Shown: piece after piece, positions 1 through 64,000 of the stretch
Numbering within the stretch: the stretch's first letter is position 1
How the letters are laid out: every line of letters begins with the position of its first letter
IMG/VR virus record: IMGVR_UViG_2926965794_000002
Coordinates: 1 to 64,000 of that record
DNA length: 64,000 nucleotides
Reading direction: 5' to 3' (one strand)
Origin: a virus
Lineage: Duplodnaviria; Caudoviricetes
Notes under the pieces: generated by a model
Seen by the model: only the letters and a program-made list of their open reading frames with translations
What the model was told of the DNA's origin: nothing
Database searches by the model: none
Translations under genes and position numbers: made by a program

Positions 1-249
1 ATGAAGTTCGCGCCGGTCAGCACCCTCGCCGACCTTGAGACGCTCGATGAGGGACAGATGATCGAAGGCTATCGTTCGGCCGAGCGCGGAGATCCCGAGC
101 CGGGACCGAACCGCGGCCGTTCCTATTGGCACGGCTGGCGGAACAGGATGATTGATATGGGGGAGTTGCCTGGCGACGAAGCGTCCAGGTCTTTGGCCCG
201 CGAATATTTGGCTGCTCAGGGGCAGCGGCGGGCAGCGGAGGGAAAATGA
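1..249 (+). CDS. Hypothetical protein
   Basis: 82-aa ORF with ATGA overlap to the HD gene. Confidence 0.6.
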   Translation: MKFAPVSTLADLETLDEGQMIEGYRSAERGDPEPGPNRGRSYWHGWRNRMIDMGELPGDEASRSLAREYLAAQGQRRAAEGK

Positions 250-776
250 ACTTGATCGAAATGGCCCGCGAATTCGCGCGGGAGAAGCACGCACTGCAGA
301 AACGGAGCTACACCGGCGAACCGTACTTCGTGCACCTCGAGGAAGTCGCCGGCATTGTGGAGCGCGCCGGCCTGTCGGGAAGCGCGATCGCCGCGGCATG
401 GCTGCATGATGTCGTCGAAGATCAGGACGTTCTTGAGAGCGAGCTCGTGGAGCGTTTCGGGCAGCCAGTGTCAGTAATGGTTATGGCGCTCACCGATATG
501 CCGCCGACGCCGGCGCTGAATCGGGAGATGCGGAAGGATATCGATCGCCAACGTTTGGCGCGCGCGTCGGCCGAAACACAGGGCATCAAGTGCGCCGATC
601 TCATCAGCAACACGTCTGCGATCTCGAAGCACAATCCCGGCTTCGCGAAGGTCTATCTGCCGGAGAAGCGCGCGACCCTCGAGATCCTGACGAATGCGCC
701 GTCGCCGCTGCTCGAACAGGCCTGGGCGTCGCTGCTCGCGGCGGAAGTCGAGCTCTCCGCTCAACCGAAGCTTTGA
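246..776 (+). CDS. HD-domain small alarmone hydrolase (SpoT/MESH1-like)
   Basis: H..QKR..TGEPYFVHLEEVA, AAAWLHDVVED and IKCADLISN motifs. Confidence 0.85.
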   Translation: MNLIEMAREFAREKHALQKRSYTGEPYFVHLEEVAGIVERAGLSGSAIAAAWLHDVVEDQDVLESELVERFGQPVSVMVMALTDMPPTPALNREMRKDIDRQRLARASAETQGIKCADLISNTSAISKHNPGFAKVYLPEKRATLEILTNAPSPLLEQAWASLLAAEVELSAQPKL

Positions 777-790
777 CCAAGGATGGAGAC

Positions 791-919
791 ATGAATCCCC
801 CGGATAAATTCGCTTCGCAGCCGATCAAGGCCCCCAAGCTTAGCAAGCGAGCGATCGCTGCCATCCAACGGATCAAGAATTGGGAAGACGAAAGCGAACG
901 GAGCGCCCTGCAGCGATGA
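791..919 (+). CDS. Small hypothetical protein
   Basis: GGAG RBS, ATG 791, ATGA coupling to next ORF. Confidence 0.45.
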   Translation: MNPPDKFASQPIKAPKLSKRAIAAIQRIKNWEDESERSALQR

Positions 920-1212
920 CCAACCCGCAGCAGATGATCACGATGGACGAGCTCGAGGCCGGCAACATCGAACAGATGTGGCTGGAGGCGGTCGTCAAGA
1001 AGCTCGACCTCAAGGGAAAGCCCGGGTCGGAGATCACGCAGGAGCGAGTGAAGGACACCAACGTCACGACGCTCTGGCACAAGAACCAGCCTGTCGCGAT
1101 CGCGGTCCGCCAGCGAAATGACTGGAACTGGACCGCGCTGACGCTGGTCGAGATCCCGCCGATGAGGGCGGAATTGGCAGGAGCGGTAGGAATCGAACCC
1201 AGTGGCGTATAA
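916..1212 (+). CDS. Hypothetical protein reading into the antisense of a tRNA 3' fragment
   Basis: Coupled ATG, GC3-rich codons. Confidence 0.6.
   Translation: MTNPQQMITMDELEAGNIEQMWLEAVVKKLDLKGKPGSEITQERVKDTNVTTLWHKNQPVAIAVRQRNDWNWTALTLVEIPPMRAELAGAVGIEPSGV
1175..1201 (-). pseudogene. Isolated 3' fragment of a tRNA (Trp-like T-arm, acceptor strand and CCA)
   Basis: Reverse complement GGGTTCGATTCCTACCGCTCCTGCCA with no matching 5' half. Confidence 0.7.
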
Positions 1213-1624
1213 CGACGTCGAGAACATGCGGCGCTATCGGCGCGAGTGGTACCATCGCAACAAGGACTTTGCGAAGGCAAAACGCGCCGAGCAGAAAAGC
1301 CGCATCAAGGAATGGTTGGAAGAGTTCAAGCGAGGGCTGAAGTGCTCGGAATGTCCCGAGGATCACCCGGCGACTTTAGACTTTCACCATCTTGAGCCGG
1401 ATGGGAAAGATATCGGCGTTTCGCAAGCAATCACCGACGGATGGTCGATCGCCCGGATCAAGAGCGAGATGGCGAAATGCAAGGTGCTTTGCTCGAACTG
1501 CCATCGGAAACTACATCACTCTCTCGGGGATCGAGGCCGGCACCGGCGGCTAGAGTCGAACCAACCTGCAATGGTTTTGGAGACCATGCCGCGCCCAGCG
1601 CCCGCCGATTTACTCGCCGATTGA
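1202..1624 (+). CDS. HNH endonuclease (phage type)
   Basis: CSEC..LDFHH..KCKVLCSNCHRKLH; C-terminus reads through tRNA-Trp antisense. Confidence 0.85.
   Translation: MAYNDVENMRRYRREWYHRNKDFAKAKRAEQKSRIKEWLEEFKRGLKCSECPEDHPATLDFHHLEPDGKDIGVSQAITDGWSIARIKSEMAKCKVLCSNCHRKLHHSLGDRGRHRRLESNQPAMVLETMPRPAPADLLAD
1538..1609 (-). tRNA. tRNA-Trp(CCA), atypical (3-nt D-loop, ends CCG)
   Basis: ATGGT-CTCCAAA-ACCAT anticodon arm, TTCGACT T-loop, ATCGGCG/CGCCGGT acceptor. Confidence 0.75.
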
Positions 1625-1650
1625 ACCTCTAATTCCCCATGGAGACAGCA

Positions 1651-2040
1651 ATGACGGATGAAGAGACCTTCGAGGCGTTGGAGAAATACTTCGGCTGCAC
1701 CGTCCACGGCTGGCCATGCATCCCGCGGGCGCGCGCCAGGTGGTGGCAATTTCGTGCTCGCCGTGACGACCAGCTGGTCGACGGCGCCCTCGCCGCGATC
1801 GGCCGCGGCCCCTACACCGCCGAGATGAGCCGCGTGTTCTGGGAGCAGGTCCGCTACGGCCAGGACATCTGCGAAGACGCCGGCGGCTACGATTGGCGGT
1901 GCTGGTGCGCGGCGCTCGGCCTGCCCTTCCGGCAGCCGACGTTCACGTACAGCGGCTATGTCGCGCCCGGCGAGGACCCCAAGATCGGCGCTGCATATCG
2001 GGACATCTTCACGCAGCTCGGCGCCGGCGAAGGGATCTGA
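1651..2040 (+). CDS. Hypothetical protein; stop abuts tRNA-His CCA
   Basis: GGAG RBS at 1641; TGA 2038-2040. Confidence 0.7.
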   Translation: MTDEETFEALEKYFGCTVHGWPCIPRARARWWQFRARRDDQLVDGALAAIGRGPYTAEMSRVFWEQVRYGQDICEDAGGYDWRCWCAALGLPFRQPTFTYSGYVAPGEDPKIGAAYRDIFTQLGAGEGI

Positions 2041-2115
2041 TGGTCCTGACTGGGTGAATCGAACACCGCGTCTCCCGGTCCACGGCCGAGCGTCCTACCA
2101 TTGAACAAAGTCAGG
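2041..2115 (-). tRNA. tRNA-His(GTG), A73, C33
   Basis: Loop CCGTGGA; CCTGACT/AGTCAGG-A-CCA acceptor. Confidence 0.85.
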
Positions 2116-2125
2116 AGAGATTGAG

Positions 2126-2314
2126 ATGGCAACACCAGAACAGAAGGCGGCATCGCGGAAGGTGATGGATGCTGTCACGGCGCTCAACAGCGCGCTGAGC
2201 GATGCCGGCAGCGAAGGCCTGCACGTCCGCCTTGAGACCGTGAATGAGCTCGGTCGGCGCAATCCGAACTACGTCGTCGCCGAGATCGAGACCCGCGAGA
2301 CGGTGCTGCCGTGA
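2126..2314 (+). CDS. Small hypothetical protein
   Basis: AGGAG RBS overlapping tRNA-His 5' end; GTGA coupling to next ORF. Confidence 0.6.
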   Translation: MATPEQKAASRKVMDAVTALNSALSDAGSEGLHVRLETVNELGRRNPNYVVAEIETRETVLP

Positions 2315-2619
2315 GGTATCTCGTCCGCTGCTGCTGCGAGCCGGACAAGATCCTCGGCTATCTCACCGTCCCGCACGAAATGCGTAACGGCGAGCGCTAT
2401 CCGATTTGCCGCATGGATCAGTTGCTCATCAACGCCCGTCCCTTTGAACCCTCCGAGCTCGTCCATTCGAAGATCGAAACCGCGCTGTTTCGCACCCTGA
2501 TTAACGCGGACGGAAACCGCGAGATCGCCGTCTACTCCGATGATCGGCCGATCGAGTTTTGGCGTGGAGTTCGAGGTTTCGAGGAAGTGGTCGCAGGCAC
2601 TGGGGTTGAACCAGCCTAG
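2311..2619 (+). CDS. Hypothetical protein reading into tRNA antisense
   Basis: Coupled start; last codons overlap tRNA(CAT). Confidence 0.55.
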   Translation: MRYLVRCCCEPDKILGYLTVPHEMRNGERYPICRMDQLLINARPFEPSELVHSKIETALFRTLINADGNREIAVYSDDRPIEFWRGVRGFEEVVAGTGVEPA

Positions 2620-2662
2620 CCGCCCTTATGAGAGGCAGCCCCTACCCGACCGAGGGCCTGCG
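2588..2662 (-). tRNA. tRNA(CAT), Met or Ile2
   Basis: Loop CTCATAA; CGCAGGC/GCCTGCG-A-CCA. Confidence 0.8.
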
Positions 2663-2681
2663 AAAGGAAGGAATTCACGAA

Positions 2682-3113
2682 ATGCCGCGTCCGATAGACA
2701 AAGACCGCCAATTGACCGACCTGCTCGCAACTGCGGAAGCCTTCCGTGTCGCAATGATCGAGAGCGGTGCCGTGAACAGCGTTGGTCATGATCGATATTT
2801 CGATCAACTTCGCGCTTTGGAGCGCGCGCTTCAGCCGCTCAACTATCTCATTCCCCCGGATGACGTGAAGCCGGCCGTGGAATCAGACATCGCGATCGCT
2901 GTCACTATGCTTTGCCCGCGGCGAGACTGCTCCATCAAGATCAGGCGTGGCGAAGAAACCTGCATGGGGTGGCCCGGGCCCACCTATGACAGGGACGGCA
3001 AGCGAACCGACCGCGGCGATCCGAACCGAGTCCAATTCGCTGCAAGGTGTGAGCGATGTGAGAAGGCATGGTCCGTGCGCACTAGATACGAACAGATCGA
3101 GGATGTCCGATGA
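2682..3113 (+). CDS. Hypothetical protein with C-terminal Cys pairs (possible Zn finger); stop abuts tRNA-Gln
   Basis: CPRRDC and CERC; AAGGA RBS. Confidence 0.6.
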   Translation: MPRPIDKDRQLTDLLATAEAFRVAMIESGAVNSVGHDRYFDQLRALERALQPLNYLIPPDDVKPAVESDIAIAVTMLCPRRDCSIKIRRGEETCMGWPGPTYDRDGKRTDRGDPNRVQFAARCERCEKAWSVRTRYEQIEDVR

Positions 3114-3189
3114 TGGCAGGCGCGACAGGACTCGAACCTGTGGATGTCGGAATCAAAATCCGATGCCTTACCAACTTGGCTACGCGCCC
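3114..3189 (-). tRNA. tRNA-Gln(TTG)
   Basis: TCGGA-TTTTGAT-TCCGA; CCA end. Confidence 0.92.
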
Positions 3190-3194
3190 ATGAT

Positions 3195-3271
3195 TGGTCC
3201 TGCCAACGGGAGTCGAACCCGCGATGTCCAGCGTTGAAAGCGCCGTACCCTTTCCACCAGGCGATGGCAGG
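3195..3271 (-). tRNA. tRNA-Glu(TTC)
   Basis: CGGCG-CTTTCAA-CGCTG; CCA end. Confidence 0.88.
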
Positions 3272-3396
3272 CCGTTTGCCGCCCACAATTTCCGCGGGTA
3301 GGATGCCGATCGCCGGAACGTTGTTACCGCGGCGGCCGGCACTCGAGTGGAGGGCCCCCGGGGAGATTTCAGTCTCCTCGGGGTTTCCTTGGTGAT

Positions 3397-3470
3397 TGGT
3401 GCGGGCTGCCGGACTCGAACCGACTTAGCCTGGGTGGAAACCAGGTGATCAGCCTATGACCCAAACCCGC
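3397..3470 (-). tRNA. tRNA-Gly(TCC)
   Basis: CCTGG-TTTCCAC-CCAGG; CCA end. Confidence 0.88.
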
Positions 3471-3484
3471 GTAAGGAGTATGAA

Positions 3485-3700
3485 ATGGACGAGAACTCTC
3501 AGCTGATGTCCCTGCTCGAAGACAAAGCAAGGTCCCTGCGAGACGGCCACCTGACCATCCTGCGCTTCACGACAAACTGGCGGGTTGGTTTCGGTACGCC
3601 CACCGATCGCTACGACATCGGCAAGGCCGCCGAGGGACCGACATTCGCGGCGGCGGCGCGCAACGCATTAGCCAATCCCGAGCAGCACTGCCTCTATTAG
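3485..3700 (+). CDS. Small hypothetical protein; stop abuts tRNA-Ser
   Basis: TAAGGAG RBS; TAG 3698-3700. Confidence 0.7.
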   Translation: MDENSQLMSLLEDKARSLRDGHLTILRFTTNWRVGFGTPTDRYDIGKAAEGPTFAAAARNALANPEQHCLY

Positions 3701-3787
3701 TGGCGGAGAGGACAGGGATCGAACCTGCGCGTCCCGAAGGACTCGGCGCCTTAGCAAAGCGCTGCCTTACCGCTCGGCCACCTCTCC
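3701..3787 (-). tRNA. tRNA-Ser(GCT)
   Basis: Loop TTGCTAA, long variable arm, G73-CCA. Confidence 0.93.
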
Positions 3788-3801
3788 AATTGGAAACGAT
3801 C

Positions 3802-4044
3802 ATGGAAATCCTGCACAGATCCCTTGCTGACCCCGTCGCCGGAAGGATCACGGCGGACGGATACGTTGAGGGTCCAGCCAGCGAAGTGTCGGCCCAGGCG
3901 AGCTACACCTTCGAGGCCGACATTGATGGTCGCTGGCACCGCTGGACCGGGCAGCGCCCTGAGATCGTCGGCGATCGCGCGCGCTTCTGGCTGCGCGACG
4001 GAACACCGATCGGAAGCACCGAGCTCCGCAGATCTCCGGATTGA
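3802..4044 (+). CDS. Small hypothetical protein
   Basis: ATG 15 nt past tRNA-Ser 5' end; 80 aa. Confidence 0.55.
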   Translation: MEILHRSLADPVAGRITADGYVEGPASEVSAQASYTFEADIDGRWHRWTGQRPEIVGDRARFWLRDGTPIGSTELRRSPD

Positions 4045-4156
4045 CCGCCGGCCTCGCCTGTCCCTAATTGCGCGCGCGCCCCGAGGGAGGGTCTGTCGCA
4101 GTCGCTCGGGACGCACGCCCGCTCTTGGCCGCACCAGGAGCGGGCATTTTCATGCA

Positions 4157-4233
4157 TGGCGATCGCCGCCGGACTCGAACCGGCAACCTCCGCGGTAGGA
4201 ACGCGGCGCTCTGTCCAGTTGAGCTAGGCGACC
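4157..4233 (-). tRNA. tRNA-Arg(CCT)
   Basis: CCGCG-TTCCTAC-CGCGG. Confidence 0.93.
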
Positions 4234-4290
4234 GTTGATGCAGGCCTGCCGAGCAGCTACGATCCGAGCTTTCCAAACGGGGTCTTTTGC

Positions 4291-4866
4291 GTGTGGCAGT
4301 GGCGTAGGAAAGCGGCGGGGTGGGCTCCCATCATCGGTTGGTTCTCCGTACTCATCGGCCCGTCCGCAGCCGAACTGTTGAAGCGGTGGATGGAGCGAAA
4401 CGGGTACTTCGATCATCCGGACCAAGGGGTTGCGTGGCTCGTCTCCGTAGTGGCCGGCCTAGCCCAGTCGCACTGGTTCTATCCACTCCTCGCGTTCCTG
4501 TTTGGTCTGTCGATCGGTCTTTGGGCCGATCGGGTCCTGCGCCGGCTGGCGAATGAGCAAGGTGGCGAACTCACAAACCTAGGGCGCTCGCTGCGCGGCA
4601 TGGCAGAGAGCGTGCGGCAAAGCCAAGGTGGCTTCAGAAGCACCTGGCCCGAGAATGTCGAGCACCTTCGCGGACCTCTCGAATCCTATTTTCTCACGCT
4701 GAAAAGCGATTGGAAGATCGCGCCGCTGCCGGCCTCGGTCTTCGAACTGAACCATGGGGCGCAGATCCTGATCGAATACCTTGATCATGTTGGCTCGCAC
4801 CTGATGGGGCGGCAGTTGAAGGCCGCGCAGAACAAGGCTCGCAATTTGGCGGCAGAGATCGGCTGA
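4291..4866 (+). CDS. Membrane protein with N-terminal TM helices
   Basis: Hydrophobic segments; stop 3 nt from tRNA-Arg CCA. Confidence 0.7.
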   Translation: MWQWRRKAAGWAPIIGWFSVLIGPSAAELLKRWMERNGYFDHPDQGVAWLVSVVAGLAQSHWFYPLLAFLFGLSIGLWADRVLRRLANEQGGELTNLGRSLRGMAESVRQSQGGFRSTWPENVEHLRGPLESYFLTLKSDWKIAPLPASVFELNHGAQILIEYLDHVGSHLMGRQLKAAQNKARNLAAEIG

Positions 4867-4869
4867 TCG

Positions 4870-4944
4870 TGGCGAGCGCACGAGGACTCGAACCTCGATT
4901 CCGGGCTTAGAAGGCCCGCGCCTATCCCGTTGACGGATACGCCC
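4870..4944 (-). tRNA. tRNA-Arg(TCT)
   Basis: CGGGC-CTTCTAA-GCCCG. Confidence 0.9.
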
Positions 4945-5005
4945 TTTTCGTCGGCATGCAAAAGATCTGAAAAATAATCCTCGGTTTTGGCGTTTGAGTG
5001 CGCGT

Positions 5006-5392
5006 ATGCCATATCAGCGCTTCTTCATAGTCGGCGGACCGGCCCGTGAACGCTTGAAGCGCTTCATCGCCGAGACCGGAAAGCGACTCCACTCGGAAAA
5101 GATGCTGTTTCGCAGGGCCGGGTTTGTAGCCCGCCGCTACGGTGAACCGATCTCGGCCTGTCCGACGAACCTCGGCGGGTTTCCCAACGTGCATTGGCTC
5201 GAGGGATATGCCGGCAAGATCGCACCGAGCCGTGACGTCATCGACGGCGCCTTCAACATGACGCCGGCGGAGCACGTTGTAGCCTTCACCGACTGGACAT
5301 ATTCGCTTGGCCTGCCGGCAGAGATGGCAGCAAAACTGGTTGCTGGCGTTCGGTCGGGATATCGCACTGATGTTCTACCGATCGTGCAATGA
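5006..5392 (+). CDS. Hypothetical protein; stop abuts tRNA-Cys
   Basis: 128-aa ORF filling the inter-tRNA gap; TGA 5390-5392. Confidence 0.55.
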   Translation: MPYQRFFIVGGPARERLKRFIAETGKRLHSEKMLFRRAGFVARRYGEPISACPTNLGGFPNVHWLEGYAGKIAPSRDVIDGAFNMTPAEHVVAFTDWTYSLGLPAEMAAKLVAGVRSGYRTDVLPIVQ

Positions 5393-5467
5393 TGGAAGCC
5401 CCGGCCGGTGCTACCCCGGCTCATAGCGGTTTTGCAGACCGCCGCGTTCCTGTTTCGCCACGGGGCC
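5393..5467 (-). tRNA. tRNA-Cys(GCA) with non-canonical T-loop GGTAGCA
   Basis: GCGGT-CTGCAAA-ACCGC; U73-CCA. Confidence 0.85.
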
Positions 5468-5471
5468 AAAT

Positions 5472-5549
5472 TGGCAGGGGATGACGGATTTGAACCGCCG
5501 ATACCGCGTTCAGAGCGCGGCGCTTTGGGCCAGGCTAAGCTAATCCCCG
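5472..5549 (-). tRNA. tRNA-Gln(CTG)
   Basis: CCGCG-CTCTGAA-CGCGG. Confidence 0.9.
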
Positions 5550-5555
5550 TCAACA

Positions 5556-5634
5556 TGGTCAGCGCGGGTGGATTCGAACCACCGATCCCCTGCTTCCAAG
5601 GCAGGTAGGGACGGCCAGGCTCCCCTACACGCTG
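5556..5634 (-). tRNA. tRNA-Pro(TGG)
   Basis: CCTGC-CTTGGAA-GCAGG. Confidence 0.9.
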
Positions 5635-5639
5635 ATAAC

Positions 5640-5716
5640 TGGCCTTCCGGACAGGACTCGAATCTGCATACCTTCGCGTTCGTAGCGCGCTGCTCCACCA
5701 GTTGAGCTACCGGAAG
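5640..5716 (-). tRNA. tRNA-Arg(ACG)
   Basis: Loop CTACGAA; CCA end. Confidence 0.87.
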
Positions 5717-5911
5717 ATGATTTCTCGCCTCGCCGAGGTTTCCCCTCGACTTCTCGTCTCGATGCGCGCGGCGCGCTTCGCCTCAGACCGGCCGATCGCT
5801 CCGGTCCGCCTCGAGATCACGTCCAGCGCTGCGCAGATCCGCGCGCGACCGAAGAAGATGCCGGCACTGACCGACTCTCCACCGTGTCGCCTCCTCGCAC
5901 CCGCTTCGGAT

Positions 5912-5986
5912 TGGCGCAGCCAACGGGACTCGAACCCGTGTCGACCGGTTGAGAACCGGGCATCCTGACCACTAGACGATGGCTGC
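5912..5986 (-). tRNA. tRNA-Glu(CTC)
   Basis: Loop TTCTCAA; CCA end. Confidence 0.92.
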
Positions 5987-5993
5987 TTGGAAA

Positions 5994-6067
5994 TGGCTCC
6001 CCGATCAGGACTCGAACCTGAATGAACCGGTTAACAGCCGGGTCGCTTGCCATTAGCGGATCGGGAA
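5994..6067 (-). tRNA. tRNA-Asn(GTT)
   Basis: Loop CTGTTAA; G73-CCA. Confidence 0.9.
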
Positions 6068-6074
6068 ATGACGA

Positions 6075-6150
6075 TGGTGGAGACGCGGGGACTCGAACCC
6101 CGGACCGACTGCTTGCAAAACAGCTGCTCTCGCCGCTGAGCTACGTCCCC
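6075..6150 (-). tRNA. tRNA-Ala(TGC)
   Basis: Loop TTTGCAA; G3:U70. Confidence 0.93.
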
Positions 6151-6204
6151 AATTGCTTTACAAAACCGCCGTTTCGCTTGTCGGAAACGGCGTTTCCCTT
6201 GTCA

Positions 6205-6279
6205 TGGTGCCCGGAAATGGAATCGAACCACTGACGCGCACGCCTTCAACGTGCCGCTCTACCGCTGAGCTATCCGGGC
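6205..6279 (-). tRNA. tRNA-Phe(GAA)
   Basis: GCACG-TTGAAGG-CGTGC. Confidence 0.92.
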
Positions 6280-6311
6280 AATTTGCGAGTTTGCGCAAAT
6301 GCGCAAGTTGA

Positions 6312-6385
6312 TGGTGCGGGCACCGGGAGTCGAACCCGGGCTGTGAGAGTGGCACTCTCACCGACTACCGTAATCATTTACCCGC
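6312..6385 (-). tRNA. tRNA-Gly(GCC), G32-C38
   Basis: TGAGA-GTGCCAC-TCTCA. Confidence 0.85.
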
Positions 6386-6390
6386 GAATT

Positions 6391-6475
6391 TGGTGGGTAA
6401 CCCTGGAATCGAACCAGGAAGGCGCATAGGCGCAGGCGTTACAGGCCCGCTCAGTCCCCAGACTTGGCGTTACCC
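6391..6475 (-). tRNA. tRNA-Tyr(GTA)
   Basis: Loop CTGTAAC, long variable arm, A73-CCA. Confidence 0.87.
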
Positions 6476-7610
6476 AGAGTGTGCTTACGTCGGGCAGGAC
6501 TCATGCCGGCTCTCCCCCACCCAAAGGCCCCGAACGATGCTCCGTGATCCGGGCCGCTAGCCCAAGGGCTGGCGATAACCGACAGTTTATGTTTACGATC
6601 ACCGGAGGTTACCCCTCTCAACCGGCAGACCCAGCGCTAAGGCAAACATGAAGATCGACTCATTCAAGAATGAACTGCGGAGCGCCCTCCAAACAATTTG
6701 CGCTGAGAATAAATGGAGCTTCGACAACGTTAAACAACGCGGGATGGCTTTTGAAAATTGGTGCTTCAATTTGCTGAGCGAGCGCTATCCCGCGGCCGAT
6801 AACGATCCCTCCTTGTGCATCATCCGAGGAGATGACGCTGGGATCGACATCTTTTTTGAAAGCAAGGAAACGGACGAGATCTATATCGTCCAGTGCAAGC
6901 ATCCCAGAATTGCTGGCTCCGATCCAATCCCGGAAGGAGACGTGAAGTCGTTTTTTTCAAACTATAAGCTATTGAGCGACCGCACGTATCTAGCCCAGCG
7001 AAAGACCACCAACCCGAAGTTGGAGGAGCTAGCTAATGAGTTCGAGTATTGGCTCAAGCAGCGCTACCTGATTCACTTCATCTTTATAAGCTCCGGAGAG
7101 TCGTCAGACAAAACCGACGCACTGATCGACAAATTCACGAAGGACAACCAAAATCAAAACGTCAAGTTCGACGTTTTGGACATCTCAGGGCTGAGGGATG
7201 AATTTGTTTCGGTAAAAAGCATCGAGGAGAAATATCCCGATACAATTAGTCTGACCCTAGCTGAAAATCATTTCATGCAACCAGACGGCACACTACGCAA
7301 TCTCACCTTTGCGATCCGCGGCAACGCTCTCAAGCAGATCGCCATGGATCACAAAGATAGTCTTTTCAATTGGAATATCAGACGTTTCTTAGGGCGCAAG
7401 GGTGAGGTCAACACTGGCCTCAACAAGACGCTTACCGATGAGCCACAAAATTTCTACTATTTCAATAATGGCATATCCGCGCTTTGCGAAGACTTCGAGT
7501 TCAATCCCAAGACAGGAAAACTGGTCATTCAGAAGTTGCAGATCGTGAACGGAGCGCAGACGGTTGGCGCGCTCAAGCACGCAATAGTCGATAAATTGAA
7601 AGACACTCTA

Positions 7611-8458
7611 GGTGGTGTGGACTCTAAGGATTCCCTTTTGAGAGCAAATCAGATTCAAGGCTTCTTTTTGGGAGGCGGCCTTGGGTGTGATGGAGCGTTT
7701 GGTGTTGAGCGACGCGGCCTGGGAGCGCATGGCGCCGCTGATCATAGGCCGGCCCGATCAGAAGGGCTCGACCGGGCGGGACAACCGGATGTTTGTGGAA
7801 GGTGTGCTTTGGATCGTGCGTACGGGCTCTCCTTGGCGTGATCTTCCGGAGGCTTTTGGAGATTGGAACAGCGTGTTCCGGCGGTTCAGTCGATGGAGCC
7901 GCAAGGGTGTCTGGTGCCGCATCTTCGAGGCGATGTCCGAGGATCCGGACTTCGAATATCTGATCGTCGATTCCACCATTGTCCGGGCGCATCAGCACGC
8001 CGCCGGGGCGAAAAAAGGGGGTCTGAAGATCAAGCGATCGGGCGCTCGCGCGGCGGCCTGAGCACGAAGATACATATGGCCGTACGCGGCTTGGGATGCC
8101 CCGTGCGGTTCACGCTCACCGCGGGCCAGAAGGGCGATGCACCACAAGCCGCTGCATTAATCGAGGGGCTGCCCGCCGAGGTCGTCATCGCCGATACGGC
8201 TTATGACGCCGATCGTTTGCGCCAAGACATCGCCGCCAAAAAGGCGCTCGCCGTCATCCCCAACAACCCCTCGCGAGCCCTCAAATATCCGCTCGACAAA
8301 CATCTCTATGCCCAGCGCCATCTCGTGGAATGCTGCTTCAGCAAGCTCAAGCAGTTCCGACGCGTCGCAACCCGCTTCGAAAAGACCGCCCGGAATTACC
8401 GGGCCGTCGTCACTCTCGCTGCCATCGTCCTATGGCTGCGATAAGTGTCCACACCACC
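7611..8458 (+). mobile_element. IS5-family element (IS427-like), 848 bp
   Basis: TIR GGTGGTGTGGAC/GTCCACACCACC; TA duplication in a CTAG target. Confidence 0.92.
7690..8444 (+). CDS. IS5 transposase, two ORFs joined by a -1 frameshift
   Basis: WRDLPEAFGDW, IVDST, GRSRGGLSTKIH, RHLVECCF..LKQFRRVATRFEK; AAAAAAGGGG at about 8011. Confidence 0.9.
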
Positions 8459-9279
8459 TAGTTCTTGTAAAACTTACGGCCGTAAAGCATGCGACCCGAG
8501 AGAAGGGTATAGCGGCTTCCTTAATCAAGACCAATAATACGCAAAATACCCTTCGGGTGCCGGACTTTCGCTCAAACGATCCGATACAACTTTGGCTTGA
8601 ATCTAAGTTCAAAGCGACAAAGCCACGCGGAGACATGGCTCAGATCGCATACGGCAGAAAGCGTCCCTACCCTCGCGCCAACTCGACAACGTCGGTCCTC
8701 AAACTACAAGACCTCGGCAAAATAAGATATGCTTGGTATCACGACCCACGCATTCCGATTTCAGATCCAGCAAAGCTGTTTCAATTGCCGGAAGAGAACG
8801 GGCTGTACGGCTACTCTTTCGGAGTAGATGGAGACATCACCGAAATGTGGTCGGAGCAGCAATTCAAGGAGACCCTCTTGGCCATACACGCGTATGACAA
8901 GATAGTCGCTGAACTGGAGAAGCTTCAAAAGTCTAACGAGGACCTCAAGCAAGTGAGCCGTCTGAAATATTACGGCCTGAAGCTATTCAAATTCTACGTC
9001 GACCAGATGCTCCCATCGACACTCGACGTAACAATGGAGGACCTCTTCGCGTTTGGCGGAAAGTTCAACTCTTTTTTCGACAGAGCAAATCGAATCATTG
9101 GACTAACACTTTCGCAATCATACAAAGAAATTCTGACTCGCGAGGAAGGAACAGCCTTTTCACTTCCGCGCGACGCAAAGGTTTGGGAACTGGTGAAGCG
9201 GAAATTCGACGACAATCTCGCAGTGTTTCGACTTGCGCAACAGCAGTGACTCTGGCCTCGGCCCCTAACGGCGGCAGAT

Positions 9280-9356
<77 letters not shown>

Positions 9357-9472
9357 ATAATCGTGCAAAGGGTACAAACTCCTTTGCGGCGCAGACGTAC
9401 ATCCGGCCTGGCGCGATCGTTTGGCATCGTTAGCCCGACGACTAAATTTCGTTCATGGCCGAACTGAGTCAT

Positions 9473-9560
9473 TGGCGGGCAGCCGAGGAATCGAACCCCC
9501 ATCGCTTTCGCGAGCCGCGGTTTTCAAGACCGCTGTCAGACCATTCCGACTAGACTGCCC
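9473..9560 (-). tRNA. tRNA-Ser(TGA)
   Basis: Loop CTTGAAA, long variable arm. Confidence 0.88.
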
Positions 9561-9564
9561 AATG

Positions 9565-9642
9565 TGGCTTCCCCTGCTGGACTCGAACCAGCGGCCTCGG
9601 CATTCGGACGGCCGCGCTCTGACTCCGCTGAGCTAAGGGGAA
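9565..9642 (-). tRNA. tRNA-Arg(CCG)
   Basis: Loop GTCCGAA with a 31-39 mismatch; CCA end. Confidence 0.8.
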
Positions 9643-9815
9643 AAACTAATGATCCCGTCTGCGCGTCCCCCTATCGCCTGTAGTGGGGACGTCTTTTTTG
9701 GAGGCACGAGAGTAAGTACGCACCCTAGTTGCCAAACTCTCTCAAGATGCGGTCGCGGTCCTGCTCGTGGAGGGCGAGTTTCCTCACGGTTGCTACGCAT
9801 GTGGTGAGCGAGGCG

Positions 9816-10760
9816 TCAGGGCAGCTTCTGCTCAGCCTCAGCCAGAAAAAGGATGGTCGAGGCCGTTAGATGAAGGACGTAAGCCACCAGTTCTTTCGGA
9901 ATTTGAGCCGAGGGGGCAGCACCCGCCCCGTGGCCACCTAACCGATTTCTCGCGGTTGGCACGCCCGATTCCAACACGCTACGGAGGCCGTTGAAGTGCG
10001 TTTGCCAGAAGCTGGGTATGAGGCCATTGTCGTAGCAGGCCCTGATGAGTTCACTTGCAGTGGCATTGGCACTAATTGCCCATCCTCGCTTCGCGCACAT
10101 AATTTTCATCGTGCTTTCGAAAGCCTTGTTACAATTTAGCAGAGCCTCGGCATGTTTACCGTGCCGGTAGCTCTCATGCGCATCCAAGAACTCTTTCTGG
10201 GCATTTGCGTAACGAGCATTCCGCAAGAGTTGTAGCGCAGGCTTCACGATCTCTGTGTGCGTTAGCTGATTGTCGATGCGGATGATTTTTCCGTCAGCAT
10301 ACTCGTAACCGACAGCATTCTCCTTGAACCGAGCGTTCAGCTCAGAAATTGCATCATCGGCGATTTCTTCAGCGTTGCGACGATTCAGATAATTCCATTG
10401 ACGAGTGTAGTTCTCGATGACGGTGGCGGTGATCTCAATTACGTCCAGGACGCGCTCGACGTTCGCTTCCGTCAAGAAGAACTCGCACAGCTCTCCGAAG
10501 GCGTTGCGGCTATCATAAGGGGTGCGGTTGTTCTTTGTGAGAGTAAAGACTTGATACTCACGACGCAGTATCTCGACAATATCCTGATAGGTAGATCGGA
10601 TCTTGTCTTCGATACTGACTGCCGGATTGCCAATCGCATCGGTCCAGATGTGGATGATCTGGACGCGAAGGCCTTCAGGTACCTTGTCGTAAGTGTACAC
10701 TTCGGCGGGAACGCCTCGTTCGGCCTTTCGCCTTTTCGAGAACAGGTTGAAGATTGCCAT
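9816..10760 (-). CDS. STM4504/CBY_0614-like AbiJ-N plus HEPN-like abortive infection protein
   Basis: LFSKR..VYTYD..P..LRVQI N-terminus; C-terminal RNRLGGHG (Rx4-6H). Confidence 0.75.
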   Translation of the reverse strand: MAIFNLFSKRRKAERGVPAEVYTYDKVPEGLRVQIIHIWTDAIGNPAVSIEDKIRSTYQDIVEILRREYQVFTLTKNNRTPYDSRNAFGELCEFFLTEANVERVLDVIEITATVIENYTRQWNYLNRRNAEEIADDAISELNARFKENAVGYEYADGKIIRIDNQLTHTEIVKPALQLLRNARYANAQKEFLDAHESYRHGKHAEALLNCNKAFESTMKIMCAKRGWAISANATASELIRACYDNGLIPSFWQTHFNGLRSVLESGVPTARNRLGGHGAGAAPSAQIPKELVAYVLHLTASTILFLAEAEQKLP

Positions 10761-10779
10761 CTCGGCCTCCGGGAACGAC

Positions 10780-11106
10780 GGGATTTATACCCGACAGAGT
10801 TCCTTGCAAGAAGGTTGATGACGTCAGAACGGCTCCCGCGAGGGTTGCTAGACGGCCTTTTCCCAAGATTTCTTCATGCCCCTGCCCGTCCTTGCCGGCT
10901 CCTCGCTTACCGTTGTCCTTCGCGGGAGCGGATGCCAGCGGCTTGGGCATTCATGGCGGTCGGTCCAGCTTTTAAAAGCCTCGTCTGCAAACTGCCACCA
11001 CATCGCGCATTCAGGGAACGGGCACCGCCCAATGTCCGCGTCGCCGCGGCCGCTGCAGGAAATCAGAATCTACGCACCGCCGGCGGTGATCGCAATCGCC
11101 GCCGGC
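10780..11106 (-). ncRNA. Candidate structured ncRNA downstream of the HNH gene
   Basis: No credible ORF; 10-bp long-range stem 10832-41/10920-29, crossing pairing 10862-67/10942-47, hairpin 11079-11106. Confidence 0.4.
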
Positions 11107-11110
11107 TGGC

Positions 11111-11647
11111 TTATTTCTCGAGCTCGACATCCCAGTACAGGTAGTCCTGCCAGGACTCGTGCAGGAAGTTCGGCGGGAAGAGCCGCTGCGCCGCCAGCAG
11201 GTCATGCTGGCTGGGCTCGAACGGCGCCCTCAGCGGCTTCCAGATCTGCCGATCCTTGAGCATGTTGCACGGGCTGCATGCCGCAACGATGTTTGTCCAT
11301 TCGGTCTTGCCGCCGAGCGCCCGCGGCACGACGTGGTCGAACGTGAGCTCGCCGCGGAGGTGCTGCTCGCCGCAATACTGGCAGCGGAAGCGATCGCGGA
11401 GAAAGACGTTAAACCGCGTGAAGGCGACTCGAGCCGGCGGCCGGACATAGTCGCGCAGCGCGATGACCGACGGCAGCCGCATAGTCGTCGACGGACTCCG
11501 GATGACTTGATCGTACTCCGCGACGACGACGTGAGATCCCCGCACCACTGCCTTGACGGAGTCTTCCCAACCGAACAGCGACAGCGGAAAGTAACTTAAG
11601 GGTTGGAAGTCGGCGTTGAGAACCAGCGCCGGACTTGCGGCAAACAT
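11111..11647 (-). CDS. McrA-like HNH endonuclease
   Basis: LVLNADFQPL, FTRFNVFLRDRFRCQYCG, LTFDHVVPR, WTNIVAACSPCN. Confidence 0.92.
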   Translation of the reverse strand: MFAASPALVLNADFQPLSYFPLSLFGWEDSVKAVVRGSHVVVAEYDQVIRSPSTTMRLPSVIALRDYVRPPARVAFTRFNVFLRDRFRCQYCGEQHLRGELTFDHVVPRALGGKTEWTNIVAACSPCNMLKDRQIWKPLRAPFEPSQHDLLAAQRLFPPNFLHESWQDYLYWDVELEK

Positions 11648-11711
11648 CGTCGACCCCCTTTGATTGCGTTGCGGTTTCTTGCTTCAAAGAAGAAGCGAGG
11701 ATGATTTACCG

Positions 11712-11786
11712 TGGTAGGCGCAGCCGGATTCGAACCGACGACCGAGCCGTTATGAGCGGCTGGCTCTACCGCTGAGCTAGACGCCC
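11712..11786 (-). tRNA. tRNA(CAT), probably Ile2
   Basis: AGCCG-CTCATAA-CGGCT, Ile2-like body. Confidence 0.85.
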
Positions 11787-11790
11787 GAAT

Positions 11791-11867
11791 TGGTCGGCGT
11801 GGCAGGATTTGAACCTGCGGCCCCCTGCTCCCGAAGCAGATGCGCTACCAGGCTGCGCCACACGCCG
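11791..11867 (-). tRNA. tRNA-Pro(CGG)
   Basis: Loop TTCGGGA. Confidence 0.93.
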
Positions 11868-11902
11868 GAAATTGCTAATTTGAGGACAGTAAGGAGTACC
11901 CA

Positions 11903-12178
11903 ATGTCTAATAAGCCCTCGAACGACTGCCCATCCCCGGCATGTAAGGGGAAAAGCTACATGCAGAGACCGCTGAGCCCTGATTTCTGGAAGACAATGTC
12001 GGCAGCTGAGCAGCGACGGATCTACTCGACAGGAGACACTCTCACCGGCATCGGCAGCGAGGCGATGCATTGTCACCACTGCGGGTCCGTCTATCTGAGG
12101 TCGACGAAGGAATGCAGGATCGTCGGCAGGATCGATGAAGACGACGACGGCGGTGAACAAAAATGGACACCGGTCTAG
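11903..12178 (+). CDS. Small Zn-ribbon-like protein
   Basis: CPSPAC and CHHC; TAAGGAG RBS. Confidence 0.65.
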   Translation: MSNKPSNDCPSPACKGKSYMQRPLSPDFWKTMSAAEQRRIYSTGDTLTGIGSEAMHCHHCGSVYLRSTKECRIVGRIDEDDDGGEQKWTPV

Positions 12179-12184
12179 CCAAAC

Positions 12185-12258
12185 TGGCGCCCCTGACGAG
12201 GATCGAACTCGCCTTCCCGCATCGACAGTGCGGTCCCTTCCCAGATGGGTACAGGGGC
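12185..12258 (-). tRNA. tRNA-Asp(GTC)
   Basis: CCGCA-CTGTCGA-TGCGG; G73. Confidence 0.88.
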
Positions 12259-12364
12259 AGTCAGCTGCGACACTTGGTCCACGCCGTCAGAATAGAAGCA
12301 ATTTTGGGATCGCGGTACGCTACCTGGCGTTGCAAGGCTGTCCAATCAGAACGTGGAGGCCCAA

Positions 12365-12796
12365 ATGCGTATTTTCATTCTTCTTGTGACCTTGTTAGCG
12401 ATCGCGCCTGCACTAGCCGCCGACATGCCCAATACGAAGCGACCACGCGGCGTCCTGAACTGCACTCCGGCTGATGGGGTATATTTGTGCAGGGCAGATT
12501 TTCATTTGTCGTGCGACAAAGGAAAAGTAATACCCTTCCCGGTACCCGGCAAGGCGATCGACAATACCGACTACTTCATTCCCGACGTAGGCGATTTGAT
12601 TCCTGGCACCGCAGATTGCGTGACGCAGGAAGTGAAAGGCACCGGGTACATCGATCTCCTGGATGCAAATCGGCGGCATCTCAAGATCCACTATGGTTGT
12701 GAGGCGACATATACTGATGACGCGTTTGCCTATGGGTACTGCAGCGTGCAGTCTTACGACGTAATGCGGAGACGCGAGTCCTCGCCGAGAATGTAG
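12365..12796 (+). CDS. Secreted Cys-rich protein
   Basis: Signal peptide MRIFILLVTLLAIAPALA; GGAGG RBS; 6 Cys. Confidence 0.7.
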   Translation: MRIFILLVTLLAIAPALAADMPNTKRPRGVLNCTPADGVYLCRADFHLSCDKGKVIPFPVPGKAIDNTDYFIPDVGDLIPGTADCVTQEVKGTGYIDLLDANRRHLKIHYGCEATYTDDAFAYGYCSVQSYDVMRRRESSPRM

Positions 12797-12805
12797 ATCG
12801 ATTCA

Positions 12806-12886
12806 TGGTGGGCCGGCAGGAATCGAACCAGCATGGTTTCCCGTCGGCCCCTCAGACTAATGCGTCTACCGTTTCGCCACGGCCGC
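12806..12886 (-). tRNA. tRNA-Leu(GAG), degenerate or pseudo
   Basis: Loop CTGAGGG; mismatches in anticodon and T stems; acceptor 1 nt short. Confidence 0.65.
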
Positions 12887-12894
12887 CAGCCGCT

Positions 12895-13323
12895 TCACTT
12901 CCGCAATTTACAAGGATTGCCTTTCTGGCTGCACTCGTAGATCGCTTGCGAATAACCGGTGAACGAGGCAATAGCGCCCCCAAATCCGATTACTGCGCCC
13001 GTAATAAATACGGTGAAGATCGTCGATAGCCGTTTGTCCGCCAAGATCTTCAATCGCTCTTCTGGCTTATCGCCGGTGATGATCCGGTTTATCGCTTCTT
13101 CAGAATTGCTCCAGACGATTATCAGCGCGATACCCGCGCTCAGCAAACCGAACGTACCAGTCCCCAGCGCGAGAAGGGATGAGGAATCCGTGCCCTTGTC
13201 CTTCATAAACGCAACAGCGGTGGCCAACACGCCGATGTTTGCGAGCGCAACCGTGTTGGCCACGCGGTACTTGAGTTCAGCCCATGCCTGCACAAGTTTG
13301 AGCTCATATTCTCGTAGCTTCAT
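12895..13323 (-). CDS. Membrane protein (about 3 TM)
   Basis: Hydrophobic helices; lower GC. Confidence 0.65.
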   Translation of the reverse strand: MKLREYELKLVQAWAELKYRVANTVALANIGVLATAVAFMKDKGTDSSSLLALGTGTFGLLSAGIALIIVWSNSEEAINRIITGDKPEERLKILADKRLSTIFTVFITGAVIGFGGAIASFTGYSQAIYECSQKGNPCKLRK

Positions 13324-13423
13324 CGTGTCTTCTTGCGAACTATCCACCTAACCGCCCTCCTTCGATTCTCCCCCTCTGGTTGTACCAGCTTTTCCGCCTC
13401 GCGCGCATGCCTCGCGCAAGTGA

Positions 13424-13499
13424 CAGAGGACTTGCTCGGACTCGAACCGACGATGGCTTGCGCCGACGGATTAAGAATCCGCGCTGGGGGCACAGGTCC
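13424..13499 (-). tRNA. Degenerate tRNA-Lys(CTT)-like gene with long variable arm and truncated D-arm
   Basis: GCGGA-TTCTTAA-TCCGT, GGC-GCAA-GCC arm, TTCGAGT loop, no CCA. Confidence 0.55.
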
Positions 13500-13503
13500 G
13501 TGA

Positions 13504-13594
13504 TGGTGGACCGGGCGGGACTCAAACCCCCGATGTGGCCGTGAGGCCAGCCGGATTAAAAGTCCGGGCCGTTCGTCGCTACGGTAACCGGTCC
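13504..13594 (-). tRNA. tRNA with Lys(TTT) anticodon and long variable arm
   Basis: GGACCGG/CCGGTCC-A-CCA; CCGGA-CTTTTAA-TCCGG; TGGCC-TCAC-GGCCA arm. Confidence 0.8.
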
Positions 13595-13770
13595 ATCGTA
13601 TCGATGGGTGCGGCGGCCAGCCGCTCCGGTTTGGTGTGACGCTCTACGATCGCGTCGGCCTTTGCCTTCGCGCGCGCCAGCGCCGCCTGGCTCTCGATCG
13701 AGAGGAGGTGCACGCCCGGCGGCAGGATCGCCGACGGCACGCGCTGCATCAGCGTCGTCAGAACAACCAT
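13579..13770 (-). CDS. Small hypothetical protein, co-oriented with the tRNAs
   Basis: GAGGAGG RBS; 63 aa. Confidence 0.5.
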   Translation of the reverse strand: MVVLTTLMQRVPSAILPPGVHLLSIESQAALARAKAKADAIVERHTKPERLAAAPIDTMDRLP

Positions 13771-13788
13771 GATCGTCCTCCTCGTTGT

Positions 13789-13863
13789 TGGTGCACGCTG
13801 CTGGAATCGAACCAACTGCCACTCGCTTATCAGGCGAGGCCCTCACCGGTCGGACTAACGTGC
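13789..13863 (-). tRNA. tRNA-Ile(GAT)
   Basis: CTCGC-CTGATAA-GCGAG. Confidence 0.85.
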
Positions 13864-13894
13864 GTGATCGAAGTTGTGCAAAAGTTGCACGAGT

Positions 13895-13969
13895 TGGTGC
13901 GTCCGGACCGGATTGAACGGCCGACATTCGCCATGTCATAGCGATGCTCTCCCACTGAGCTACGGACGC
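13895..13969 (-). tRNA. tRNA-Val(GAC)
   Basis: Loop ATGACAT. Confidence 0.9.
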
Positions 13970-13973
13970 GAAT

Positions 13974-14048
13974 TGGTGCGCGCCGACGGGATCGAACCGC
14001 CGACATCCTGTGTGTAGGACAGGCGCTCTACCGCTGAGCTAGGCGCGC
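13974..14048 (-). tRNA. tRNA-Val(TAC), C33
   Basis: CCTGT-CCTACAC-ACAGG. Confidence 0.9.
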
Positions 14049-14165
14049 GTGACTTCCGCTTTTTCCTGCCTCGGGACGCTTTCCCATAGAGGCCGAAAAT
14101 AAAGCTGCTCGACCCTTTCCGGTTTGGCCTCGCGGGCGCGATTACCCAGTAGGAGGACCAAAACC

Positions 14166-14468
14166 ATGATCGACGATGACGATTTCGAAGAGCGCTTCGA
14201 GGAATTCTGCGAGCTCACCGATGATCAGGTCGACGCCGTGCTCGAGCGCGAGATGGCCGAGTACGTCAGATGGTGGAACACGCTGACCGCGATCCAGCAA
14301 TACCGGATCAGCCGGCGGACAGCGGTCGAAGGTTGCCTGACCTGGCGCAAGACGATCCGTGCCGGCTTCGACAGCGAGTTCTTCTTGGAGCAGCTGCGCA
14401 GCCGACAGAAGCGGCTGCTCAAGCTGCGGATCGAACTCGCGACCGGCGTCTATCCGGGCTCAGCGTGA
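14166..14468 (+). CDS. Hypothetical protein; stop abuts tRNA-Leu
   Basis: AGGAGG RBS; TGA 14466-14468. Confidence 0.7.
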   Translation: MIDDDDFEERFEEFCELTDDQVDAVLEREMAEYVRWWNTLTAIQQYRISRRTAVEGCLTWRKTIRAGFDSEFFLEQLRSRQKRLLKLRIELATGVYPGSA

Positions 14469-14547
14469 TGGTGCCCCGAGCAGGATTCGAACCTGCAAGG
14501 AAGACTGTTTTGAGCAGCCGGCGTCTACCGAATTCCGCCACCGGGGC
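14469..14547 (-). tRNA. tRNA-Leu(CAA) lacking the long variable arm
   Basis: GGCTG-CTCAAAA-CAGTC; Leu-type D-arm; about 6-nt variable region. Confidence 0.85.
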
Positions 14548-14555
14548 AGTTGTAA

Positions 14556-14639
14556 TGGTGCGGACGGAGGGGATCGAACCCACACTCCGAAGAACCGGTT
14601 CCTGAGACCGGCGCGTCTACCAAGTTCCGCCACGTCCGC
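14556..14639 (-). tRNA. tRNA-Leu(CAG)
   Basis: CCGGT-CTCAGGA-ACCGG. Confidence 0.9.
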
Positions 14640-14644
14640 ATTGA

Positions 14645-14720
14645 TGGTGCTGTCACCAGGGCTCGAACCTGGCGCCTCGACCCTACCAAGATCGCGCTCT
14701 ACCCGATGAGCTATGACAGC
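14645..14720 (-). tRNA. tRNA-Thr(GGT)
   Basis: Loop TTGGTAG. Confidence 0.9.
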
Positions 14721-14724
14721 GAAG

Positions 14725-14799
14725 TGGTGCCCGCAGCAGGGCTTGAGTCTGCGCGCGTCCGCCTACAATGCGGCTGCTCTCCATCTGAGCTATGCGGGC
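14725..14799 (-). tRNA. tRNA-Thr(TGT), degenerate T-loop
   Basis: Loop ATTGTAG; T-loop CTCAAGC. Confidence 0.78.
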
Positions 14800-14804
14800 T
14801 GACC

Positions 14805-14879
14805 TGGTGCCGGCGGCCAGATTTGAACTGGCGACCTTCGCGTTACGAGTGCGCTGCGCTGCCACTGCGCCACGCCGGC
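14805..14879 (-). tRNA. tRNA-Thr(CGT)
   Basis: Loop CTCGTAA. Confidence 0.88.
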
Positions 14880-15032
14880 AAACATTCACAAACGACCGGG
14901 ACGAGCCCGGCCAAATAGAAAACCTTCGCTGCCTGAAACCACCGTTTGCCGCCCCACTGAAGGAGACCGGTACCGGTCAGCGAAATCGCCTTATGTCCTT
15001 GCGGGGGCGATCGTCCCGTATTCCGAAATCAG

Positions 15033-15227
15033 TCATGCAGCCGTGCGCTCGCCGCGGCGATGCGGCTGAGCTCGGTTGATGTAATCGAGATAGATATTGC
15101 GGGCCTCGGCCTCGGTCACACCGCGGCGGGCCACAACGGTCCGCACGAAGGCGAGCGCTACCGGCGAGGAGAAGATCCTCTGCTTGGCGCGGTTCTCGAG
15201 TCCTGTGGTGGTGTTGGTGCGGGCCAT
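15033..15227 (-). CDS. Small basic hypothetical protein upstream of the array
   Basis: GGAGAGG RBS; 64 aa. Confidence 0.55.
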   Translation of the reverse strand: MARTNTTTGLENRAKQRIFSSPVALAFVRTVVARRGVTEAEARNIYLDYINRAQPHRRGERTAA

Positions 15228-15675
15228 CTGCCCTCTCCGCCTGGTGTGGCGGAGGGTGGATTCCCGCCGCCTGTTACGCTCTTGCTATCGTGGATGTCCC
15301 GAGATTTTCGGGGCGCATATAGCTCGGACCTTGTTCCGTCACGGACAGGCACGACCAATCGCTCCGCCGAATAAACGGCAGCGCGGCGGCGGCTTTCGCG
15401 ACGATATGTGAGCGTAGGCTCAACACGGTTTCGGTCCTCAGAGCAGGCAAATCATTTTGCCGGCGGTTTCGATGGGGCAGCGGTATGCACAGAGTTTCTG
15501 GAATCCGTCAAGCCCCTCTTCCTCACAACTGCTGGGCGTGCTGCTCGTTCCGCCTTCTCGAACGCGGATTAGGAGCAACTGCTAACTCGCTCAGGACATG
15601 GGCGATTTAACCAACTGGACGGGTGCGACATCGGCCGCGAGATCACGATCAAAAAAATCTTGAGAGCCTTCCGGT

Positions 15676-16281
15676 TTACTCGGCGTCTGGCACAAGGAAG
15701 TACCCAGACGAACCCTTTCGAAGGGTGAAGAGAAACGATGGCCTGTGTCTCCAAAACCGTACGGGCCACCAATAATCGAGCGTCACAACTACCCTCGCGT
15801 TGTCGAGAGTCGATTGGACCATGCAGCTTCTGGTCGCAGTTTGGTTCGGCCAGAGTAACGTGACCGGCGTGTCCAAATTAATGTGAATATTCGAAAGGCT
15901 CCCTGCTCCCGAAGTCCCGTCGAAATTGCACGAGAAGCGTAAATCGAAGACCGGAACGTGTCCTTGGTTGACGATCGCCAATTGCGTCCCAAAGCTATTT
16001 TGTGGATCCAGGACCACGCTCGGCAGCACGCGTATCTGCGCCGTGACGAGCAGCACAAATGCACCAACCGCTGATAGAGCGCTCGCAACCTTCCCAAGAG
16101 CGACGAGACGTCTTCCCCAAGGGAATAGCCGTCGATATAGGGCGCGCCATCGTCCTCTCGCGACCTTGCCGTCGCTTAATTCCAATTCCGCTTTGGGCGG
16201 TGGTGTTGGTTGCTGCTGTGACGGTTGGATCGCAGCATTCGCCGCGGCTGGTTTTGTCCTGGGCCTCTTGCTCTTTCCCAT
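15676..16281 (-). CDS. Single-TM hypothetical protein (start uncertain)
   Basis: One TM followed by a beta-rich domain. Confidence 0.55.
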   Translation of the reverse strand: MGKSKRPRTKPAAANAAIQPSQQQPTPPPKAELELSDGKVARGRWRALYRRLFPWGRRLVALGKVASALSAVGAFVLLVTAQIRVLPSVVLDPQNSFGTQLAIVNQGHVPVFDLRFSCNFDGTSGAGSLSNIHINLDTPVTLLWPNQTATRSCMVQSTLDNARVVVTLDYWWPVRFWRHRPSFLFTLRKGSSGYFLVPDAE

Positions 16282-16471
16282 GGTCGTGATGCTACTGCCG
16301 GGCGATGCCAATGCCATAAAACAACCACGGCTTATATCGGATTCGACGAGTATCTGCCTGTTTAGTCCCTCGAAATCGCCCCTGTCTTGACCAAACCGTT
16401 GGCCTGCGGGCCTCGACACCCACAAGCCCTAGCGACTTCACTCACCTCGGATTCGGCGCAATCATGCCGGG

Positions 16472-16918
16472 ATGGCCCCAAAACATCATCCCACGCCACT
16501 GTCCGGAGGTGACCGGAAGGCGCTGACCAAAGAATTGGCGCGTGCCCGCGCCATGACGACGGTCTTTGCCCGCCGATCGGAGGAAAAGCGCGCCGAGGGC
16601 GAGGCCCTGATCCGGGAAGCCGATGATCTACTCTGCCAGAGCTGGAACGAGAAGATGTGGGCTGATGGCGGCCCGGTCGATCCGTCGCCCTCGATCGATC
16701 AGGCCCTCAATGCCGGTTATCCGTGGCTCGAGATCCGATGCTCGAGGTGCAAGACGCCGCGCGCGGTCGACCTGGCCGCGCTGCGCCACGTCCCGTCGAC
16801 CATGGTGCACGATCTCGCGGGGCGACTGCGCTGTGTGAAGTGCAGCGGCGCCGGCAGGCGGCCGGCGGCCGAGCTCGTTCAACTCTGGCAGCGGCGGCCT
16901 ATCGGAGACGCAACATGA
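16472..16918 (+). CDS. Hypothetical protein with CxxC pairs
   Basis: CSRC and CVKC; first gene of the coupled SRAP operon. Confidence 0.7.
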   Translation: MAPKHHPTPLSGGDRKALTKELARARAMTTVFARRSEEKRAEGEALIREADDLLCQSWNEKMWADGGPVDPSPSIDQALNAGYPWLEIRCSRCKTPRAVDLAALRHVPSTMVHDLAGRLRCVKCSGAGRRPAAELVQLWQRRPIGDAT

Positions 16919-17379
16919 CCGAGTTGACACGCCGTCCCTCCGCCGACCCTCACCGCGAGGGCTGGGACGTCTTTTATGGCGACGTCAACGTCGGCTGGAT
17001 CGGTCAGCGCGCCGGCGTTCCAGCCGACGCGGATCAATGGGGCTGGACCTGCGGCTTCTATCCTGGTTGCGACCCGGGGCAGCAAAGCAGCGGCCCGGCG
17101 GCATCATTCGAGGATGCGCGCGCGGCATTCGAGATCGCATGGGGACGGTTGCTACCGACGCGCACCGAGGCCGACTTCGAGGCTTGGCGCCATCAGCGCG
17201 ATTGGACCGAGCGAAAATATGCGATGTGGGAGCGCGGCGAAAAGCTGTCTGCTCAACAGCCATCTTCGCTGATGCGCTGTCCCTGCGGTGCGGCCTTTGA
17301 TAGCCAGCAGCCAGACGAGAGTTACGCGCACCGCGGGCACATCTACGCTGCCCAGAAGAATGATGGAATTTGCCGATGA
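16915..17379 (+). CDS. Hypothetical Trp-rich protein
   Basis: GGAG RBS, ATGA coupling. Confidence 0.7.
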   Translation: MTELTRRPSADPHREGWDVFYGDVNVGWIGQRAGVPADADQWGWTCGFYPGCDPGQQSSGPAASFEDARAAFEIAWGRLLPTRTEADFEAWRHQRDWTERKYAMWERGEKLSAQQPSSLMRCPCGAAFDSQQPDESYAHRGHIYAAQKNDGICR

Positions 17380-17639
17380 GGATGAAGGGCGATCGCCCCT
17401 ACTCCGACCCCGAGAAAGCGGCGCGCCGGATCATGGAGCACGCGCGAGCGTTTGAGCCGATCCAGGACGGCAGGATCTACATCGAGAAGATCAACTATCC
17501 GATGATCGACCAGGATAAGGCGACACCGGCTGAATATTGGGCCGGCTTGCAGTACGCCAGGGACCAGGGCTGGCTCGAGTACCACGAAAGCGGAACGTTC
17601 GTGAGGATGCTCCAGCCTGGGAAGGATCTGTTCGCCTGA
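17376..17639 (+). CDS. Hypothetical protein
   Basis: Coupled on both sides. Confidence 0.7.
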
Positions 17640-18304
17640 TGTGCAACCTTTACTCGATAACGACCAACCAGGCGGCGATCGCTGACCTTTTCCGGCTCGT
17701 CAACCGATACGTCGGCAACCTGCCGGCGATGCCAAGCGTCTTCCCCGATTACCCGGCCCCCGTCGTGCGCGACAGTGGCGCCGGCCGCGAGCTGGTGCTG
17801 ATGCGCTGGGGCATGCCGTCACCGCCGCAGTACGGCGGGCCGCCGGTGACTAACATCCGCAACGTCAAGTCACCGCACTGGAAGCGATGGCTGAAGCCGG
17901 AGAGCCGCTGCCTGGTGCCGTTCAACAGCTTCTCGGAGTACGCGCCGGAGCCGAACCCGGCGACCGGCAAGAAGGACGTCGTCTGGTTCGCGCTCGACGA
18001 CGATCGGCCGCTGACCGCCTTCGCTGGGATCTGGACCGAGTATGCCGGCGATCGTGGCACCAAGGCCAAGCCAGTGGCGGGGCCGCACCTGGTCTACGGC
18101 TTTCTGACCACCGAGCCGAACGGCGTCGTGGCGCCGATCCACCCTAAGGCGATGCCGGTGATCCTGACTACCGATGAGGAGCGTGATGTCTGGATGCGCG
18201 CTCCTTGGGACGAGGCGAAGGCGCTGCAGCGGCCGTTGCCCGATGTTGCGCTGACGATCGTGGCCCGTGGAACCTCGAAGGAAGACCCCGCGGCGGCTGC
18301 CTGA
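17639..18304 (+). CDS. SOS response-associated peptidase (SRAP/YedK family)
   Basis: N-terminal [25 protein letters not shown]. Confidence 0.93.
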
Positions 18305-18372
18305 GCGCCCGAGATTCGACAATGGCCACGCCGGCACGTATCTTGAACTGGGGCTTTGGCGTGGAGTTGCGT

Positions 18373-18720
18373 ATGCGTCGAACCGGCTGGGTTCCCTCGA
18401 TCGTCCCCTCGACCGATCATACCGTCTACTTGGTCGCCGACGACTTCGGCCGGATCGGCCGGGCCTGGCGCGAAGCCGACCTCGATGCGACCGACCTCGA
18501 GACCGTCATTCAGGACCTGATGGCCGGCGAATATTCCGACCCGCTTCGGGTCATCGGCTTCAACACCGCCGAGCGCTGGTCCGAGGACGTCTCTGAGGAT
18601 GTCGCCCGCGAAATCCAGCGCCGCTGCGACCTGCAGCAGACCGAGGTGCCGGCACAGCTGCAGGGCTTCGTCGATCGACACATCGGCGACCGGCGGCAGC
18701 TCAGCCTTAGGCTCGTATAA
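18373..18720 (+). CDS. Hypothetical protein
   Basis: GGAG RBS; GC3-rich. Confidence 0.7.
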   Translation: MRRTGWVPSIVPSTDHTVYLVADDFGRIGRAWREADLDATDLETVIQDLMAGEYSDPLRVIGFNTAERWSEDVSEDVAREIQRRCDLQQTEVPAQLQGFVDRHIGDRRQLSLRLV

Positions 18721-18732
18721 GAGGAAGCGCCA

Positions 18733-19122
18733 ATGCCGACCGAGAAGCTCGTGTCTGATTTCAAGATCACACTCAGCCCTGACGGCGCGATCGTCAAGCT
18801 ATCGGCGACGCAGGATGGAAGCTCGACAACGCTGAACTTTCCCCCCGATGTCGTCGGCGCGCTCGTGGTCGGGCTGCTGGGCGCAGCCGCGGTCCGCGCC
18901 ACGGCTCCTCCGCCCATCAAAACCGGCGAAATGCCGCCGGACCCATATGTTATGGCAGGCGGCGTTGGCCTCAGCGATGTTCCCGACAGGCCCGACGCGT
19001 TTGCCTTCACCTTCGGCTTCGGACAGACGCTGCTGTCGATCGGACTTGATCGCAAGGCGCTCGGGCCACTCGGCAAGGGCATGATGGCAGCAAGCGCCGA
19101 CCACGGCGCGAAACCCTCCTAG
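18733..19122 (+). CDS. Hypothetical protein
   Basis: GAGGA RBS. Confidence 0.6.
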   Translation: MPTEKLVSDFKITLSPDGAIVKLSATQDGSSTTLNFPPDVVGALVVGLLGAAAVRATAPPPIKTGEMPPDPYVMAGGVGLSDVPDRPDAFAFTFGFGQTLLSIGLDRKALGPLGKGMMAASADHGAKPS

Positions 19123-19162
19123 CTGATTCGCAAAACCCGCTCCGGATACCTATCTTCCGGGC

Positions 19163-19765
19163 ATGCCAAAACCCCTGTTTCAGCCATGCGTGCCGGTCGC
19201 CGCCAAGGCCGTGCCGACCGGGCCGGACTGGCTTCACGAGGTCAAATATGACGGCTACCGCGGTCGCGTGGAGCGCGACGGCAAGGTGGTGCGCGTCAGC
19301 TCAAGGTCGGGCCTGGACTGGACATGGCGCTTCCCGTGGATCGTCGAAAGCGCCATGCAGCTGAAGGCGCAGCGGTTCGCGATCGACGGCGAAATCTGCG
19401 TGCTCGACGTCCGTGGGATCTCCGACTTCGACGCCCTGCATTCCAACCGCCACAACGAGGACGCCCAGCTCTACGCCTTCGACCTTGTCGCGCTCGACGG
19501 CGACGACCTGCGCGAGCTGCCGCTGTTCGAGCGCAAAGGCCGGCTTGCCAAGCTACTGGCGCGCCGGCCGCAGGGCATCTTCGTTGCGCCCTATGAGGCT
19601 GGCGAGATCGGTCCGGACCTGTTCCGCGCGGCCTGCGACATGGGCCTCGAGGGCCTCGTCTCTAAGCACCGGGAGCGACGCTACCGGCCGAAGACCTGCG
19701 ACTGGGTCAAGGTGAAGAACCGGAAGCACCCCGCGATGTACCGGGTGAAGGACGCACTCTCCTGA
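19163..19765 (+). CDS. ATP-dependent DNA ligase (LigD/LigC-type adenylation domain)
   Basis: EVKYDGYR, IDGEI, YAFDL, LEGLVSK, WVKVK. Confidence 0.92.
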   Translation: MPKPLFQPCVPVAAKAVPTGPDWLHEVKYDGYRGRVERDGKVVRVSSRSGLDWTWRFPWIVESAMQLKAQRFAIDGEICVLDVRGISDFDALHSNRHNEDAQLYAFDLVALDGDDLRELPLFERKGRLAKLLARRPQGIFVAPYEAGEIGPDLFRAACDMGLEGLVSKHRERRYRPKTCDWVKVKNRKHPAMYRVKDALS

Positions 19766-19789
19766 GGACCTGCGGGTAGTGCGTCAGGG

Positions 19790-20482
19790 CTAAGATCGGC
19801 TAGCCGATTTCGCAGCCAAATAATCATCGATCATTCGTTTTGCTTGCGGGTCCTTCCCCAGCTGCGCAAACAGGACGCTACATAGCTCTGCTACGCATTG
19901 TCCCCGATTGACGCCGGGCTCCGGGGTGCTTTCTGCGAAAATCCATCGTGTGGCTGTGTACAGAATTAGTTCTTCCTTTTCCTCCAGTAGGGCATCCAGT
20001 TGAGCAATATCAACGATGCCCAGCCTTTTAAGGTCATTGCACAGTCCATATGCGAGAGTAGAGCCGTTGTTGAGTTCTACATGGCCTTGTTTGGCAATCT
20101 TGGAATCGAGCCTATTGGGCCTACTACCGGTCCGGAGGTAAGACGCCAGAGAATCGACTGTTATTGCTATGGGCAGTGGTCGTGTTGCGGGGATGCTTTC
20201 CAACACGTCGCCGCCCGCTTGTTTGTAAAGCGCGGCGGGCGCGCCAATCAGCCTAACGAAAAATATCACCATCCATGTGATAGCGAAGGCGATAGCTCCG
20301 GACAGCAACGCATCTGCGACAATACTCCCGGTCACGGAATTGCCAGACCCGGTAGCAACAACTTGAATGATAATGACGGTGGCGGGGACACCAAATAGCC
20401 ACGCCCAGTCGTTTGCAAAGGCGACTGTTCCTTTGGCGGCATAAGCCGCGCAGCGACGCCAAAAAATGAGGGTGTCTCGCAT
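19790..20482 (-). CDS. Membrane-anchored hypothetical protein
   Basis: 2 TM, lower GC; start uncertain. Confidence 0.6.
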   Translation of the reverse strand: MRDTLIFWRRCAAYAAKGTVAFANDWAWLFGVPATVIIIQVVATGSGNSVTGSIVADALLSGAIAFAITWMVIFFVRLIGAPAALYKQAGGDVLESIPATRPLPIAITVDSLASYLRTGSRPNRLDSKIAKQGHVELNNGSTLAYGLCNDLKRLGIVDIAQLDALLEEKEELILYTATRWIFAESTPEPGVNRGQCVAELCSVLFAQLGKDPQAKRMIDDYLAAKSASRS

Positions 20483-20794
20483 GTCGCTCAATTTAGACGC
20501 AAGTTCCCGTCTGGTGCGAGTCCTAGCACGAGCGCCCAGGGCATTAACCAAGGACTTTTTTCGGGGTCAGCTTTCAAACTGACCCACTGCCTTCAGCCGC
20601 CGCCTGAATGCGCGATGAGTGAGCCGACGAAATAGGCAAGCGCGAGCAGGCTGCCGGCGACGAGCAATATCATCGCGGCCGGAAATAGGGAGCGTCGCTG
20701 CGGCGTGGAAATCACGATGTCGGTCATGCAACCAGATGTAGTACCGGCCGAAATCGGATCATATCCGGGCTGATACGGATAGGCCCTAGAAACG

Positions 20795-20831
20795 CAAAAA
20801 AGCCCGGCCATCCCCATCGGGACAGCCGGGC
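20795..20831 (-). terminator. Rho-independent terminator ending the late operon
   Basis: GCCCGG stem followed by a T6 run on the - strand. Confidence 0.65.
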
Positions 20832-20967
20832 AAGGTGGCGTTTGGGTAGTTGGGTGGGTTGCCGCGGATTGCTCCGCGACAACCCTTCGTTACCGTCGCA
20901 ACTTGGAGGGCGACGACGGATCTATCGCGGCGCGGGCATGCGCCGGATCAGTTTTCTTCGTCGACTC

Positions 20968-21141
20968 TTACAGGGTGATTGGCGCGACGATGAAGCAGAG
21001 CGCGACCACCAGCAGCCCGACGAAAGCGACGCCGAAGCCCGTGTTGGTCTCGTCGACGGTGCTTGCGATGTTCACCATCACAAAACCGGCTAGCATTGCT
21101 ACAACACCGGCGCCGGCAGCAATCGGGACAATCCATTCCAT
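20968..21141 (-). CDS. 57-aa two-TM protein (not in the ORF track)
   Basis: MEWIVPIAAGAGVVAMLAGFVMVNIASTVDETNTGFGVAFVGLLVVALCFIVAPITL*. Confidence 0.6.
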   Translation of the reverse strand: MEWIVPIAAGAGVVAMLAGFVMVNIASTVDETNTGFGVAFVGLLVVALCFIVAPITL

Positions 21142-21150
21142 CGTGGCCGC

Positions 21151-21540
21151 CTATGCGATGAGGGAAAGCGTGACGGCGATCGCAGCCGCAACGAGCGTGG
21201 TGAATATCCAGACCTCCCTGCCCCAACGATCGGGCGCGAACACCCGGATGACGCAGGCTACTCCGACGATCTGGACAAGTGCTGTGATCAGCAGCACCGG
21301 GCTGTGCAGCATGGAGTCGACGTCCGCGCCGCCGTTCTCGAGATGGCGCCAGTACCAAATCCACATCCGGGAAGCCGCCTCCGGCGCGAATGCCACGCAC
21401 AGCGATATTGCGGCCTGAAGACGGACCCGCTTGACGCCGTTCAAGGTGATCTCGCGGATGATGTAGACCCCGAACATGAAGCAGGCGAACAGCAGCAGGA
21501 AAGCCAGGGTGCCGTTCGCACCCTCCAACAATTTGAACAT
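21151..21540 (-). CDS. Four-TM membrane protein
   Basis: Hydrophobic helices; tightly packed in operon. Confidence 0.7.
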   Translation of the reverse strand: MFKLLEGANGTLAFLLLFACFMFGVYIIREITLNGVKRVRLQAAISLCVAFAPEAASRMWIWYWRHLENGGADVDSMLHSPVLLITALVQIVGVACVIRVFAPDRWGREVWIFTTLVAAAIAVTLSLIA

Positions 21541-21541
21541 T

Positions 21542-21826
21542 TCAATGCCCTTGCCTCTGGCCGAACGACCGCATGTCATGAACGAGTTGCGCAATTTCGT
21601 CGTGCCGTGGCGGTGCCTGGGCGGACTCGCTCGACGAACGCGAAAGGCTTACTGCTTCACGAAGTCGGCCTTGTGCGTTGCTGATCTCTCGATCGGCAGT
21701 ATCAAGGCGCCGCATCGTGGCGTCGTGGTCATGCAATGCGTTTTCGGCTGAAGCTTTATCGATCTCCTCTTCATCGAATGGCTCGATGAGGTGGAGTTGG
21801 CGCAATACGGTTCGCAGGAGGCTCAT
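21542..21826 (-). CDS. Coiled-coil hypothetical protein
   Basis: Coupled ORF. Confidence 0.65.
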   Translation of the reverse strand: MSLLRTVLRQLHLIEPFDEEEIDKASAENALHDHDATMRRLDTADREISNAQGRLREAVSLSRSSSESAQAPPRHDEIAQLVHDMRSFGQRQGH

Positions 21827-22350
21827 CGCGGCCTCCGCAAAAGGGCCCCATCAATTTTCGAGGCGATACTGTCGACCTTCACCTTCAATTCAGTGGCCGC
21901 CGTTGCTGCGACGGAGCTGTTATCCCTCGCCAACGTCACCATGCCGGTGAGGACGCGGACGGCGTCAGCCTGGGAGGCAAATGTGCCGATCAGGTCTTTC
22001 AGCTTCTCGATGTTGTTGCCGTGGTAGAACTCGATCCGCTGGTTCACCATCTCGAACGCCGTGGCCTGCACCTTGATGGCCTCGGCGAGCGCCTCGGTGA
22101 CGCGGTTTCTCTCCTCGGTCGACTCCGCGACCTTGGTCAGGGCCGCGTTGTTGGCTTCGACCAGCTTGCTGAACCGAGCGAGCTCTTCCTTCCGCTCGAT
22201 ATGGAGACGGTTGTTCGCTTTGAAGAGCACCACGATTGCTCCAGCCAGGACGGGAATGGTCGCAAGCAGGACCGCGATCACAGCTCCTGCCGGCCCCCAC
22301 CCCGCGAGGGTTTGGGCAACGATCTCCGGCGTGCCGGCGGCGCCCATCAC
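21823..22350 (-). CDS. TM plus coiled-coil protein (holin-associated type)
   Basis: N-terminal TM followed by heptad repeats. Confidence 0.65.
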   Translation of the reverse strand: MMGAAGTPEIVAQTLAGWGPAGAVIAVLLATIPVLAGAIVVLFKANNRLHIERKEELARFSKLVEANNAALTKVAESTEERNRVTEALAEAIKVQATAFEMVNQRIEFYHGNNIEKLKDLIGTFASQADAVRVLTGMVTLARDNSSVAATAATELKVKVDSIASKIDGALLRRPR

Positions 22351-22589
22351 CGCTTACCCGCCTTCTTACGCCGGGCGCATGCCCGGGCGACGTCGCGATC
22401 GCCGATCGCCTGAACGGCAACGGCGGCGAGCGCGCTGTTCGGCGCCGCGCGCATTTCGGCGGCGACCTGCTTCTGGAAGTCCTGAGTCCAGGCTCGGACC
22501 GGCGGACAAACAACCGCCGGCGCCGCATCGGGCATGGTGCAGGTAAGCTGGACCGCAATGAAGGCCCAGCCGGTGCAGGTGAACGTCAT
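22347..22589 (-). CDS. Putative o-spanin (Rz1-like)
   Basis: Small Cys/Pro-containing ORF coupled to the Rz-like gene. Confidence 0.45.
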   Translation of the reverse strand: MTFTCTGWAFIAVQLTCTMPDAAPAVVCPPVRAWTQDFQKQVAAEMRAAPNSALAAVAVQAIGDRDVARACARRKKAGKR

Positions 22590-22852
22590 GCTGAGCCCTC
22601 CTCGAGGCGCTTGATCGCGTCATCGACCGATTTCGGGGCATTGGCTTGTGCCTCGAGCTCGGCCTGCTGAGCGTCAATGGTTGCGTTCTGCTGCTGGACG
22701 GTGGCCTGAGCCGCGCCGAGATCCTTGGCGTTCTGGTCGGCACGCTGCCGCGCCAAGTAATCGTTCAGCGAACTCCCGAAGGCGTTGAAGAACGCCTCCA
22801 GGAGCGGCTGCAGCACCGTCAGAACAGCGGCGAGCGTCGTCCCGCTGAACAT
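22586..22852 (-). CDS. Putative i-spanin (Rz-like)
   Basis: Hydrophobic N-terminus plus coiled coil. Confidence 0.5.
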   Translation of the reverse strand: MFSGTTLAAVLTVLQPLLEAFFNAFGSSLNDYLARQRADQNAKDLGAAQATVQQQNATIDAQQAELEAQANAPKSVDDAIKRLEEGSA

Positions 22853-22862
22853 GGCGCCCGCC

Positions 22863-23552
22863 TTACGTCTTGGGGATGCTCGTCACGGCGGTGTTGACGT
22901 CCGGAACGGCATCCGGAGCCAAGTTCAGCCGCGCGATGATCTTCTGCGCAATTTGCTCCGGCGTACCAATGAACTGGGCCAGCCAGTCGGAACCGTGGTC
23001 CAGCACATACTGCAGTGCAGCCGCGACGACCTGGTTGTGCACGTCAGCGGTCAGCGCTTTGTCCTTCGTGGCGCCCTGCACCATGTTGATGCCGTAGTCG
23101 ATGCCCTTCTGGAGCAGTTGGTCGGCGCGGATCGAGACCAAGATGCTGTAGATCTGCGCCGGCAGCTTCCGCAGCAGCCACGTCACGAAGGCGAAGATCA
23201 TGGTGCCGATCGCAGTGGCCCACTGGGACACCGTGGCGCCGTACGCCCAGGTGACCTTCGTGGTGTCGCTGGTCGCCTGCGCGACCGTCTCCGGTGCCGC
23301 GGCATCGGCTGCGAACGCGACGTCGATCGCGAGCGAGACGCCGACCAGGATGGCCAACCCGAGAGCGAACGGACGGACGCGACGCGGCAGCATGACGGCA
23401 GCCAGCGCCAGGCTGAGCAGGCCGGCGATCAGCATGCCCGTCGGGTCGAAGGCTGGTCCGACCTCGACGAAGAACGAGCTGCCGCTCGCCATGGCCAGGC
23501 TCGGCGCGAGCAGAAGAGGCACGGCAAAGGCCGCGCTATAGATGCGGTTCAT
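22863..23552 (-). CDS. Putative holin-like membrane protein
   Basis: Multiple TMs; position in lysis module. Confidence 0.55.
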   Translation of the reverse strand: MNRIYSAAFAVPLLLAPSLAMASGSSFFVEVGPAFDPTGMLIAGLLSLALAAVMLPRRVRPFALGLAILVGVSLAIDVAFAADAAAPETVAQATSDTTKVTWAYGATVSQWATAIGTMIFAFVTWLLRKLPAQIYSILVSIRADQLLQKGIDYGINMVQGATKDKALTADVHNQVVAAALQYVLDHGSDWLAQFIGTPEQIAQKIIARLNLAPDAVPDVNTAVTSIPKT

Positions 23553-23675
23553 GTTTCACCTTTTCGATGTGGAAATGCGCGAGATCCGTCGCGCGGCGTT
23601 CTTCAAGATGCCCGGCGATAGGTGCCGAACACGAAGCTCTTTGAATGGTCGAGGCGACGCGATAGAGTCGGCGTC

Positions 23676-24296
23676 ATGACCCCAGGAATGAAGTACGGAC
23701 GTCTTGTCGCAGTCTCCCGAGAAGGAAAGGACGCGCGGTCCAATATCCTTTGGAAATTCGCCTGCGACTGCGGGACTGACTACGTGTGCCGCTCCTCGTC
23801 GGTCAGGCGCGGCTACGTCATTTCATGCGGCTGCCTGCGCGCCGAGAATGCTCGAGTAAATGGCGCGAAGAGCGATGGCGAGGCCTCGATCACGCACGGC
23901 AGACGATTCTCGGCGGAATACGCAGCGTGGGCTCACATGATCCGGCGATGCACGAACCCAAACGACGAAAAATTTCCGGACTACGGCGGCCGAGGGATTT
24001 CTGTCTGCGATCGATGGTCCAACTTCGCCAACTTCCACGAAGACATGGGCGATAGACCGAGCCCCCACCATTCTCTTGACCGGATCAAGAATGATGAGGG
24101 CTACAGCAAATCGAACTGCAGATGGTCAACAAGAGCCATCCAGACGAGAAACAAGCGCAACAATGTTAGGATCGTATATCGAGGCGAGGAGATGATCCTC
24201 AAAGACGCCTGCGCGCTCGCCGGGATTGGTTACATGAAGGCATGGCGTCGGATCTTCCGATTGAATTGGCCGATCGACCGCGCGCTCTCAGCTTGA
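23676..24296 (+). CDS. Phage HNH (His-Me finger) endonuclease
   Basis: YGRL, CDCG, SCGC, YGGRGISVCDRW, SLDRI.N..GY...NCRW. Confidence 0.9.
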   Translation: MTPGMKYGRLVAVSREGKDARSNILWKFACDCGTDYVCRSSSVRRGYVISCGCLRAENARVNGAKSDGEASITHGRRFSAEYAAWAHMIRRCTNPNDEKFPDYGGRGISVCDRWSNFANFHEDMGDRPSPHHSLDRIKNDEGYSKSNCRWSTRAIQTRNKRNNVRIVYRGEEMILKDACALAGIGYMKAWRRIFRLNWPIDRALSA

Positions 24297-24857
24297 TCGC
24301 CGATAGGTCCTGAAGACGACATCCCAAACGATCGTTGTGACGCCGAAGTTGCCCTTCCCGCCCCGGTGATGACCGGAGTGGTGCTCGTTCATGAAGGCGA
24401 CGTATCGCGACAGCCGTGCCTTCGGCCCATGATGATGGAATCGGACGTGGATAGCGCAGTAGGCCAGGTACCCGATCATGACGCCGGCCACGAAGGCCGA
24501 TGCCGAGTCCTCGCCGGCCGCGGCCCATGCCAGCAGCCACACGCCGCTGAACGCCATGAACGTGCCAAGGCTCGAGATCCCGATCATATCGCGCGGGAGC
24601 CGATGGTGCATGTCGTGCATCGGCGCGAAGCGATTGTTGCCGTGGAAGATCGCGCGGTGGATCCAGTATTCCGCGAGCGTCCAAGCCGCCGCGCCGACGG
24701 CCAGCCATCCCGCGATCGCTGACAACCGCATTCCGCCGATTACGGCGAAGGCGATCAAGCTACAAACCACCCATGGCACCAGCAGGAAGTCGAGGAAATA
24801 CTGGAACGGCGAAAGGTCGAAGGCGGGGTCGAGCTCGGCGTGACGGTCCTGGTCCAC
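24288..24857 (-). CDS. Fatty-acid hydroxylase/sterol desaturase family protein
   Basis: EYWIHRAIFH, HDMHH, HVRFHH and HHSGHH His-boxes. Confidence 0.88.
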   Translation of the reverse strand: MDQDRHAELDPAFDLSPFQYFLDFLLVPWVVCSLIAFAVIGGMRLSAIAGWLAVGAAAWTLAEYWIHRAIFHGNNRFAPMHDMHHRLPRDMIGISSLGTFMAFSGVWLLAWAAAGEDSASAFVAGVMIGYLAYCAIHVRFHHHGPKARLSRYVAFMNEHHSGHHRGGKGNFGVTTIVWDVVFRTYRRSS

Positions 24858-24862
24858 GGCCG

Positions 24863-25648
24863 TCAGGCCTCGTTCGTGGACACGCGACCGTCACTGCGGA
24901 CGATCGGCAGATGGCTGAAGCCGATCTGACTGGCCAGCGGCGGCGGAACATCCTTCGGCCACCAGAAGCCCTGGTTGAGGCGAGATGTCGCAAAGGGCTC
25001 GATGTTGACGGCATCGGACTGGTTGCCGCCCAGCCCCATGACATTGCCGTGCTGATCCTTGCCGACCACGACCGTGATGTGGCCGCCGCCTGTCCGCTTC
25101 ATCGGGGCGAAGGCGCCGACCGCCGGTCCCGCGAGCTTCACGGCAGGCCATTTGCCAGCGAAGTCCAGCGCCCACAGCGTCTCGGTCCCCTTGAGACCGA
25201 CCTTGGTCAGGATGTGATTGGCGAACAGCGCGCACCACGGAATCGAGTCATGAGTATATTCCGCAGCGATGTCGCCACCCTCGTCCTTCGCCCAGTTGAT
25301 GATGACGGGGTTGTCCTTTGCGCCGGCGCCCTCCTTGGTGCCAATCAGCTTGATGCCGGCCTCGAGCCAAAGCGGTCGACTGATCTCCGTTGCCGGCGCC
25401 GCTACCGGGGCCTTCCCACCGACCGCGGCATCGAGCGCCGCACCGGTCAGCGGTCCGACTTCCCCATCGACTTTCAATCCGGCGCGCTTCTGGAACGCCT
25501 CGACTGCGGTGTCGGTGTCCGGTCCGAACCACCCGGTACCGGTCAGGCCGTACCCGATGGATTTGAGCGCGAGCTGGATCTGTTTCACGGCATCGCCCGA
25601 TGCGCCCATGCGCAAGGGTTTCGCCGCCACAAGGGCTGCGATGGTCAT
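24863..25648 (-). CDS. Endolysin: PG-binding domain plus NlpC/P60-CHAP (TIGR02594-like)
   Basis: G.SG.AVKQIQ..L, AVEAFQ..AGL.VDG; PWCALF, GHI, LGGNQSD. Confidence 0.9.
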   Translation of the reverse strand: MTIAALVAAKPLRMGASGDAVKQIQLALKSIGYGLTGTGWFGPDTDTAVEAFQKRAGLKVDGEVGPLTGAALDAAVGGKAPVAAPATEISRPLWLEAGIKLIGTKEGAGAKDNPVIINWAKDEGGDIAAEYTHDSIPWCALFANHILTKVGLKGTETLWALDFAGKWPAVKLAGPAVGAFAPMKRTGGGHITVVVGKDQHGNVMGLGGNQSDAVNIEPFATSRLNQGFWWPKDVPPPLASQIGFSHLPIVRSDGRVSTNEA

Positions 25649-25665
25649 TTCTGCTCTCCTCTCAT

Positions 25666-25690
25666 GAAAAAGCCGCCCTGTTGGGCGGCT
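25666..25690 (-). terminator. Terminator-like hairpin just upstream of the endolysin RBS
   Basis: AGCCGCCC-AACA-GGGCGGCT-TTTT. Confidence 0.55.
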
Positions 25691-25810
25691 AGGCGACGAA
25701 CTCCGACGCCGGGAACACGGGTACTGTTGCGGTAATGCAACTACCGGCGCTTGCTCGGGCTGGTTGTGGCGGCGTATGGTCGCCGCCGCAATTTCTGGAA
25801 ATGAGTTGGA

Positions 25811-27418
25811 ATGGGAATGCTTCGATTTTTGCCGGCGCCCAAGGCTGCCCGGTGGCCGCGGAAGAACGCCATACCGCTGTGGCTGTTCTCTACCCTGAAC
25901 GGACTGCCGCTTGTCCTGATCCTCTTTCTGATCGCCCTGGCGACACACTGGCACCACTTCCTGCTACGCGGCGCCCTGGTCGCCCCCAGCGTTCAACAGT
26001 GGAGCGTCGGATGTCTCTTCCTTGCGTTGACGTTCATTCGGGCGTCGGAATTTTCGTGGCCCTTGCGACTGCTTGTTCGCTTTCTCGGCACCGTGCTCAC
26101 CGCCTTTGCGGTCTCGCAGGCGATGCCAAGTTCGATCACGTTCGCGACACTCTCGGCCGAACAATGGTTCGCCATCTACGCCTTGCCGCCGCTAGCACTG
26201 GCAGGCGGGCTCCTCGGCTGGTGGCGACCCGCAGGCTACATTCTGCCGATCTGCGCATGCGGCTGGTATCGATTTGCGTTCGCCTCGGCTCTCGGCGTGC
26301 CCTTCGGCTGGAATGAAGAAATGACGTTGCAGGAGTGCGCCCTCTTCTTGCTATCGGGCGGCCTCGCCATCGCGGCGCTGATCAGATCTGTACCCAGCGC
26401 TAGACACTATCGGGACTCGATCTTCTCATCCCTCATCATGGCTGCATGCGCCATCCACTTCGCCAACTACTTCTATTCCGGGATCGCGAAGCTGTCGCTG
26501 GATGGCGGTCCACTGAGCTGGTTGACCACCAACACCACCTATACGCTGCAAGGTTCGGCTGATCGGATCGGTGTCAACATTTTCTCGAGCATGCCGCTCG
26601 GGCAGTTTCTCTATCGCGCCTTCCGCGAAAACATCTTGCTGATGAACATCCTAACCATGGGCATTCAGTTGCTGGCCTTGGTGGCAATGCCGTTTCTGCC
26701 ATTAGTCCGCATCATGCTGCTGGTCTACGACATGATGCATTTGGCGATCGGCGGACTGACTGGCATCTTCTTCTACCTTTGGATGTCCATCAACATCGCG
26801 TTCGCCATCGCTATGGGCTACCTGACCGTGACCTTCAGTTGGGCGGCTCGGATCGTCTTCGTCGGCATGATGTTGCTTGCGCCGAGGGCTTTCACGATCT
26901 TCGAAGCCGGTTGGTACGAAACTCACGGGTTCAACAGCGTCATCATCGAAGCAGTGAACGCGGATGGATCTTCGGCCAGGGTGTCCCCGCGCGTCTTCGG
27001 ATTTTTCTCTTATCTCCTGATGAGCGACGCTGTTCTTGACCAGCAATGGAAGAAGGAGAACGCAATCCCTACCGGCTTCTTTGGGACCACGTATTACAGT
27101 CGGGATCGCGAGACCGCGAATTCTTGCGTCCTCGCGCCGCCGAAAGACCCGATGAAACTCGGCGCCTATATCAAGCCCGCGATTCAGGCGCTCCATGCGG
27201 GGGTGGTGCAGCCAAAATGGTACTGGCCTTCATGGCTCGTCTTCCCACCGCAGCATTTCCTGCAAAACCACAACGCCTTCGCGCCAAATTCGGCCATTCA
27301 CTGGGACCAGGTGGTCGCCTACAGGTTCATTTGGCGGGCAACCTGCATCAGGGATGTTCCAACCGGCTACGAACTTGATACACTCCGATCGGACGCAGTG
27401 TCGGTGCCTGTACGATGA
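25811..27418 (+). CDS. Polytopic membrane protein, HTTM-like
   Basis: More than 10 TM; YFYSGIAKL...W motif; coupled to DCC1. Confidence 0.6.
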   Translation: MGMLRFLPAPKAARWPRKNAIPLWLFSTLNGLPLVLILFLIALATHWHHFLLRGALVAPSVQQWSVGCLFLALTFIRASEFSWPLRLLVRFLGTVLTAFAVSQAMPSSITFATLSAEQWFAIYALPPLALAGGLLGWWRPAGYILPICACGWYRFAFASALGVPFGWNEEMTLQECALFLLSGGLAIAALIRSVPSARHYRDSIFSSLIMAACAIHFANYFYSGIAKLSLDGGPLSWLTTNTTYTLQGSADRIGVNIFSSMPLGQFLYRAFRENILLMNILTMGIQLLALVAMPFLPLVRIMLLVYDMMHLAIGGLTGIFFYLWMSINIAFAIAMGYLTVTFSWAARIVFVGMMLLAPRAFTIFEAGWYETHGFNSVIIEAVNADGSSARVSPRVFGFFSYLLMSDAVLDQQWKKENAIPTGFFGTTYYSRDRETANSCVLAPPKDPMKLGAYIKPAIQALHAGVVQPKWYWPSWLVFPPQHFLQNHNAFAPNSAIHWDQVVAYRFIWRATCIRDVPTGYELDTLRSDAVSVPVR

Positions 27419-27792
27419 CCAAACCAACCAACTATCTGCTCTATGATGGCGACTGCCCATTCTGCTCGAGCTACGTCCGATGGTCGCGGCTGCAGGAGAG
27501 TGTGCCTGGATTTCGGCTGCTCGACGCCCGCGAAAATCCTTCACTCGTTGCTAATCACCGAGAGGCGGGCCGCGAGGTCAACACTGGGATGATCCTTTCT
27601 CTGAACGGCATCCCCTATCATGGCCACTTGGCGCTCAATCGCCTAGCGCTCCTCAGCACGAGATCAGGATTTCTGAATAAGCTCAACTCGCTTCTCTTTC
27701 GATCCGAAGCGGTTTCCAGATTCGCATATCCTCTGATGGTGGCCGGCCGCAACACGGCCTTGAAGCTGCTCGGGCGGAAGCAATTATCTTAG
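27415..27792 (+). CDS. DCC1-like thiol-disulfide oxidoreductase (DUF393)
   Basis: LLYDGDCPFC; GRN..LKLLGR. Confidence 0.88.
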   Translation: MTKPTNYLLYDGDCPFCSSYVRWSRLQESVPGFRLLDARENPSLVANHREAGREVNTGMILSLNGIPYHGHLALNRLALLSTRSGFLNKLNSLLFRSEAVSRFAYPLMVAGRNTALKLLGRKQLS

Positions 27793-27979
27793 ATCGTCAG
27801 ACCAGTTGCGCGCAAAAGCGAATGCCACCACGCGCAAGATCGAACGATACCCCTGAAATTCGACGCGGAACCAACCCTTTAGCCAAGTGGCACGATGTGT
27901 GGAGTTCCCGCAACCCGAACGCTTGCTCCGCAAGGTTGACGCGAGGTATTGTTTATCCCAATTTTAGAAGCGGGGCGGG

Positions 27980-29116
27980 ATGGGAATATTTCGATTTTTG
28001 CTAGCGCTATGCGTCGTTGTCACGCACGCGCCAGGCAGCCAGCTTTTCGGTCATAGCCTCTTGAGCGGCATCACCGCCGTCCAGGGTTTCTACGTCATCT
28101 CCGGCTTTCTGATCACCATGGTGCTCAACACGCGCGCCGGATATAGCGATGTCAGCCAGTTCTATCTCAGCCGGTACCTTCGGCTGTGGCCCGCCTATGC
28201 AGTCGTGGCGCTGCTGACCCTCATCGTGCTCAAGCGCTCGACTTTCGTCGCCGGCCTCGAACACCTGGATTTTGTCGGCGCCGCGTTCGTCGTGTTCAGC
28301 AACTGTGCGATCTTTTTCCAGGATCTCTACCTGTTTCTCGGCATCAGCCCAGACGGATCACTTTTTCCGACATCGCACTTCGCAACCGAGCCGGGCCCAC
28401 AGTTGAACGGCCTGATGCTGGTTCCCCAAATGTGGAGCGTCGGCGTAGAGCTCACATTCTATGCGATCGCGCCATTCATTTGTCGCTCACCGCTGCGGCT
28501 GCTCGGACTGCTTGCCTTCGGCATCGCCGTTCGCCTGGCAATCGGATACTGGTCGCCGCACGATATCGATCCTTGGCACTACCGCTTTTCACCGGCCGAA
28601 ATGACCATGTTCGCCGCGGGCGGCCTGTCCTACTTTGCCAGCAAGGCGCTTCGGATGGTCCCGGTCGGCATATTGCAGATCGCAGGAGCTTTCACCCTTG
28701 CCGGAGTGGCGTTCATCGTGCTGGCGACGCCACTATCAATCCAGGACTTTTCGCAGACGTTCTTCCTGCTCAATCCGAAAGTGATCCTGCTGATCGCCGT
28801 GTCGTGCCCGCTCCTCTTCGCTGCCTTTCGGACGTCGCGCATCGACAGCATGATCGGCGAGTTGAGCTACCCGATGTATCTCTCTCATCTCTTCGTCTAT
28901 GCGGTGATGAAAGACCATGCGCCGTCGGTGATGACGCCGGACAATTTCGCTTATGTCTGCGCGACAATCATCTTCAGCGCAGCGCTGCTCTGGTTTGTAG
29001 TCTTGCCGGTCGATCGATATCGCAGACGGTTCGGCGCGCGGGTGCCTGATGCAATCGAGGCGACGACCGCCACCGCATCCGGCAAAATACTAACAGGAAC
29101 GCACGGCGCCACGTAG
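27980..29116 (+). CDS. Acyltransferase-3 (OafA/YrhL-like)
   Basis: R..LA..VV.TH, FYVISGFLI, RYLRLWP, WSVGVE..FY, GELSYPMYLSH. Confidence 0.92.
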   Translation: MGIFRFLLALCVVVTHAPGSQLFGHSLLSGITAVQGFYVISGFLITMVLNTRAGYSDVSQFYLSRYLRLWPAYAVVALLTLIVLKRSTFVAGLEHLDFVGAAFVVFSNCAIFFQDLYLFLGISPDGSLFPTSHFATEPGPQLNGLMLVPQMWSVGVELTFYAIAPFICRSPLRLLGLLAFGIAVRLAIGYWSPHDIDPWHYRFSPAEMTMFAAGGLSYFASKALRMVPVGILQIAGAFTLAGVAFIVLATPLSIQDFSQTFFLLNPKVILLIAVSCPLLFAAFRTSRIDSMIGELSYPMYLSHLFVYAVMKDHAPSVMTPDNFAYVCATIIFSAALLWFVVLPVDRYRRRFGARVPDAIEATTATASGKILTGTHGAT

Positions 29117-29238
29117 ATCGCAACCATCCCAACGCGTTCAGGGCCGCGAGGTCGGTCATTTGATACCTCGCCTCGAAGGGGGGCTGTTGCTCGATCAGTG
29201 GTTGTGGTGGTAGTTTCCACTCAGGAATTGCAATTGGA

Positions 29239-29436
29239 ATGGAATTAGCCGTGCAGCAGTACCGTTGGACCAGGATGGACTATCTGATCGTTGCGATCAT
29301 CTTCGGCGGTGGCATCATGCTAGGCTTGTCGTCGATCATTTTTGACTTTGGGCCGAAGTCAAAACTACCGAGTTGCTTCGATGTGGCCGCAAAAGCTGCG
29401 GCGAATCCCGGCAACAAATGTAATCCAGTCTTTTAG
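29239..29436 (+). CDS. Small membrane protein
   Basis: One TM. Confidence 0.4.
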   Translation: MELAVQQYRWTRMDYLIVAIIFGGGIMLGLSSIIFDFGPKSKLPSCFDVAAKAAANPGNKCNPVF

Positions 29437-29507
29437 AACACCTGTGCGCCAGTCGGCGCCGCGGCCAATCCAGGAAGCGTCGTGCCATATGGCAACTTGC
29501 ATAGCAG

Positions 29508-32000
29508 CTACCAACCAATTTGCGCCGCATGATGAGCATCCGCGCGCGCATCAGTGAGTGCGGACTTATAGAAGGCGAATTCGTCAAGACGACCGGTAAG
29601 GCGGAACGTTCCGGGAGACGCGCCGCCGGCAAACGAATTGCCCAGCATCACCAGTTTGGAATTCCGGGTGATGAGGTTTTTAGTAACGGCCAGTGTCTGC
29701 CGAGTTTCTTTGCCGACGACACGGATAAACAGATTGCCGCCGCTGCGGCCTACAATCACGTGATAAAATATATGCACATCCAGCGAAACGGTGCTGCTGA
29801 GAGTAACCGATGTGGCGTCGGCGTACTTCACCAAGAGAACTAGCTTGTTGTTTTGAACGGCAACAAGAAAGCTATTATCGGTGTCACCGTTCGACGTGAC
29901 CCACCCATTTACCAACCATGGGTCATATGATGCCGAAGATGCTGGCAAACTGTCAAACCGCGCCCAGAATTCAAACGTGAAGTCTGAGCCGGCCAAATTC
30001 CAATCAGCGCTAGCAGGCAGCGTGACGTAATCGTCAGCGGAGTTGAGAGCGATACTCGAAGAACCATCGCCGGGCGCACCAGCCATCCCCAAGACAACGG
30101 ACCCCACATAGCCCGCATCGGCACTGGATGTTGAACCGAGATTGGATGCCGTCGTTCCGGCAAATTCATTGAAGTTGTAGTATCTGCTCGGAGCATCCGC
30201 GAGAATTGCGGCCTGATATGCCCGCGTCGGCGTCGCGCGCCAGGTGTCAGGCAACTTATAGTACGCGATATTGCCGCGGCTTATGAACGTTGAGACGTCA
30301 GTATTATTGCCGGACACGTTCGCGTTCTGCGTCAAAATGGACGGAAACGCTGCTCTCGGAAACGCCGTCATCAGAGTCTTCGTTGTTCGGTACTGATGAA
30401 CGTCAGAAATTTCGTTGGTGGTGTTTACTCCTCCCCAGAGTAGTGCGTCCCTGAGAATGCACCATGCAGCATCCATGACAGATACCTGCGCCAGGATGCC
30501 GTCATTAAAATCCGGGGGGAAGGACGCAGCAGTGGAAGCGCCAGGAGCAGATCCGGATGCAACTGTTGCAGACAGTTGCGACAGCGCCATCGCGCGCAAG
30601 GCGTTGATCCGTTGAAAATACAACGCTTTCGGATCAACGTATTTCGGATCGTTCATCACGAGCGCGGGGCGGCAGATATAAAGGAATGCGGTATAGGAGA
30701 TGCTATCCCACGAAATCGTTGTACCTGCCGGAACTTCGAAAGCCTCAGATGCCGCAAGATCGCGATGGAACCAAGACGAAGTACCGCCAGCAATAAGCGC
30801 AGACCACGCATTGAGCACATACAGCGTTTCGCCGGCAGGAACCGTCAGGGAGAACTTGCCTGTGTAATGAACGTACGCAGCGGGATCGAGCATCGCTGCC
30901 TTGCCCAGCCAGTATTTGTACTCTTCGGCTGACAAGGCGGTCCCGGGCTGGCCGCGCTCGCCAACACGATTGAAATTCCAATCAGCGAACGTGCCCGCTC
31001 CCCCGGAGTTGTCGGCCGTCATCGAAATCGTGCCGTTCACCGGATCGTAGGTGCAGACGCCTTCCATCCAATTCGTCGGCGCAGCGTTTGACGACGCACG
31101 CAGCCTGACGCCGTTCTGATAAGACAATCCAACTTGCGTTGAAAACGTCTTCGCACCAACTCCGATTAGTAGTGACGTGGGGCTTGTGCCTTCGGTCGCA
31201 CTTTGACCGATCAGCAACCACTTGCCGGCCGCAAGGTCGGCCGAGAACGTGCCCGACAGATGCGGTACGATGCACTGATAGATGTTCTTGTTAGGACCGA
31301 CGACGATCGAGGCAGGCGGCCCGACGACGTAATTCGTCGCCGTCGCCCAATTCAGCGTTGCCGACCACGGCACCGAGCCTGTATCGCCCTTGTCGCCCTT
31401 CGCAGCTAGCACCTGCCAATAGGTCAGATCAGGCGCTGGATGACCCGAGCCAGGAGTGGGATTGATCCACACATAGGAGGTGCCGGCGGTCGTCTGCACG
31501 TCGCCGGCGGAGTACGTCGTGCCGGCATTGTAAACGCCCTTGAAGCTAAGTCCCTTGTAAAGGCCGAGGAAGGTCCAATCGCCATCCTCCTTCACCCACA
31601 TCTTTCCGGTCGACGGCTGGAGTGCGTACTGACCGTCCGAGGCGTTCAGGGATGGATCCGGGGCCGACAAGGCCGCATCCACGAACCAAAAGAACCCCGT
31701 TACCTTCAGCGCTCCGACCAAGTCGCTGACATCTTGGGCGGCCGATGCGCCAACAACGCGCTGCGGAAACCACTTCCAGATCGTATAGGCGACATCCGTT
31801 TGCGCGCCGCCGCCCCATTGCGGGATGACCAGATGGGTGACATCCGTGACGTCGGAAATGATCGTCTGGAAGCTGCCGACCTGCAGAATGTCACCAGGTC
31901 GCACATTGACGCCTGACCAGATCGTGCCGGTGCCGGTCACGGTGGTGCCGTTGGCGGCAATAGTGACTGTGCCGGTGGAATAACTGGCAAGCGCCGTCAT
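29508..32000 (-). CDS. Tail fiber/receptor-binding protein with C-terminal LamG/ConA-like domain
   Basis: YSTGTVT...TVTGTGT.W N-terminus; collagen-like linkers; DFTFEFW and G.LDEFAFY. Confidence 0.85.
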   Translation of the reverse strand: MTALASYSTGTVTIAANGTTVTGTGTIWSGVNVRPGDILQVGSFQTIISDVTDVTHLVIPQWGGGAQTDVAYTIWKWFPQRVVGASAAQDVSDLVGALKVTGFFWFVDAALSAPDPSLNASDGQYALQPSTGKMWVKEDGDWTFLGLYKGLSFKGVYNAGTTYSAGDVQTTAGTSYVWINPTPGSGHPAPDLTYWQVLAAKGDKGDTGSVPWSATLNWATATNYVVGPPASIVVGPNKNIYQCIVPHLSGTFSADLAAGKWLLIGQSATEGTSPTSLLIGVGAKTFSTQVGLSYQNGVRLRASSNAAPTNWMEGVCTYDPVNGTISMTADNSGGAGTFADWNFNRVGERGQPGTALSAEEYKYWLGKAAMLDPAAYVHYTGKFSLTVPAGETLYVLNAWSALIAGGTSSWFHRDLAASEAFEVPAGTTISWDSISYTAFLYICRPALVMNDPKYVDPKALYFQRINALRAMALSQLSATVASGSAPGASTAASFPPDFNDGILAQVSVMDAAWCILRDALLWGGVNTTNEISDVHQYRTTKTLMTAFPRAAFPSILTQNANVSGNNTDVSTFISRGNIAYYKLPDTWRATPTRAYQAAILADAPSRYYNFNEFAGTTASNLGSTSSADAGYVGSVVLGMAGAPGDGSSSIALNSADDYVTLPASADWNLAGSDFTFEFWARFDSLPASSASYDPWLVNGWVTSNGDTDNSFLVAVQNNKLVLLVKYADATSVTLSSTVSLDVHIFYHVIVGRSGGNLFIRVVGKETRQTLAVTKNLITRNSKLVMLGNSFAGGASPGTFRLTGRLDEFAFYKSALTDARADAHHAAQIGW

Positions 32001-32068
32001 CTCGAGAACCTCTCGACTGAAACTTCTTCGTGGTTGCTGGACTGGAGCCGCTATCGGCTCCGCGCGGG

Positions 32069-32437
32069 TTACGGCAGCAAGGCCATCCGCTGATCCTCGT
32101 AATGTGCCGGGACGCCGCTATCCTCGAGGATCTTGTTCAACTCTTCCAAGGTCTGCGCATTGCGAGCGGCCACGAGGAGTGCCCTGCGCTTGTTTTCCTT
32201 GATCATGAGGTCGTCAGGCTTCGCGAGGATGATGGCCGCGAGCTCCTGCGCTGTCTTGCCCTCGATCTTCGCAGCCTCTTCGAACTCGACGGTCGGTGCC
32301 GCACCGCTCTGGACAGCCAACGCTAGCATGTGCTTGCGCGAATGCGCGACGTCGTGACCGTCGACCATGAGGAACGCGTTGATCCGACGCTCCGCTCGCT
32401 TCTTCTCCTGGACGAGCGGCGAGATGCTGAGCTTCAT
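32069..32437 (-). CDS. Tail fiber-associated protein (DUF4376-like)
   Basis: Position; ARNAQTLEEL motif. Confidence 0.55.
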   Translation of the reverse strand: MKLSISPLVQEKKRAERRINAFLMVDGHDVAHSRKHMLALAVQSGAAPTVEFEEAAKIEGKTAQELAAIILAKPDDLMIKENKRRALLVAARNAQTLEELNKILEDSGVPAHYEDQRMALLP

Positions 32438-33000
32438 TGCGCCAGCACCTCGAAGACTCCGACCTTGTAGGGCTGCCCCGGGACGATAGTCACCCTAAAC
32501 GTGCCGACCTGGTCGATCGCGAACTCGATGCCGCCGTCGGTGACGTCTTCCTGGTGGACCAGCTTGTTATCGTACCAGACATAAACCGTGAACTTTTCCG
32601 GCTGGACCGTCAGATGCAGAGCGTCGATACCGTCCGCCTTGATCGGTCGAATCTCACCAGTGATGACCACTTCCGGCTTCGGCAGGACCTCCTTCGGGTC
32701 TTTTGTGACGTCCACGTAGGCCTCTCTGATATCGACCGGGCCGTCGTACAGCATGTGATCGATCCCAGCCGTGGTATACGCCGCGGAAATTTCCTCCATG
32801 GGCCTTTCGGCATCGAGAATGACCTGGGTAATAACCCCGCTTGCGTCGTGCCTGATGAGCGTCTTGGTCTTGTTGATCGCTTCCGGCTCCTCGACCCCGG
32901 CCGCAATGGCTTCCGGACTTAGCGGGACTGCCTGTCCGCCGGCATCAGCGGGTGTGTAGCCAGGAACAGCCCATGCCGCGTCGAGTGTCACTCCTGTCAT
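32434..33000 (-). CDS. Tail protein, hypothetical
   Basis: Coupled ORF in tail module. Confidence 0.65.
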   Translation of the reverse strand: MTGVTLDAAWAVPGYTPADAGGQAVPLSPEAIAAGVEEPEAINKTKTLIRHDASGVITQVILDAERPMEEISAAYTTAGIDHMLYDGPVDIREAYVDVTKDPKEVLPKPEVVITGEIRPIKADGIDALHLTVQPEKFTVYVWYDNKLVHQEDVTDGGIEFAIDQVGTFRVTIVPGQPYKVGVFEVLAQ

Positions 33001-33401
33001 CCTGCAATTCTCCTGAACAGCGAGAAGTAGAGCCGTCCCTGCTGGTTGCCGAACTTGAACCGGAACACGATGGCCGACGTCGTCACGGCAGCGTAGATCC
33101 AAAAGTCCGTACCGCTGCCGCGAAAGGACTCGCACATGAGGTACTGCGCGCCCGGGTTCAGAAGAATGCTCGGATCGCAATAGCCGAGCATGAACGGCGG
33201 CGCGTCGAGCGTCTCTCCGAAGTTCAGCTGAGCAGTGCTGTCGTTGATGCTGTCCAGGGTGCCGCTCAAATAGAACTGGTGACCCGACCAGCGGGAATCA
33301 AAGACTGTCTGATCGAGATTGGCGACGCTCGCATCGATCCCCGGCTTGCTGACGACGAGTTTTGCGCCGGCTCCGCCCTGCAATAGGACCCGCTGCGTCA
33401 C
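32997..33401 (-). CDS. Minor tail protein
   Basis: VSKPG.D...FDSR motif shared with neighbours. Confidence 0.7.
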   Translation of the reverse strand: MTQRVLLQGGAGAKLVVSKPGIDASVANLDQTVFDSRWSGHQFYLSGTLDSINDSTAQLNFGETLDAPPFMLGYCDPSILLNPGAQYLMCESFRGSGTDFWIYAAVTTSAIVFRFKFGNQQGRLYFSLFRRIAG

Positions 33402-33838
33402 CCGAGGCTCCTATTGAAGATCATGTAGTCCACGTAGATGCCGTAGGACTCCGAGATGGTGTTGTTGAATGTCAGCGAGTTGGTTGAAATCCGGAAGCCG
33501 TTCGTGATCTCGTAGTAGACGACACCGCCGATGGTGAGGTCCCGCGGCATGGCCATATCGAGTCGATACGGGTAAGAAACAACGCCCGAGTCGATGTACG
33601 TTCTGAACGCAACATAGGGATTCTGCGGAAGCGTCACCGTAAAAGGGATATTTACGTCACCGCTCAATGGCGGCAGAAAAACGCTGCCAGACAAAATGAC
33701 TTGTTCATTCTTGGTGTCCGGCTTGAGAAGGAAGTCGCCCGGCACTGTAGCCGTAACGACGTCAACCCCCGGTCGCGACAACCATACGCCGTAACCGCCG
33801 AGGCTTGGATGCAAGCCCATGAGGAAGCGCCGAGCCAT
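33398..33838 (-). CDS. Minor tail protein
   Basis: LSRPGVDV motif. Confidence 0.7.
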   Translation of the reverse strand: MARRFLMGLHPSLGGYGVWLSRPGVDVVTATVPGDFLLKPDTKNEQVILSGSVFLPPLSGDVNIPFTVTLPQNPYVAFRTYIDSGVVSYPYRLDMAMPRDLTIGGVVYYEITNGFRISTNSLTFNNTISESYGIYVDYMIFNRSLG

Positions 33839-34275
33839 CACTGAACCTGCCAAGCGACATAGAACAGGGTGACAGATGCCCCGTACAGCCGCGAATGCCT
33901 ATAGGTGAACAGGCCAGAGTCAGTTGCGGTAAATCCGTTCGTTTCACACAGCACCGCGAACGGCACCCGCTGAATCGCGGTGCTACTGTTCGCATCGCGC
34001 ATAACAATCGATTGATTGTATGCGGCCATGCCCGAGTTGAGACCGTACGCAATGATGTCGACAGCGGGCGGCTTCGGATAGGTGGTCGTGTAGAAGACCT
34101 TCCCGCTCACCAGGAAGCTGTAACCCGGCAAAATTCCGACCTCTAGTGGACGCCCCTGATTGAGACGACTGTCCAGCGAGAGGTACTTGTAGTCGACTGC
34201 CGGTGGCGACTGCGCATCGAAGCCGGGCTTTGATACGGTCACCCGGGTTGAATCAATGTAGATCCGGACGGACAC
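33838..34275 (-). CDS. Minor tail protein
   Basis: VSKPGFDA...LDSR motif. Confidence 0.7.
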   Translation of the reverse strand: MSVRIYIDSTRVTVSKPGFDAQSPPAVDYKYLSLDSRLNQGRPLEVGILPGYSFLVSGKVFYTTTYPKPPAVDIIAYGLNSGMAAYNQSIVMRDANSSTAIQRVPFAVLCETNGFTATDSGLFTYRHSRLYGASVTLFYVAWQVQ

Positions 34276-34281
34276 CGCCCA

Positions 34282-37200
34282 TCACTCCGAGATAATGAGG
34301 GTGCCGGCCGTCAGGTTGAAGACCACCTTGCCATCCGAGCTCTGGATGATGCCGGCCGTGAGCGTGCCGACGTTCGCCGTGATAGCGCTCAGGACACCGA
34401 TGTTCATCATGCGGGCCGTGACGGTCCCGTCGAGGTACATATTCGCCGTGATACCGATCGAGGCGACCCCGGCGATGGTACCGACGGTGAAGACGGGCGT
34501 CGGCGCTCCGCCATTGTAGCCAGGCAACTGGATCTGGAATTTATCGGCGACCACAGTGAATGCCGAGGTTCCCGATCCGCCGTTCACAAGTTGAATGCCT
34601 GAGATGTAGCCGTTCACGTTCAGCGTGAGCGACCATGCCGCGGCGGCGTAACCATCCAACGTAGCGATAGCCGTGGAATGTTCATCGATAGACGCGCTGA
34701 CATCACCGAACTGCGCGGTGACCGTTGTTTCGAAGTCAGCGAGGGCTTCCTGGGTGCTCACCGCGACCGTCTGCACGACGGCGATCGCAGCGAATGCTGC
34801 GCCGGATCGCGCTGAAATCTCGGTGCGAACTTTCTGCTGGTCCAGCCAGTTGCGCGCGTCCTGATTGCCGACCAGCGTCGAGATCCGCTGCAACGCCTCA
34901 TTGATCTCGTCGTTGAGTTGGTCGGTCACCTCCGTGACCTGCTTCTTCAAGGCGGCATTGAACGACTCGAGCGTGACGAGACCCGGGGACAGTTTGACCG
35001 TCGGGGCATCGAGCTCGACGGTTGAGTACGCGCCGCGCATGGTCGCATTGACGGCCTGCACCCGAAGCGTTGCGGCAGCCAGGCTGACGATGATGTCGAA
35101 TTGGTTCTCGGCGCCCTCGTAGACCTGGGTCCAGCTCTTGCCGTCGTCGTAGGAGATGCCGGCGACATAGTAGATTGCGCCTTCGGTCGGGAACCAACTG
35201 GCGAACAGTCGAGGTTCGGCGGTGCCTTGGCTGATGTAGGCATTCAGGCCGTAGACCAACGGTACCTTGTCGTTCGACGGGTACTGCGCGCTCGGCAGCA
35301 CCGGCGGCGTTCCGAGATCGGTTGCGTGGACACGCTCGTCATCGACCACCAGGCTGAGCGAGCAGGTATCGCCGTTCGGCGAACCGTTGAGCACGAGGCA
35401 GAGCTTCGACGAACTCTCACCGGTACCGAGTTCGAAGGACGGCGGCTCGCCGCCATCCTCTCGGGCCAGGACGTCTGGCAGCGTGATCGACTGCGACGAT
35501 TCCGCTGCCCCCAGACTGGCTGGGTTGAGGTTCGCGATCGCGGCGTTGGCGCCTTCGGTGCACAGCACCGGGCCGAAGAACTTGCCGTTCGGACGGCGCA
35601 GCCGGATGTAAAACGGACCGCTATCCCATGTCGGAGCCGGATCCAGCGTCAGAGCATAACCGGCGGCGCCGACCACGGCACCGCCGTAGCCGTAGGCTTG
35701 CGGCAATTCGGACTGCACCCGAACAACCGAACCGAGCGTGATCGCCCTGCCCTCGTACTCGACGCCGATCGTGACGTTCTCGCGCCGATAGAAGGATTGG
35801 AGATAGACGAAAGCGCACTCGCGGAAGGCCTGGTCGCGATTGATGACACCGTCCAAGCGGATCGTGGTGGCATTCAGCGAGGTGAAGGTGTCGCTGTTCG
35901 GCGGATATTGCACCTGCGCCGGCTGCCAAGTGTTCTCGTCGACGTATTCGAGGATGACCGCATCCGGATCTTCCTCGCCGAGCATCGTGAAGTCGATCGC
36001 GGTCGAATCCCGCACGATCTCCCGATCGGTCAGCAGCATGGTCGGGACGTCGCGCCACTCGTCGCGGACAATCGACACGGTGTCCCCGAGCCAGAAATGC
36101 TTCGCTCTCGAGACGCCGAGGATCTTGTCGAAAGCGTCCGGCACCGCCACAGCGGAATCGAACCGGAAGTCGAACGTGTCGTTCCGGCTCGTGCAGCCCG
36201 CTGCAAAATCGACGACAGCGTTGAAATCGACCTTCGAGATGCCGAGGCCGGACCCATATTGCGTGTTCGCCACGGAGTCGAAGAATGCCCATCCGGGATT
36301 CCGCGTTGCCTGCAACACGAACGCCGATCCGCTCCAGACCTGCAGCTTGCGGGTAGCCAGAACGCCAAATTTGTAAGAGCCCTGCGTCGACTGAGACGCC
36401 TTGAGCCGGATTGCCATGGTCGAGACGTCGGGGAACGAGTTGTTGCCCTTCAGGAACGAGCGGAGGCCGGCCCAGATGACTGAATTCGAGCCGGCGGTGC
36501 CGGCGAGCTCGGCGTCTTCCCGGCGGAAGCGGACCAGATATCGGCCCGGGAACACGTCGACCTTCACGCTATTGCGAACCGGCGCTTGTGACGCGTACTG
36601 GAAGGTGGTCGAGAACAGCGGATTGAACGGTCCGGTTTGAGTGCCGGCGTCATCGCAGGTCGCGTATTCGGCCGTCAGCCAAACGTTCGAAAAGCCGATC
36701 GAACTGTCCTTGCCGCTGACCGTGAAGCAGCCGGCTGGAAACGCGAAGTCAACGGCGATCGACTGCGCCTGCGTTCCCGCTGGGTTGGCGACGAATGGTC
36801 CGATCCATGCGCCAGGCGTCCGCGCCGACGGGCCAAAGGCGTTGCCGTTCTGATCGAACTGACCACCAGAGGTGCCGGTCCCCGACGGCAGCTGTTGCCC
36901 GTTGACCTCGATTGACTGGTCGACGTTGGTCGGAAAGAGCGTGACGGTTGCGCCCGGCTCGTAAAATTCGACCTGCGCCCCGGCGAACGAGGCTGATATG
37001 CCGTTCGTCGAGTCCCAGAACACCGTGTCGTCGACGTAGATCTTCTCGTAGGACATGCTGCCCATCGAGACCGAGAGCAGCAGGTTGAGATATTGATCGT
37101 TGCCGACGAACTCGGCCCATGGCGTCGCTGCGAAGTCCGGGAAGGCCTTCAGACGGCCGTACCAGACCGGCAGCGGCTGTCCCAGCTTGGCAACGTTGCC

Positions 37201-37785
37201 CTGGGCCGTCACCGAATAGATCTGATCCGGCGTCGAGCTCGGCGAGTTCGTCGCGCCAGCCTTGGGCAGGATCAGGGCATTGACGAGCAGTGTGCCGCCG
37301 ATTGCGAGGCCGGCCCCCAGCGCCGTCGCGCCGAAGCTGCCCGCGGTGAGACCAAACAGGCCGACCGGCGCCCAGAGAGCGAATGCCGACACCGCCACCA
37401 GTGCGACAATGCCGATGATCTGCTTGACCGCGTTGCCGCCCTGCCCGCCGCCCCGCGGGAAACTCATGAAGCGGACCTGATCCGCGGCACCGATCCGCCG
37501 GCGCCGCCAATCCTGGCGCAGCACCGCCTCGCCGTTGATCTCGAGGATGGTCGGCAACCCCTTCGCAAACTGCCAGCCGTAGGCGCGATCGTGCCAGGCC
37601 CAGCCGGTGCGGCGCAGGAAGCTGGTCACGGTCTCTCGCGCGCGCGGCTCGGCGCGCGCGACCTCGAGGCCAGGCATGACGAGATGCACGACCGGCCGGC
37701 GAGTAGAGTCGCTCCGGCGCGATCGGCGCACGCGGGAGCGCTCCGCCGGCAGGTTCTGCGGCAGTTTGGGAAGAGGCGCGTGCAT
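34282..37785 (-). CDS. Tail tip/host-specificity protein J-like
   Basis: GQPLPVWYG, TRNPGWA, C-terminal DUF1983-like NGYISGIQL..ADKF. Confidence 0.88.
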   Translation of the reverse strand: MHAPLPKLPQNLPAERSRVRRSRRSDSTRRPVVHLVMPGLEVARAEPRARETVTSFLRRTGWAWHDRAYGWQFAKGLPTILEINGEAVLRQDWRRRRIGAADQVRFMSFPRGGGQGGNAVKQIIGIVALVAVSAFALWAPVGLFGLTAGSFGATALGAGLAIGGTLLVNALILPKAGATNSPSSTPDQIYSVTAQGNVAKLGQPLPVWYGRLKAFPDFAATPWAEFVGNDQYLNLLLSVSMGSMSYEKIYVDDTVFWDSTNGISASFAGAQVEFYEPGATVTLFPTNVDQSIEVNGQQLPSGTGTSGGQFDQNGNAFGPSARTPGAWIGPFVANPAGTQAQSIAVDFAFPAGCFTVSGKDSSIGFSNVWLTAEYATCDDAGTQTGPFNPLFSTTFQYASQAPVRNSVKVDVFPGRYLVRFRREDAELAGTAGSNSVIWAGLRSFLKGNNSFPDVSTMAIRLKASQSTQGSYKFGVLATRKLQVWSGSAFVLQATRNPGWAFFDSVANTQYGSGLGISKVDFNAVVDFAAGCTSRNDTFDFRFDSAVAVPDAFDKILGVSRAKHFWLGDTVSIVRDEWRDVPTMLLTDREIVRDSTAIDFTMLGEEDPDAVILEYVDENTWQPAQVQYPPNSDTFTSLNATTIRLDGVINRDQAFRECAFVYLQSFYRRENVTIGVEYEGRAITLGSVVRVQSELPQAYGYGGAVVGAAGYALTLDPAPTWDSGPFYIRLRRPNGKFFGPVLCTEGANAAIANLNPASLGAAESSQSITLPDVLAREDGGEPPSFELGTGESSSKLCLVLNGSPNGDTCSLSLVVDDERVHATDLGTPPVLPSAQYPSNDKVPLVYGLNAYISQGTAEPRLFASWFPTEGAIYYVAGISYDDGKSWTQVYEGAENQFDIIVSLAAATLRVQAVNATMRGAYSTVELDAPTVKLSPGLVTLESFNAALKKQVTEVTDQLNDEINEALQRISTLVGNQDARNWLDQQKVRTEISARSGAAFAAIAVVQTVAVSTQEALADFETTVTAQFGDVSASIDEHSTAIATLDGYAAAAWSLTLNVNGYISGIQLVNGGSGTSAFTVVADKFQIQLPGYNGGAPTPVFTVGTIAGVASIGITANMYLDGTVTARMMNIGVLSAITANVGTLTAGIIQSSDGKVVFNLTAGTLIISE

Positions 37786-37790
37786 TTCGG

Positions 37791-37979
37791 CTATGCTGCT
37801 GGCGTCACGACTGGCTGGGCGACGGTGAACTTCGAGACTTCAGCCGCTGGCCCAACGATCTGATAGGTCCCTGGCCGCATCTTCTGAATGGAGCTCTCGG
37901 CTTCGGCCTGGGAATTGAACGGTCCAAAGACCGTCGGGACCAGCGAAGCGGACCGAGCGGTGTTCACGACGAAGAACAT
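37791..37979 (-). CDS. Small hypothetical protein
   Basis: GAGGA RBS. Confidence 0.55.
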   Translation of the reverse strand: MFFVVNTARSASLVPTVFGPFNSQAEAESSIQKMRPGTYQIVGPAAEVSKFTVAQPVVTPAA

Positions 37980-37988
37980 GCGTGGTCC

Positions 37989-38237
37989 TCAGATCTCGGA
38001 CAGGCGCGCCGCTGTTACCGGCCCGTCAATGAAGAGATCGTCACGGATCGATATCGTCCCGGTGGCAAAATCGATCGACCACCTTACGTCCGGCGATCGT
38101 ATCGTGCCCGCGGCCAAGGTTCCGGCGTTGGCATCAATGGCCCGCGGCCCAACCGCAGTTGGAGACGCGGTCTTCGCGAGCGCTGGCCCCAGGACAGGCG
38201 CGGCAAACAATGCGGCGAGGAATGAACGACGGCGCAT
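37989..38237 (-). CDS. Small protein with a Tat-like signal and similarity to the J C-terminus
   Basis: MRRRSFLAALFAAPVLGPALA; ANAGTLAAGTIRSPD. Confidence 0.65.
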   Translation of the reverse strand: MRRRSFLAALFAAPVLGPALAKTASPTAVGPRAIDANAGTLAAGTIRSPDVRWSIDFATGTISIRDDLFIDGPVTAARLSEI

Positions 38238-38240
38238 GGG

Positions 38241-38657
38241 TCATCTCTCCTTCGGTTCAAAAAATCGGAGCTTCTTCCAGCCCATCTGGCGCAACGCCAA
38301 GGCTGTCTCGCACGCGACGCCCTGCTTCTCGTCGCAATGGATCACGCGTTGTTCGGGTTTGAGCCAGACGCCGATGTGCGCCGGTATCTGGAGATGAGCC
38401 ATCAGGACGAGCGCGCCGTCAGCAGCCGAAACGAGGCCTCCCGGCCCTTCCGGAACTTCTCGCCAGAGATCCCGTTCCGGATGCCCATCGAAGGACTCCA
38501 GCACCCAGCGCTTCGAGAAATCATTCGGGACCGGGATACGCGGCAGTCTCCGCCCGAACAGTTCTTTCTCGACGTGGCAGACGAAATCCCAGCAATTGCG
38601 GGTCTGCCAGGCCCACGGCTCACCGATGAGCGGCGCAAGGAACTCGGAACGGGTCAT
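38241..38657 (-). CDS. Tail assembly NlpC/P60 protein (gpK-like)
   Basis: NCWDFV, HIGVWL, VIHC. Confidence 0.8.
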   Translation of the reverse strand: MTRSEFLAPLIGEPWAWQTRNCWDFVCHVEKELFGRRLPRIPVPNDFSKRWVLESFDGHPERDLWREVPEGPGGLVSAADGALVLMAHLQIPAHIGVWLKPEQRVIHCDEKQGVACETALALRQMGWKKLRFFEPKER

Positions 38658-39181
38658 TACGCCAGCAAACTCGGGAATTGGACGTAGTCGTAGTTCTTGG
38701 TCAGGCGCGGAAACCGCTTGTTCTGCAGGTTTTTCACCATCACGGTGCCGCTGATCGAGGCGCCGACCACCTTGACGTTGCGGAGCTCGAATTCGACGGC
38801 GCCGTAGGACGGCTGCGTGAGGTCGGTGGCGAGATATTCCCGGTACAGGACCGAGATGTATTCGCGGTAGCCGAGCGCGGCCCGGATCTTCGGCAGCAGT
38901 TCGCGATTGACGTTGTCGATCTTGATGTTGGTCTGCGGCGGCTGCCCCTGCCGCTGCTCCGGGTACGAGGACTCGAACGGACACGCGATGAAGGTGACCG
39001 TTTCGCCAGGATTGCGTGGTGCCGACAACTCGATCCCGAAGGTCATGTCGTCGCCGACGTTCGCGACGACCCGCGCCGCGACATCGAAGGATGACTGCCA
39101 GATCTCGAGCGTGTGGTAGACCCGCGCACTGGGCGGGCACGACGCATAGGCCTCGAGGAGCGCTTCGTTATGCGTCGCCAT
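38657..39181 (-). CDS. DUF1833 tail protein (gpL-like)
   Basis: EAYAS, TLEI, IDNV motifs; position. Confidence 0.75.
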   Translation of the reverse strand: MATHNEALLEAYASCPPSARVYHTLEIWQSSFDVAARVVANVGDDMTFGIELSAPRNPGETVTFIACPFESSYPEQRQGQPPQTNIKIDNVNRELLPKIRAALGYREYISVLYREYLATDLTQPSYGAVEFELRNVKVVGASISGTVMVKNLQNKRFPRLTKNYDYVQFPSLLA

Positions 39182-39552
39182 CAGAGATTAAACACCATGA
39201 GCGTCATGGTGGCGGCGATGCGGCTCGACGACGTCGGCACGTAGCTGGGCTTGCCACCTTTCGCGAATTTGCAGGTCTTCGTGGCGTATGCCGAACCAAG
39301 CCAGACCGGCGCCGTGAACCGGCCGGAGCCGTTGTTGAGCGTGTCGCGCACCCAAGCGACGAAAACATCGTGCTCGGCGTTGGTCAGGCTGATCGTCTGG
39401 ACGATGGTCCCGACATTGTCGCCGGGCCGCGCCCGCTCGCGGGTGTTGCCGCCTTCCATGTCGGTCGCGATCGGTTCGAGGAACCGCTTCTGGATCTGGA
39501 AGCCACTCTTCTGCGGTCGGCTGTTGACCGCGGGCCAGGACGGAAGGGCCAT
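39181..39552 (-). CDS. Distal tail protein (gpM-like)
   Basis: T.MEGG..R.R motif; follows the tape measure gene. Confidence 0.7.
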   Translation of the reverse strand: MALPSWPAVNSRPQKSGFQIQKRFLEPIATDMEGGNTRERARPGDNVGTIVQTISLTNAEHDVFVAWVRDTLNNGSGRFTAPVWLGSAYATKTCKFAKGGKPSYVPTSSSRIAATMTLMVFNL

Positions 39553-39555
39553 CGC

Positions 39556-42500
39556 TTAGCTCCCGAAACCCTTTTGGCGGGACGAAATGGCCTGCGAGAT
39601 CGGGCCATTCCGAGCCGCGTCGTCGACCATGAGGCCGGTGACGGCGTTCTTGAACACGATGTCGACCTGCGTGCCGTTGTTGGTCCGGCTGACGCTGGTC
39701 TGCGGATCCGAGCCCGACGGCGCGTTGTAGATGTTCACGACGACGTTGCCGGAGGCGCCGTTGTCGTTGGCGGCACCACCGCCGCCAATTCCTCCGGCGG
39801 AGACGCCGAGGCGACCATCCGGGCCACGCCGCAGCGGCATGATGGCTTCCTCACCAGCTTCGCCCATGAGGCCGGTGCCGTTCGCCATCGGGAACAATGT
39901 CGGCCTAGTCACGACGCCACCGCGCGCGAACGCCACGATCTTGCCGCCGGCGAAGACGTTGCCCAGCGCGCTCGGCGCCAGCGGGCCGAACAGGTTGCTG
40001 CCGGCGGCACCGGGCGTGCCATAGGTGACGCCGCTCGACCCGAGCAGCGAGCCGAAATCGAGGCCGCCGCCGGTCAGGCCACCAAACGAGCTCTGGAGGC
40101 TGCGCATCAGCGGACCGATGACCAGCAGCTTGACGATCATCTCCTCGATCGCGCGGATCACCAGCTTCGAGGTGTCCGAGAACGCCTGGCCGAAGTTCTT
40201 GGTGCCATCGAGCGCATCGGTGACGCCGGTCACCAGGTCGCTCGAAATGGTCGACGAGACCGATGCAAACGCCGCGTTGGTGCGGAGAGCCGCGGCTTCG
40301 ACCGAGTTCAGCGCCGTCGCGACGTCCGGATAGAGCGTCTTCAGCTGCTGCGCGATCTGGACGTCGTCGGGCGACAGCAGCGAGGTCTGCGACCCGAACC
40401 GGATATCGTTCTGGATCTGCTTGAGGGCATTCGCCTGCGCCGCGGCGCCGAGGGCCTTGGCCTGCGCATCGATCGCGGCCTTATCCTGGTCGGTCAGTTC
40501 CTTGTGGTTGCGGACGGCATCAGTCAGAGCCGTCATCCGGGCCACATACTCGGCCGCGGCGCCGGCGGACATGCCGATGGTCGCGGTCTGGATCCCGAAC
40601 GCATCAGCCTGCGCCTTGATCTGGAGCGAGCCGTCGGCCTGCGCGCGGGCGAGGTCCAGTTGGTCCTTGATCTGCTTTGCCGTCAGGCCGGCACCGGCTT
40701 CCTGTGCCCGCTGCAGATCAAGCGTCTTTTGCCGGACGCTGTCGAGGACGCCGGCCGACTGGCCGAGCGCCGACATCCGCGCCGACTGGACGCTCGAGGC
40801 GATATCGAGTTGCAGGGCCGATGTCGCGCGGCCGGTGTCGGCCGGCGAGGCGTTGATCTGCGCCGCCTTGGTACGGATCTGCTCGAGTCCGGCGGCGAGG
40901 CGTTCCGCGGGGCTGGCCGCTGCGCCGAGGAAGTCGACGAGCGCGTTCTTCGGCAGGGCTGCCAGCGCGGCGCTGGTCGCCGCGATCGAGCGCTGCAGCT
41001 GATCCATGGTCTGCCCGACCTTGGCCAGTTTCTGGTCGACATCCGGCGCCGCGGCGAGGTCTTGGAGCAGCTTCAGCTGGTTCTGGAGATCCTGCGTCTG
41101 CCCGATAATCGGCAGCGCGGTGCGGATAGCCTGCTGTTGCGCCAGTGATTGCTGCGCATTGCGGGCGTCCTCCGCGGCGGTCTTCTGCCGCTGCAGCGCG
41201 GCGGTGAGCTTGTCGACCTGTGCCTGGGCGGCGGCGGTTGCGGCGGGATCAGCGATCGGCCCCAGCAAACCGGTGTCCGGGTCGACCGTGCGGCCGCTCG
41301 TCCTCTGCAGGAGCTCAAGTTTCCGCTTCGCTGCCTCCAGCTGCGCATCGAGCCCCTGCACCGGATTCAGGACGTTGTAGATGCTCTTGCCGATCGAATC
41401 CCATGCGTTCGAAACGGCGTTGCCGAGGGCCGTCCATGCGGTCCGCGTCGTCGATACGGTGTTGGCGACATCCACCAGACCCGATTTCACGGCGGTCGCC
41501 AGCGCGACCTGAGCGGCATAGACCTTATTTTGGGCGACGAGGTCCGCGATGTTCTGCTTCGTCGCGGCATCCAGGAAGCCGAGCCGCTGATTGAGATCCT
41601 CGGCCCCCTTCACCGGGTCGGCGAAGGCCTGCGCCAGCGTCTTCGCCGCTTCCGAGGCGTCGGTGCCGTAGATCGTCGCGATATCCTTGCCCATCTGGAC
41701 AATCGGCAGGATGTTGTCGTTGGCGATCTTGCCGGTCTCCGCCAGCGTGGCCGCGAATGAACGGGCCTCCGCCACGGAAAGCCCGGATCGCGACGAACCG
41801 GCGTCCGCAATCGAGTTGATGCTGCCGGCTGTCGCACCGCTGGCACGGCCGGACCCGAGAAGCGACCTGTTTACCTCCTGCTGCTTGTCCTGGAACGAGA
41901 TCAGCGCCGCGACGCCGATGCCGATCGCTGCTGCGATGCCGCCCCAAACGACCCTGCCAACACTGAGCAGGCCGAGGAACTTCGACCCGACCACGCTCGC
42001 GAAGTCCGTGATGCTCGCCTTGGACGACTGGAAGATCTGGAAGACCTGGCCGCCCTGCTGCGCCAAGATCATGAACGGCGATTGGCCGAGAGCCAGCCCC
42101 GTGAGGACGTCGTTCAGCTGATACGACAGGTTGACGAGCTCGCCAGACGCGACGCGGCCCGTGGTGCTGGCGTTCTTCAGCTGCTGCTGGACGTCGGTCA
42201 ACCGCTTCGCCAGCATCACCTGCGCCTGCTCGTACTCGCCGGTGGAGATGTAGCCGTCGGCCAGCAGCTTCTTGTACGAGGCCATCTCGGCGCCGAGGCG
42301 CTGGAACTCAGTCTCGAGCGGCGCGATCTTGGAGCGCAGTTGCTCCGCGGCGGCGGTCATCTTCTGCTCGGCCGCGATCGCTTCATCGAATTCCGCGGCC
42401 ATGGCGGCGCCGGCGGCGTCGATATCCATGAACGCGGAGGCCGACGCCCTCGCCGATTTGGTAACCTGGTCGTAGCCGAAGGCCTGCGCGATCGACTGCT

Positions 42501-43389
42501 GCGTGCTTGCGGCGAGATGTGCTGCCCGGGCCTGCTCGATTTGGTCGAGACGGGCCACCTGCGCGGCAAGAGCTTCATAGGTTGCGCCCTGCGATGTCGC
42601 CGAGGCTCCGCCACCTCCCAGCGCCTCGGTCAGGCTGCGCTGGAAATTGGCGCCGGCCTGCTCGGCCCGCATCCGGGCGACGTCGTCGATCTGCCGCAGG
42701 TTGGCATCGAAGACGCTCGCGGCGTCCTTCGCCGACTTCGCCGCGCCGGCGATCATGAGCCGGTCGAGATCCGCGCCGAATGCGGCACCGGCTTCCGCTG
42801 CCTTGGCCCGCGCCACCCCCTCGAGGCCGCCGTACTGTGCCAGGAAGGCGTCAGCGCTCTCCTGCGCCGATTTGGTGTCGCCGCCGATGCCGAACTGCGC
42901 GTTGATCGCCGCCTGCGACCGCTGCGCCACGGTCAATTGCTCGATCGCGGCCGCGGCGCGGGTCGCCACTTCGGCATGGATCGAATATTCCTCGTTCAGC
43001 CGGCCAACTGCACCGGCGATCGAGACAAATCCCTTCTCGGCCAGCGACGCGGCATCCGCGGTCAGGCCGAACTTCTGGTAAGCCGCGTCCAGGAGGAGGT
43101 TGACGCGATCGATGCCCATGCCCCGGTCGGCGGCGTTGCCGATGCGGCGGATAATGGCCTCGAACTGCGCGCCGGCACCATAGCCATCGAGCAGCGACTT
43201 GCTGACCGAGGCCATGCCGCCCGGGATCTTCGCGAGCGCGGCATCCGACTGCGCAAGAGCGGCATTGCGAGCCTTGTCGCTCGCAATCATCTTGCTGTCG
43301 GCGTCGACCTTCTGCTGCGCGCCCCGGACATAGCTCGATGCGTCGAAGTCAGATGTGACTCGGAGGGACGAAAGCGCTGTTCCCGCCAT
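39556..43389 (-). CDS. Tape measure protein
   Basis: 1277 aa, Ala-rich; GQSPFMILAQQGGQ; GEAGEEAIMPL. Confidence 0.93.
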   Translation of the reverse strand: MAGTALSSLRVTSDFDASSYVRGAQQKVDADSKMIASDKARNAALAQSDAALAKIPGGMASVSKSLLDGYGAGAQFEAIIRRIGNAADRGMGIDRVNLLLDAAYQKFGLTADAASLAEKGFVSIAGAVGRLNEEYSIHAEVATRAAAAIEQLTVAQRSQAAINAQFGIGGDTKSAQESADAFLAQYGGLEGVARAKAAEAGAAFGADLDRLMIAGAAKSAKDAASVFDANLRQIDDVARMRAEQAGANFQRSLTEALGGGGASATSQGATYEALAAQVARLDQIEQARAAHLAASTQQSIAQAFGYDQVTKSARASASAFMDIDAAGAAMAAEFDEAIAAEQKMTAAAEQLRSKIAPLETEFQRLGAEMASYKKLLADGYISTGEYEQAQVMLAKRLTDVQQQLKNASTTGRVASGELVNLSYQLNDVLTGLALGQSPFMILAQQGGQVFQIFQSSKASITDFASVVGSKFLGLLSVGRVVWGGIAAAIGIGVAALISFQDKQQEVNRSLLGSGRASGATAGSINSIADAGSSRSGLSVAEARSFAATLAETGKIANDNILPIVQMGKDIATIYGTDASEAAKTLAQAFADPVKGAEDLNQRLGFLDAATKQNIADLVAQNKVYAAQVALATAVKSGLVDVANTVSTTRTAWTALGNAVSNAWDSIGKSIYNVLNPVQGLDAQLEAAKRKLELLQRTSGRTVDPDTGLLGPIADPAATAAAQAQVDKLTAALQRQKTAAEDARNAQQSLAQQQAIRTALPIIGQTQDLQNQLKLLQDLAAAPDVDQKLAKVGQTMDQLQRSIAATSAALAALPKNALVDFLGAAASPAERLAAGLEQIRTKAAQINASPADTGRATSALQLDIASSVQSARMSALGQSAGVLDSVRQKTLDLQRAQEAGAGLTAKQIKDQLDLARAQADGSLQIKAQADAFGIQTATIGMSAGAAAEYVARMTALTDAVRNHKELTDQDKAAIDAQAKALGAAAQANALKQIQNDIRFGSQTSLLSPDDVQIAQQLKTLYPDVATALNSVEAAALRTNAAFASVSSTISSDLVTGVTDALDGTKNFGQAFSDTSKLVIRAIEEMIVKLLVIGPLMRSLQSSFGGLTGGGLDFGSLLGSSGVTYGTPGAAGSNLFGPLAPSALGNVFAGGKIVAFARGGVVTRPTLFPMANGTGLMGEAGEEAIMPLRRGPDGRLGVSAGGIGGGGAANDNGASGNVVVNIYNAPSGSDPQTSVSRTNNGTQVDIVFKNAVTGLMVDDAARNGPISQAISSRQKGFGS

Positions 43390-43786
43390 TTGGATGCCCT
43401 CCCTCTCTCAGCCGCTTGCGCTCGTCCTCAGCTTCCTTTTCCCTCTCCGCCTCGCGCTGAACGTGCTCGAGAAACTCCTCGTCCATGGCGCTGACAAATG
43501 CCAAGAACGTCTCGAACTCGACGCCACGAATGTCGTAGCGCCGCGCGTAGGTATCGATGGAAAGGAAGCTGATCGGAGACTGGCCGCCCATGGCCCCGTA
43601 TTGCCGATCGAACCGAAGAGCATGCCAGGCGCGCCAATAGGTCTCCGCCCAGATCGGGAGCTCAGCCTCTGGCGGCCGCTCCGCCTGCGCCGCGAATGCT
43701 TCGGCGTCAGGATCTTCTTCGGCTAGTTGAGCGAGCCACTCGTCCGTGCCCTTCTGCTCGAGCTCGTAGCGAAGGGCGGCCCTCAG
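43349..43786 (-). CDS. Tail assembly chaperone T segment (via -1 frameshift)
   Basis: Open -1 frame from the A AAA AAC site: LRAALRYELEQ...MGGQSPISF. Confidence 0.75.
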   Translation of the reverse strand: MRAALRYELEQKGTDEWLAQLAEEDPDAEAFAAQAERPPEAELPIWAETYWRAWHALRFDRQYGAMGGQSPISFLSIDTYARRYDIRGVEFETFLAFVSAMDEEFLEHVQREAEREKEAEDERKRLREGGHPNGGNSAFVPPSHI

Positions 43787-44226
43787 TTTTTTGCGCCGGC
43801 TCCGACGAACTCGGTCTCTTGGAGACCGACGCGGGAAGCGGCGAGATAAATCGAGCCGCGGACGAGCCGGTACTCAGGATCCGTCAGGATCTCGCGCGCG
43901 GTCTCTTCCGAGAAATCGATGTCCTGCTCGTTGTCGTCGACGAGGCCAATCCAACCGAGCAACAGATACTCGACCGCGAGCTTTCCGTAAGCCTCGGCGA
44001 GCACGTCTTCGGGGACGTTGCGGCCGTGCTTGTTGGTCAGCTTGATCTGAATAACATCGCGGGCCGTCTTGAACTCGGCGTAGTTCGTCGAGCGGACGAA
44101 CCACTTGATATCGCCGGAATCGTCGATATCGAGCGCCGGCATCCAGTCGCCTTCGCGCTCCTTCTGGCTGTCGACCTTCATCGACGACAGCTTCAACTTA
44201 CGCACTTTCTTGGGGGATTCAGTCAT
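43783..44226 (-). CDS. Tail assembly chaperone G
   Basis: Position; ends GCA AAA AAC TGA. Confidence 0.8.
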   Translation of the reverse strand: MTESPKKVRKLKLSSMKVDSQKEREGDWMPALDIDDSGDIKWFVRSTNYAEFKTARDVIQIKLTNKHGRNVPEDVLAEAYGKLAVEYLLLGWIGLVDDNEQDIDFSEETAREILTDPEYRLVRGSIYLAASRVGLQETEFVGAGAKN

Positions 44227-44397
44227 GGCTTGGTGTCACCTTGGTGAGCAAGGGAAGCCCGGCGGGCGCCAGGGGGTGAACCAGCGATCTCGAGGACACC
44301 AATCCTCTACCGGCACCGACCGGTCCAGATCGCTGGTATTTCGGGGCACCGCGCATGAAGCGCGGCACAATTGTTCGGCCGAACGGTCGGCGATCGA

Positions 44398-45879
44398 CTA
44401 TTCGATGTACTCGAAGCGATCGAGCAGGATATGCGCGTTGGTAACGACATCCTGCGCGGCCTGGTAATCGAAGTCGGCCATGACCTGCGTATTCTTGGCC
44501 GTGGCCTGCGGGTTGCCACCGCCGCGGTAAACAGCCCGCGGCACCTGCCAGATCAGCGCCTGACCATTCTTCTGGACCCGCGAGTTGATGTTGCGCGGGG
44601 TGCCATTGCGGAAGGCCAGCACCTCGGTAAGGCTGCCGAAATAGGTGGTCAGCTTTCCGGTGACGGTGCACTCACCGTCGTCCAATGCAACCGGTGCGTC
44701 GGAGTCGACGGCATCCAGCGCCTGCAGATTGTTGTTGATCTGCACCGAGAAGCCCTTGGCCCAGTTCGGGGAGCCAAGCTGCGCCTGATTGACGCCCAGC
44801 CGACCGACGTTGGCATTGGCTGCCATAACGACACCGGTTGTCACGGCATCCGGCGCGGCGTCGAGCGTCACGGTCGTCTCGTCACCGCCGAGCCCCAAGA
44901 AATCCGCCGACCACTTCAGCTTGTCGCCGCTCTGCATGTCGACGTTGAAGGTGTTCACCCGCATGCCGAGATACTTGATGAACGCCGGCGTCTGCATGCC
45001 GAGGAAGCCCTTCTCGATCGTCATCGTGTTGGGCGTGACGCCATTCTTGATCTGGTCGCTGAAGAAGACCGAGATCGTCTTGCCGGCGCCGGTATCCGTG
45101 GTCCAGCCCGACGGCAGATTGTCCAGGGTCAGCTTGTTGGCCGCGATCGCGCTGATGCGTGCATAGGCGGCCGCGCGCGGTTTGGCTCCGGCGGCCACCA
45201 GGAAGGCGAACGTCGAGGCATCGGCGGTGCCGCCGACCTTGATCCACTGCCCGACCACGAGGCCGAGCGTGGTAAAATCGAGCGCCGTGGACCCCAGACC
45301 GTCCGCCAGTGCCGTGATGTCGCCGGCGACACCGGCGAAGCCGACCACCTTGAGCCGTGCGGTACTGGGAGGAGCGGCCTCCGCGGCCATACCGGTACCA
45401 CCGACGATCGTCGTACCCGTCGACGCCGAGGCGCGGAAGACCTGGTTATTCTCCGCCTGGCCGAAGCCAGTCGCGCGCACCAGCATGCCGACCTTCACCG
45501 CGGCTCCGCCGGACACCACGGCATAGGTGCTGGCCGTCGTGCCGGCATCGGTAATGACGCTGTCCGCGGTACCGTCGTTGAAGAATACCGGCGCGTTCAC
45601 CCAGGTATTCTCGAACGCCGACATGAGGAGCTCGGACAGCGGCGATCCATCATCCGGGAACGAGATTTCGCCGTTGATGCCGCCGTTAGTCGTCTCGTTC
45701 GTCTTGATCGGATCCCCGAGCATGCGGTCGTCGCGGATCTCTTCCGAGTCCACATAGGTCGGCGCAAGGGAAAGCGACTCGCCGGTCATCCTGACCTTGC
45801 GCATGCGCGGCGTCGTCGGGGTGACGCCGGGCGTGGTCTCCCGAACGAGAGCGAGTTGCGTACGGTTGGATGAGGTCAC
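44398..45879 (-). CDS. Major tail tube protein
   Basis: RETTPG.TP, SEEIR.DR motifs; position. Confidence 0.85.
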   Translation of the reverse strand: MTSSNRTQLALVRETTPGVTPTTPRMRKVRMTGESLSLAPTYVDSEEIRDDRMLGDPIKTNETTNGGINGEISFPDDGSPLSELLMSAFENTWVNAPVFFNDGTADSVITDAGTTASTYAVVSGGAAVKVGMLVRATGFGQAENNQVFRASASTGTTIVGGTGMAAEAAPPSTARLKVVGFAGVAGDITALADGLGSTALDFTTLGLVVGQWIKVGGTADASTFAFLVAAGAKPRAAAYARISAIAANKLTLDNLPSGWTTDTGAGKTISVFFSDQIKNGVTPNTMTIEKGFLGMQTPAFIKYLGMRVNTFNVDMQSGDKLKWSADFLGLGGDETTVTLDAAPDAVTTGVVMAANANVGRLGVNQAQLGSPNWAKGFSVQINNNLQALDAVDSDAPVALDDGECTVTGKLTTYFGSLTEVLAFRNGTPRNINSRVQKNGQALIWQVPRAVYRGGGNPQATAKNTQVMADFDYQAAQDVVTNAHILLDRFEYIE

Positions 45880-45893
45880 GGCGTTCTCCCAAT

Positions 45894-45919
45894 AAAAAAG
45901 GCGCCCGATGGGGCGCCTT
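45894..45919 (-). terminator. Terminator-like hairpin upstream of the tail tube gene
   Basis: AAGGCGCCC-CATC-GGGCGCCTT-TTTT. Confidence 0.55.
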
Positions 45920-45946
45920 GCGTGAGGTCAGCGATGGTTGGTGGGG

Positions 45947-46192
45947 TTACTTCTCGGAAGTCGCCGGGGCCGCCGGCGCGCTCGTCTCGAGCTTGTTCTG
46001 CGGCACGGTCGCCGAAGCCGGCACCGGAGCCGTCTTGTCGTCCTTCTCCTTGATGAAGCCGCGCGACTTCAGCGTCTCGATGGTGTGCGGCGCCAGCACG
46101 TCGTCGCTCTTGACGACGTTGCTGCGCTCGTCATCGGGCTTGAAGCGGCGGTTCACGGTGTTGAACGCCTTCAGGACGGAATACTCGGTCAT
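45947..46192 (-). CDS. Small hypothetical virion-module protein
   Basis: AGGAG RBS. Confidence 0.6.
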   Translation of the reverse strand: MTEYSVLKAFNTVNRRFKPDDERSNVVKSDDVLAPHTIETLKSRGFIKEKDDKTAPVPASATVPQNKLETSAPAAPATSEK

Positions 46193-46203
46193 GTCTCGTG
46201 CTC

Positions 46204-46677
46204 CTATTCGGCCTCGGTCAGGCCCCATGCGATGCTGGCTGACATCAGGTAGTAGTTCGCGTTCTCGGCACCGGGATCGCCAGATGCCAGATCAGCGGCC
46301 AAGAACTCGAGGCGGTCTTCCAACAGCGTCAGGCCCCTGAACATCCGGACAAGTCCCTTCGCGATGCGCCGTGCCTGGCCGGCACCGGTGTTGCGCGGCG
46401 TGAAGACGTGAAACCAGAGAGTGCCTTCCTCGTCCCAGCGATTATCGCCGGCGCCCTCGCCGCCCCCGATGCTTTCCTGTCCGTAGAAGGTCGAGACCAG
46501 CATGACGAGAACCCACGGCGAGATCTCGCCGCTCGGCGCGCTGTCGCCCTCGTTCTCATAGACGAGCGGCGCGACCGCGAAATCCCACTGGCCGTCGACC
46601 TTTTCCCCGGTCTCGATATCGACGTAGCCGAGGAGCGCGCGGATCGCGTCGTAGACCTCGTCGTTGGGCAGATCCAT
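46204..46677 (-). CDS. Tail terminator-like protein
   Basis: Position; G.LWFHVF.P..TG. Confidence 0.65.
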   Translation of the reverse strand: MDLPNDEVYDAIRALLGYVDIETGEKVDGQWDFAVAPLVYENEGDSAPSGEISPWVLVMLVSTFYGQESIGGGEGAGDNRWDEEGTLWFHVFTPRNTGAGQARRIAKGLVRMFRGLTLLEDRLEFLAADLASGDPGAENANYYLMSASIAWGLTEAE

Positions 46678-47330
46678 CAGGACACCTTCATCGACAGAAC
46701 CAGCGCCGGATACGTCATCTGCGCGCCGGCCATGGTGTCGGGCCGAAGCTTCCGCCGCGCGTACGGCCGATAGCCGCGCCGGAAGTGGCCCTTCAAGATG
46801 TAGCCGCCCGGGAGCGGGATCAGGGTCCGTTTCGCCGTGACGAAGTTGCCGAAGCGCGCCATCACGGCTTTCTTGACGTCTTCGATGATGCCCGGCGGCA
46901 CCGACATCTGCATGTGACCGACGTCAATCTTGCGGCTGTACGGCTGGTTGTTGGTCAAGATCACCGTCGCGTTGAGCGGGATCTCGTCGAAACTCTTCAC
47001 GACGCCACCGGGCGTCATGATGAACCATGAGCGCTTGTAGCGGCCCGAGTCATCCGGCGATCGCTCGACCGCGGTCTGCAGCGCGTACTCAACGATCTCG
47101 CGCCACCAATGAAAGACGTAAAGGATCGGGCCCGGGGGCACGACCGTCTCTTCCTCGGCGTCGCGCCGACCGTTGACGTATTTCTCGTACCGTTCCGAGC
47201 CGACGCCTTCCTGGATGGCCTTCGACAACTCGGATCGTGCAAATGCTGCGAGCCCCTTCGCGATGTTCTCCGGCGCCATGCCAGCGGTCGCGAACTTGAG
47301 ATCCCGCTCGAACGTCGAGATCCTGGCCAT
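46677..47330 (-). CDS. HK97 gp10-like neck protein
   Basis: SP.DSG.YK.SW, NNQPY. Confidence 0.65.
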   Translation of the reverse strand: MARISTFERDLKFATAGMAPENIAKGLAAFARSELSKAIQEGVGSERYEKYVNGRRDAEEETVVPPGPILYVFHWWREIVEYALQTAVERSPDDSGRYKRSWFIMTPGGVVKSFDEIPLNATVILTNNQPYSRKIDVGHMQMSVPPGIIEDVKKAVMARFGNFVTAKRTLIPLPGGYILKGHFRRGYRPYARRKLRPDTMAGAQMTYPALVLSMKVS

Positions 47331-47665
47331 CACTGACCCGACGTGACGATTTCGTAGCAGCCCTGATACTCGCGATGGTCGGTGTCGACCGTTTGCACAG
47401 TCGTCGGCCAATCGAGGTTCGGACCAAGATAGATGTTGTCGCCCTTCGCGACCGGGACCGGAAATCCCTGTGCCTGCAGATCCAGCACCGACACGATGAG
47501 GTGCCTGGTGCCCGCCGTGATGCCGTTCACATACTCGTCCGGCGAATAGCCCTCGATTACGGCCTTCACCTGCGCGGTCGCGCCACCTTTCGCGCGCTTG
47601 AAGCGGACCATATGTCCGCGGCGGTTGATGCCGCGGCGCGCCCTCGCTGCTGCTGCCGCATCCAT
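47330..47665 (-). CDS. Head-tail adaptor/closure protein
   Basis: Position and coupling. Confidence 0.6.
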   Translation of the reverse strand: MDAAAAARARRGINRRGHMVRFKRAKGGATAQVKAVIEGYSPDEYVNGITAGTRHLIVSVLDLQAQGFPVPVAKGDNIYLGPNLDWPTTVQTVDTDHREYQGCYEIVTSGQ

Positions 47666-48330
47666 CAGCCGAACTCCGGCTCGTAGCCGTACTGCTCGAG
47701 CGCGGCAGCGATATCGGGCGGGAATGCACCGTTTTCGCCGATCTGGCCGACCCAGTATTCAAGGCGCTCGATATCGGTCGTCCATTCCGACTTCACCGTA
47801 GGATCGCGGTCGGCGGCAAACCGCGCGGCACGGATCATGCCGATTACGGCACCCTCGATCGCCAGAGGAAGCGTGAAATTGGCGGTTGCCGGCAGCGTCC
47901 AACCGGCCTTGAAGCGGACCACGGTACGGACGCCAGGTGCCCAGCCGATGCTCGGCGGCGGAACGACCCCAAGCCGCCACATCTCGCCGGTACCGCCGTC
48001 GAAGTCGTAGTCGGTCGGGTCGATTGTCACGGTCCCGATCGTGACCGAGACAATCTCGGTGACGGGATGACGCGCCAAGATCATCTGCCCGCGACGGCGC
48101 CGAAACCACGGACTGTGGACGAACTTCTGCTCCAGCGTCTCGAGCCCGAGCGTCTTGGAGCCATCAACGGCGGCCGGGACCAAGAGATAGTCGCACACCA
48201 TGGCCGAGAGCCGGTCGATCAGGCGGCCGATCTTGGCGTCTTCGGTGCCGTCGGTGATCCCCAACTCGGTCTTGACGTTTTCCAGCGTCGTCAGTTTGCG
48301 GTCAGTTGCGGGCTCGACGACGGAGAACAT
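47665..48330 (-). CDS. Head-tail connector (gp6-like)
   Basis: LTTLENVK.EL; V.FKAGW. Confidence 0.75.
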   Translation of the reverse strand: MFSVVEPATDRKLTTLENVKTELGITDGTEDAKIGRLIDRLSAMVCDYLLVPAAVDGSKTLGLETLEQKFVHSPWFRRRRGQMILARHPVTEIVSVTIGTVTIDPTDYDFDGGTGEMWRLGVVPPPSIGWAPGVRTVVRFKAGWTLPATANFTLPLAIEGAVIGMIRAARFAADRDPTVKSEWTTDIERLEYWVGQIGENGAFPPDIAAALEQYGYEPEFG

Positions 48331-48398
48331 GCGCAAGCACCTCGCGGGGCCATGCGCCCGAGGCTATTGCCCCGGGCGCTGGGATTGCACAGCGACCG

Positions 48399-48971
48399 TT
48401 AGGACGCGGCCGCCGGCGCCGAGCCCGCCTTCACGGCCTCGACGATGTCCGCCTTGGCGGTCTTGCCGCCCAGGTCGATGTTCTTGTCCGCGGCCAGCTT
48501 CTGGAGCTCGGGCACGGTCAGTTCATCGAAATTGCCGGCCTCGATCGCGGCCTTCACCTTGGCGTCGTTCTCGAGGGCGGCGACGATGTCCGCCTTTTTG
48601 GTCAGGCCGGAGATGTCGACCTTGCGCTCGGCCGCGATGGCCTGGAGCTCGGCGACGGTCTTCTTGCTGAGATCTCCGTCGTCGGCGTTGTCCTTGCCAC
48701 CGGTGCCTTCCGGCTGCCGGCGCGACGCGTTCGGATCCTGCCGATCGGCGTCCTGCAGCTTGAGCGCAACGTCGGACGACGCGCCGCGTGCCTTGACCGC
48801 GTCATCCTCAGTCGTGAAGTGCGCGACACCACGCTTCACCCAGCGATCGGCCGAGCGCGGAGACAGCGGGTACGTCTTGCCCTCCTCGAAGCGGGTTTCG
48901 TTGGCGGTGCCGGCGTGCTCATTGTCGACCACGCGGGTTTGGTCGAACGTAATATTCACCTTGTCATCCAT
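48399..48971 (-). CDS. Protein with two Rho-N/HeH-like repeats
   Basis: TVAELQAIAAE..VD...KKADIV repeated. Confidence 0.7.
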   Translation of the reverse strand: MDDKVNITFDQTRVVDNEHAGTANETRFEEGKTYPLSPRSADRWVKRGVAHFTTEDDAVKARGASSDVALKLQDADRQDPNASRRQPEGTGGKDNADDGDLSKKTVAELQAIAAERKVDISGLTKKADIVAALENDAKVKAAIEAGNFDELTVPELQKLAADKNIDLGGKTAKADIVEAVKAGSAPAAAS

Positions 48972-49067
48972 CGTGGTGGACTCCTGCAAGAATGGGTTTG
49001 GCAGCGCTTGGGAGCGCTGCCGCGGTTCGGTGCTCACGCTGAACTGAAGGTCAGTTCAACGCAGCGG

Positions 49068-49511
49068 CTACTTGATGGTTTCGACCAGCGACGCCGCTGG
49101 CGCCGTCGGGGAATACCGCGCGCTGACGCCGAGCAGGACGGCGGTCGACGGGCTCGTCGCGACGGCAGTCGTCATCGACAACCGCACGAACGAGAAGCCA
49201 CCGTTGCGGTCCAATTCCTCGGCGCGGACATTGATCTGCGCCTGCTTGTTGGACTTGTCGGTGCCAGCCTGGGTCAGCTGCGTGATGGCCTTGCCGACGA
49301 TGTCCTTGGCACCGGTACCCGTGCCGTCCTGTGCCTGCTGGAGCTTGGCGTCGATGGTGCCGTTCACGCCCAAGGCGCCGGCGGCGATGATCGCGAGCAG
49401 TTCCTCGAACGTCGCCATCGACACCCAGTTCGTGGTCAGGGTGCCGGCCGCGTTGGCAGCCGGGTTGATGATGCCGGCCAGGACGACTTTCTCGCTGGTG
49501 AGCGAAGTCAT
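49068..49511 (-). CDS. Capsid decoration/cement-like protein
   Basis: Follows MCP; beta-rich. Confidence 0.6.
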   Translation of the reverse strand: MTSLTSEKVVLAGIINPAANAAGTLTTNWVSMATFEELLAIIAAGALGVNGTIDAKLQQAQDGTGTGAKDIVGKAITQLTQAGTDKSNKQAQINVRAEELDRNGGFSFVRLSMTTAVATSPSTAVLLGVSARYSPTAPAASLVETIK

Positions 49512-49597
49512 GGAATTCTCCGTGGATTGATGGGTTCAGGGGTGATCTTCGCAGGCGGGCGGCGATCAAGACCGCCGCCCGGTGCTCAGACCGCTGG

Positions 49598-50935
49598 TTA
49601 CGGCCGGTCGGCGAGCGTGACGAACGGGCTCAGGGTGTCGGCACCCTTGAACGGCGTCAGCGGGGCATCCCAGATCGGCTGGCCATCCATGCGCAGGACG
49701 AACCGGAAGGTCGTCTCGTCATTGATGAACCGGGCGTGGATCGAGACGTCCTGCTTCAGGCCGCCCTTCTGGATCGTCAGGTACTGCTGCAGATCCATCA
49801 GCGCGATGTCGCCCTTGTCGCCGAGCTGCGAGTTGAACTCGGTCGGGACAATCGGGCGGCCGAGCAGCGTGGCGTACGGCTGACCGGCGATGCTGCCCTG
49901 CGGCAGGTAGATCGGCATGTTGCCGATCTTCATCAGCATCAGCTGTGGCTCGATCTGCTGGTTGATGGTCCAGATCGCGCTCTGCCGGCTGCGCAGCCAC
50001 AGGCGAGCCCACATCTTGACGATGTTCTCGACCACGACGGTGTCCGCCGCCTGGCCGCCCTCAGCCGCGATGGTGACCAACGCCGCCGACTTCATGACAC
50101 CGGCCGGCATGCCGGCGCCGCTGCCCTCGAAGATGGCATCGTCGATCTTGAAGGCGAACTCGTCGCCGAAGACCTCCGGGATGAAGCTGTTCAGCATCAC
50201 GGCATCCTCGAGCAACTCGTCGGTTGCGTAGAGGAGACCGGTCAGCTTGTGCAGCCGCAGATCCATCTGGCGGAAGGACAGCTGCGAGCCGACCTTCTGC
50301 TGGCCCTCGCCGGTCCAGAACGACTGGACGCCGCCGAAGCGGGTGCCGTTGGCGCGGCTCGAGTCCTTCAGCGCGTTGATCTTCACGCCGTTGGAGGCCG
50401 GGCTGACCGGCAGCTGGCGGGTGCGCGAGAGCAGATCCGAGCGGTCGTACGCACGGCTCATGAGCTCAGGCACGAAGTCCTGCTGGATCAGGTAGCCACC
50501 GTCCTGGCCGCCGCCCTCGTTCATGCCGCTGGCGGCCTGCCACTCGAGGCGGTCGTCGACGGCGATCCGCTTGCCGGCGTTGGCGATCGCCACCATCTGC
50601 TCGCCGAGCGAACCGAACTTCTTCTTCGCTTCGGCGGGCACGGTCGGAGCGGTGCGCTCGGCACGCTCGCCCGCGGTCTCGGCGTTCGCACCCGGGGCCG
50701 GAGCCATCGAGCGCTGCTCGTCCATCAGGCGCTCCTGCTGGGCGATCGCCTGGTTGACGCGGGTCAACTCGCTGACCTGCGCCGGCTTGTCACCAGCGGC
50801 AGCGACGTCGTCCATGATTGCCGACAGGCGGGCAGCCTCGACATCGGTGATGGTGCCATCGGCCACCTTGGCGGTGAGCGCATTGGCTTCGGCGATCAGC
50901 CCCGCTTTCTTGTCGCGAAGTGCCTTGATCGTCAT
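49598..50935 (-). CDS. Major capsid protein (HK97 fold, with N-terminal scaffold domain)
   Basis: GGYLI, W.GEG, TDELLED, R.DG. Confidence 0.93.
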   Translation of the reverse strand: MTIKALRDKKAGLIAEANALTAKVADGTITDVEAARLSAIMDDVAAAGDKPAQVSELTRVNQAIAQQERLMDEQRSMAPAPGANAETAGERAERTAPTVPAEAKKKFGSLGEQMVAIANAGKRIAVDDRLEWQAASGMNEGGGQDGGYLIQQDFVPELMSRAYDRSDLLSRTRQLPVSPASNGVKINALKDSSRANGTRFGGVQSFWTGEGQQKVGSQLSFRQMDLRLHKLTGLLYATDELLEDAVMLNSFIPEVFGDEFAFKIDDAIFEGSGAGMPAGVMKSAALVTIAAEGGQAADTVVVENIVKMWARLWLRSRQSAIWTINQQIEPQLMLMKIGNMPIYLPQGSIAGQPYATLLGRPIVPTEFNSQLGDKGDIALMDLQQYLTIQKGGLKQDVSIHARFINDETTFRFVLRMDGQPIWDAPLTPFKGADTLSPFVTLADRP

Positions 50936-50951
50936 CTCGATCTCTCCTCAA

Positions 50952-50980
50952 TAAAAAAGGCGCCCGGGAAGGGGCGCCTT
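50952..50980 (-). terminator. Terminator-like hairpin upstream of the MCP gene
   Basis: AAGGCGCCC-CTTCCC-GGGCGCCTT-TTTT. Confidence 0.55.
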
Positions 50981-51084
50981 GGGTTTCGATGGACTCAGTG
51001 GAGACTGCGGTCTCGACCGAGCCCGCATAGACACGCGAAGATCAGGGTCGCGACTGCGCCCCTACTCCGCGAATTTCGGAAGGG

Positions 51085-52134
51085 TCAGCCGCGCGCGCCG
51101 AGCGCGACGAATGCCGACTGCTGGTTGGCGGAGTTGCGCGGCGTGATCGGCGTCTTCCACGCCGGCGCGCCGTCCACGCGATAGCGAAGCTTGAACGCCA
51201 TCTCGTCGGTCACGAATTTCGCGTGGATCGAGCTCAACAAACCGCCAGATGCCTGCTCCTTCTCGGCAACGATGTACTGGCTCATGTCCGCCAGGACGAC
51301 GTCGCCGGCGGCGCCGAGCGGCGCGGTGTACTCGCAGAGCTCGACGGGCATCTGCAGCAGCCGGCGCTCGCCGTTCGGGCCGGTCTCGAACAGCTTGGTG
51401 CCGGTGCTCTCCTCCAGGGCAACGATCTGCCCGAAGGCGTCGTTGCCCATCATCCAAATCGCCGTGGCGTGTGACGGGCCCCAAAGCCCGGCGGCCATCG
51501 CGGAGAGGTTGGTCGTGGAAATCGTCCCGGCCGCCTGGCCGTTATCCTTCGGTACCGTCAGCAGACCCGGGGCATTCAGGATCCCAAGCGGCTCGCCCAC
51601 GCCGCTACCCGCGACGATCGCGCGCTCAATCCCAAATGCCGCCTCGAGGCCGAAGATCCGGATCAGCGCCGCGGCCAGCGCCGGCGCGTCCTCGTTCAAC
51701 TCCTCGGTGGTGAAGAACATCCCGAGGAGCTTCTTCAGCTTGAGCTCGAGCAGATCAAACTTCAGCGCGGAGTCGTTGTCGTCGCCGCCCTGGTCGGTCC
51801 AGTACATCCGGGCGCCGCCGAAGCGCGAATTCACCGGCTGCTCGGCGTCACCGCGATCGGACTCCGAAATCGCCGGGATGATGAGCTTGTCGCCCTTGGT
51901 GATGGGTTGGCGATCGCAGCGCGCCAGAATGCGGCCAGTGGCGTAGACGCGTGTCCACAGCGCCGCGGCAAACTCCACGGGTACGAGGAAGCCGCCGCCC
52001 GGCCCGGAAACACCGCTGAGGCCGGAGACGGAAGCCGCCGGCACCAGGCGGTGGTCGCTGTCCTCGGCCTGCTCGGCGCCGATCACGGCCGCGAGGAAGC
52101 TGGCGAAAGTCTGGAACGTCATGGGCTTGTTCAT
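51085..52134 (-). CDS. Second HK97-fold capsid protein (no scaffold domain)
   Basis: GGFLVP, TEELNED, G.G.GEPLGIL, SIHAKF..D. Confidence 0.88.
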   Translation of the reverse strand: MNKPMTFQTFASFLAAVIGAEQAEDSDHRLVPAASVSGLSGVSGPGGGFLVPVEFAAALWTRVYATGRILARCDRQPITKGDKLIIPAISESDRGDAEQPVNSRFGGARMYWTDQGGDDNDSALKFDLLELKLKKLLGMFFTTEELNEDAPALAAALIRIFGLEAAFGIERAIVAGSGVGEPLGILNAPGLLTVPKDNGQAAGTISTTNLSAMAAGLWGPSHATAIWMMGNDAFGQIVALEESTGTKLFETGPNGERRLLQMPVELCEYTAPLGAAGDVVLADMSQYIVAEKEQASGGLLSSIHAKFVTDEMAFKLRYRVDGAPAWKTPITPRNSANQQSAFVALGARG

Positions 52135-52151
52135 GGCGCGACCGTTTCCTC

Positions 52152-53594
52152 TTAGGCGCTGAGCAGAGCGAGACGGCGGCGACGGGCCTCAGCGGCCTGC
52201 TTGCGCTCGGCCAGTTCGGCCTCGGCCTTGTTCGGCGGCGGCTCGGTGAAACTGCTGCCGTCGGCCAGCGAACAAATCCAATCGCCGGCCATCGAGACAC
52301 CGATCTTGCTGTAGACCGCGGCCCCGTTCTCGACCGCGATCGTGACCGTCTCGCCGGCGACCTTCAGATACGGGGACTGGGTCTCGATCAGCCCGGTCGA
52401 GATCACGACCTTGGCGGGCCAGTGCTCCAGCACGTAGTACGTGCGAGCCTCGCCCTCGGTCTCCATGCGGAAGGCCACCCGTCCGCAGTCGGCCGTTGGG
52501 AGAATCTGGTCGGTGGCGCTGGTGATGTTGTGGGCGCGGATATCACCATCGACGAAGAGGTTGCCGGGGATTGCCACGCCGCTTTCGGTGACATGGACCC
52601 CCTCAGCCTGCACGTTCGCGCCGGCGACCGTGTCGGCGTCGGCCGACTCGTCCGGTCCCTGCTCTTCACCGCGACGACGACGACCACCCTCTTCCGGCAT
52701 CTCCATCGTGAGACCAACGCCCTGCAGAGCCATCTTGATCGTGGCGACGTCGTCGATCATGCCGAGGCGCTTCGCCATCGGAGCGCTGTAGCAGCGGCCC
52801 TTGCCGAACTTCTCGAGCACGACGTCCTTGGTGACGCCGCGGCCGCGCGCGACAGCGGTCAGGAAGTCGTCATAGGTCTGATCGACCTCGGACTGATAGA
52901 ATGCTTTTGCTTCGTCGCTCAGCGGCTCCATCGAGTTGCCTTCGGTCTTGTACTCGCCGGCATAGATGAAGGTCGGCTTGATGCCGTTGTCGGCCATCAG
53001 CGCCGAGCAGTCGTAGTGGCACATGAAGACGCCGATCGAACCGATGTCGCCCGACGGCACCGAGACCAGCTTGGTGCACTGGCTGCCGATCCAGTAGCCG
53101 GCCGAGGCGCACAGCGGATTGATGATGCCGACCACCGTCTTCTTGCGGGCGGCCCGATAGACAGCATCGGCCGCCTCCTGCGTGCCCGTGACGGCGCCGC
53201 CGGGCGTGTTGATGTCGAGCACGATCATGTCAACCGACGGATCGTTCGCCAGGCTGTCCATGATCTGGGACAGCAGCAGGGTCGAGAAGCAGTACGGCTG
53301 GTACTCGAGGTCGTAGAGCGCGACGCCATGCAGCGAGACCAGCGCGGTATACTTGCCGGCCTTCGCGCTCGGCGACATCTGCGGGCCGGCCGACATCCGG
53401 ACATGCTTCGGCTCGGATCCGTCCTCGTCCTCGAGGCCATAGATCTCGCGGATTTCCTTGTCGTGGACCTTGCCGCGCGCGACGCGCTCGAAGAGACCAC
53501 CGAGGACCGCGCCGAAACCGTTCCGCAGGTCGAACGCAAACATCCGGCCGTTGGAGCTCCGGATCTCGCGCTTAAACTGCTGCATCTTCCCCAT
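52152..53594 (-). CDS. S49 (SppA-like) prohead protease with C-terminal extension
   Basis: LDINTPGG, CASAGYWIGS, GSIGV, AGEYK. Confidence 0.9.
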   Translation of the reverse strand: MGKMQQFKREIRSSNGRMFAFDLRNGFGAVLGGLFERVARGKVHDKEIREIYGLEDEDGSEPKHVRMSAGPQMSPSAKAGKYTALVSLHGVALYDLEYQPYCFSTLLLSQIMDSLANDPSVDMIVLDINTPGGAVTGTQEAADAVYRAARKKTVVGIINPLCASAGYWIGSQCTKLVSVPSGDIGSIGVFMCHYDCSALMADNGIKPTFIYAGEYKTEGNSMEPLSDEAKAFYQSEVDQTYDDFLTAVARGRGVTKDVVLEKFGKGRCYSAPMAKRLGMIDDVATIKMALQGVGLTMEMPEEGGRRRRGEEQGPDESADADTVAGANVQAEGVHVTESGVAIPGNLFVDGDIRAHNITSATDQILPTADCGRVAFRMETEGEARTYYVLEHWPAKVVISTGLIETQSPYLKVAGETVTIAVENGAAVYSKIGVSMAGDWICSLADGSSFTEPPPNKAEAELAERKQAAEARRRRLALLSA

Positions 53595-55266
53595 TTTGGG
53601 CTCCGTGTTTCTTGAGGACGGCGGCGATCTGGCCGGCGAGCTTTTCGTCTCGCCGATCGAGCAACGCCACGATGTCGTTGGCACCCAAGGCCTCGTCACG
53701 CTGGTGGGCGCAGTACGCCCGCGCGCCGTCGCGCGAGATCTGCAGATTCTGCATCACAAAGCTGACGTGGCCGCCGTAGAACGCCTTGATAAACTCGCGC
53801 ATGCCGTCGGGATCGGCGGCGAACTTCAGCGAAGCCTTGCGGAGCGCCTGGTTCTCTTTCCGGGCGACTCGAGCCGCGACGGCTTCTGGCGTGTTGTCTT
53901 CGATCCTCTCGGGCGGCGCCGGCAGAGCCGCGGCTGGCTGATCGGCCGCCGGCGGCAGCGCCTGCTGCTGCTGCTGATACGCTCCGCGCGACACCTGGTC
54001 GGCCCAGGGCTCGTTGATCCGGTTGAGGCCCTCCGCGACGCGGACCTCGTTGATGGTCATCCATCCAGGGGCGCCGCCGGTGCCAAGCGCCGCCGACCAA
54101 TAGTTCCGGCGGGCTTCGAGATTGCCGCGCTCCAGCGCGTCGAGATTGAACTTCACCTCGTACAGGCCGGTCGCGATGATGAGGTCGCGGCGGATCGCCT
54201 GCTCGATTTTCCGGGCCCAAGGCCGGATGGTGTACTTCACGAAGTTGATGGACTGCTCTTCGACCGTCGACCGATTCGTCTGGTCGTCGACGCCGAGCAT
54301 GTGCAGCGGGATGCGGAAGAAGCGCGCCAGTTCGGCGATCTGCCACTTCCGGGCCTCGAGCAGCTGAGCCTCGCTCGCCTTCATCGAAGCCGGCTCGAAC
54401 TTGGCGCCGTCCTGGAGAACCGCCGGACGGTGGAAATTTTCCGGGCTGGCGTACTTCTCCATGAGGCGTGCGATCAGACGCCGCACCGCCTGCGGGCTCA
54501 TCCGCTTCTGGGTGGTGATGAAACCGCCCATGTTGAGGTTGTTCGAGAAGATCCGCGAGGCGTACTGGTCCGCGGCGACGCCGAGGCCGATCGACTCGGC
54601 GGCCAGATCCAGCATGCTGAGACCATTGACGCCATCGAGCGACAGGCTCGGGATGCGCAGCACCTCGTCCTGCAGAAGAACCCGAGATCCTCCGGAAGTC
54701 GGGTTGGTGACGGTGAACCGCAGCGTCCCGTCACGAAGCTGGTCCTGCGTGACGCGATCGCTGCGCAGGAATTTAAGTTGGTCGACCGCACCGCGGGCGC
54801 CCGGAACGATCTCGGCGTAACCGGTGCCGAACAGCACCGCATGCAGGATGATCGACTCCCAGAACTCGGCCGCGGTCTGCGTCTTGTTCGGCTGGAAGCG
54901 GATCAGTTCCGCCACGGGATGACCTGGCGCCGGCAGGCGGCCGTCATCCGGCATGACCTTGTTGATCGAGACCGGCAGGCTCGCGATGGTCTCGGCGAGA
55001 ACCTTGGCACACGCCGCGAACGCCGACAGGCGCATCGCGATCATCGGTGTGATCCGGATCCCGGCCTTCGACCGCTTGCCTACCGACTCGTAATAGAAAT
55101 CAGCATCGTCGCCGTAGTAGCGCTCCTCCTGCTCGCCGGAATCGTCTGCACGACGACCGAGCGACCACACTGCGGCAACGGTGTTGTTGATCCAACCCAT
55201 GGGCGATTTCGGTCCTGATGAGTTGCGAGAAGGCGGCGGGGCAGCGATCGCGGCCGCCTGCATCAC
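53572..55266 (-). CDS. HK97-family portal protein
   Basis: IASLP, PN, G.GYAEI, IARFFRIP-like, TINEVR. Confidence 0.93.
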   Translation of the reverse strand: MMQAAAIAAPPPSRNSSGPKSPMGWINNTVAAVWSLGRRADDSGEQEERYYGDDADFYYESVGKRSKAGIRITPMIAMRLSAFAACAKVLAETIASLPVSINKVMPDDGRLPAPGHPVAELIRFQPNKTQTAAEFWESIILHAVLFGTGYAEIVPGARGAVDQLKFLRSDRVTQDQLRDGTLRFTVTNPTSGGSRVLLQDEVLRIPSLSLDGVNGLSMLDLAAESIGLGVAADQYASRIFSNNLNMGGFITTQKRMSPQAVRRLIARLMEKYASPENFHRPAVLQDGAKFEPASMKASEAQLLEARKWQIAELARFFRIPLHMLGVDDQTNRSTVEEQSINFVKYTIRPWARKIEQAIRRDLIIATGLYEVKFNLDALERGNLEARRNYWSAALGTGGAPGWMTINEVRVAEGLNRINEPWADQVSRGAYQQQQQALPPAADQPAAALPAPPERIEDNTPEAVAARVARKENQALRKASLKFAADPDGMREFIKAFYGGHVSFVMQNLQISRDGARAYCAHQRDEALGANDIVALLDRRDEKLAGQIAAVLKKHGAQNGEDAAV

Positions 55267-57005
55267 ACCACGACGTCGTCATCCTCGTAGGCTGAGCCCG
55301 CCGGCTCCGGATTCATCGACATCAGGGAGACGGCGTCGAACACGGCCATCAGGGGATCGATCTTCGCCATACCGCTGATCTGCTTGGTGATGAGCGTTGC
55401 GTTTCCGCGCTGCTCGGCCTTTGCGTTGCCGATCGACCAGGACATCAGCCGGGTGCCTTCATGGATCAGCGTGCCGGCGGCAACCCGCCGCTCCGCGTCC
55501 TTGATGGCGCCGTTCAGCTTCCAGCCCTGCGCGATGCCGACGATGCGCTCCTTCTCGAAGCCGCGGGCCTCGCTGGTGAGCTCGTCCACGATTGAACCGA
55601 TGCCGGCGGCGTCGACTGCGATCGCGGGGCCTTCCGCCAGCTTTCCCGACTCCTCGACCCGCACCACGATGTCAGCGACCGCAGTGACGTCGTCGCCGGG
55701 CTTCTCCACCATCGTGAGCGTGTTTTCCTTGACGAACTCCGCGAGCTCGGTGGCGATCTGCTTGCGGCGCTCCAGCACGATCTCGTGCGCCCAGGCCCGC
55801 GCCCATAGCAGCCACTTCCGTTTCGACAGATCCTCGGCGGCACCAGCTGCCCTCTTCTCTCGCCCCAGCACCGCGAGACCGAGAAGGTCGTCCAGCCCGC
55901 CGCCGTCGATCCCGATCACCGCGACCTCGCAGCGGTTGAGCAGATCCTCGAGCGACGTGACCCTTTCCTGCGACTTGTTCCAGAAGTCTGCGCCGGCCCA
56001 GCGATCGGCCCGCAGCTTTGATCCGATCTGGACGTTGAGGTGCTTCGCAAGGAAGACGTTCAGCCCGGCCTTGTCGCCGCGCCGCGCCTCGGTCAGTTTG
56101 TCGGTGATCCATTCCGAAAAGACGGAAACTTCGAGGTTCGGATTGGTGACGTAGAAGTTTGCCGGGTCGAGATAAGCCTCGGCCTCGAGCATCGCGTCCG
56201 GGAACTCGTAGAGCATCCCGAGCTTCTTCGGGTCCGAGATCTTGCCGTCGCGGATATCGCGGTAGAGCTTCAGCTTCTCGAGGAACACGCCGGTCGGCGG
56301 TTCGTCGGAATGCGTCGACAGGAAGATGACGAAGCCTTCCGGACGTGACACCAAGCCGCCCGTCGCCTCCCGAAACATGGCCTCTGCGTTGGCGCGCTTC
56401 CCGAACAGCCAGAGCTCGTCGATCAGGACGAAGGACGCCTTCTTACCGCCAACGGTGTCGGTGTCGGCGGCCACGACCCGGAGCACCGCGTTCGTGACCC
56501 GATGCGTGATCTGCCGAAAATTCTCCTGGACATGAAGAAGGTCACGCAGTTCCTCGTCGCGGTAGACCATGTCGCGCGCCGGGTCGAACGAGTTCTTCGC
56601 AATCTCGATCGTCGGCGCCAAGATCAGGAGCTGAGCGGAATGCCTCCAGTTCCGTATCAGCGCGGTGATCATGATGCCCGCGGCGATCGTCGACTTGCCG
56701 TTCTTCTTGCTGATCAGCAGGAAGAACTCGTCGATGAGCCTCTTGGCCGTCGAATGGTCGTACGCGCCAAAGATGGCGAGCACGAAATCGAATACCCATT
56801 GCTCGCCGGCCTCGCCAAACGTCGGCGGCCGCATCTCGCCGGTTTCGGAGTCCTCGATCGGCGTGGCGTCGACGATGTGCAGCGACTTGAAGACCTCAAG
56901 TGCCGCATAGGCCTCATTCGGGAAGAGCGGCCCGAACGGGATCAGGCTCTCCCTGGCAACGATCCTCCGCTCCCAGTCCGGGCAGGCCGTTGACCAGGAT
57001 CTCAC
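55263..57005 (-). CDS. Terminase large subunit
   Basis: Walker A KKNGKST, Walker B LIDE, nuclease GIDGG..DD, KIDP. Confidence 0.95.
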   Translation of the reverse strand: MRSWSTACPDWERRIVARESLIPFGPLFPNEAYAALEVFKSLHIVDATPIEDSETGEMRPPTFGEAGEQWVFDFVLAIFGAYDHSTAKRLIDEFFLLISKKNGKSTIAAGIMITALIRNWRHSAQLLILAPTIEIAKNSFDPARDMVYRDEELRDLLHVQENFRQITHRVTNAVLRVVAADTDTVGGKKASFVLIDELWLFGKRANAEAMFREATGGLVSRPEGFVIFLSTHSDEPPTGVFLEKLKLYRDIRDGKISDPKKLGMLYEFPDAMLEAEAYLDPANFYVTNPNLEVSVFSEWITDKLTEARRGDKAGLNVFLAKHLNVQIGSKLRADRWAGADFWNKSQERVTSLEDLLNRCEVAVIGIDGGGLDDLLGLAVLGREKRAAGAAEDLSKRKWLLWARAWAHEIVLERRKQIATELAEFVKENTLTMVEKPGDDVTAVADIVVRVEESGKLAEGPAIAVDAAGIGSIVDELTSEARGFEKERIVGIAQGWKLNGAIKDAERRVAAGTLIHEGTRLMSWSIGNAKAEQRGNATLITKQISGMAKIDPLMAVFDAVSLMSMNPEPAGSAYEDDDVVV

Positions 57006-57556
57006 TGGTTGTTCACCACCAGCTTAGGCGGCTCAGGTGCTTTGAACTTGCCGCCGACATTCTCGGCGGCCGCCTGACGCTCTTCCTTCTTCCCCAGCCT
57101 GGCGGGCTTCGGTGCCGCCGCAGCAGCGGCCTGTGGCTTTCCGCGCTCGCCAACGGAGCCGGCCGCGCGCGAGACCTTACCCATTTCGTCGAGCCGCTTG
57201 ATTGCCGAGACGTTCTTCGCGTGCGCGGCCTCGAACAGAAGCTTGGTCACCTCAGCACGCTGGTTCGCGTATCCGTTCTCGAGCTCGTTGGCGCAGTGCT
57301 TGCGCAGGGTGTCGACATCGACCTTCAGCGCCCGGGCGATCATGGCCTCAGACTCGCCGCAAAACTTCAGCCGCTCGACCGTCTGCCGGTCCGCGATCGA
57401 CGGCGCCCATGCCGGACGACCGCCCTTGTTGCGCTTCGCCGAATTGCTCGACGTCCCGCGCTTTTTCGGTTTCGACGCCTTCCGCTTCGCCGGCTTCGCT
57501 TCAGCGCGATCGCTGGCTTCCGCAGGATTTTCGTCGGCGGTCGGTTTTTCGGTCAT
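57002..57556 (-). CDS. Terminase small subunit
   Basis: GGRP, HTH (IARAL.VD..TLRKH), GKKE; upstream of TerL. Confidence 0.8.
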   Translation of the reverse strand: MTEKPTADENPAEASDRAEAKPAKRKASKPKKRGTSSNSAKRNKGGRPAWAPSIADRQTVERLKFCGESEAMIARALKVDVDTLRKHCANELENGYANQRAEVTKLLFEAAHAKNVSAIKRLDEMGKVSRAAGSVGERGKPQAAAAAAPKPARLGKKEERQAAAENVGGKFKAPEPPKLVVNNQ

Positions 57557-57559
57557 TTT

Positions 57560-58120
57560 GCGAGTTCCGGCCAAAAATTCGGGCCGCCTCAAAAAAATTG
57601 TGCAGGTGCCACCCCGAGCGGTCCCGGGTCCGCGCGCCGTCGGGAAATTGCCCCGGGGGTACGGTTCGGCCGGATTGCTAGCGAAATGGGCGGGTTTAGG
57701 CGCCGTTCTGGCGGGTTTTGCGTGCGATTGGCGCGGTTGAGGCGCGCCGAGCTATGGGCGCCGAGGGCTTGCCGGATGGCCGAGGCCGATAGCCTGGCCG
57801 ATTAGTGTCAATCCGTTGTGCTGGCGCCGCTGGCGCCGCGCCGCGCGCGGTAACCGTCCGCCTTCTCTCTCGCCTAGCGTGCCTAGTGGCGTGGTGCGGT
57901 TGACGTTGCGGCCTTGCGTCCATCCGCCGAGGCCGAGGCGCCGAGGCCAGAAACGCAAAACCCGCCGAGGTTTCCCGCGGCGGGTTGGCTGCAGCGACAC
58001 TGCGCCGAATGCCTGTTCTGAATCATAACTGGAGTCGGAGTGTCAAATCCGGTTCCGCTACTCGGCGGTGCATGACGGCGCCGCGCGGCCTCGGTCTCTC
58101 CCTGTTCTGTGATAGCTATT
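57560..58120. other. Non-coding divergence region, candidate cos/packaging end
   Basis: Upstream of terS, strand switch, abrupt change in word usage; position-based inference only. Confidence 0.4.
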
Positions 58121-58162
58121 CGCTAGATGGACTGTTCAAACTCACGGGATAGGGAAAACGAC

Positions 58163-58474
58163 ATGCCTGCAGCGAAGGCGAATAGCTCGGCGCCGAGACA
58201 AGCCGGCAAAGGCCGCGCCTATGCCTCGGCCGGCGCCACACTGCGAATCAGCGCGGCCGAATTCATCGCTTGGCAGGAAGAGCTAGGCCTTTCGAATGGT
58301 GCTGCAGCTGCAGCGCTATTCGTTTCGCCCAATACGGTTACAGCGGTGCGCGCGGAAGGCGGTAGCGCTGAACTGGCGCTGAAGTGTCGCGCCATCGCCG
58401 CCGGCCTTTCGCCAGCGCTACCCATGCAAGAGGCCTTCCGCCTCGGCCGGATAAACGCCATTCTGCAGGAATAG
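58163..58474 (+). CDS. Xre-like HTH protein
   Basis: EFIAWQEELGLSNGAAAAALFVSPNTV. Confidence 0.7.
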   Translation: MPAAKANSSAPRQAGKGRAYASAGATLRISAAEFIAWQEELGLSNGAAAAALFVSPNTVTAVRAEGGSAELALKCRAIAAGLSPALPMQEAFRLGRINAILQE

Positions 58475-58547
58475 GCCGCAATTCCCTGTAGTGTGAGGTC
58501 GGCCGGCCGAAACCCTATCTTTTTTCACAGAGCAGCGAATTAGGGGA

Positions 58548-58576
58548 TTGACAGGCACCGCGCTTTCTAGGCATGT
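58548..58576 (+). promoter_or_regulatory. Possible sigma70 promoter
   Basis: TTGACA at 58548 before the first motif copy; weak -10; similar TTGACA at 63821. Confidence 0.35.
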
Positions 58577-58623
58577 GCGGCGAACGGAACGCGCGATTGT
58601 GCGCAAATCAAAAGGCCGCCGAC

Positions 58624-58860
58624 ATGGCAAAGACTATCGCCTATCAAGTCACAGTCCGCCGCATTGCTACCGGTTGTGACTTCCATATCCGTCTATTCTC
58701 ACAGTCCGCCGAGCATGCCAGCAACCGCGCCGTTGATCGCGCGCGCTTCGCTGAACGTATCTCACTGGCCAAATATCAGGAACTGAATGCCAAAGGCATT
58801 GCGTGCTTTCGCGTCATTTCTTGCGAAGTGTCCGCCGATCAATCGCGGCCGATTGGTTAG
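58624..58860 (+). CDS. Small hypothetical protein
   Basis: After motif copy 1. Confidence 0.65.
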   Translation: MAKTIAYQVTVRRIATGCDFHIRLFSQSAEHASNRAVDRARFAERISLAKYQELNAKGIACFRVISCEVSADQSRPIG

Positions 58861-58868
58861 GCCGCGCC

Positions 58869-59036
58869 ATGCTCGCCGCTTTCATTTCCTTTTGCATCGC
58901 CAACCCGCCCTTTGCAGGTTTTATGCTTGCAGCGATCTATACCCTTTGCTGGGCCATCCTAGCTCCCTTTCTGTATGCGCCGGCAACGCCTCGGCGCCGT
59001 TCGATCCGGCGCCGCGCGCGCCGCAACCGCCGCTAG
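58869..59036 (+). CDS. Small TM protein with Arg-rich tail
   Basis: Hydrophobic N-terminus then RRRSIRRRARRNRR. Confidence 0.45.
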   Translation: MLAAFISFCIANPPFAGFMLAAIYTLCWAILAPFLYAPATPRRRSIRRRARRNRR

Positions 59037-59047
59037 GAGCAAAGCCA

Positions 59048-59284
59048 ATGCCGATTATCGTTTGCCATGATGGGGCGATCTACCGCGCCGAGATTTGGGG
59101 ATTCCGCGGCACTTGCGCGCTAATCCATAAGGCTAGCGGCCGATATGCGGTTATCCGCGGCGCCGAGGCCGCGCGTTACCATGACGCAATCGCGGTTGCG
59201 TATCTGCGATTTGGTAGCATGCCGGGTGATACGCTCTATGCCTGGCTTTGGACCAATGCCGGCTTTCATCGTTTGGCCAGCTAG
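59048..59284 (+). CDS. Small hypothetical protein
   Basis: AGGAG RBS. Confidence 0.6.
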   Translation: MPIIVCHDGAIYRAEIWGFRGTCALIHKASGRYAVIRGAEAARYHDAIAVAYLRFGSMPGDTLYAWLWTNAGFHRLAS

Positions 59285-59339
59285 GCCGCCTTCTAAGACT
59301 GCAACCGCGCGACTGTGCGCAAATCGAGAGGCTAGACCA

Positions 59340-59420
59340 ATGAGAGAGAATTCCGATTTTATCCTGTTCTGCGCGGCGGCTTTCGTCGGAACGTTTGTCA
59401 TTTTCGCTTGCTGTATGTGA
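59340..59420 (+). CDS. 26-aa hydrophobic peptide
   Basis: After motif copy 2. Confidence 0.45.
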   Translation: MRENSDFILFCAAAFVGTFVIFACCM

Positions 59421-59430
59421 GGCGCGCGCC

Positions 59431-59670
59431 ATGGCAAAGCCTGATGATTTGACTTCCTACGCCTCGGCCGGATATGCCGCGCCGGCCTCGGCCAATCCGC
59501 ACTTGTGGAGTAGCGCAACACACATTGCGTTTCGCCTCGGCCAATGGTTGCACGAAACCGGCCGGCCGGCCCCGCGGAACGTCCGCATGTCGCGCGGCCT
59601 TTCGATCCGCGCAAACGATATGCTGATACGCTGGAACGCCAAAACCGGCGCATGCGAACGGATCAACTAA
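59431..59670 (+). CDS. Small hypothetical protein
   Basis: GAGG RBS. Confidence 0.6.
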   Translation: MAKPDDLTSYASAGYAAPASANPHLWSSATHIAFRLGQWLHETGRPAPRNVRMSRGLSIRANDMLIRWNAKTGACERIN

Positions 59671-59764
59671 CGCGATTTGCAGCCTATGCCGTGCAAGTCA
59701 CGGCATAACCGGCAAACCGCCGAAACCGCGCAATTGTGCGCAAACTTGAAAAGGACATAGGCAA

Positions 59765-59869
59765 ATGAAGTATCGCAAGCATGATTCCGACCGCCGGCCG
59801 AGCGACAAGCGGACTCGCCGCGCCGCGGTGCGCGATGGCAAGCGCGCGTTTCTGAATTCTTGCCTCTAA
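59765..59869 (+). CDS. 34-aa basic peptide
   Basis: After motif copy 3; MKYRKHDSDRR... Confidence 0.45.
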   Translation: MKYRKHDSDRRPSDKRTRRAAVRDGKRAFLNSCL

Positions 59870-59882
59870 GGGAGCTAGGGCA

Positions 59883-60179
59883 ATGCCTGCAGTCACACTA
59901 GACGGCGCCGTCTATTTCAATTGCTGTACGGATTACTCGGCGCCGGATTGGTCCGCCTTTCGTTCGCTGGAAATTGGAGGTTGCAGTGTCCGGCATGATC
60001 CGGACACGGGCGAAAGCAATGTGACCGGAAACCGCGCGCCGGACGATTCCGCCTTTTGGACTGTATACGCTCGCGAGCATGACGGTTGCGCGCTCGCGAT
60101 TACCGATTGCGGAATCCAAACGGAAACACACGCGATTGCCGAAACGCTATCCCGGCTTTCCGGCCTTCCCCTGATTTGA
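59883..60179 (+). CDS. Small hypothetical protein
   Basis: GGGAG RBS. Confidence 0.65.
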   Translation: MPAVTLDGAVYFNCCTDYSAPDWSAFRSLEIGGCSVRHDPDTGESNVTGNRAPDDSAFWTVYAREHDGCALAITDCGIQTETHAIAETLSRLSGLPLI

Positions 60180-60267
60180 CGTTGCGACACTGCGCAGCAT
60201 GTCTGCGCAGCACGGAACGCCAAAGCGGACCAACGCGCGATTGTGCGCAATCGAAAGGCTTTCGACC

Positions 60268-60672
60268 ATGAACCGCAAACCGCAATTCGCTTGGCAATGT
60301 TCCTTTATGGGGACTGTCTACTATCGCGTTACGGATCAAACCGGCAACTATGAGGTTTCCATCCGTCATTCCGTTTCCGACTATGAGCTATCGATAGCAA
60401 ATGGCGATGACGTCCGGCGCGCCATGCGGACGGGAATCGGCATGCTTGTCCGATATGCCGAGGCATTGCCGGCGGATATCGTCGCGGCCTTCAATGCCTG
60501 GCGCGCCGCTGAACATGCTGCAGCCATGGCGAAACTTGACGCCGCGCCGGAACGCTATGGCGTCATCGCGCCGGATGACGAATTGCGCAAGCCGCCAATG
60601 ATCGCCCGCGCGGCCTCCTATGATCGCGCGCTGGGATGGATTCCGGTTTGCGAACTGGAGCGCGCAGCATGA
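60268..60672 (+). CDS. Hypothetical protein
   Basis: After motif copy 4. Confidence 0.65.
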   Translation: MNRKPQFAWQCSFMGTVYYRVTDQTGNYEVSIRHSVSDYELSIANGDDVRRAMRTGIGMLVRYAEALPADIVAAFNAWRAAEHAAAMAKLDAAPERYGVIAPDDELRKPPMIARAASYDRALGWIPVCELERAA

Positions 60673-60998
60673 ACCGCGATGCATTCCGCCGCACCATTTC
60701 CGCGCTACGCGCCGAGGCGAGAGGCCGGCGCCATCATGTCGCGACATTCTGGATTGTCTGCAACGGCGTCGAATTCACGGCGCGCGCAGAACGGGCAATC
60801 GGTCCGGTTGATTTGCGGACGTCGCGTCTATCTTGCCGGCCTCGCCGAGCTCTTGCGGCCGAGGCCTTGCGTTGGGCGGCTCATTATCGGCGCGCCGCGA
60901 AACACTCGCCTATCGCCCGCGCTCGCAATCTAGAGGCCGCGCGCGAATGCATCGCCGAGGCCGCGGCCTATCATTCCGTCTTTAACCGCCTTCCGTGA
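60669..60998 (+). CDS. Arg/Ala-rich hypothetical protein
   Basis: ATGA coupling. Confidence 0.55.
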   Translation: MNRDAFRRTISALRAEARGRRHHVATFWIVCNGVEFTARAERAIGPVDLRTSRLSCRPRRALAAEALRWAAHYRRAAKHSPIARARNLEAARECIAEAAAYHSVFNRLP

Positions 60999-61011
60999 GG
61001 GATACCGCACC

Positions 61012-61350
61012 ATGAAAACAGCGCGCTTTTGGCACTATCACAAATCCGGCCTTGTTCGTATTGCGTTGCGGACTGGCCAAACATTGCACCATTCGCACGG
61101 CGCCAGAACAGACGAGGGATGGACGCGCGAGTCCAATATCTTTTCTTTCGACGGGCAAACCGTGACTAACGAATGGTGCGACGATGGCGCGGATTGCGAT
61201 GGACGCCTAACCTGCAATGGCGTTTGCAGCTGCGCGGCCGATAGGCTTTCCGCGGGTTACCATGACGTTGAAAACGGCGCGCGGTTTCCGGACTGGCAAG
61301 CCGCCGCAAGCATACAACGCGATTATTCCGCCGAGGCTGCAGGCTACTAG
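61012..61350 (+). CDS. Hypothetical protein
   Basis: GAGGG RBS; ends QRDYSAEAAGY. Confidence 0.7.
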   Translation: MKTARFWHYHKSGLVRIALRTGQTLHHSHGARTDEGWTRESNIFSFDGQTVTNEWCDDGADCDGRLTCNGVCSCAADRLSAGYHDVENGARFPDWQAAASIQRDYSAEAAGY

Positions 61351-61407
61351 GCCGGCGCCGTCGAATTCAAACGCGCGATTGTGCGCAAATCGAAAGGACA
61401 GACAGAC

Positions 61408-61599
61408 ATGGCACGATATGGCGGCGATCCGCGATGGATCATTACCAAATATCCGGCCAATGACCGGAACGGGCATTTTATCCCGGTAGGAACGCGCGCG
61501 TTCTATTATCCGGTTTCCAAACGCATGTTGACCGGCGCCGAGGCTGAACAGGCAAGCCGCGATTTTGAGGCCGCACGTTTCGACGAAAGCATGAGGTAA
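61408..61599 (+). CDS. Small hypothetical protein
   Basis: After motif copy 5. Confidence 0.65.
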   Translation: MARYGGDPRWIITKYPANDRNGHFIPVGTRAFYYPVSKRMLTGAEAEQASRDFEAARFDESMR

Positions 61600-61605
61600 A
61601 GCGCA

Positions 61606-61905
61606 ATGGATTTTGCAGCATTCCAAGCCGCCGCGGCCGAGTTGGATAGCCGCATGAAAGAGGCCGGCGCGCGCCTCGGCGCCGTGACAGAAAGCCTTGC
61701 GGCCGAGATGGGGATTCCGGCGCGCGGTCCGATGGGATTGACGCCGGACCGCATTAAGTTTGATCCGCGATACCGGCTTGCGAAGGCCGCGGCCGATATC
61801 GCCTTTGCGGAACTACGGGCATTCAATGGCCGGTATGCGCCGCGCTTCAAGAAAGAGATACGCGCCGAGATTGACGCGCGGCGCCGTGCGAAGTGCACCG
61901 CTTAA
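61606..61905 (+). CDS. Hypothetical protein
   Basis: GAGGT RBS; RGPMGLTPD. Confidence 0.7.
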   Translation: MDFAAFQAAAAELDSRMKEAGARLGAVTESLAAEMGIPARGPMGLTPDRIKFDPRYRLAKAAADIAFAELRAFNGRYAPRFKKEIRAEIDARRRAKCTA

Positions 61906-61967
61906 CCTGGCCTCGCCTTCCATCACTATTCCCGCGCGATTGTGCGCAACAGAAAGGACAATGGACC

Positions 61968-63068
61968 ATGCAACAGAGTGATATGATCGCGGCAAAGGCT
62001 GCCAAGGCAACGGAACGGCGCGCGCTGGCAATTATCGCCTATGACAACGCTAAACAGGATCCTGACGGCGCGAACTGGCAAGGGATTGCCGATTTGCTGC
62101 GCCTCTCCCTTCCCTCGGCGAAAGCCAAGGCCGCGCCGGCCGAGACTGGCGCCGACAACGGCGCGCCATGGTCGGATTATGATATCCCGGCAAGCGCGAC
62201 GAAACGTCTAGGCAAATCGCCTATCATCGTTGTGACGTTCTCTTGCGGTGCCGTGGTCTGCGCGCCGGCGGTTTCCCTTCCCGGCAAGCCGGTAAACATC
62301 GGCCGCGGCTTGCGTGTTGCCTTTGCCTTCTACCGCGCGCGGATCGCCCGGGAATTCGGCAAGGCCTCGGCCATTGGTTCGGATTGCGTGAACGTTCCGG
62401 CCATCGTTTCCGCCATCTGTGACGCTACCGGCGCCGAGTATGGCGCGGACGAATGCAACGCCAAAACCTCCGAATTCCGCCGCGGCGGTTTCGATCATGT
62501 CGCGCTTTCCGCCGAGGCCTCGGCCTTGCCGGAAAAGGCCGAGGCCGGCGAGTTGACGCGCGCCGACTTCTACCGCGGCCATTACCTCATTGCCTCGGCC
62601 GAGGCCGAGATTTTGGCCGGCGCCAATGAGGATCGCGCGGCCGAGTTGGGCGCGCAGATTAACGATTATCGCGCGCGCCTCGGCGGCTTGTCATGGCTGG
62701 AAATTGAAGCGCGGCGCCGCGCCGCAATCCGTGAGGCCAAAGCCGCGGCAAAGGCCGAGGCCGAGGCTATGGCCGAGGCCGGCCGGCGCGCCGAGCGCGA
62801 GGCCGAGGCGCACGCAGCTGCAGCCAAGGCCGAGGCCGAGGCGCCGCGGTTGCGGCTTGTCGGGGACAATTCCGCCAGCGTCGAAACCGCGGCGGCGCCA
62901 TCCCTCCCAGATACGGCCGATTCCCTCCCGGTTGCGCCCGCGCCAAAATCGGCCGCGCCTCTCCCGGTTGCGCCTTCCCGCGTCGCGCGCTTCCTGGCCT
63001 CGTCATCGCTCGGCGCGCCTCGTCATTCCCTCCCGGTTGCGCCTTTCTGCGCGATCCGCTCGGCCTAG
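61968..63068 (+). CDS. Ala-rich hypothetical protein
   Basis: After motif copy 6; LPVAP repeats. Confidence 0.65.
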   Translation: MQQSDMIAAKAAKATERRALAIIAYDNAKQDPDGANWQGIADLLRLSLPSAKAKAAPAETGADNGAPWSDYDIPASATKRLGKSPIIVVTFSCGAVVCAPAVSLPGKPVNIGRGLRVAFAFYRARIAREFGKASAIGSDCVNVPAIVSAICDATGAEYGADECNAKTSEFRRGGFDHVALSAEASALPEKAEAGELTRADFYRGHYLIASAEAEILAGANEDRAAELGAQINDYRARLGGLSWLEIEARRRAAIREAKAAAKAEAEAMAEAGRRAEREAEAHAAAAKAEAEAPRLRLVGDNSASVETAAAPSLPDTADSLPVAPAPKSAAPLPVAPSRVARFLASSSLGAPRHSLPVAPFCAIRSA

Positions 63069-63083
63069 TCGGAGTCGCCAGCA

Positions 63084-63281
63084 ATGCACGCCTATGGTTT
63101 CGATATCCAACCGGACGGGGCAAGGTTTCGCCTAGTTGACCGCGCCGAGTTCAACCATTGGGGCGAGTTATCGCCGCGGTTCGATACCGCGGCCAAGGCC
63201 GAGGAATACGCGCGCCGTTGCGACGAATTAAAGCGCGGCAAGCGCTCAACCGTCGAATTGCGCGCTTGGGAACTGACCTAG
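63084..63281 (+). CDS. Small hypothetical protein
   Basis: GGAG RBS. Confidence 0.6.
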   Translation: MHAYGFDIQPDGARFRLVDRAEFNHWGELSPRFDTAAKAEEYARRCDELKRGKRSTVELRAWELT

Positions 63282-63349
63282 GCCGCGGCGCGCCTCGGCC
63301 TCTCGAATTGACACGCGCGATTGTGCGCAAACGGAAAGGAATACAGACA

Positions 63350-63763
63350 ATGCGGAAACCGACTCCCAACAAAGAAAAGGCCGCGCAGCTGGCGCGCCAA
63401 ATCGCCAACATGACAGACGAGCAAAAGGCGCTTTGGCTGCAGCGCGCGCCGATCCTCACCGCGGACGCGCGGCCGATATCCGGCAAAAATCACATGCTGG
63501 CGGCGATGCAGTGCGAAGGCGCAACCATGCTCGGCGGCTTCAATCAATGGCTTGCCGCCGGCCGCGCGGTGCGGAAAGGCGAGTCCGCAATCTATATCTT
63601 TGCGCCGTCCGGCCGGCGCGCACCGGCCGAGGCCTCAGCGCCGCCGAGCGCGGAAGGCGCCGCGTCCGAGGCCGTGGCGGAGTCGGTGCGGTTTATCCTG
63701 GTGCCGGTTTTCGACGTTTCGCAAACCGAGGAAAAGCCGGCCGAACAAGCCGCCGCGGCATAG
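63350..63763 (+). CDS. ArdC-like N-terminal ssDNA-binding domain protein
   Basis: GFNQW...GR.VRKGE.AI.I.AP and VFDVSQT. Confidence 0.8.
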   Translation: MRKPTPNKEKAAQLARQIANMTDEQKALWLQRAPILTADARPISGKNHMLAAMQCEGATMLGGFNQWLAAGRAVRKGESAIYIFAPSGRRAPAEASAPPSAEGAASEAVAESVRFILVPVFDVSQTEEKPAEQAAAA

Positions 63764-63894
63764 TCCCGGCTACGATCGATTTTGCACCCCCGAGCTACGG
63801 CCGATTTTGCGCAACACCGCTTGACAGATTCGGCCGACACAAATTAGAGAAGCACCCCCGCGCGATTGTGCGCAAATCGAAAGGACAGAAACAC

Positions 63895-64000
63895 ATGCAG
63901 CATTCCGCCACCTATTCGCCCGATGATAACAAGCTGCGCCTTTATCCGGCGCACCGCCTGGACGCCGAGGAGTACGCGCGCGTGAAGGCCGCCGGCTTCA
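63895..64000 (+). CDS. DUF3560-like protein, 5' part (truncated by window)
   Basis: ATYSPDDNKLRLY...RLD.EEY.RVKAAGF. Confidence 0.65.
   Translation, partial: MQHSATYSPDDNKLRLYPAHRLDAEEYARVKAAGF

Follow-up and report, generated by a model that had tools for sequence, protein, structure and literature searches.

The array of tRNA genes in this phage element raises the question of how small open reading frames (ORFs) came to lie between them, and whether the tRNA genes act as integron-like structured recombination units that capture and shuffle ORFs, as the first-pass annotation had proposed. The window analysed here is a stretch of 64,000 nucleotides from a record of 109,940 bp classed as a provirus. 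TerL, portal, capsid, tape-measure and tail genes are present in the genome, and an identical protein on a 9.15-Mb contig was counted toward the prophage identity. The element is a siphovirus-type prophage of about 110 kb from an alphaproteobacterium, with a host that is probably Bradyrhizobium-like. We give a probability of about 0.7 to the reading that the array is a tRNA cluster doubling as an accessory-gene hotspot, shaped by ordinary phage mosaicism and compaction and not by an integron-like cassette system.

Gene content of the two strands

The cluster comprised 35 tRNA genes covering 20/20 amino acids, every one of them on the - strand as previously claimed. ARAGORN found 33 between positions 1539 and 14879, and Rfam recovered two that it had missed, both on the - strand: tRNA-Cys(GCA) at 5393-5467 (Rfam tRNA 40.4 bits, with fold and anticodon) and tRNA-Thr(TGT) at 14725-14799 (44 bits, with fold). 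Both programs reported His(GTG) (2041-2115), Gln(TTG) (3114-3189), Glu(TTC) (3195-3271), Gly(TCC) (3397-3470), Ser(GCT) (3701-3787), Arg(CCT) (4157-4233), Arg(TCT) (4870-4944), Gln(CTG) (5472-5549), Pro(TGG) (5556-5634), Arg(ACG) (5640-5716), Glu(CTC) (5912-5986), Asn(GTT) (5994-6067), Phe(GAA) (6205-6279), Gly(GCC) (6312-6385), Met(CAT) (9280-9356), Ser(TGA) (9473-9560), Arg(CCG) (9565-9642), Met(CAT) (11712-11786), Pro(CGG) (11791-11867), Asp(GTC) (12185-12258), Lys(TTT) (13504-13594), Ile(GAT) (13789-13863), Val(GAC) (13895-13969), Val(TAC) (13974-14048), Leu(CAA) (14469-14547), Leu(CAG) (14556-14639), Thr(GGT) (14645-14720) and Thr(CGT) (14805-14879), the array's first tRNA in the direction of transcription. 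ARAGORN gave Met(CAT) (2588-2662), Ala(TGC) (6075-6150), Tyr(GTA) (6391-6475) and, with support from its fold, Leu(GAG) (12806-12886, CCA end at 12806). A degenerate tRNA-Lys(CTT)-like remnant at 13423-13498 (- strand, repeat D11) retained the anticodon and T arms and lacked the CCA.

A 26-nt segment on the - strand (1176-1201), made of a T arm, an acceptor strand and CCA, matched the 3' end of tRNA-Trp in the relatives G001 and G002, and in the alignment window positions 1202-1635 stand in place of G001 3304-3347. A homing-type HNH endonuclease gene (1202-1624, + strand; PHROG 3106, 3e-29) occupies this interval. Judged from the alignment, the HNH insertion demonstrably split the ancestral tRNA-Trp, replacing its 5' two-thirds and leaving the 3' remnant; the negative codon score of the gene suggests a foreign origin. 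At its end, the HNH ORF overlaps a variant tRNA-Trp(CCA) (1539-1609, - strand), which is 71 nt long, has a short D arm and does not encode its CCA; it was reported by ARAGORN only, with no Rfam match, and a short Trp gene resembling it is present in L154. G001 has a second HNH, and one relative has a NUMOD3 protein.

Most interleaved ORFs lay on the + strand, as had been noted. A codon log-odds model trained on structural genes (GC3 0.8-0.9) served as the coding test, and the + strand ORFs 880-1212, 1639-2040, 2126-2314, 2311-2619, 3485-3700, 4291-4866, 4994-5392 and 14124-14468 obtained positive scores. Two of them also have homologues in other phages, at 55-84% identity, and the ORFs of the + strand have the appearance of genuine genes. 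An HD-domain phosphohydrolase gene (246-776, + strand; Pfam HD_4 3e-16, PHROG 990 2e-33), 69-73% identical in G001 and G002, forms the conserved left flank of the + strand operon. The small ORF 880-1212 (score 26.6) reads its final codons from the tRNA-Trp remnant and is 92% identical to a G001 ORF whose end falls within an intact tRNA-Trp; the 133-aa ORF 1639-2040 (score 35.7) has an 88% identical counterpart at the same junction in G001. Homologues of the 62-aa ORF 2126-2314 occur in L067, L069 and L158, and the 102-aa ORF 2311-2619 has an L067 homologue at 39% identity. The 143-aa ORF 2682-3113 (longest frame from 2628) is 73% identical in the tRNA-poor L158 and 78% in L069. In L068 the 71-aa ORF 3485-3700 is 80% identical, at the same junction, with its stop 1 nt from the CCA. 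The ORF of about 80 aa at 3802-4044 is 66% identical to an L156 ORF, and the 191-aa product of 4291-4866 is probably a membrane protein. The 132-aa ORF 4994-5392 fits exactly from a conserved 40-49-nt spacer element to the tRNA-Cys CCA end; its homologues are 65-84% identical and in L157 and L158 lie without an adjoining tRNA-Cys. Further right, the 91-aa ORF 11903-12178 has a ribosome-binding site and zinc-ribbon-like CxxC pairs (codon score not supportive), and the 147-aa ORF 12353-12796 a signal-peptide-like N terminus and a negative codon score. The 100-aa ORF 14166-14468 (longest frame from 14124) had 17 homologues at 55-75% identity, one in L154 at the same junction with its stop 1 nt from the CCA and others in L155 and L156 without a tRNA alongside.

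The exceptions lay on the - strand. They were an AbiJ-N-terminal/DUF7014 protein of the STM4504 family (9816-10760; Pfam 1e-35 and 9e-26, NCBIfam NF046078 6e-106), a phage-specific defence-type cargo with no homologue among the compared relatives; a 178-aa HNH-domain protein (11111-11647; Pfam HNH_5 2.5e-14); a 150-aa ORF (12895-13347, codon score 15.6) whose product is probably a membrane protein; a conserved ORF of about 63 aa in the orientation of the tRNAs (13579-13770), with a ribosome-binding site; and a 64-aa ORF immediately upstream of the array on the tRNA strand (15033-15227, codon score 16.5), 69-91% identical in six relatives. The HNH-domain gene was the only junction occupant conserved across arrays (found in 10), and its product is about 60% identical to a protein encoded in hundreds of genomes of Alphaproteobacteria. 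The ORF 13579-13770 belongs to a family of five at the same junction, with third-position changes in the alignment. On the + strand, an AIPR-family abortive-infection gene (6648-9249, with a weak MzaE-like match) is split into 6648-7607 and 8462-9249, matching Pfam AIPR profile positions 1-81 and 86-273. As read from these matches, the gene is interrupted by an IS4/IS5-family insertion sequence (7608-8461, + strand; 18-bp terminal inverted repeats, I9; DUF4096 4e-27, DDE_Tnp_1 3e-15). Across arrays the cargo included AIPR, AbiJ, CBASS-like genes, Ro60, RtcB, toxin-antitoxin genes and HNH, and these profile matches bear out the earlier description of a heterogeneous cargo with defence genes.

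The - strand motif TTGACG-17 nt-GCATAC (15478-15512), promoter-like and nearly invariant in 6 arrays, is the candidate promoter of the tRNA-strand unit. On the + strand, strong terminator-like hairpins of 12 bp with T-rich tails just before the tRNA-Gly CCA end (3356-3383) and before the tRNA-Arg(CCT) CCA end (4117-4145) argue for transcription as several units, and against the single long antisense transcript that the first-pass annotation had suggested.

Docking of stop codons at CCA ends

The five abutments at 0 nt were all exact: ORF stops adjoin the CCA ends of tRNA-His (2040/2041), Gln(TTG) (3113/3114), Ser(GCT) (3700/3701), Cys (5392/5393) and Leu(CAA) (14468/14469), with trailers on the tRNA strand of TCA, TCA, CTA, TCA and TCA, respectively. 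Stops were also confirmed at 3 nt (4866), 6 nt (12178) and 9-10 nt (12796) from the CCA end. Three ORFs had been described as running into tRNA antisense; 1202-1624 does so through the variant Trp and 2311-2619 by 32 nt into tRNA-Met, and 880/916-1212 meets only the 26-nt remnant. Starts at 2126, 2682, 3485 and 3802 lie 11 (from tRNA-His), 20, 15 and 15 nt beyond a tRNA 5' end as claimed, the first three with AGGAG-like ribosome-binding sites.

The docking of + strand stops near CCA ends is real. Across arrays, 14/25 independent + ORFs stop 0-4 nt from the CCA, a strong enrichment compared to - strand ORFs, of which 1/20 stop that close to the 5' end of a tRNA (Fisher p=3e-4); the + ORFs begin 3-90 nt away from tRNA 5' ends. 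Exact abutment occurred in 5/8 of the + ORFs facing a CCA end in this window, compared to a baseline of 14% (binomial p=0.002), and in 5/16 independent ORFs over 12 arrays, which is marginal (p=0.065). Among 127 ORF-free tight junctions the CCA was followed by one of the triplets TCA, TTA or CTA in 14.2%, and among 111 large gaps in 15.3% (Fisher p=0.86). Since trailers supply these triplets equally often with or without an ORF, exact abutment is explained by trailer composition, with a marginal family-wide excess remaining. The caveat that the trailer itself may supply the stop was thus correct for the 0-nt cases, and the ORF-free junctions at 6309, 13501, 14553 and 14642 do read TGA/TAA-TGG.

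Turnover of the junctions and its proposed explanation

Eleven more arrays whose tRNAs follow the same order were found in related (pro)phages of Alphaproteobacteria. Junction lengths were bimodal, nearly every junction being short (0-10 nt) in some arrays and long (150-2800 nt) in others, and L071 and L076 were compact almost throughout. The ORF content is variable and not fixed, with 70 singletons and 9 families, mostly lineage-specific. Homology to the nearest relative stops within 1-2 nt of tRNA ends at several junctions. When the window's tRNAs are compared to any one relative, identity jumps between 95-100% and 60-75% in passing from a tRNA to its neighbour, and some of the window's alleles are common to distant arrays. 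At the level of sequence, this comparison shows that junction content turns over by ordinary phage mosaicism, DNA being gained or lost only where no tRNA is destroyed.

Variable content, which was the outcome of the array comparison that the first-pass annotation had itself suggested, breakpoints at tRNA ends and mixed cargo are the supported parts of its proposal. The breakpoints are expected under any mechanism with selection for intact tRNAs. For a dedicated capture mechanism no evidence was found: Phage_integrase, Resolvase and RVT_1 profiles had no match in the 110-kb record, which has neither a recombinase of the tyrosine or serine type nor a reverse transcriptase; no attC-like repeat was found, the tRNAs themselves being the only repeats; and no ORF family occurred at two different junctions, 9/9 keeping one, in a comparison that took in only 12-15 arrays. 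In the tRNA-poor relatives L156-L158 the stretch between the HD and ligase genes contains these + ORFs in unchanged order, and because this order persists where most tRNAs have been lost, the ORFs are not tied to tRNA ends. Integron-like capture is therefore unsupported; the weaker wording of tRNA genes as "homology units" fits the single-tRNA allele mosaic.

Several observations count against mosaicism with compaction. Docking distances at the Gly|Ser junction are 0, 2 and -54 nt for ORFs that are unrelated between arrays, and 1 nt for a homologue of the first; therefore compaction was repeated or the modules are old. Several gaps consist of a single ORF, ATG through TGA, and nothing else (for Trp|His, 402 nt in L067 and 273 nt in L068), which is tighter than usual. 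The exact abutments, above baseline here and marginally so in the family as a whole, weigh in the same direction, and the strong + orientation bias of occupants in this clade is accounted for only by argument.

We propose the following model of mosaicism with compaction. Modules, each a tRNA allele alone or together with adjacent ORFs, would reassort by homologous recombination between co-resident relatives, with shared tRNA alleles supplying the homology and double-strand breaks by homing-type HNH nucleases assisting the exchange. The PD-(D/E)XK exonuclease and AAA_23 ATPase encoded in the record are candidate recombination genes. A + ORF would require upstream room for a ribosome-binding site and nothing downstream, and its stop would be unable to overlap the TGG, so that compaction would push stops against the CCA end. 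Trailers in these arrays begin with A or T in about 80% of cases and TCA is their second commonest triplet, so the trailer would often be a ready-made TGA. The promoter-like site at ~15.5 kb probably drives a - strand unit that would comprise the tRNAs, the 64-aa gene, the conserved HNH-domain gene and a few other - strand genes, its transcript being processed by RNase P and 3' trimming enzymes. The small ORFs between the tRNAs would be part of a convergent + strand gene series from the HD phosphohydrolase (246) to a DNA ligase (19163).

Mosaics of temperate phages are built by relaxed homologous recombination (PMC3945230), and the tRNA clusters of mycobacteriophages contain HNH genes (PMC6409571). 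In T4 and T6, SegB cleaves within tRNA genes and drives the inheritance and amplification of the tRNA region (PMC13096335, PMC2330249).

The prophage and its tRNA array

The full record is a single contig of 109,940 bp, classed as provirus in IMG/VR, whose first 64 kb make up the window. On the − strand, the interval 29.5-57.6 kb encodes the terminase, portal, protease, capsid, tape-measure and tail proteins. The remainder of the record encodes DnaB, a primase, a beta clamp, methylases, a PD-(D/E)XK exonuclease and an AAA_23 ATPase, the last two being candidate recombination genes of the phage. Because one protein encoded in the window has an identical copy on a 9.15-Mb contig, and relatives were found in Bradyrhizobium and further Alphaproteobacteria, the host is probably a Bradyrhizobium-like bacterium.

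ARAGORN predicted 33 tRNAs, every one on the − strand, to which Rfam added a Cys gene (5393-5467) and a Thr(TGT) gene (14725-14799). The array thus holds 35 tRNAs within 13.3 kb, all on the − strand and covering 20 of the 20 amino acids; by its density, its single strand, its location in a phage genome and its conservation in relatives it is a phage tRNA gene cluster. A degenerate tRNA-Lys(CTT)-like sequence at 13423-13498 (− strand), which keeps the anticodon arm and the T arm, has a poor D arm and is devoid of CCA, is probably a decaying tRNA, since relatives possess a Lys(CTT) gene at that place. A weak Rfam match to YrlA at 11762-11823 overlapped two tRNAs. The gap between Lys and Ile was considered as a structured RNA and rejected, as it behaves like a small − strand ORF.

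The first-pass annotation placed most of the interleaved ORFs on the + strand, antisense to the tRNAs, and this stands, with the correction that several occupants are on the − strand. These are an AbiJ-like gene (9816-10760), an HNH-like gene (11111-11647), two ORFs (12895-13347 and 13579-13770) and a conserved ORF of 64 aa (15033-15227). The confident genes have a GC3 of 0.8-0.9, and most of the + strand ORFs have the support of a codon log-odds model for which these genes were the training set. Two of these ORFs are real genes, since they have homologues 55-84% identical in other phages; most of the small ones had no match in Pfam or PHROGs. Downstream of the array, the + strand carries genes for an SOS-response-associated peptidase (SRAP) and for an ATP-dependent DNA/RNA ligase (17537-19765).

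A nearly invariant promoter-like motif, TTGACG-17-GCATAC, is located at 15478-15512 (− strand). In six relatives, a conserved leader of roughly 280 nt comes after this motif, then the conserved 64-aa ORF and the array. The leader region (15228-15512, − strand) is highly conserved in these six relatives and could be a regulatory RNA. On the + strand, two terminator-like 12-bp hairpins stand just before CCA ends (the tRNA 3' ends), at 3356-3383 and 4117-4145. Scans with sigma-70 and terminator consensus sequences showed no overall enrichment over shuffled sequences. The conserved motif and leader, taken together with the two hairpins, suggest that both strands are probably transcribed, in several units, and the hairpins would argue against a single + strand unit. 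A spacer element of 40-49 nt upstream of tRNA-Arg(TCT) (4945-4993, TTGCAAAAGATCTGAAAAATAATC...) is conserved in six arrays, and a promoter-like + strand match (4951-4978) overlaps it.

Fixed tRNA order and variable junctions among related arrays

The family was recovered from IMG/VR and genome contigs with three queries, an ORF of the array, the portal protein and the conserved HNH-domain protein, and consists of (pro)phage contigs of roughly 90-130 kb. In the phage collection, a DNA search at near identity returned single tRNA matches only, and a portal-protein search found nothing above 37% identity. Eleven further arrays showed the same tRNA order as the window. The order begins Trp-His-Met-Gln-Glu-Gly-Ser-Arg-Arg-Cys-Gln-Pro-Arg-Glu-Asn-Ala-Phe-Gly-Tyr-Met-Ser-Arg; the HNH-domain gene and then Met-Pro-Asp-Leu-Lys-Ile-Val-Val-Leu-Leu-Thr-Thr-Thr follow. 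The HNH-domain protein (11111-11647, − strand) is present in every array. It is about 60% identical to the product of a gene found in hundreds of alphaproteobacterial chromosomes, and in NCBIfam it matches only the HNH region of IscB/Cas9d, and that weakly.

The junctions between neighbouring tRNAs have a bimodal length across the arrays, either 0-10 nt or 150-2800 nt, and nearly every junction is filled in one array and empty in another. Two relatives (L071 and L076) are almost pure strings of tRNAs and have flanking genes in the same orientation as these. The ORFs called in the large gaps comprise 70 singletons and nine families, each family being confined to one junction. A tblastn search of the window ORFs against 14 arrays likewise found no ORF family at two junctions, in what is a small sample. 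ORF content is therefore highly variable, and the fixed content that would have spoken against the first-pass proposal was not seen. The integron-like capture of ORFs in that proposal is not supported.

The cargo of the junctions is diverse. In the window it includes an AbiJ-like gene and an AIPR abortive-infection gene, the latter split into two parts (6648-7607 and 8462-9249) by an IS4/IS5-family insertion sequence. This element of about 854 bp (7608-8461) has 18-bp terminal inverted repeats and carries DUF4096 and DDE_Tnp_1 ORFs. The relatives hold SMODS with patatin, SMODS alone, AAA ATPases, Ro60/TROVE, RtcB, HigB, HicB, NUMOD3 and an outer-membrane barrel protein. Two CBASS-like loci lie each within a single tRNA junction, on the − strand of their contigs, a SMODS nucleotidyltransferase with a patatin phospholipase in L068 (12391-14228) and SMODS with a small partner in L069 (8755-9621). 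The Gln|Pro junction of relatives is occupied by a Ro60/TROVE-vWA or RtcB RNA ligase locus, on the tRNA strand (+ in each contig; L065 13310-14929, L068 15617-16966 and L076 7803-9269), which suggests that a function in RNA repair or quality control is tied to the array. With unrelated genes, defence genes among them, set between conserved anchors, the array is a prophage accessory and defence hotspot.

Homologues of the + strand ORFs starting at 2126, 2682, 3802, 4994 and 14166 persist in three tRNA-poor relatives (L156-L158), in the same order, between the HD gene and the DNA ligase gene and without most of the tRNAs; the ligase gene marks the end of the syntenic + strand series in these relatives. 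As the order is kept there, the + strand ORFs are a syntenic gene series independent of the tRNA ends, and tRNAs and ORFs are gained and lost separately. An insertion of the tRNAs into a pre-existing + strand operon was rejected, because the compact arrays retain the same tRNA order.

Stop codons, homology breaks and turnover at tRNA ends

The geometry described from the sequence alone in the first-pass annotation was found as stated: five + strand stops abut a CCA end directly (0 nt) and others lie 3-9 nt away, three ORFs read into the antisense of a tRNA, the 5' spacers are short and contain ribosome-binding sites, and ORF-free junctions also read TGA/TAA-TGG. Of 25 independent + strand ORFs across the arrays, 14 stop 0-4 nt from a CCA end and three more read into the tRNA. 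The − strand ORFs stop 8-70 nt ahead of the next tRNA, with one of 20 within 0-4 nt (p=3e-4). The + strand ORFs start 3-90 nt from tRNA 5' ends. Exact abutment was over-represented in the window (5/8, p=0.002) and marginal family-wide (5/16 independent ORFs, p=0.065).

The annotation had cautioned that the tRNA trailer itself might supply the stop, and this was right as regards exact abutment. On the tRNA strand of 12 arrays, the triplets TCA, TTA or CTA follow CCA in 18 of 127 tight junctions in which no ORF is possible (14.2%) and in 17 of 111 large gaps (15.3%; Fisher p=0.86), and in each class alike about 80% of trailers begin with A or T. Exact 0-nt abutment is explained by trailer composition, because the stop-complement triplet is equally frequent without an ORF. 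The wider docking would correspond to compaction up to an absorbing boundary, as stops and TGG cannot overlap and the ORF requires a ribosome-binding site upstream but nothing downstream.

The homology with the nearest relative stops within 1-2 nt of tRNA ends, as selection against broken tRNAs predicts whatever the mechanism. When a tRNA of the window was compared with its positional counterpart in any one relative, identity toggled, tRNA by tRNA, between 95-100% and 60-75%, and some of the alleles were common to distant arrays. No chimeric tRNAs marking a crossover at a fixed point were seen, the mismatches being spread over the stems without a half-and-half pattern. The idea that the tRNAs act as homology units is plausible in view of this single-tRNA mosaic, but it amounts to ordinary phage mosaicism, for which relaxed homologous recombination is a documented source in temperate phages (PMC3945230). 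Since trailer composition and selection yield such abutments and breakpoints, CCA-abutting stops and homology breaks at tRNA ends do not by themselves indicate site-specific capture.

An integron-like system, in which the tRNAs would be the folded sites and a site-specific recombinase would move promoterless ORFs docked at CCA, accounts for the variable junction content, for the breaks within 1-2 nt of tRNA ends, for the nearness of stops to CCA and for the insert 4994-5392, exactly one ORF set at a CCA end. It is nevertheless already disfavoured and we consider it very unlikely. The suggestion to look for a recombinase in the rest of the prophage led to none: the 109,940-bp record holds no tyrosine recombinase or IntI (PF00589, Phage_integrase, in a search that matched 14 of 14 control genomes), no serine recombinase (Resolvase) and no reverse transcriptase (RVT_1), and its sole transposase belongs to the insertion sequence inside the AIPR gene. 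No attC-type inverted repeat was seen among the repeats of 1-15500, where every family is tRNA-derived and no other element flanking the ORFs is shared. The one-junction confinement of ORF families gives no sign of cassette mobility in this small sample, ORF order is kept in relatives without flanking tRNAs, exact abutment stands at the trailer baseline, and the terminator-like hairpins and ribosome-binding sites mark some occupants as units of their own. Retro-insertion, whereby messages would be reverse-transcribed with tRNA 3' ends as primers and a tRNA-CCA would become joined to an antisense ORF, would fit the geometry (an ORF antisense at CCA, a short 5' leader and no promoter). Without a reverse transcriptase in the record, with 0-nt stops that would need messages ending exactly at the stop codon and with ORFs syntenic with those of tRNA-free relatives, it is most improbable. 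Distinctly unlikely, too, is a functional coupling of the two strands, in which the antisense tRNAs would punctuate the + strand messages, stabilise their 3' ends or be the places where they are processed or, alternatively, sense/antisense pairing would aid tRNA 3' end formation, so that docking would be selected rather than tolerated. The 0-4 nt spacing of 14 of the 25 + strand stops against 8-70 nt for − strand ORFs, the gaps consisting of exactly one ORF and the repeated docking of unrelated ORFs at one junction speak for it; however, the same ORFs function without an adjoining tRNA in relatives (L155-L158), and compaction alone predicts the asymmetry between start and stop sides.

One event can be followed in detail at the Trp end of the array. 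An HNH gene (1202-1624; PHROG 3106, 3e-29) stands in place of the 5' two-thirds of a tRNA-Trp, the 3' 26 nt of which remain at 1176-1201 and still code for the C terminus of the ORF 880-1212. A divergent short Trp gene (1539-1609) came with the HNH gene, and the HNH gene is absent at this site from two related arrays (G001 and G002). With a nuclease gene inside its putative target and a region polymorphic among relatives, this has the layout of a free-standing homing endonuclease locus and is a candidate for SegB-like behaviour. The short tRNA-Trp variant (1539-1609, − strand, and 2093-2164 in L154) occurs in at least two arrays; it has 71-72 nt, the anticodon at position 30 and a reduced D arm, and is not recognised by Rfam. 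The direct repeat sought as the sign of an integrative element at a tRNA 3' end was not found, 1176-1201 and the variant Trp gene sharing the T-loop only, nor was an integrase for such an element present in the 109,940-bp record.

This event parallels SegB, which cuts inside the tRNA genes of T4/T6 and drives the inheritance and amplification of the tRNA region (PMC2330249, PMC13096335). Homing could on this precedent be the main engine of turnover: HNH nucleases, possibly with GIY-YIG/NUMOD ones, would cut the tRNA genes of relatives, and repair would copy the donor's neighbouring alleles and ORFs, leaving cut-resistant divergent alleles and replaced ORFs. The HNH gene in the broken tRNA-Trp beside a divergent Trp allele, a second HNH gene at Glu|Asn in G001, the NUMOD3 protein of a relative and the mosaic of tRNA alleles are consistent with it. 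Set against these, the array of the window contains one clear homing-type gene only, most occupants are not nucleases, and no chimeric tRNAs with breakpoints at one position were seen, so that homing drive on this scale seems unlikely.

A mosaic of small landing sites and its likeness to known systems

The observation holds for the window and for a family of related phages. The architecture is unusual in that accessory genes converge with the tRNAs and dock their stops on CCA ends, in a mosaic at the granularity of single tRNAs, with defence and RNA-repair genes in individual junctions. The best explanation is phage mosaicism combined with compaction and selection for intact tRNAs. We give a probability of about 0.1 to the proposal that a tRNA and its CCA-docked ORF form a swappable unit kept by a dedicated process beyond selection alone, possibly nuclease cuts or structure-directed recombination at tRNA boundaries, or punctuation by antisense tRNAs. 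If true, this would be a two-strand cassette system by which temperate alphaproteobacterial phages trade defence and counter-defence genes junction by junction.

Phage tRNA clusters are usually viewed as aids to translation or as decoys against defences that cut tRNAs. In this family the approximately 35 junctions are small independent landing sites for accessory genes (AIPR, AbiJ, CBASS-like, toxin-antitoxin, Ro60 and RtcB), while the tRNA order is fixed and the alleles reassort. The family offers a compact natural system for conserved RNA genes as anchors of mosaic exchange, for the limits of compaction when both strands are used, and for homing nucleases as drivers of tRNA allele diversity.

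In animal mitochondria, tRNA punctuation involves ORFs butt-joined to tRNA genes with 0-nt spacers, and some of these tRNAs are antisense. The likeness is seen here from the genes alone, and the tRNAs of the window are on the opposite strand throughout. The hotspots of P2/P4 prophages and satellites hold unrelated defence genes between conserved anchors, as do the window with AIPR and AbiJ and its relatives with CBASS-like genes; hotspots of the P2/P4 type number one or two per genome, whereas the window has about 35 micro-hotspots, one per tRNA junction. Integron arrays share the short, heterogeneous and mostly promoterless ORFs separated by structured repeats, and a content that varies among relatives. 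The window differs from them in lacking IntI, attI and attC and in showing no re-use of cassettes elsewhere, and in it the part of the repeats is played by functional tRNA genes, which lie on the other strand.

Large clusters such as those of mycobacteriophages and T5 contain 15-37 tRNAs with hypothetical ORFs and, in mycobacteriophages, HNH genes (PMC6409571). Unlike these, the cluster of the window is convergent with its interleaved ORFs, whose stops dock at CCA ends, and in its family a conserved tRNA order goes with mosaic alleles and mosaic junction content, a combination of which no description was found in the literature searched. T4/T6 with SegB provide a tRNA cluster with an embedded nuclease gene, tRNA genes at which recombination between related phages is targeted or anchored, and a link to conflicts with host defence (PMC2330249, PMC13096335), all of which have their counterpart here. 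The window, in contrast, belongs to a siphovirus-type prophage with 35 tRNAs and most of its interleaved ORFs on the opposite strand, and its nuclease, recognised from sequence, is of the HNH type whereas SegB is of the GIY-YIG type.

What the first reader, a model, noticed from the sequence alone, without database searches (positions are those of the whole stretch)
13424..13594. Lys-anticodon tRNAs with long (class II) variable arms
Seen: 13504-13594 has a perfect 7-bp acceptor, A73-CCA, a UUU anticodon and a 5-bp variable stem (UGGCC-UCAC-GGCCA). The neighbour at 13424-13499 has a CUU anticodon, a GGC-GCAA-GCC arm and a truncated D-arm. Established: in bacteria long arms are typical of Leu, Ser, Tyr and Sec, and tRNA-Lys is the target of anticodon nucleases such as PrrC and RloC. 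Inference: either nuclease-evading Lys tRNAs on a foreign body, or tRNAs charged by another synthetase that mistranslate Lys codons.
Basis: partly seen in the sequence, partly recalled or inferred. Interest (0 to 1): 0.7.

Follow-up and report, generated by a model that had tools for sequence, protein, structure and literature searches.

The report
Prophage lysine tRNA with extra arm
A prophage that carries its own full set of tRNA genes makes its only lysine tRNA on the long-armed body plan that textbooks reserve for serine, leucine and tyrosine tRNAs. This design turns out to be conserved and widespread in phages, and it most likely still carries lysine.

Summary
It is a 91-nt tRNA gene with a UUU anticodon, A73-CCA, a 7-bp acceptor stem and a 19-nt variable region with a 5-bp stem. 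The neighbour at 13424-13499 has the stated features, but no tRNA finder calls it. It is best read as a decayed copy of a long-armed tRNA-Lys(CUU).

Both genes lie in a 35-gene tRNA array of a 110-kb provirus. The array covers all 20 amino acids, and the long-armed gene is its only lysine tRNA.

The arm is not a private insertion. I collected 144 distinct long-armed tRNA-Lys genes, mostly from phage tRNA arrays, including cultured Caulobacter phage CcrSwift. Their arms form hairpins far more often than shuffled sequence does.

Long-armed tRNAs of other isotypes keep the discriminator base of their own amino acid. In five Actinomycetota genomes, a long-armed gene is the only tRNA-Lys(UUU) that my patterns found. 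Lysine charging is therefore the best reading, and mischarging is unlikely.

Escape from nucleases that cut tRNA-Lys is plausible but untested. The window's clade shares D-arm and T-arm blocks with phage tRNA-Tyr.

I found no paper that describes this design. This scan has already noted the same family on other DNA (Caulobacter, T5-like and deep-sea phages).

The parts
13504..13594 (-). Intact tRNA-Lys(UUU) gene, 91 nt, with a class II-type long variable arm. Layout in window coordinates: acceptor 13588-13594 and 13508-13514, A73 at 13507, CCA 13504-13506, D arm 13569-13584, anticodon arm 13551-13567, T arm 13515-13531.
   Evidence: ARAGORN. Rfam RF00005 29.8 bits. Read by hand. 97% identical to the gene of the syntenic provirus L012.
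13558..13560 (-). Anticodon UUU, in the loop CUUUUAA.
13532..13550 (-). 19-nt variable region: one unpaired C, a 5-bp stem with a UCAC loop (13536-13549), and a 4-nt 3' tail CAUC (13532-13535).
   Evidence: ARAGORN drawing. Identical in L012. The geometry (3-5-bp stem, 4-nt loop, 3-4-nt tail) matches the family consensus.
13424..13499 (-). Decayed copy (probable pseudogene) of a long-armed tRNA-Lys(CUU). Anticodon at 13473-13475; 14-nt variable region at 13452-13465 with the hairpin GGC-GCAA-GCC. The D arm is reduced to 8 nt, the acceptor and T stems each have one mismatch, and there is no CCA.
   Evidence: Sequence. No call by ARAGORN in any mode or by Rfam. 61 identical positions with the intact long-armed CUU gene of L008.
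1539..14879 (-). The tRNA array that holds both genes. ARAGORN tRNAs. Rfam alone adds Cys(GCA) at 5396-5467 and Thr(UGU) at 14728-14799. All 20 amino acids are covered and nearly every gene encodes its CCA. Defence-type and mobile genes are interleaved.
   Evidence: Cargo genes.

Best explanation
13504-13594 encodes a working, prophage-borne lysine tRNA built on a class II, tRNA-Tyr-like body. The host's lysyl-tRNA synthetase charges it through the UUU anticodon and A73; the provirus has no synthetase of its own. It reads AAA and AAG as lysine for the phage. Within the array's complete set of tRNAs it is the only lysine member.

It belongs to a large family of long-armed tRNA-Lys genes. Most sit in phage and prophage tRNA arrays. 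The window's clade probably arose from a phage tRNA-Tyr-type scaffold by a change of anticodon.

The re-shaped body has a structured extra arm next to the 3' strand of the anticodon stem, and a class II-type D arm. The likely benefit is that enzymes which recognise and cut the normal cellular tRNA-Lys handle this tRNA poorly, so lysine decoding continues during infection.

13424-13499 is the decayed partner for the CUU anticodon.

Shown: gene anatomy, conservation, family membership, hairpin signal, discriminator pattern, and its status as sole Lys tRNA. Inferred: charging with lysine, expression, and above all the protective role of the arm.
For: Anatomy and calls.

Selection for a folded tRNA:
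- The syntenic provirus L012 has the same gene with 3 changes. Two of them keep pairing: G-C to G.U in the acceptor stem, and G.U where the window has G.G in the T stem.
- Relatives with the same D arm have G19 with C56. The window and L012 have A19 with U56, a two-sided change that keeps the tertiary elbow pair.

Family:
- Two pattern scans of viral contigs gave 109 distinct long-armed tRNA-Lys genes (98 UUU, 11 CUU) in loci of 24.5-61.7% G+C.
- Genome contigs raised the total to 144.
- Cultured Caulobacter phage CcrSwift has an adjacent UUU (90 nt) and CUU (87 nt) pair, annotated in GenBank as tRNA-Lys.

The arm is structured:
- Mean folding energy of the variable region is -2.78 kcal/mol, against -0.63 for shuffles.
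- Among 71 representatives at <=72% identity, 68 have a hairpin of >=3 bp, against 49.2 +/- 3.4 in shuffles (maximum 59 in 300 shuffles). 44 have >=4 bp, against 18.5 +/- 3.4.
- Stem sequences differ widely between members.
- The four canonical stems show two-sided changes in 18 of 20 pairs.

Lysine identity:
- The discriminator is A in 89 of 109 genes.
- Long-armed tRNAs of other isotypes keep their own discriminator: Asn G 9/9, Cys U 9/9, Trp G 10/10, His C 4/4, Gly U 5/5.
- Lys arms have 3-5-bp stems and 3-4 unpaired nt on the 3' side. Ser arms have 5-7 bp, 1 unpaired nt and G73; Leu arms have 2 unpaired nt.
- This is the only Lys tRNA among 35 tRNAs in the whole provirus.
- The provirus has no class I or class II LysRS.
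- In five Actinomycetota genomes the long-armed gene is the only tRNA-Lys(UUU) my patterns find, in one case between thiolase and Ada/AlkA genes. In contrast, 43 of 50 other genomes of the same order carry a normal-length one.

Tyr-like scaffold:
- A 20-nt D-arm motif of the window's clade occurs in viral contigs only in 36 tRNA-Lys(UUU) and 6 tRNA-Tyr(GUA) genes.
- The window's gene shares long identical D-arm and T-arm blocks with phage tRNA-Tyr of L260.
- With the anticodon masked, isotype HMMs place the window's gene nearest Tyr (13.9 bits, against Lys 8.1). They place 54 of 122 long-armed Lys genes nearest Tyr.

Plausibility of nuclease escape (from papers):
- PARIS AriB cuts tRNA-Lys(UUU) at C40-A41 and reads D-loop U16-U17, and T5's variant tRNA-Lys resists it (PMC12409363; PMC11464382).
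Against: - The Rfam score is barely above threshold (29.8 against 29). The T stem has a G.G mismatch and the D loop lacks GG, so the window's copy could be slightly impaired.
- No expression data exist, and the simple scan found no promoter-like site.
- Charging was not tested. The scaffold keeps three features that bacterial TyrRS uses (G1-C72, A73, U35), so some tyrosine charging cannot be excluded.
- The protective role of the arm is pure inference. The host's own tRNA-Lys and defence genes were not available.
- In a sample of phage tRNA arrays chosen through tRNA-Asp, 0 of 38 tRNA-Lys genes were long-armed, while Asn (9/55) and Ile (6/47) were. Long arms are therefore neither the rule for phage tRNA-Lys nor special to lysine.
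- GNRA loops are as common in Ser and Leu arms, so the loop type says nothing specific.
- The actinobacterial genomes are metagenome bins, so absence of a normal gene is not proven.
Confidence: 0.55

Rival explanations
1. It is a working lysine tRNA, but the arm has no adaptive role. The arm is a neutral leftover from the class II (tRNA-Tyr-type) gene out of which this tRNA-Lys lineage arose by a change of anticodon. It is tolerated because LysRS, EF-Tu and the ribosome accept it.
For: - The window's clade shares its D-arm motif and T-arm block only with phage tRNA-Tyr.
- Phage arrays hold long-armed versions of many isotypes at a few per cent, and also short-armed tRNA-Leu, so phage tRNAs seem loose about body plan in general.
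- Long-armed Lys is a minority form: 0 of 38 in the Asp-anchored sample.
Against: - Some long-armed Lys genes have ordinary class I D arms plus an added arm (for example L013). Others have a host-like Lys acceptor stem with a class II-type D arm (the actinobacterial genes). One origin from Tyr does not cover all of them.
- The arm's hairpin and its 3-4-nt tail are kept across very divergent sequences, which suggests constraint on the arm itself. Any arm that exists may, however, need to fold simply to be tolerated.
Confidence: 0.22
2. It is a recoding or mistranslating tRNA. Another synthetase recognises the class II body (TyrRS most likely, else LeuRS or SerRS), and the tRNA inserts that amino acid at lysine codons, like allo-tRNAs or the V-arm tRNAs of nematodes.
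For: - The body is Tyr-like and has A73, G1-C72 and U35. By established knowledge these are determinants for bacterial TyrRS.
- LeuRS and SerRS do not read the anticodon (established knowledge; SerRS recognition summarised in PMC7609411).
Against: - It is the only Lys tRNA in a 20-amino-acid set.
- Both Lys anticodons occur in the family, and no other anticodon occurs on the window's Lys-type acceptor stem.
- The discriminator is A or U, not the G73 of Ser. The arm geometry differs from Ser and Leu arms.
- Other long-armed isotypes keep their own discriminators.
- Lys members differ consistently from the Tyr members in the acceptor stem.
- It is the sole tRNA-Lys(UUU) found in five cellular genomes.
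- The acceptor and T stems are 7 and 5 bp, not the 8/4 or 9/3 of allo-tRNAs.
Confidence: 0.08
3. The UUU gene, like its CUU neighbour, is a decaying relic that is no longer used.
For: - The covariance-model score is marginal.
- There is a G.G mismatch in the T stem where L012 has G.U.
- The adjacent CUU copy is clearly degraded.
- An insertion sequence and split genes in the array show ongoing decay.
Against: - The acceptor, anticodon, D and variable stems are perfect, and CCA is intact.
- The two-sided A19/U56 change is shared with L012.
- Only 3 differences from L012 across 91 nt.
- It is the only Lys tRNA in an otherwise complete set.
Confidence: 0.1

Closest known systems
Long-armed tRNA-Lys pair of phiCbK-like Caulobacter phages (for example CcrSwift, GenBank JX100809.1, tRNA-Lys at 48907-49003 and 48813-48899)
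   Same: Phages of alpha-proteobacteria. Adjacent UUU and CUU lysine tRNAs sit next to the tRNA-Leu genes of a tRNA array. Lengths are 87-90 nt, with a hairpin in the variable region followed by a 3-4-nt tail.
   Different: Those phages are virulent and about 220 kb; this is a 110-kb provirus. Their discriminator is U73; here it is A73. Here the CUU partner has decayed. The phiCbK genome paper lists the tRNAs but does not mention their arm (PMC3556154).
[quoted passage not shown]
   Same: A phage-encoded isoacceptor of a tRNA that defence nucleases cut. [quoted passage not shown]
   Different: The T5 variants escape through a few base substitutions. As far as the texts I read describe them, they keep the normal body plan of their isotype. 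Here the whole body plan is changed. Resistance is shown for T5 and only conjectured here.
Allo-tRNAs and 8/4 tRNAs (Mukai et al. 2017, PMC5389517; review PMC7609411) and, from my own knowledge, the V-arm tRNAs of nematodes
   Same: A long variable arm combined with an anticodon outside Leu/Ser/Tyr. Some occur in tRNA clusters of alpha-proteobacterial phages and in Acidobacteria.
   Different: Allo-tRNAs have an 8/4 or 9/3 acceptor/T-stem split, G73 or U73, a tRNA-Sec-like D arm, and scattered anticodons covering 35 codons. They are thought to be Ser acceptors or non-translational. The window's gene is 7/5 with A73, and its family carries only the two Lys anticodons.
Bacterial class II tRNA-Tyr
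   Same: A 3-5-bp variable stem with a 4-nt loop and a 3-4-nt 3' tail, A73, G1-C72 and U35. The same D-arm motif and T-arm block occur in phage tRNA-Tyr.
   Different: The anticodon is UUU, not GUA. The acceptor stem starts GGACC, against GGGUA or GGGGA in the Tyr genes that share the D arm. The array has its own separate, unrelated tRNA-Tyr at 6391-6475.
tRNA array units of mobile elements (Tran et al. 2015, PMC4758250; Morgado and Vicente 2018, PMC5966550)
   Same: A dense array of more than 20 tRNA genes on a mobile element, covering nearly all amino acids.
   Different: The first of those surveys (the only one I opened) deals with gene content and order, not tRNA body plan; the second I saw only in the search listing.

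Membership tests
Canonical bacterial tRNA-Lys (class I body) | Lys anticodon (UUU or CUU) in a 7-nt loop with U33 and A37 | tested here: met
   Loop CUUUUAA on a perfect 5-bp stem.
Canonical bacterial tRNA-Lys (class I body) | Discriminator A73 (a LysRS determinant, by established knowledge) | tested here: met
   A73 followed by an encoded CCA. A in 89 of 109 family members.
Canonical bacterial tRNA-Lys (class I body) | Short variable loop of 4-5 nt | tested here: not met
   19 nt with a 5-bp stem. Normal phage tRNA-Lys genes have 4-5 nt, and 43 Mycobacteriales genomes show the 5-nt form.
Canonical bacterial tRNA-Lys (class I body) | Charged by LysRS | not testable with these tools
   Needs an aminoacylation assay. 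The indirect support is listed under best explanation.
Class II tRNA (Leu, Ser, Tyr) | Long variable arm with a stem | tested here: met
Class II tRNA (Leu, Ser, Tyr) | Anticodon of Leu, Ser or Tyr | tested here: not met
   UUU.
tRNA-Ser identity set | G73, and a long stem with about 1 unpaired nt before the T stem | tested here: not met
   A73 and a 4-nt tail. Phage tRNA-Ser genes in the same loci have G73 in 51 of 70, mostly 4-7-bp stems (64 of 69 hairpins), and a tail of mostly 1 nt.
tRNA-Tyr identity set (bacterial) | A73, G1-C72, U35, G34 and a Tyr-type arm | tested here: inconclusive
   A73, G1-C72, U35 and the arm geometry are present. G34 and A36 are not. Whether TyrRS would accept it needs an assay.
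Allo-tRNA (Mukai 2017) | 12-bp acceptor branch split 8/4 or 9/3 | tested here: not met
   7-bp acceptor stem and 5-bp T stem. Definition taken from PMC5389517.
Phage anti-defence tRNA (nuclease-resistant isoacceptor) | Phage-encoded isoacceptor of a tRNA that defence nucleases target | tested here: met
   A provirus tRNA array. tRNA-Lys(UUU) is the target of PrrC and PARIS (PMC10264068, PMC12409363).
Phage anti-defence tRNA (nuclease-resistant isoacceptor) | Resists cleavage and rescues infection | not testable with these tools
   Needs cleavage and plaque assays.
Long-armed phage tRNA-Lys family (defined here) | 7/5 cloverleaf, Lys anticodon, variable region of 11-21 nt (mostly a 3-5-bp hairpin with a 3-4-nt 3' tail), located in a tRNA array | tested here: met
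   The window's arm has a 1-nt lead, 5-bp stem, 4-nt loop and 4-nt tail.

The most novel reading that the evidence does not exclude
Moving a class I tRNA (Lys here; also Asn, Thr, Cys, Trp and Met elsewhere) onto a class II-type body may be a general phage strategy. The new shape would hide essential tRNAs from defence nucleases that read tRNA shape and the D loop. The design may even have been adopted by cells: some Actinomycetota appear to have replaced their housekeeping tRNA-Lys(UUU) with a long-armed one.
Probability: 0.25. Interest if true: 0.8.

Novelty: new variant of a known kind. Interest (0 to 1): 0.6.

Why it matters
The textbook rule is that bacterial long variable arms belong to Leu, Ser, Tyr and Sec tRNAs. 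That rule underlies tRNA identity models and gene-finder isotype calls.

A conserved family of lysine tRNAs, and smaller sets for other amino acids, breaks the rule while keeping lysine-type features. This shows that LysRS, EF-Tu and the ribosome probably accept the extra arm. It also offers a natural test case for how synthetases and tRNA-cutting defence enzymes read tRNA shape.

If the arm protects against nucleases such as PrrC, RloC or PARIS, it would be a new counter-defence principle: a change of body plan rather than point changes. It would also be a design rule for nuclease-proof or orthogonal tRNAs.

For annotation, such genes will show a mismatch between anticodon and isotype model. 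They should not be dismissed as pseudogenes or as recoding tRNAs without a test.

Tried and rejected
- blastn of the 91-nt gene against cultured phage records found nothing. The 2.2-kb stretch gave only generic tRNA hits. The family was reached by pattern scans instead.
- RNAalifold on a MAFFT alignment of 67 members recovered the four standard stems but not the arm, because arms of different length are not aligned in register. I used register-free shuffle tests instead. No covariance model was built.
- A class-wide pattern search of 401 alpha-proteobacterial genomes gave matches at the level of the reversed-pattern control. Only the centre genome held a real long-armed Lys gene. In the genome-contig scan, 41 of 120 pattern-hit loci held a real long-armed tRNA-Lys gene. 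By my own estimate, about 165 chance hits were expected there.
- The idea that long arms are typical of phage tRNA-Lys was rejected: 0 of 38 in the Asp-anchored sample.
- The idea that GNRA loops mark a special docking function was rejected: they are equally common in Ser and Leu arms.
- The idea that the window's own tRNA-Tyr is the parent was rejected: they are not alike.
- A provirus-encoded tRNA-Lys nuclease or LysRS was looked for and not found. Pfam DUF4435, AAA_13, tRNA-synt_2 and tRNA-synt_1f all gave no match.
- The promoter and terminator scan was uninformative.
The supplement of Mukai 2017 is not held.
Full report
**Setting.** The window is the first 64 kb of a 109,940-base IMG/VR provirus record, about 90% complete.
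- Positions 29-57 kb encode siphovirus head, tail and packaging genes: terminase, portal, S49 protease, HK97-type capsid, tape measure and a J-like tail tip.
- The capsid protein is also on record on a 9.15-Mb NCBI contig, so the element sits in a large bacterial chromosome.
- Earlier notes of this scan call it a Bradyrhizobium-type prophage.
- The array's tRNA-His lacks G-1 and has A73. Mukai et al. describe this as typical of a group of alpha-proteobacteria (PMC5389517).
- Between 1.5 and 14.9 kb, all on the minus strand, ARAGORN tRNA genes. Rfam adds two more, which I read as Cys(GCA) and Thr(UGU).
- The rest of the provirus has no further tRNA.
- The set covers all 20 amino acids, and nearly every gene encodes its CCA.

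**The observation.**
- It has a perfect 7-bp acceptor stem, A73 and CCA. The anticodon stem is a perfect 5 bp with the loop CUUUUAA.
- The variable region is 19 nt: one C, a 5-bp stem with a 4-nt loop, and the tail CAUC.
- ARAGORN calls it tRNA-Lys(UUU). The general Rfam tRNA model gives 29.8 bits, just over its threshold of 29.
- The neighbour at 13424-13499 does have a CUU anticodon loop, a GGC-GCAA-GCC hairpin and only 8 nt in place of the D arm.
- The neighbour also has one mismatch each in the acceptor and T stems, and no CCA. No tool calls it, not even ARAGORN at a relaxed threshold or in its mode for D-armless tRNAs.
- It aligns best (61 identical positions) with intact long-armed tRNA-Lys(CUU) genes such as that of L008, and lacks about nine D-arm bases relative to them.
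- I read it as a decayed copy.

**Conservation in close kin.** A second provirus, L012 (108 kb), has the same local gene order.
- It carries the same UUU gene with three differences in 91 nt.
- One difference turns an acceptor G-C into G.U. One gives G.U where the window has the G.G mismatch.
- The arm is identical. L012's CUU gene is intact (89 nt, long-armed) but is a different paralogue.
- More distant relatives share the window's D arm. There the D loop reads G18 G19 and the T loop has C56. The window and L012 have G18 A19 and U56.
- That is a two-sided change keeping the 19-56 tertiary pair of the tRNA elbow. It argues that this lineage has been selected to fold as a tRNA.

**A large family.**
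- A pattern demanding a Lys anticodon stem-loop, an over-long gap and a T loop found 17 viral contigs.
- ARAGORN calls a long tRNA-Lys in these loci: 109 distinct sequences (98 UUU, 11 CUU). Variable regions are 11-21 nt, and locus G+C runs from 24.5 to 61.7%.
- The extra length follows from the search patterns. The cloverleaves and the structure of the arm do not.
- 89 of the 109 variable regions fold into a hairpin, with mean energy -2.78 kcal/mol against -0.63 for shuffles.
- Among 71 representatives at <=72% identity, 68 have a hairpin of at least 3 bp, against 49.2 +/- 3.4 in shuffles (maximum 59 of 300). 44 have at least 4 bp, against 18.5 +/- 3.4.
- Stem sequences differ freely, while the geometry is kept: a 3-5-bp stem, usually a 4-nt loop, and 3-4 unpaired bases before the T stem in 79 of 89.
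- The four standard stems show two-sided changes in 18 of 20 pairs.
- The design also occurs in cultured phages. Caulobacter phage CcrSwift has adjacent UUU (90 nt) and CUU (87 nt) genes, which GenBank annotates simply as tRNA-Lys.
- The phiCbK genome paper does not mention their shape (PMC3556154).

**How common, and where.**
- In a sample of phage tRNA arrays chosen through tRNA-Asp, none of 38 distinct tRNA-Lys genes was long-armed. The design is a minority form.
- The same sample held long-armed Asn (9/55), Ile (6/47), Thr (4/52) and Cys (2/30). It also held tRNA-Leu genes with short loops. Phage arrays are loose about body plan in general.
- In 185,579 species genomes, the general pattern hit at least 120 loci. 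41 of them hold a real long-armed tRNA-Lys.
- About 31 of those 41 sit in dense tRNA arrays, including a 34-tRNA array in an alpha-proteobacterial bin that has an adjacent UUU/CUU pair like the window's.
- Among 400 other sampled alpha-proteobacterial genomes, none was found.

**What amino acid?** Six lines point to lysine.
1. The discriminator is A73 here and in 89 of 109 family members.
2. Long-armed tRNAs of other isotypes in the same loci keep the discriminator of their own amino acid. Asn has G in 9/9, Cys U in 9/9, Trp G in 10/10, His C in 4/4 and Gly U in 5/5. The arm is therefore an add-on to an otherwise isotype-true tRNA, not a mark of Ser, Leu or Tyr identity.
3. The Lys arms differ from the Ser arms of the same phages (5-7 bp, 1 unpaired base, G73) and from the Leu arms (2 unpaired bases).
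4. In this provirus the gene is the only Lys tRNA in a complete set. In 73 of 106 Lys-anchored loci, no normal UUU gene lies in the fetched stretch.
5. The provirus has no LysRS of either class, so the host enzyme must serve.
6. A conserved lone 85-87-nt tRNA-Lys(UUU) occurs in Actinomycetota genomes.
   - In one it lies between thiolase and Ada/AlkA genes.
   - In all five such genomes it is the only hit to patterns that find both long and normal tRNA-Lys(UUU).
   - 43 of 50 other genomes of the same order have a normal-length gene. One comparator, G415, is unpublished, and the result does not depend on it.
   - These are metagenome bins, so absence is not proven. Five of five is nevertheless hard to explain by incompleteness.
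   - A long-armed tRNA as a cell's only AAA reader is hard to reconcile with anything but lysine charging.

**Where the body came from.**
- The 20-nt D-arm motif of the window's clade, including its unusual 3-nt connector, occurs in viral contigs in 42 tRNA calls: 36 tRNA-Lys(UUU) and 6 tRNA-Tyr(GUA), and no other isotype.
- The window's gene shares near-identical D-arm and T-arm blocks with the phage tRNA-Tyr of L260. Overall identity (65 positions) is only a little above that to other isotypes (60-62).
- Profile HMMs with the anticodon masked (74% correct on held-out normal tRNAs) put the window's gene nearest Tyr (13.9 bits; Lys 8.1). They put the 122 long-armed Lys genes nearest Tyr (54), Ser (40) or Lys (15). 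Class II models gain from the arm itself, so this is not independent evidence.
- The Lys arm geometry is closest to Tyr arms (3 bp, 3-nt tail).
- An origin from a phage tRNA-Tyr-type gene by a change of anticodon is the simplest reading for this clade.
- Other members have ordinary class I D arms, or host-like Lys acceptor stems. The family is therefore not simply one Tyr derivative.
- Because G1-C72, A73 and U35 are kept, I cannot exclude some charging by TyrRS.

**What the arm is for.** This part is inference.
- Papers show that tRNA-Lys(UUU) is a favoured target of defence nucleases: PrrC (PMC10264068) and PARIS AriB (PMC11464382).
- AriB cuts the 3' strand of the anticodon stem at C40-A41 and reads D-loop U16-U17. 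T5's own tRNA-Lys escapes by changes at those places (PMC12409363).
- A structured arm that emerges beside position 44, together with a class II-type D arm without U16-U17, changes exactly these surfaces.
- Nothing here tests resistance, however. The provirus has no AriB-like or PrrC/RloC-like gene of its own, and the host's defences are unknown.
- The neutral-leftover reading is therefore a serious rival.

**Literature and earlier notes.**
- Eight full-text searches found no description of 7/5 long-armed tRNA-Lys. Nor did the non-canonical tRNA review (PMC7609411), Mukai et al. 2017 (PMC5389517), the tRNAscan-SE 2.0 paper (PMC8450103) or the tRNA-array survey (PMC4758250).
- That library is incomplete, so a description may exist elsewhere.
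- After forming my reading, I looked up this scan's notes. The same family has been reported repeatedly on other DNA (Caulobacter phages, T5-like coliphages, a deep-sea phage), with the same conclusion.
- I verified the Caulobacter case myself.

**Verdict.** This is one real, conserved, long-armed tRNA-Lys(UUU) and one decayed CUU partner in a prophage tRNA array. It is a new variant of a known kind of gene and a member of a widespread family that appears to be undescribed in print. It is most likely charged with lysine, and the purpose of the arm is open.

Noticed in passing
window 14469-14547 (-), 12807-12886 (-): tRNA-Leu(CAA) has a variable loop of only 6 nt, the reverse breach of the class rule. 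tRNA-Leu(GAG) is 80 nt, folds poorly and scores 27.3 bits in Rfam, below threshold. Short-looped tRNA-Leu genes are frequent in phage arrays: 30 of 75 (not de-duplicated) in the Lys-anchored loci and 17 of 71 distinct genes in the Asp-anchored sample.
   Followed up: partly
window 9473-9560 (-): tRNA-Ser(UGA) scores best against the Rfam tRNA-Sec model (44.9 bits) and can be drawn with an 8-bp acceptor stem and a 4-bp T stem. That resembles the 8/4 tRNA-Ser that Mukai et al. reported in tRNA clusters of alpha-proteobacterial phages.
   Followed up: partly
window 2041-2115 (-): tRNA-His has no G-1 and has A73, the form described for a group of alpha-proteobacteria. This points to the host clade.
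   Followed up: no
window 6648-9249 (+), 9816-10760 (-), 11111-11647 (-): Defence-type cargo lies inside the tRNA array. An AIPR/AbiU-like gene appears to be split by a DDE transposase (7863-8444). There is also a protein with AbiJ_NTD4 plus DUF7014 (PADLOC candidate PDC-S32) and a PtuB-like HNH nuclease.
   Followed up: partly
L190, L195, L196, L228, L232 (Actinomycetota genome bins): A conserved lone 85-87-nt long-armed tRNA-Lys(UUU) with a host-like acceptor stem, in at least one case in a housekeeping neighbourhood. It appears to be the only tRNA-Lys(UUU) of these genomes, while 43 of 50 sampled genomes of the same order have the normal form. Arm stems differ by two-sided changes (GCG/CGC against GCGC/GCGC).
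   Followed up: partly
L005, L007, L013, L014, L018 and others (viral contigs): Long-armed versions of His, Asn, Cys, Arg, Gln, Glu, Met, Thr and Trp tRNAs. Each keeps the discriminator typical of its isotype, and the His genes pair a leading G with C73. Loci that hold a long-armed Lys hold more of these than the Asp-anchored sample does.
   Followed up: partly
window 5396-5467 (-), 14728-14799 (-): Two tRNA genes, Cys(GCA) and Thr(UGU), are missed by ARAGORN but found by Rfam (40.4 and 44 bits). The Thr gene has an unusual T arm.
   Followed up: partly

Follow-up and report, generated by a model that had tools for sequence, protein, structure and literature searches.

Among the closest described counterparts of the element analyzed here are the start-associated sequences (SAS) and ESAS of cluster K mycobacteriophages, which were described in 2011 (PMC3203893) and whose function was still untested in 2025 (PMC12699233). 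Like the present element, they are short asymmetric motifs that occur in many copies, in one orientation, only at nonstructural genes, and a few bases before start codons; a Shine-Dalgarno core lies within or beside them, an inverted repeat is often present upstream, and the gene families that follow are unrelated. The likeness to them that was pointed out in the initial annotation of this DNA is apt. However, the sequence is unrelated (SAS reads GGGATAGGAGCCC), the host here is a proteobacterium and not an actinobacterium, and conservation here centers on a hairpin loop, not on the ribosome-binding box. Furthermore, the ESAS arms are 17 bp long and are reported not to covary, which is why the authors of that study favored DNA binding (PMC3203893), whereas the hairpin described here has a covarying 5-bp stem and a fixed loop. 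The promoter-early stem-loop (PeSL) cassettes of T4-type phages also place a repeated stem-loop and a Shine-Dalgarno sequence before small accessory early genes, and units are gained and lost via crossover between copies (Arbiol et al. 2010, PMC2839356). Each PeSL spans about 100 bp, including a terminator hairpin and a strong sigma-70 promoter (PMC2839356), whereas most copies here are promoterless, the hairpin lacks a U tract, and most junctions lie away from the element. The stoperators of cluster A mycobacteriophages (PMC3203893) are likewise asymmetric, orientation-biased, intergenic repeats in the early operons of temperate phages, but they are fixed 13-bp duplex repressor sites with neither a pairing constraint nor a fixed distance to start codons, in contrast to the covarying stems and fixed spacing seen here. 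Lastly, the leading regions of conjugative plasmids (Samuel et al. 2024, PMC11541004; Shaw et al. 2026, PMC13478746) resemble this locus in having small early genes that run in one direction and include anti-restriction and orphan methyltransferase genes (ArdC-type, DUF3560), special expression signals, and a position at the DNA end expected to enter the cell first. Their signals are Frpo-type single-stranded DNA promoters of about 300 nt on the transferred single strand, whereas the hairpin here measures 14 nt and belongs to a tailed phage that injects double-stranded DNA.

Phages also possess translational operators and other RNA hairpins that are read by proteins, such as the MS2 coat-protein operator, the T4 gp43 and RegA sites, and lambda N-boxB. 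In these, as here, a small hairpin with a sequence-specific loop lies near a ribosome-binding site or an early promoter, and the stem is free to covary. They are present at one or two sites per genome (RegA has many unstructured sites), compared with 8 to 13 units here, and to our knowledge the loop found here is unlike those of the MS2, gp43, RegA, and boxB sites.

The DNA analyzed here is a window of 64,000 nt from a temperate Bradyrhizobium phage or provirus (record IMGVR_UViG_2926965794_000002; 109,940 bp). The 17-mer CGCGCGATTGTGCGCAA is found in this window, with at most 1 mismatch, at 58590, 59306, 59727, 60234, 61372, 61933, 63314, and 63859, in each case on the plus strand. The eight start-associated copies recognized in the initial annotation are therefore real, but the coordinates given for them were 1 to 3 nt off. 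When up to 3 mismatches were allowed, nine matches were obtained, compared with 1.04 expected, and none of 100 shuffles reached nine; the ninth, at 63798 (3 mismatches), corresponds to the end of another repeat, motif B, with TGCGCAA after it. Past the window end, two further copies are located at 66298 and 68975 of the record. The 110-kb provirus has 10 copies in total, every one of them on the gene strand and within a single array, at 58.5 to 69.0 kb, rather than scattered across the genome. A scan of the whole record for structure and loop returned exactly those 10 copies, with 0.9 expected from shuffles. In 11 related Bradyrhizobium proviruses, we counted 107 copies, none of them on the reverse strand, with 8 to 13 per array. 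In each of two 8-Mb host genomes, one prophage array holds most of the pattern matches (8 of 11 and 10 of 12). The hairpin motif is phage specific.

The copies organize a rightward early gene array (~58.1 to 69.3 kb) in which a hairpin precedes every independently translated unit of one to three or more genes, all of those in the window being on the plus strand. Module 1 (58590..58626) consists of the 17-mer, whose stem pairs 58591-58595 with 58600-58604, an AAAAGG box, and the ATG (58624) of a 78-aa gene that extends to 58860. In module 2 (59306..59342), a loop variant (T8>C) and a GAGAGG box precede the ATG (59340) of a 26-aa hydrophobic peptide, which is followed by a 79-aa gene. Module 3 (59727..59767) carries G6>A, which turns the closing G.U pair into A-U, and a GAAAAGG box; its ATG (59765) starts the gene for a 34-aa arginine-rich peptide (59765..59869; MKYRKHDSDRRPSDKRTRR...GKRAFLNSCL). 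The initial annotation had taken both variants to be loop changes, which holds for the former and not for the latter. Module 4 (60234..60270; GAAAGG box, ATG 60268) heads a three-gene unit (60268-61350), and the remaining four modules have a GAAAGGA box. Of these, module 5 (61372..61410; ATG 61408) precedes genes of 63 and 99 aa, and module 6 (61933..61970; ATG 61968) precedes a 366-aa gene, for which no family match was found, and then a 65-aa gene. Module 7 (63314..63352; ATG 63350) stands before a 137-aa gene (63350..63763) that matches the N-terminal domain of the anti-restriction factor ArdC (PF08401, E 7e-6), and module 8 (63859..63897; ATG 63895) stands before a 786-aa DUF3560 plus methyltransferase gene, which covers 63895..64000 and continues beyond the window to 66255.

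Each copy leads to a (G)AAAGG(A) box of the AAGG or GAGG type, which, as noted earlier for the window copies, ends 8 to 10 nt before the ATG. In 98 of 100 modules, the start codon lies 15 to 22 nt beyond the end of the 17-mer, and AAAGG lies within 16 nt of the 17-mer in 96 of 107 copies; by comparison, 73 of 138 genes lacking the hairpin rely on GGAG or GAGG. In two Bradyrhizobium genomes with arrays of this kind, GAAAGGA is complementary to UCCUUUC in the 3' end of 16S rRNA (...CACCTCCTTTCT). Moreover, the stretch from hairpin to start codon has a predicted unpaired probability of 0.55, versus 0.41 in genes without a hairpin (p 1e-17).

The fold that the alignments support pairs G2-C15, C3-G14, G4-C13, C5-G12, and R6-U11 around the loop A-N-N-G, with position 1 unpaired and variable. 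The register proposed initially, CGCGC-GAUU-GUGCG, is off by one base and shows no covariation. Across copies, 99.6% of cells are paired, two pairs vary on both sides, and the closing pair alternates between G.U, A-U, and G-C, values that were reached by none of 500 shuffles. The G.U closing pair, present in about two thirds of copies, fits the sense strand, because the opposite strand would carry an A-C mismatch. The stem is almost invariant in the main lineage, which leaves a more distant relative, L167 (six copies), together with a few single events, as the source of the strongest covariation. In L167, the loop and flanks are kept around four different, fully compensated stems (GGUC/GACC, GGCC/GGCC, GCGC/GCGC, and CGGC/GCCG); all 6 copies, defined solely by their "aacc" flank, are fully paired, compared with 0 of 17 other matches to the loop pattern. 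These stem-preserving changes show that the hairpin forms, most likely in mRNA, and together with the single strand and the fixed spacing to the ribosome-binding box, they support the earlier idea of a single-stranded, start-associated element. The mean predicted stem pairing probability is only 0.51, in a GC-rich native context. No Rfam family matches the hairpin, and we know of no protein-binding RNA motif that corresponds to the loop R-A-N-N-G-U. Another provirus lineage with a homologous methyltransferase array, L187, has 30 analogous hairpin-box modules, in which the stems (4 to 9 bp) are all different, while the loop (U)UCGCAG and the box CAAGGAGACCA are invariant.

We consider the chances to be about even that the hairpin is a cis-acting RNA leader on the sense strand, whose loop is read by a putative factor and which controls translation or stability of the early-array units. 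What the sequences show directly is the module's anatomy, its strand bias, its spacing, its pairing, and its conservation; we infer its action as RNA, the existence of such a factor, and the direction in which it would act. In this module, a C/A-rich, G-poor flank leads into a 5-bp hairpin with a free stem sequence and a fixed apical R-A-N-N-G-U, followed by A-A (A-C in L167), a linker of 2 to 5 nt, GAAAGG(A), a further 8 to 10 nt, and the start codon. GAAAGG(A) would serve as an extended Shine-Dalgarno sequence pairing with the extreme 3' tail of host 16S rRNA, and a sequence-specific factor, phage or host encoded, would recognize the loop plus flanks and set translation initiation, mRNA stability, or both jointly for the whole set of units. 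The hairpin might thereby protect the 5' terminus, serve as a translational operator or enhancer, or mark the RNA for processing. As a side effect, its repetition sometimes provides crossover points at which whole units are deleted or inserted. A related form of the 34-aa arginine-rich peptide is encoded in 12 of 12 elements carrying this hairpin, and, speculatively, this peptide is a candidate reader. In principle, the conserved loop and flanks could instead serve a DNA hairpin; the reading as a single-stranded DNA signal finds no support.

At two copies, the hairpin is predicted to form the 5' end of the primary transcript. A sigma-70-like promoter (58548..58576, plus strand; TTGACA, 17 nt, and the weak second hexamer GCATGT) ends 13 nt before the 17-mer of module 1, with the same geometry in relatives, and another (63821..63850, plus strand; TTGACA, 18 nt, TAGAGA), conserved in at least 7 relatives, ends 8 nt before that of module 8. 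A strict consensus promoter scan found none of these promoters, which were called as consensus matches with weak -10 hexamers. In most elements, the first copy and the methyltransferase copy are each preceded, at 8 to 13 nt, by the end of such a -35/-10-like pair, which places the predicted transcript start 0 to 6 nt before the hairpin. This location, the more open ribosome-binding region, and the free stem sequence in L167 and L187 would also suit a purely structural cis hairpin without a dedicated reader, shielding unit 5' ends from 5'-end-dependent decay, insulating the ribosome-binding site from GC-rich upstream sequence, and kept identical by gene conversion. We regard this as unlikely. 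Loop drift or a standard stable tetraloop would then be expected, whereas A7, G10, U11, the 3' A(A/C), and the 5' "aacc" flank are fixed in L167 despite mutually diverged stems, so that homogenization cannot explain their conservation, and the L187-type module keeps an invariant 6- to 7-nt loop across 30 copies.

A 5-bp stem just downstream of early promoters, the conserved arginine-rich peptide, and non-U-tract hairpins upstream of several copies are also what might be expected of a nut/boxB-like RNA site that loads a phage antitermination factor, perhaps this peptide, onto RNA polymerase for read-through of the whole array. We think this improbable, since lambda has one nut site per operon and not 8 to 13, the tight 4- to 8-nt coupling to the ribosome-binding box would be unnecessary, neither a boxA-like partner nor plus-strand intrinsic terminators between units were found, and N proteins are far longer than 34 aa. 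It is equally doubtful that the repeat is mainly a homologous-recombination linker through which units of one to three genes are exchanged, inserted, or deleted, as in PeSL cassettes, a possibility raised in the initial annotation. Clean hairpin-to-hairpin deletions do occur among relatives. With M denoting a hairpin copy and A, B, and C differing flanking sequences, L157 reads A-M-[gene]-B-M-[3 genes]-C-M; the phage of the window lacks the first unit and L155 the second, the module 4 unit being missing from L155 as one block. BLAST segment ends fall within 15 nt of a hairpin at 4 times, and indel boundaries at a hairpin at 2 times, the uniform expectation. However, only about 16% of indel boundaries are at a hairpin, 148 of the 223 indel events have no boundary at one, and mosaic junctions are mostly found elsewhere; only about 12 scattered bases are identical among the L167 copies, too few for homologous exchange, and yet the element is kept; and the fixed box spacing and conserved pairing would be left unexplained.

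Slightly less credible still is a promoter extruded from DNA as a hairpin, as in phage N4, or another phage-specific promoter, which would start transcription of each unit separately, immediately ahead of its ribosome-binding box. The motif is contiguous, strand specific, and 15 to 22 nt from start codons, it would need no conserved -35 partner, and covariation would fit a DNA hairpin too. On the other hand, host-type promoters directly upstream of two copies would be overlapped by such an element, and N4 uses the template strand, whereas the frequent G.U pair fits the sense strand. A T7- or N4-like RNA polymerase domain was not found in the record, in a search whose control was silent, nor was a sigma-70 region 2, and no open reading frame exceeds 1277 aa, the largest encoding tail proteins. 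An ordinary promoter, like a double-stranded DNA operator, is all but excluded by the compensated L167 stems.

A 103-aa HTH protein is encoded upstream of the first promoter (58163..58474, plus strand), and the initial annotation had named it as a candidate binder of the motif. Three or four types of this protein exist, and they follow the types of sequence next to the promoter, while the hairpin is the same in all elements; judging from this, it is probably a type-specific regulator of the first promoter and not the hairpin reader. A duplex operator repeated along the operon like cluster A stoperators, bound by this adjacent repressor and silencing the array in the lysogen, is thus very improbable: it would account for the single orientation, the intergenic location, the copy at about +1 to +20 of promoters, and the neighboring HTH gene, but not for the HTH types, the fixed box spacing, or the L167 stems, whose compensated changes destroy any fixed duplex sequence outside 6 central bases.

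On the other side of the HTH gene, the large terminase gene (55263..57005, minus strand) opens a leftward lambda-like structural module, and its position implies that the array adjoins the probable packaging site. By analogy with lambda-type packaging polarity, the array end may be the first to enter the cell, and by sequence the array carries genes of the plasmid leading-region type, namely, the ArdC-N-like and DUF3560-methyltransferase genes. A second strand-specific repeat, motif B (CGGCTACGRYCGATTT), is present as two tandem copies (63767..63807, plus strand) just upstream of the -35 hexamer of module 8.

The 17-mer CGCGCGATTGTGCGCAA is present in the window at positions 58590, 59306, 59727, 60234, 61372, 61933, 63314, and 63859 when one mismatch is allowed, always on the + strand and always followed by an AAGG-type box and then an ATG, just as the initial annotation of a recurrent motif with a Shine-Dalgarno-like end had it. 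With up to three mismatches, 9 matches are found in the window against 1.04 expected, a number that none of 100 shuffled sequences reached. Two further copies lie beyond the window, at 66298 and 68975 of the 109,940-bp IMG/VR provirus record, whose first 64 kb make up the window, and all ten are confined to the early gene array rather than being common and randomly placed along the genome. The same ten copies were returned by a structure scan of the whole record whose only requirements were four stem pairs, a loop of the pattern R-A-N-N-G-U, and A(A/C) after the stem; the scan gave a single stray hit besides, on the opposite strand, and 0.9 matches in shuffled sequence. Multiple copies of the exact 17-mer were also found in ten other IMG/VR proviruses. 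At up to three mismatches, these related proviruses have 4 to 12 copies each, on one strand and within clusters of about 4 to 12 kb, and the 11 arrays that were fetched (L152, the window's own locus, to L162) hold 107 copies, none of them on the reverse strand.

Among the matches listed for the exact 17-mer in 185,579 species genomes, most were single chance matches in unrelated bacteria, and arrays were seen among the listed species-representative genomes only in Bradyrhizobium sp. C9 and B. embrapense SEMIA 6208. When the pattern GCGCRANNGTGCGCAA was searched for in these two 8-Mb Bradyrhizobium genomes (G011 and G012), 8 of 11 and 10 of 12 matches fell inside one prophage array, indicating that the element belongs to the phage and is not part of the host's own gene regulation. 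The isolated matches (G011:C11:688893, C45:327239, and C68:93649; G012:C1:1500400 and C4:269848) may have arisen by chance or be left over from other prophages. A blastn search of the phage collection gave no similar isolate phage.

The stem had been drawn initially as C1-G14 to C5-G10 around a GAUU loop, but this register leaves 22 unpaired cells at its first pair and shows no covariation. A register shifted by one base, with the pairs G2-C15, C3-G14, G4-C13, C5-G12, and R6-U11 closing an A-N-N-G loop, is paired in 99.6% of the cells and describes a 14-nt hairpin with a 5-bp stem and a 4-nt loop. Here, C3-G14 is replaced by G-C in the last copy of 10 of the 11 elements (GGGC/GCCC; all except L162), the most divergent element has one copy with U-A in place of G2-C15, two G.U variants are seen at pair 2-15, and the closing pair 6-11 switches among G.U, A-U, and G-C. 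The pairing and covariation values were matched by none of 500 shuffles. The decisive evidence is the compensation in L167, a more distant relative found via its methyltransferase (52% identity), whose six modules have the stems GGUC/GACC, GGCC/GGCC, GCGC/GCGC (three copies), and CGGC/GCCG, all with "aacc" before the stem, the apical sequence R-A-N-U-G-U, and AC after it. L167 copies picked by their flank alone were fully paired in 6 of 6 cases, compared with 0 of 17 other loop-pattern matches in that locus, and adding these copies brings the number of pairs that change on both sides to three. Hence the stem is needed as structure, and the loop and flanks are needed as sequence. With the loop constant and the stems free to change, the evidence for a folded single strand, as the initial annotation had proposed, is unusually clean; a reader of duplex DNA, be it a repressor, a sigma factor, or an ordinary promoter, is unworkable under such changes.

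The hairpin, covarying and loop-specific, does not stand alone but forms one element with an extended ribosome-binding box. Conservation was followed position by position in 103 copies caught by a pattern search, and as the pattern itself demanded two stem variants, the GCGC, or GGGC with GCCC, at positions 2 to 5 and 12 to 15 is a property of the search. Position 1 and positions 8 and 9 are variable, position 6 is G or A, and positions 7, 10, 11, 16, and 17 are fixed. In the same copies, information content is near 0 from -45 to -5, and positions -3 to -1 are rich in C/A with nearly no G, leaving NGCGCRANNGUGCGCAA and GAAAGG(A) as the conserved sequences. The distance from the end of the 17-mer to the start codon is 15 to 22 nt in 98 of 100 modules, with the ribosome-binding box 8 to 10 nt before the start, an arrangement restricted to the early array. 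AAAGG lies within 16 nt of the 17-mer in 96 of 107 copies, while GGAG or GAGG takes its place in 73 of the 138 array genes that lack a hairpin. Since the 3' end of the 16S rRNA gene in both host genomes reads ...GGATCACCTCCTTTCT, GAAAGGA pairs with the final bases of the anti-Shine-Dalgarno tail. Genes within a unit, that is, the one to three or more genes behind one hairpin, overlap or are closely spaced and have no hairpin of their own, so the module marks independent ribosome-loading sites.

Three features favour the sense RNA. About two thirds of the copies close with a G.U pair, whose counterpart on the opposite strand would be an A-C mismatch, the element is tied to the ribosome-binding box, and promoter-like arrangements put the predicted transcript start 0 to 6 nt before the hairpin. 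In most elements, TTGAC(A/G), a 16- to 18-nt spacer, and a hexamer end 12 to 13 nt before the first copy and 8 to 9 nt before the methyltransferase copy, and such pairs precede just one or two copies per element. These promoter calls are consensus matches with weak -10 hexamers, and a strict promoter scan of the + strand, which misses them, returned none. Folded in isolation, the hairpin is predicted to have an energy of about -6 to -7 kcal/mol; in context, the mean predicted stem pairing probability is only 0.51, and the prediction leaves the stretch from hairpin to start more open than its counterpart in array genes without the hairpin (0.55 versus 0.41; p = 1e-17). The most likely site of action of the hairpin is the mRNA of an early array with genes of the plasmid leading-region type.

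This array extends rightwards from 58.1 to 69.3 kb, with about 28 mostly small + strand genes, most of them without a family match. The exceptions are a 137-aa protein whose match is to the N-terminal domain of ArdC, an anti-restriction factor (63350-63763, + strand), and a 786-aa DUF3560 and methyltransferase protein (63895-66255, + strand). Leftwards from 57.6 kb, on the - strand, lies a lambda-like structural module with terminase (large subunit, 55263-57005), portal, protease, major head protein, tape measure, and J-like tail protein genes; past the array, also on the - strand, are genes for a DnaB-type helicase, a primase, a beta clamp, and two more methyltransferases. Packaging polarity is established for lambda and SPP1, and by polarity of the lambda type, an array that starts next to the terminase end and points away from it would be packaged last and injected first. 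Small hydrophobic peptides, both conserved, are encoded at 58869-59036 (55 aa, with an arginine-rich tail) and 59340-59420 (26 aa); they are typical of small membrane-active early phage products. The last array gene encodes a 107-aa HTH-like protein (genome 69009-69332; L152:12010-12333); it is preceded by the GGGC/GCCC stem variant and two copies of motif B, a second strand-specific repeat, in 10 of the 11 Bradyrhizobium-type elements (not L162) and followed by a terminator-like hairpin at L152:12356-12372.

It was also suggested initially that the repeat lets units of one to three genes be exchanged by recombination, and a comparison of unit content between relatives bears this out in part. 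In L157, the order is flank A-hairpin-one gene-flank B-hairpin-three genes-flank C-hairpin; in the window's phage, A is joined straight to the three-gene unit, and in L155, B is joined straight to the gene after C, as if whole units had been gained or lost from hairpin to hairpin. Of the BLAST segment ends, 12.3% lie no more than 15 nt from a hairpin (3% expected), and 16.5% of the indel boundaries coincide with hairpins (7.7% expected). Yet 148 of 223 indel events have no hairpin boundary at all, and the element persists in the L167 copies, whose shared identity is too low to recombine; crossover at the repeat is thus probably real but secondary. A gene-adjacency test of cassette shuffling gave the opposite trend and was unreliable, as the crude gene calls included many spurious small ORFs; DNA-level indel boundaries were used in its place.

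A factor that reads the hairpin may be sought among the proteins that accompany it. A gene for a 34-aa arginine-rich peptide (59765-59869) has a related form in each of the twelve elements with the hairpin, L162 and L167 among them, and only the HTH protein and the methyltransferase share this distribution. The make-up of the peptide recalls, in our view, the arginine-rich RNA-binding motifs of lambdoid N proteins. A scan of viral contigs found no relatives outside the same lineage, however, so its co-occurrence with the hairpin follows phylogeny and is not independent evidence, and the peptide is only a candidate reader. It is conceivable, if rather unlikely, that the hairpin serves a dedicated phage regulon as its operator, in which a small phage-encoded reader, with the 34-aa peptide as the leading candidate, would bind the R-A-N-N-G-U loop of each unit in the anti-defence array that would be injected first, turning all units on or off together. 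Were this the case, different lineages would run one scheme with their own pairs of loop and reader, as the (U)UCGCAG module of the provirus L187 suggests, and "start-associated" hairpins would be a general phage mechanism for timing early counter-defence genes.

The adjacent HTH protein, which the initial annotation named as a candidate binder, fares less well. This 103-aa protein, encoded before the first promoter, occurs in every one of the eleven elements and falls into three or four sequence types, which coincide with three types of promoter-proximal sequence (..TAGGCATGTGCGG.., ..CTGCGCATGTRCGC.., and ..TGTATGGTG..; window 58548-58589 and the same region of L153 to L161), while the hairpin is identical throughout. 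Going by this match of types, the protein is probably a type-specific regulator of the first promoter and not the reader of the hairpin. The pairing of promoter-proximal and HTH types resembles immunity groups, and one promoter-proximal type has the palindromic pair TGCGCA-TG-TGCGCA.

Other explanations can be dealt with briefly: a sigma-54 or ECF promoter, judged by eye, lacks the GG/GC spacing and a conserved -35, an intrinsic terminator lacks the U tract, an antisense partner lacks any reverse-complement copy of the 17-mer in the record, and a coding constraint is at odds with frames that differ among copies relative to the starts. Sigma-70 region 2 was not found in the record by a search whose control worked, and the T7-like RNA polymerase domain (PF00940) had no match in the record, a weak result as the control was silent. 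Rfam covariance models gave no match at E values up to 1 in the 15-kb array and, in L187 and L167, a sole, unrelated hit (bxd_2; E = 0.13; L167 minus strand).

Start-associated repeats have been known in phages since 2011, and the initial annotation's comparison with mycobacteriophages holds for placement and copy pattern. The closest described phenomenon is the SAS/ESAS system of cluster K mycobacteriophages, in which the SAS is an asymmetric motif present in one orientation, 3 to 8 nt before the start codons of non-structural genes only, and the ESAS consists of imperfect 17-bp inverted repeats with a 4- to 13-bp spacer for which RNA pairing was unsupported (PMC3203893). The SAS consensus is 5'-GGGATAGGAGCCC with up to two deviations (PMC3203893, PMC12699233), and a 2025 paper still describes its function as untested (PMC12699233). 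Here, 107 of 107 copies are on the gene strand, at a somewhat larger distance from the starts, but the hairpin and box sequences are unrelated to the SAS, and the 5-bp stem and 4-nt loop with compensatory changes are unlike the ESAS. Sequence, host, and stem size all differ, and covariation is the chief difference. PeSL cassettes of T4-type phages carry promoters and terminators in the element (PMC2839356). The cassette logic would be common to both, with clean examples of apparent unit gain and loss here, but a sigma-70-like early promoter at each element is not seen, and only 16.5% of indel boundaries fall on hairpins (7.7% expected). A fixed duplex operator of the stoperator type for a phage repressor is contradicted by the compensated L167 stems and by HTH types that track the promoter region. 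N4-type hairpin promoters are served by a phage-encoded giant virion RNA polymerase with a T7-like domain; in this record, the largest reading frames, at 1277 and 1167 aa, encode the tape measure and the J-like tail protein. Lambda-type nut sites combine boxA with a single hairpin per early operon that ends in a GNRA-like pentaloop, and they go with an N protein bearing an arginine-rich motif. Here, there are 10 copies with an A-N-N-G loop, no boxA was seen, and the arginine-rich peptide is a candidate only. Integron attC sites (57 to 141 nt) and plasmid Frpo (about 300 nt) are long imperfect hairpins that go with an integrase or single-stranded DNA transfer, unlike a 14-nt hairpin in a lambda-like tailed phage. 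The hairpin module belongs, then, with the start-associated sequences, as a variant for which the structural evidence is unusually clear.

The array makes the function of such repeats testable. The element marks small early genes by the packaging end, including plasmid-type anti-restriction and methyltransferase genes, and could be used to flag early or counter-defence genes in unannotated prophages. Bradyrhizobium lysogens can be cultivated, and a 14-nt hairpin with obvious mutants and few candidate readers makes a concrete experimental system; the module is also a compact, portable leader for rhizobial gene expression.

Motif B, (C)CCYC-CGGCTACGRYCGATTT, has 125 copies on the gene strand and 2 on the other strand of the 11 arrays, often as tandem pairs. 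It is found at window positions 63767-63807 and at genome positions 65660, 66277, 66844, 67391, 67420, 68930, 68959, and 69338 (L152 coordinates are genome positions minus 56999). The motif adjoins the hairpin in 21 copies and a Shine-Dalgarno box in 26; others sit against the -35 of the methyltransferase promoter or against a stop codon upstream. As the centre CGGCCG alternates with CGATCG, the motif stays palindromic. One copy lies inside the DUF3560-methyltransferase gene (L152:8661, genome 65660; L154:10434, L156:11535, L158:10944, L160:13545, and L162:9302), at the linker preceding the methyltransferase domain, and is followed in several relatives by GAGG and an in-frame ATG (..AMRAML..). 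This might provide a separate short methyltransferase isoform or mark a domain-fusion junction.

Analogous modules occur elsewhere. L187 (IMGVR_UViG_2513237141_000003), which has a homologous methyltransferase, carries a different module with perfect 4- to 9-bp stems that differ from copy to copy, the invariant loop (U)UCGCAG, a 2- to 19-nt linker, and the invariant box CAAGGAGACCA, 1 to 5 nt before the start codon. Its whole record has 30 copies, of which 27 share a strand; the remaining 3 are on the opposite strand, in a region of reversed module orientation. Further lineages have start-associated boxes with no obvious hairpin. L185 and L186 have a start-associated 18-mer, CCCC..CTACGCAATCC, followed by AAGGAG, in 8 to 12 copies per locus, which resembles motif B. 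In L213, another methyltransferase-bearing phage, up to seven tandem CGCAAC hexamers (4835-4880 and 5198-5225) stand directly before the ribosome-binding boxes of several genes, and L223 has a long tandem array of the 18-nt unit CGCACRGGTTTYCGRNNR at 3809-4310.
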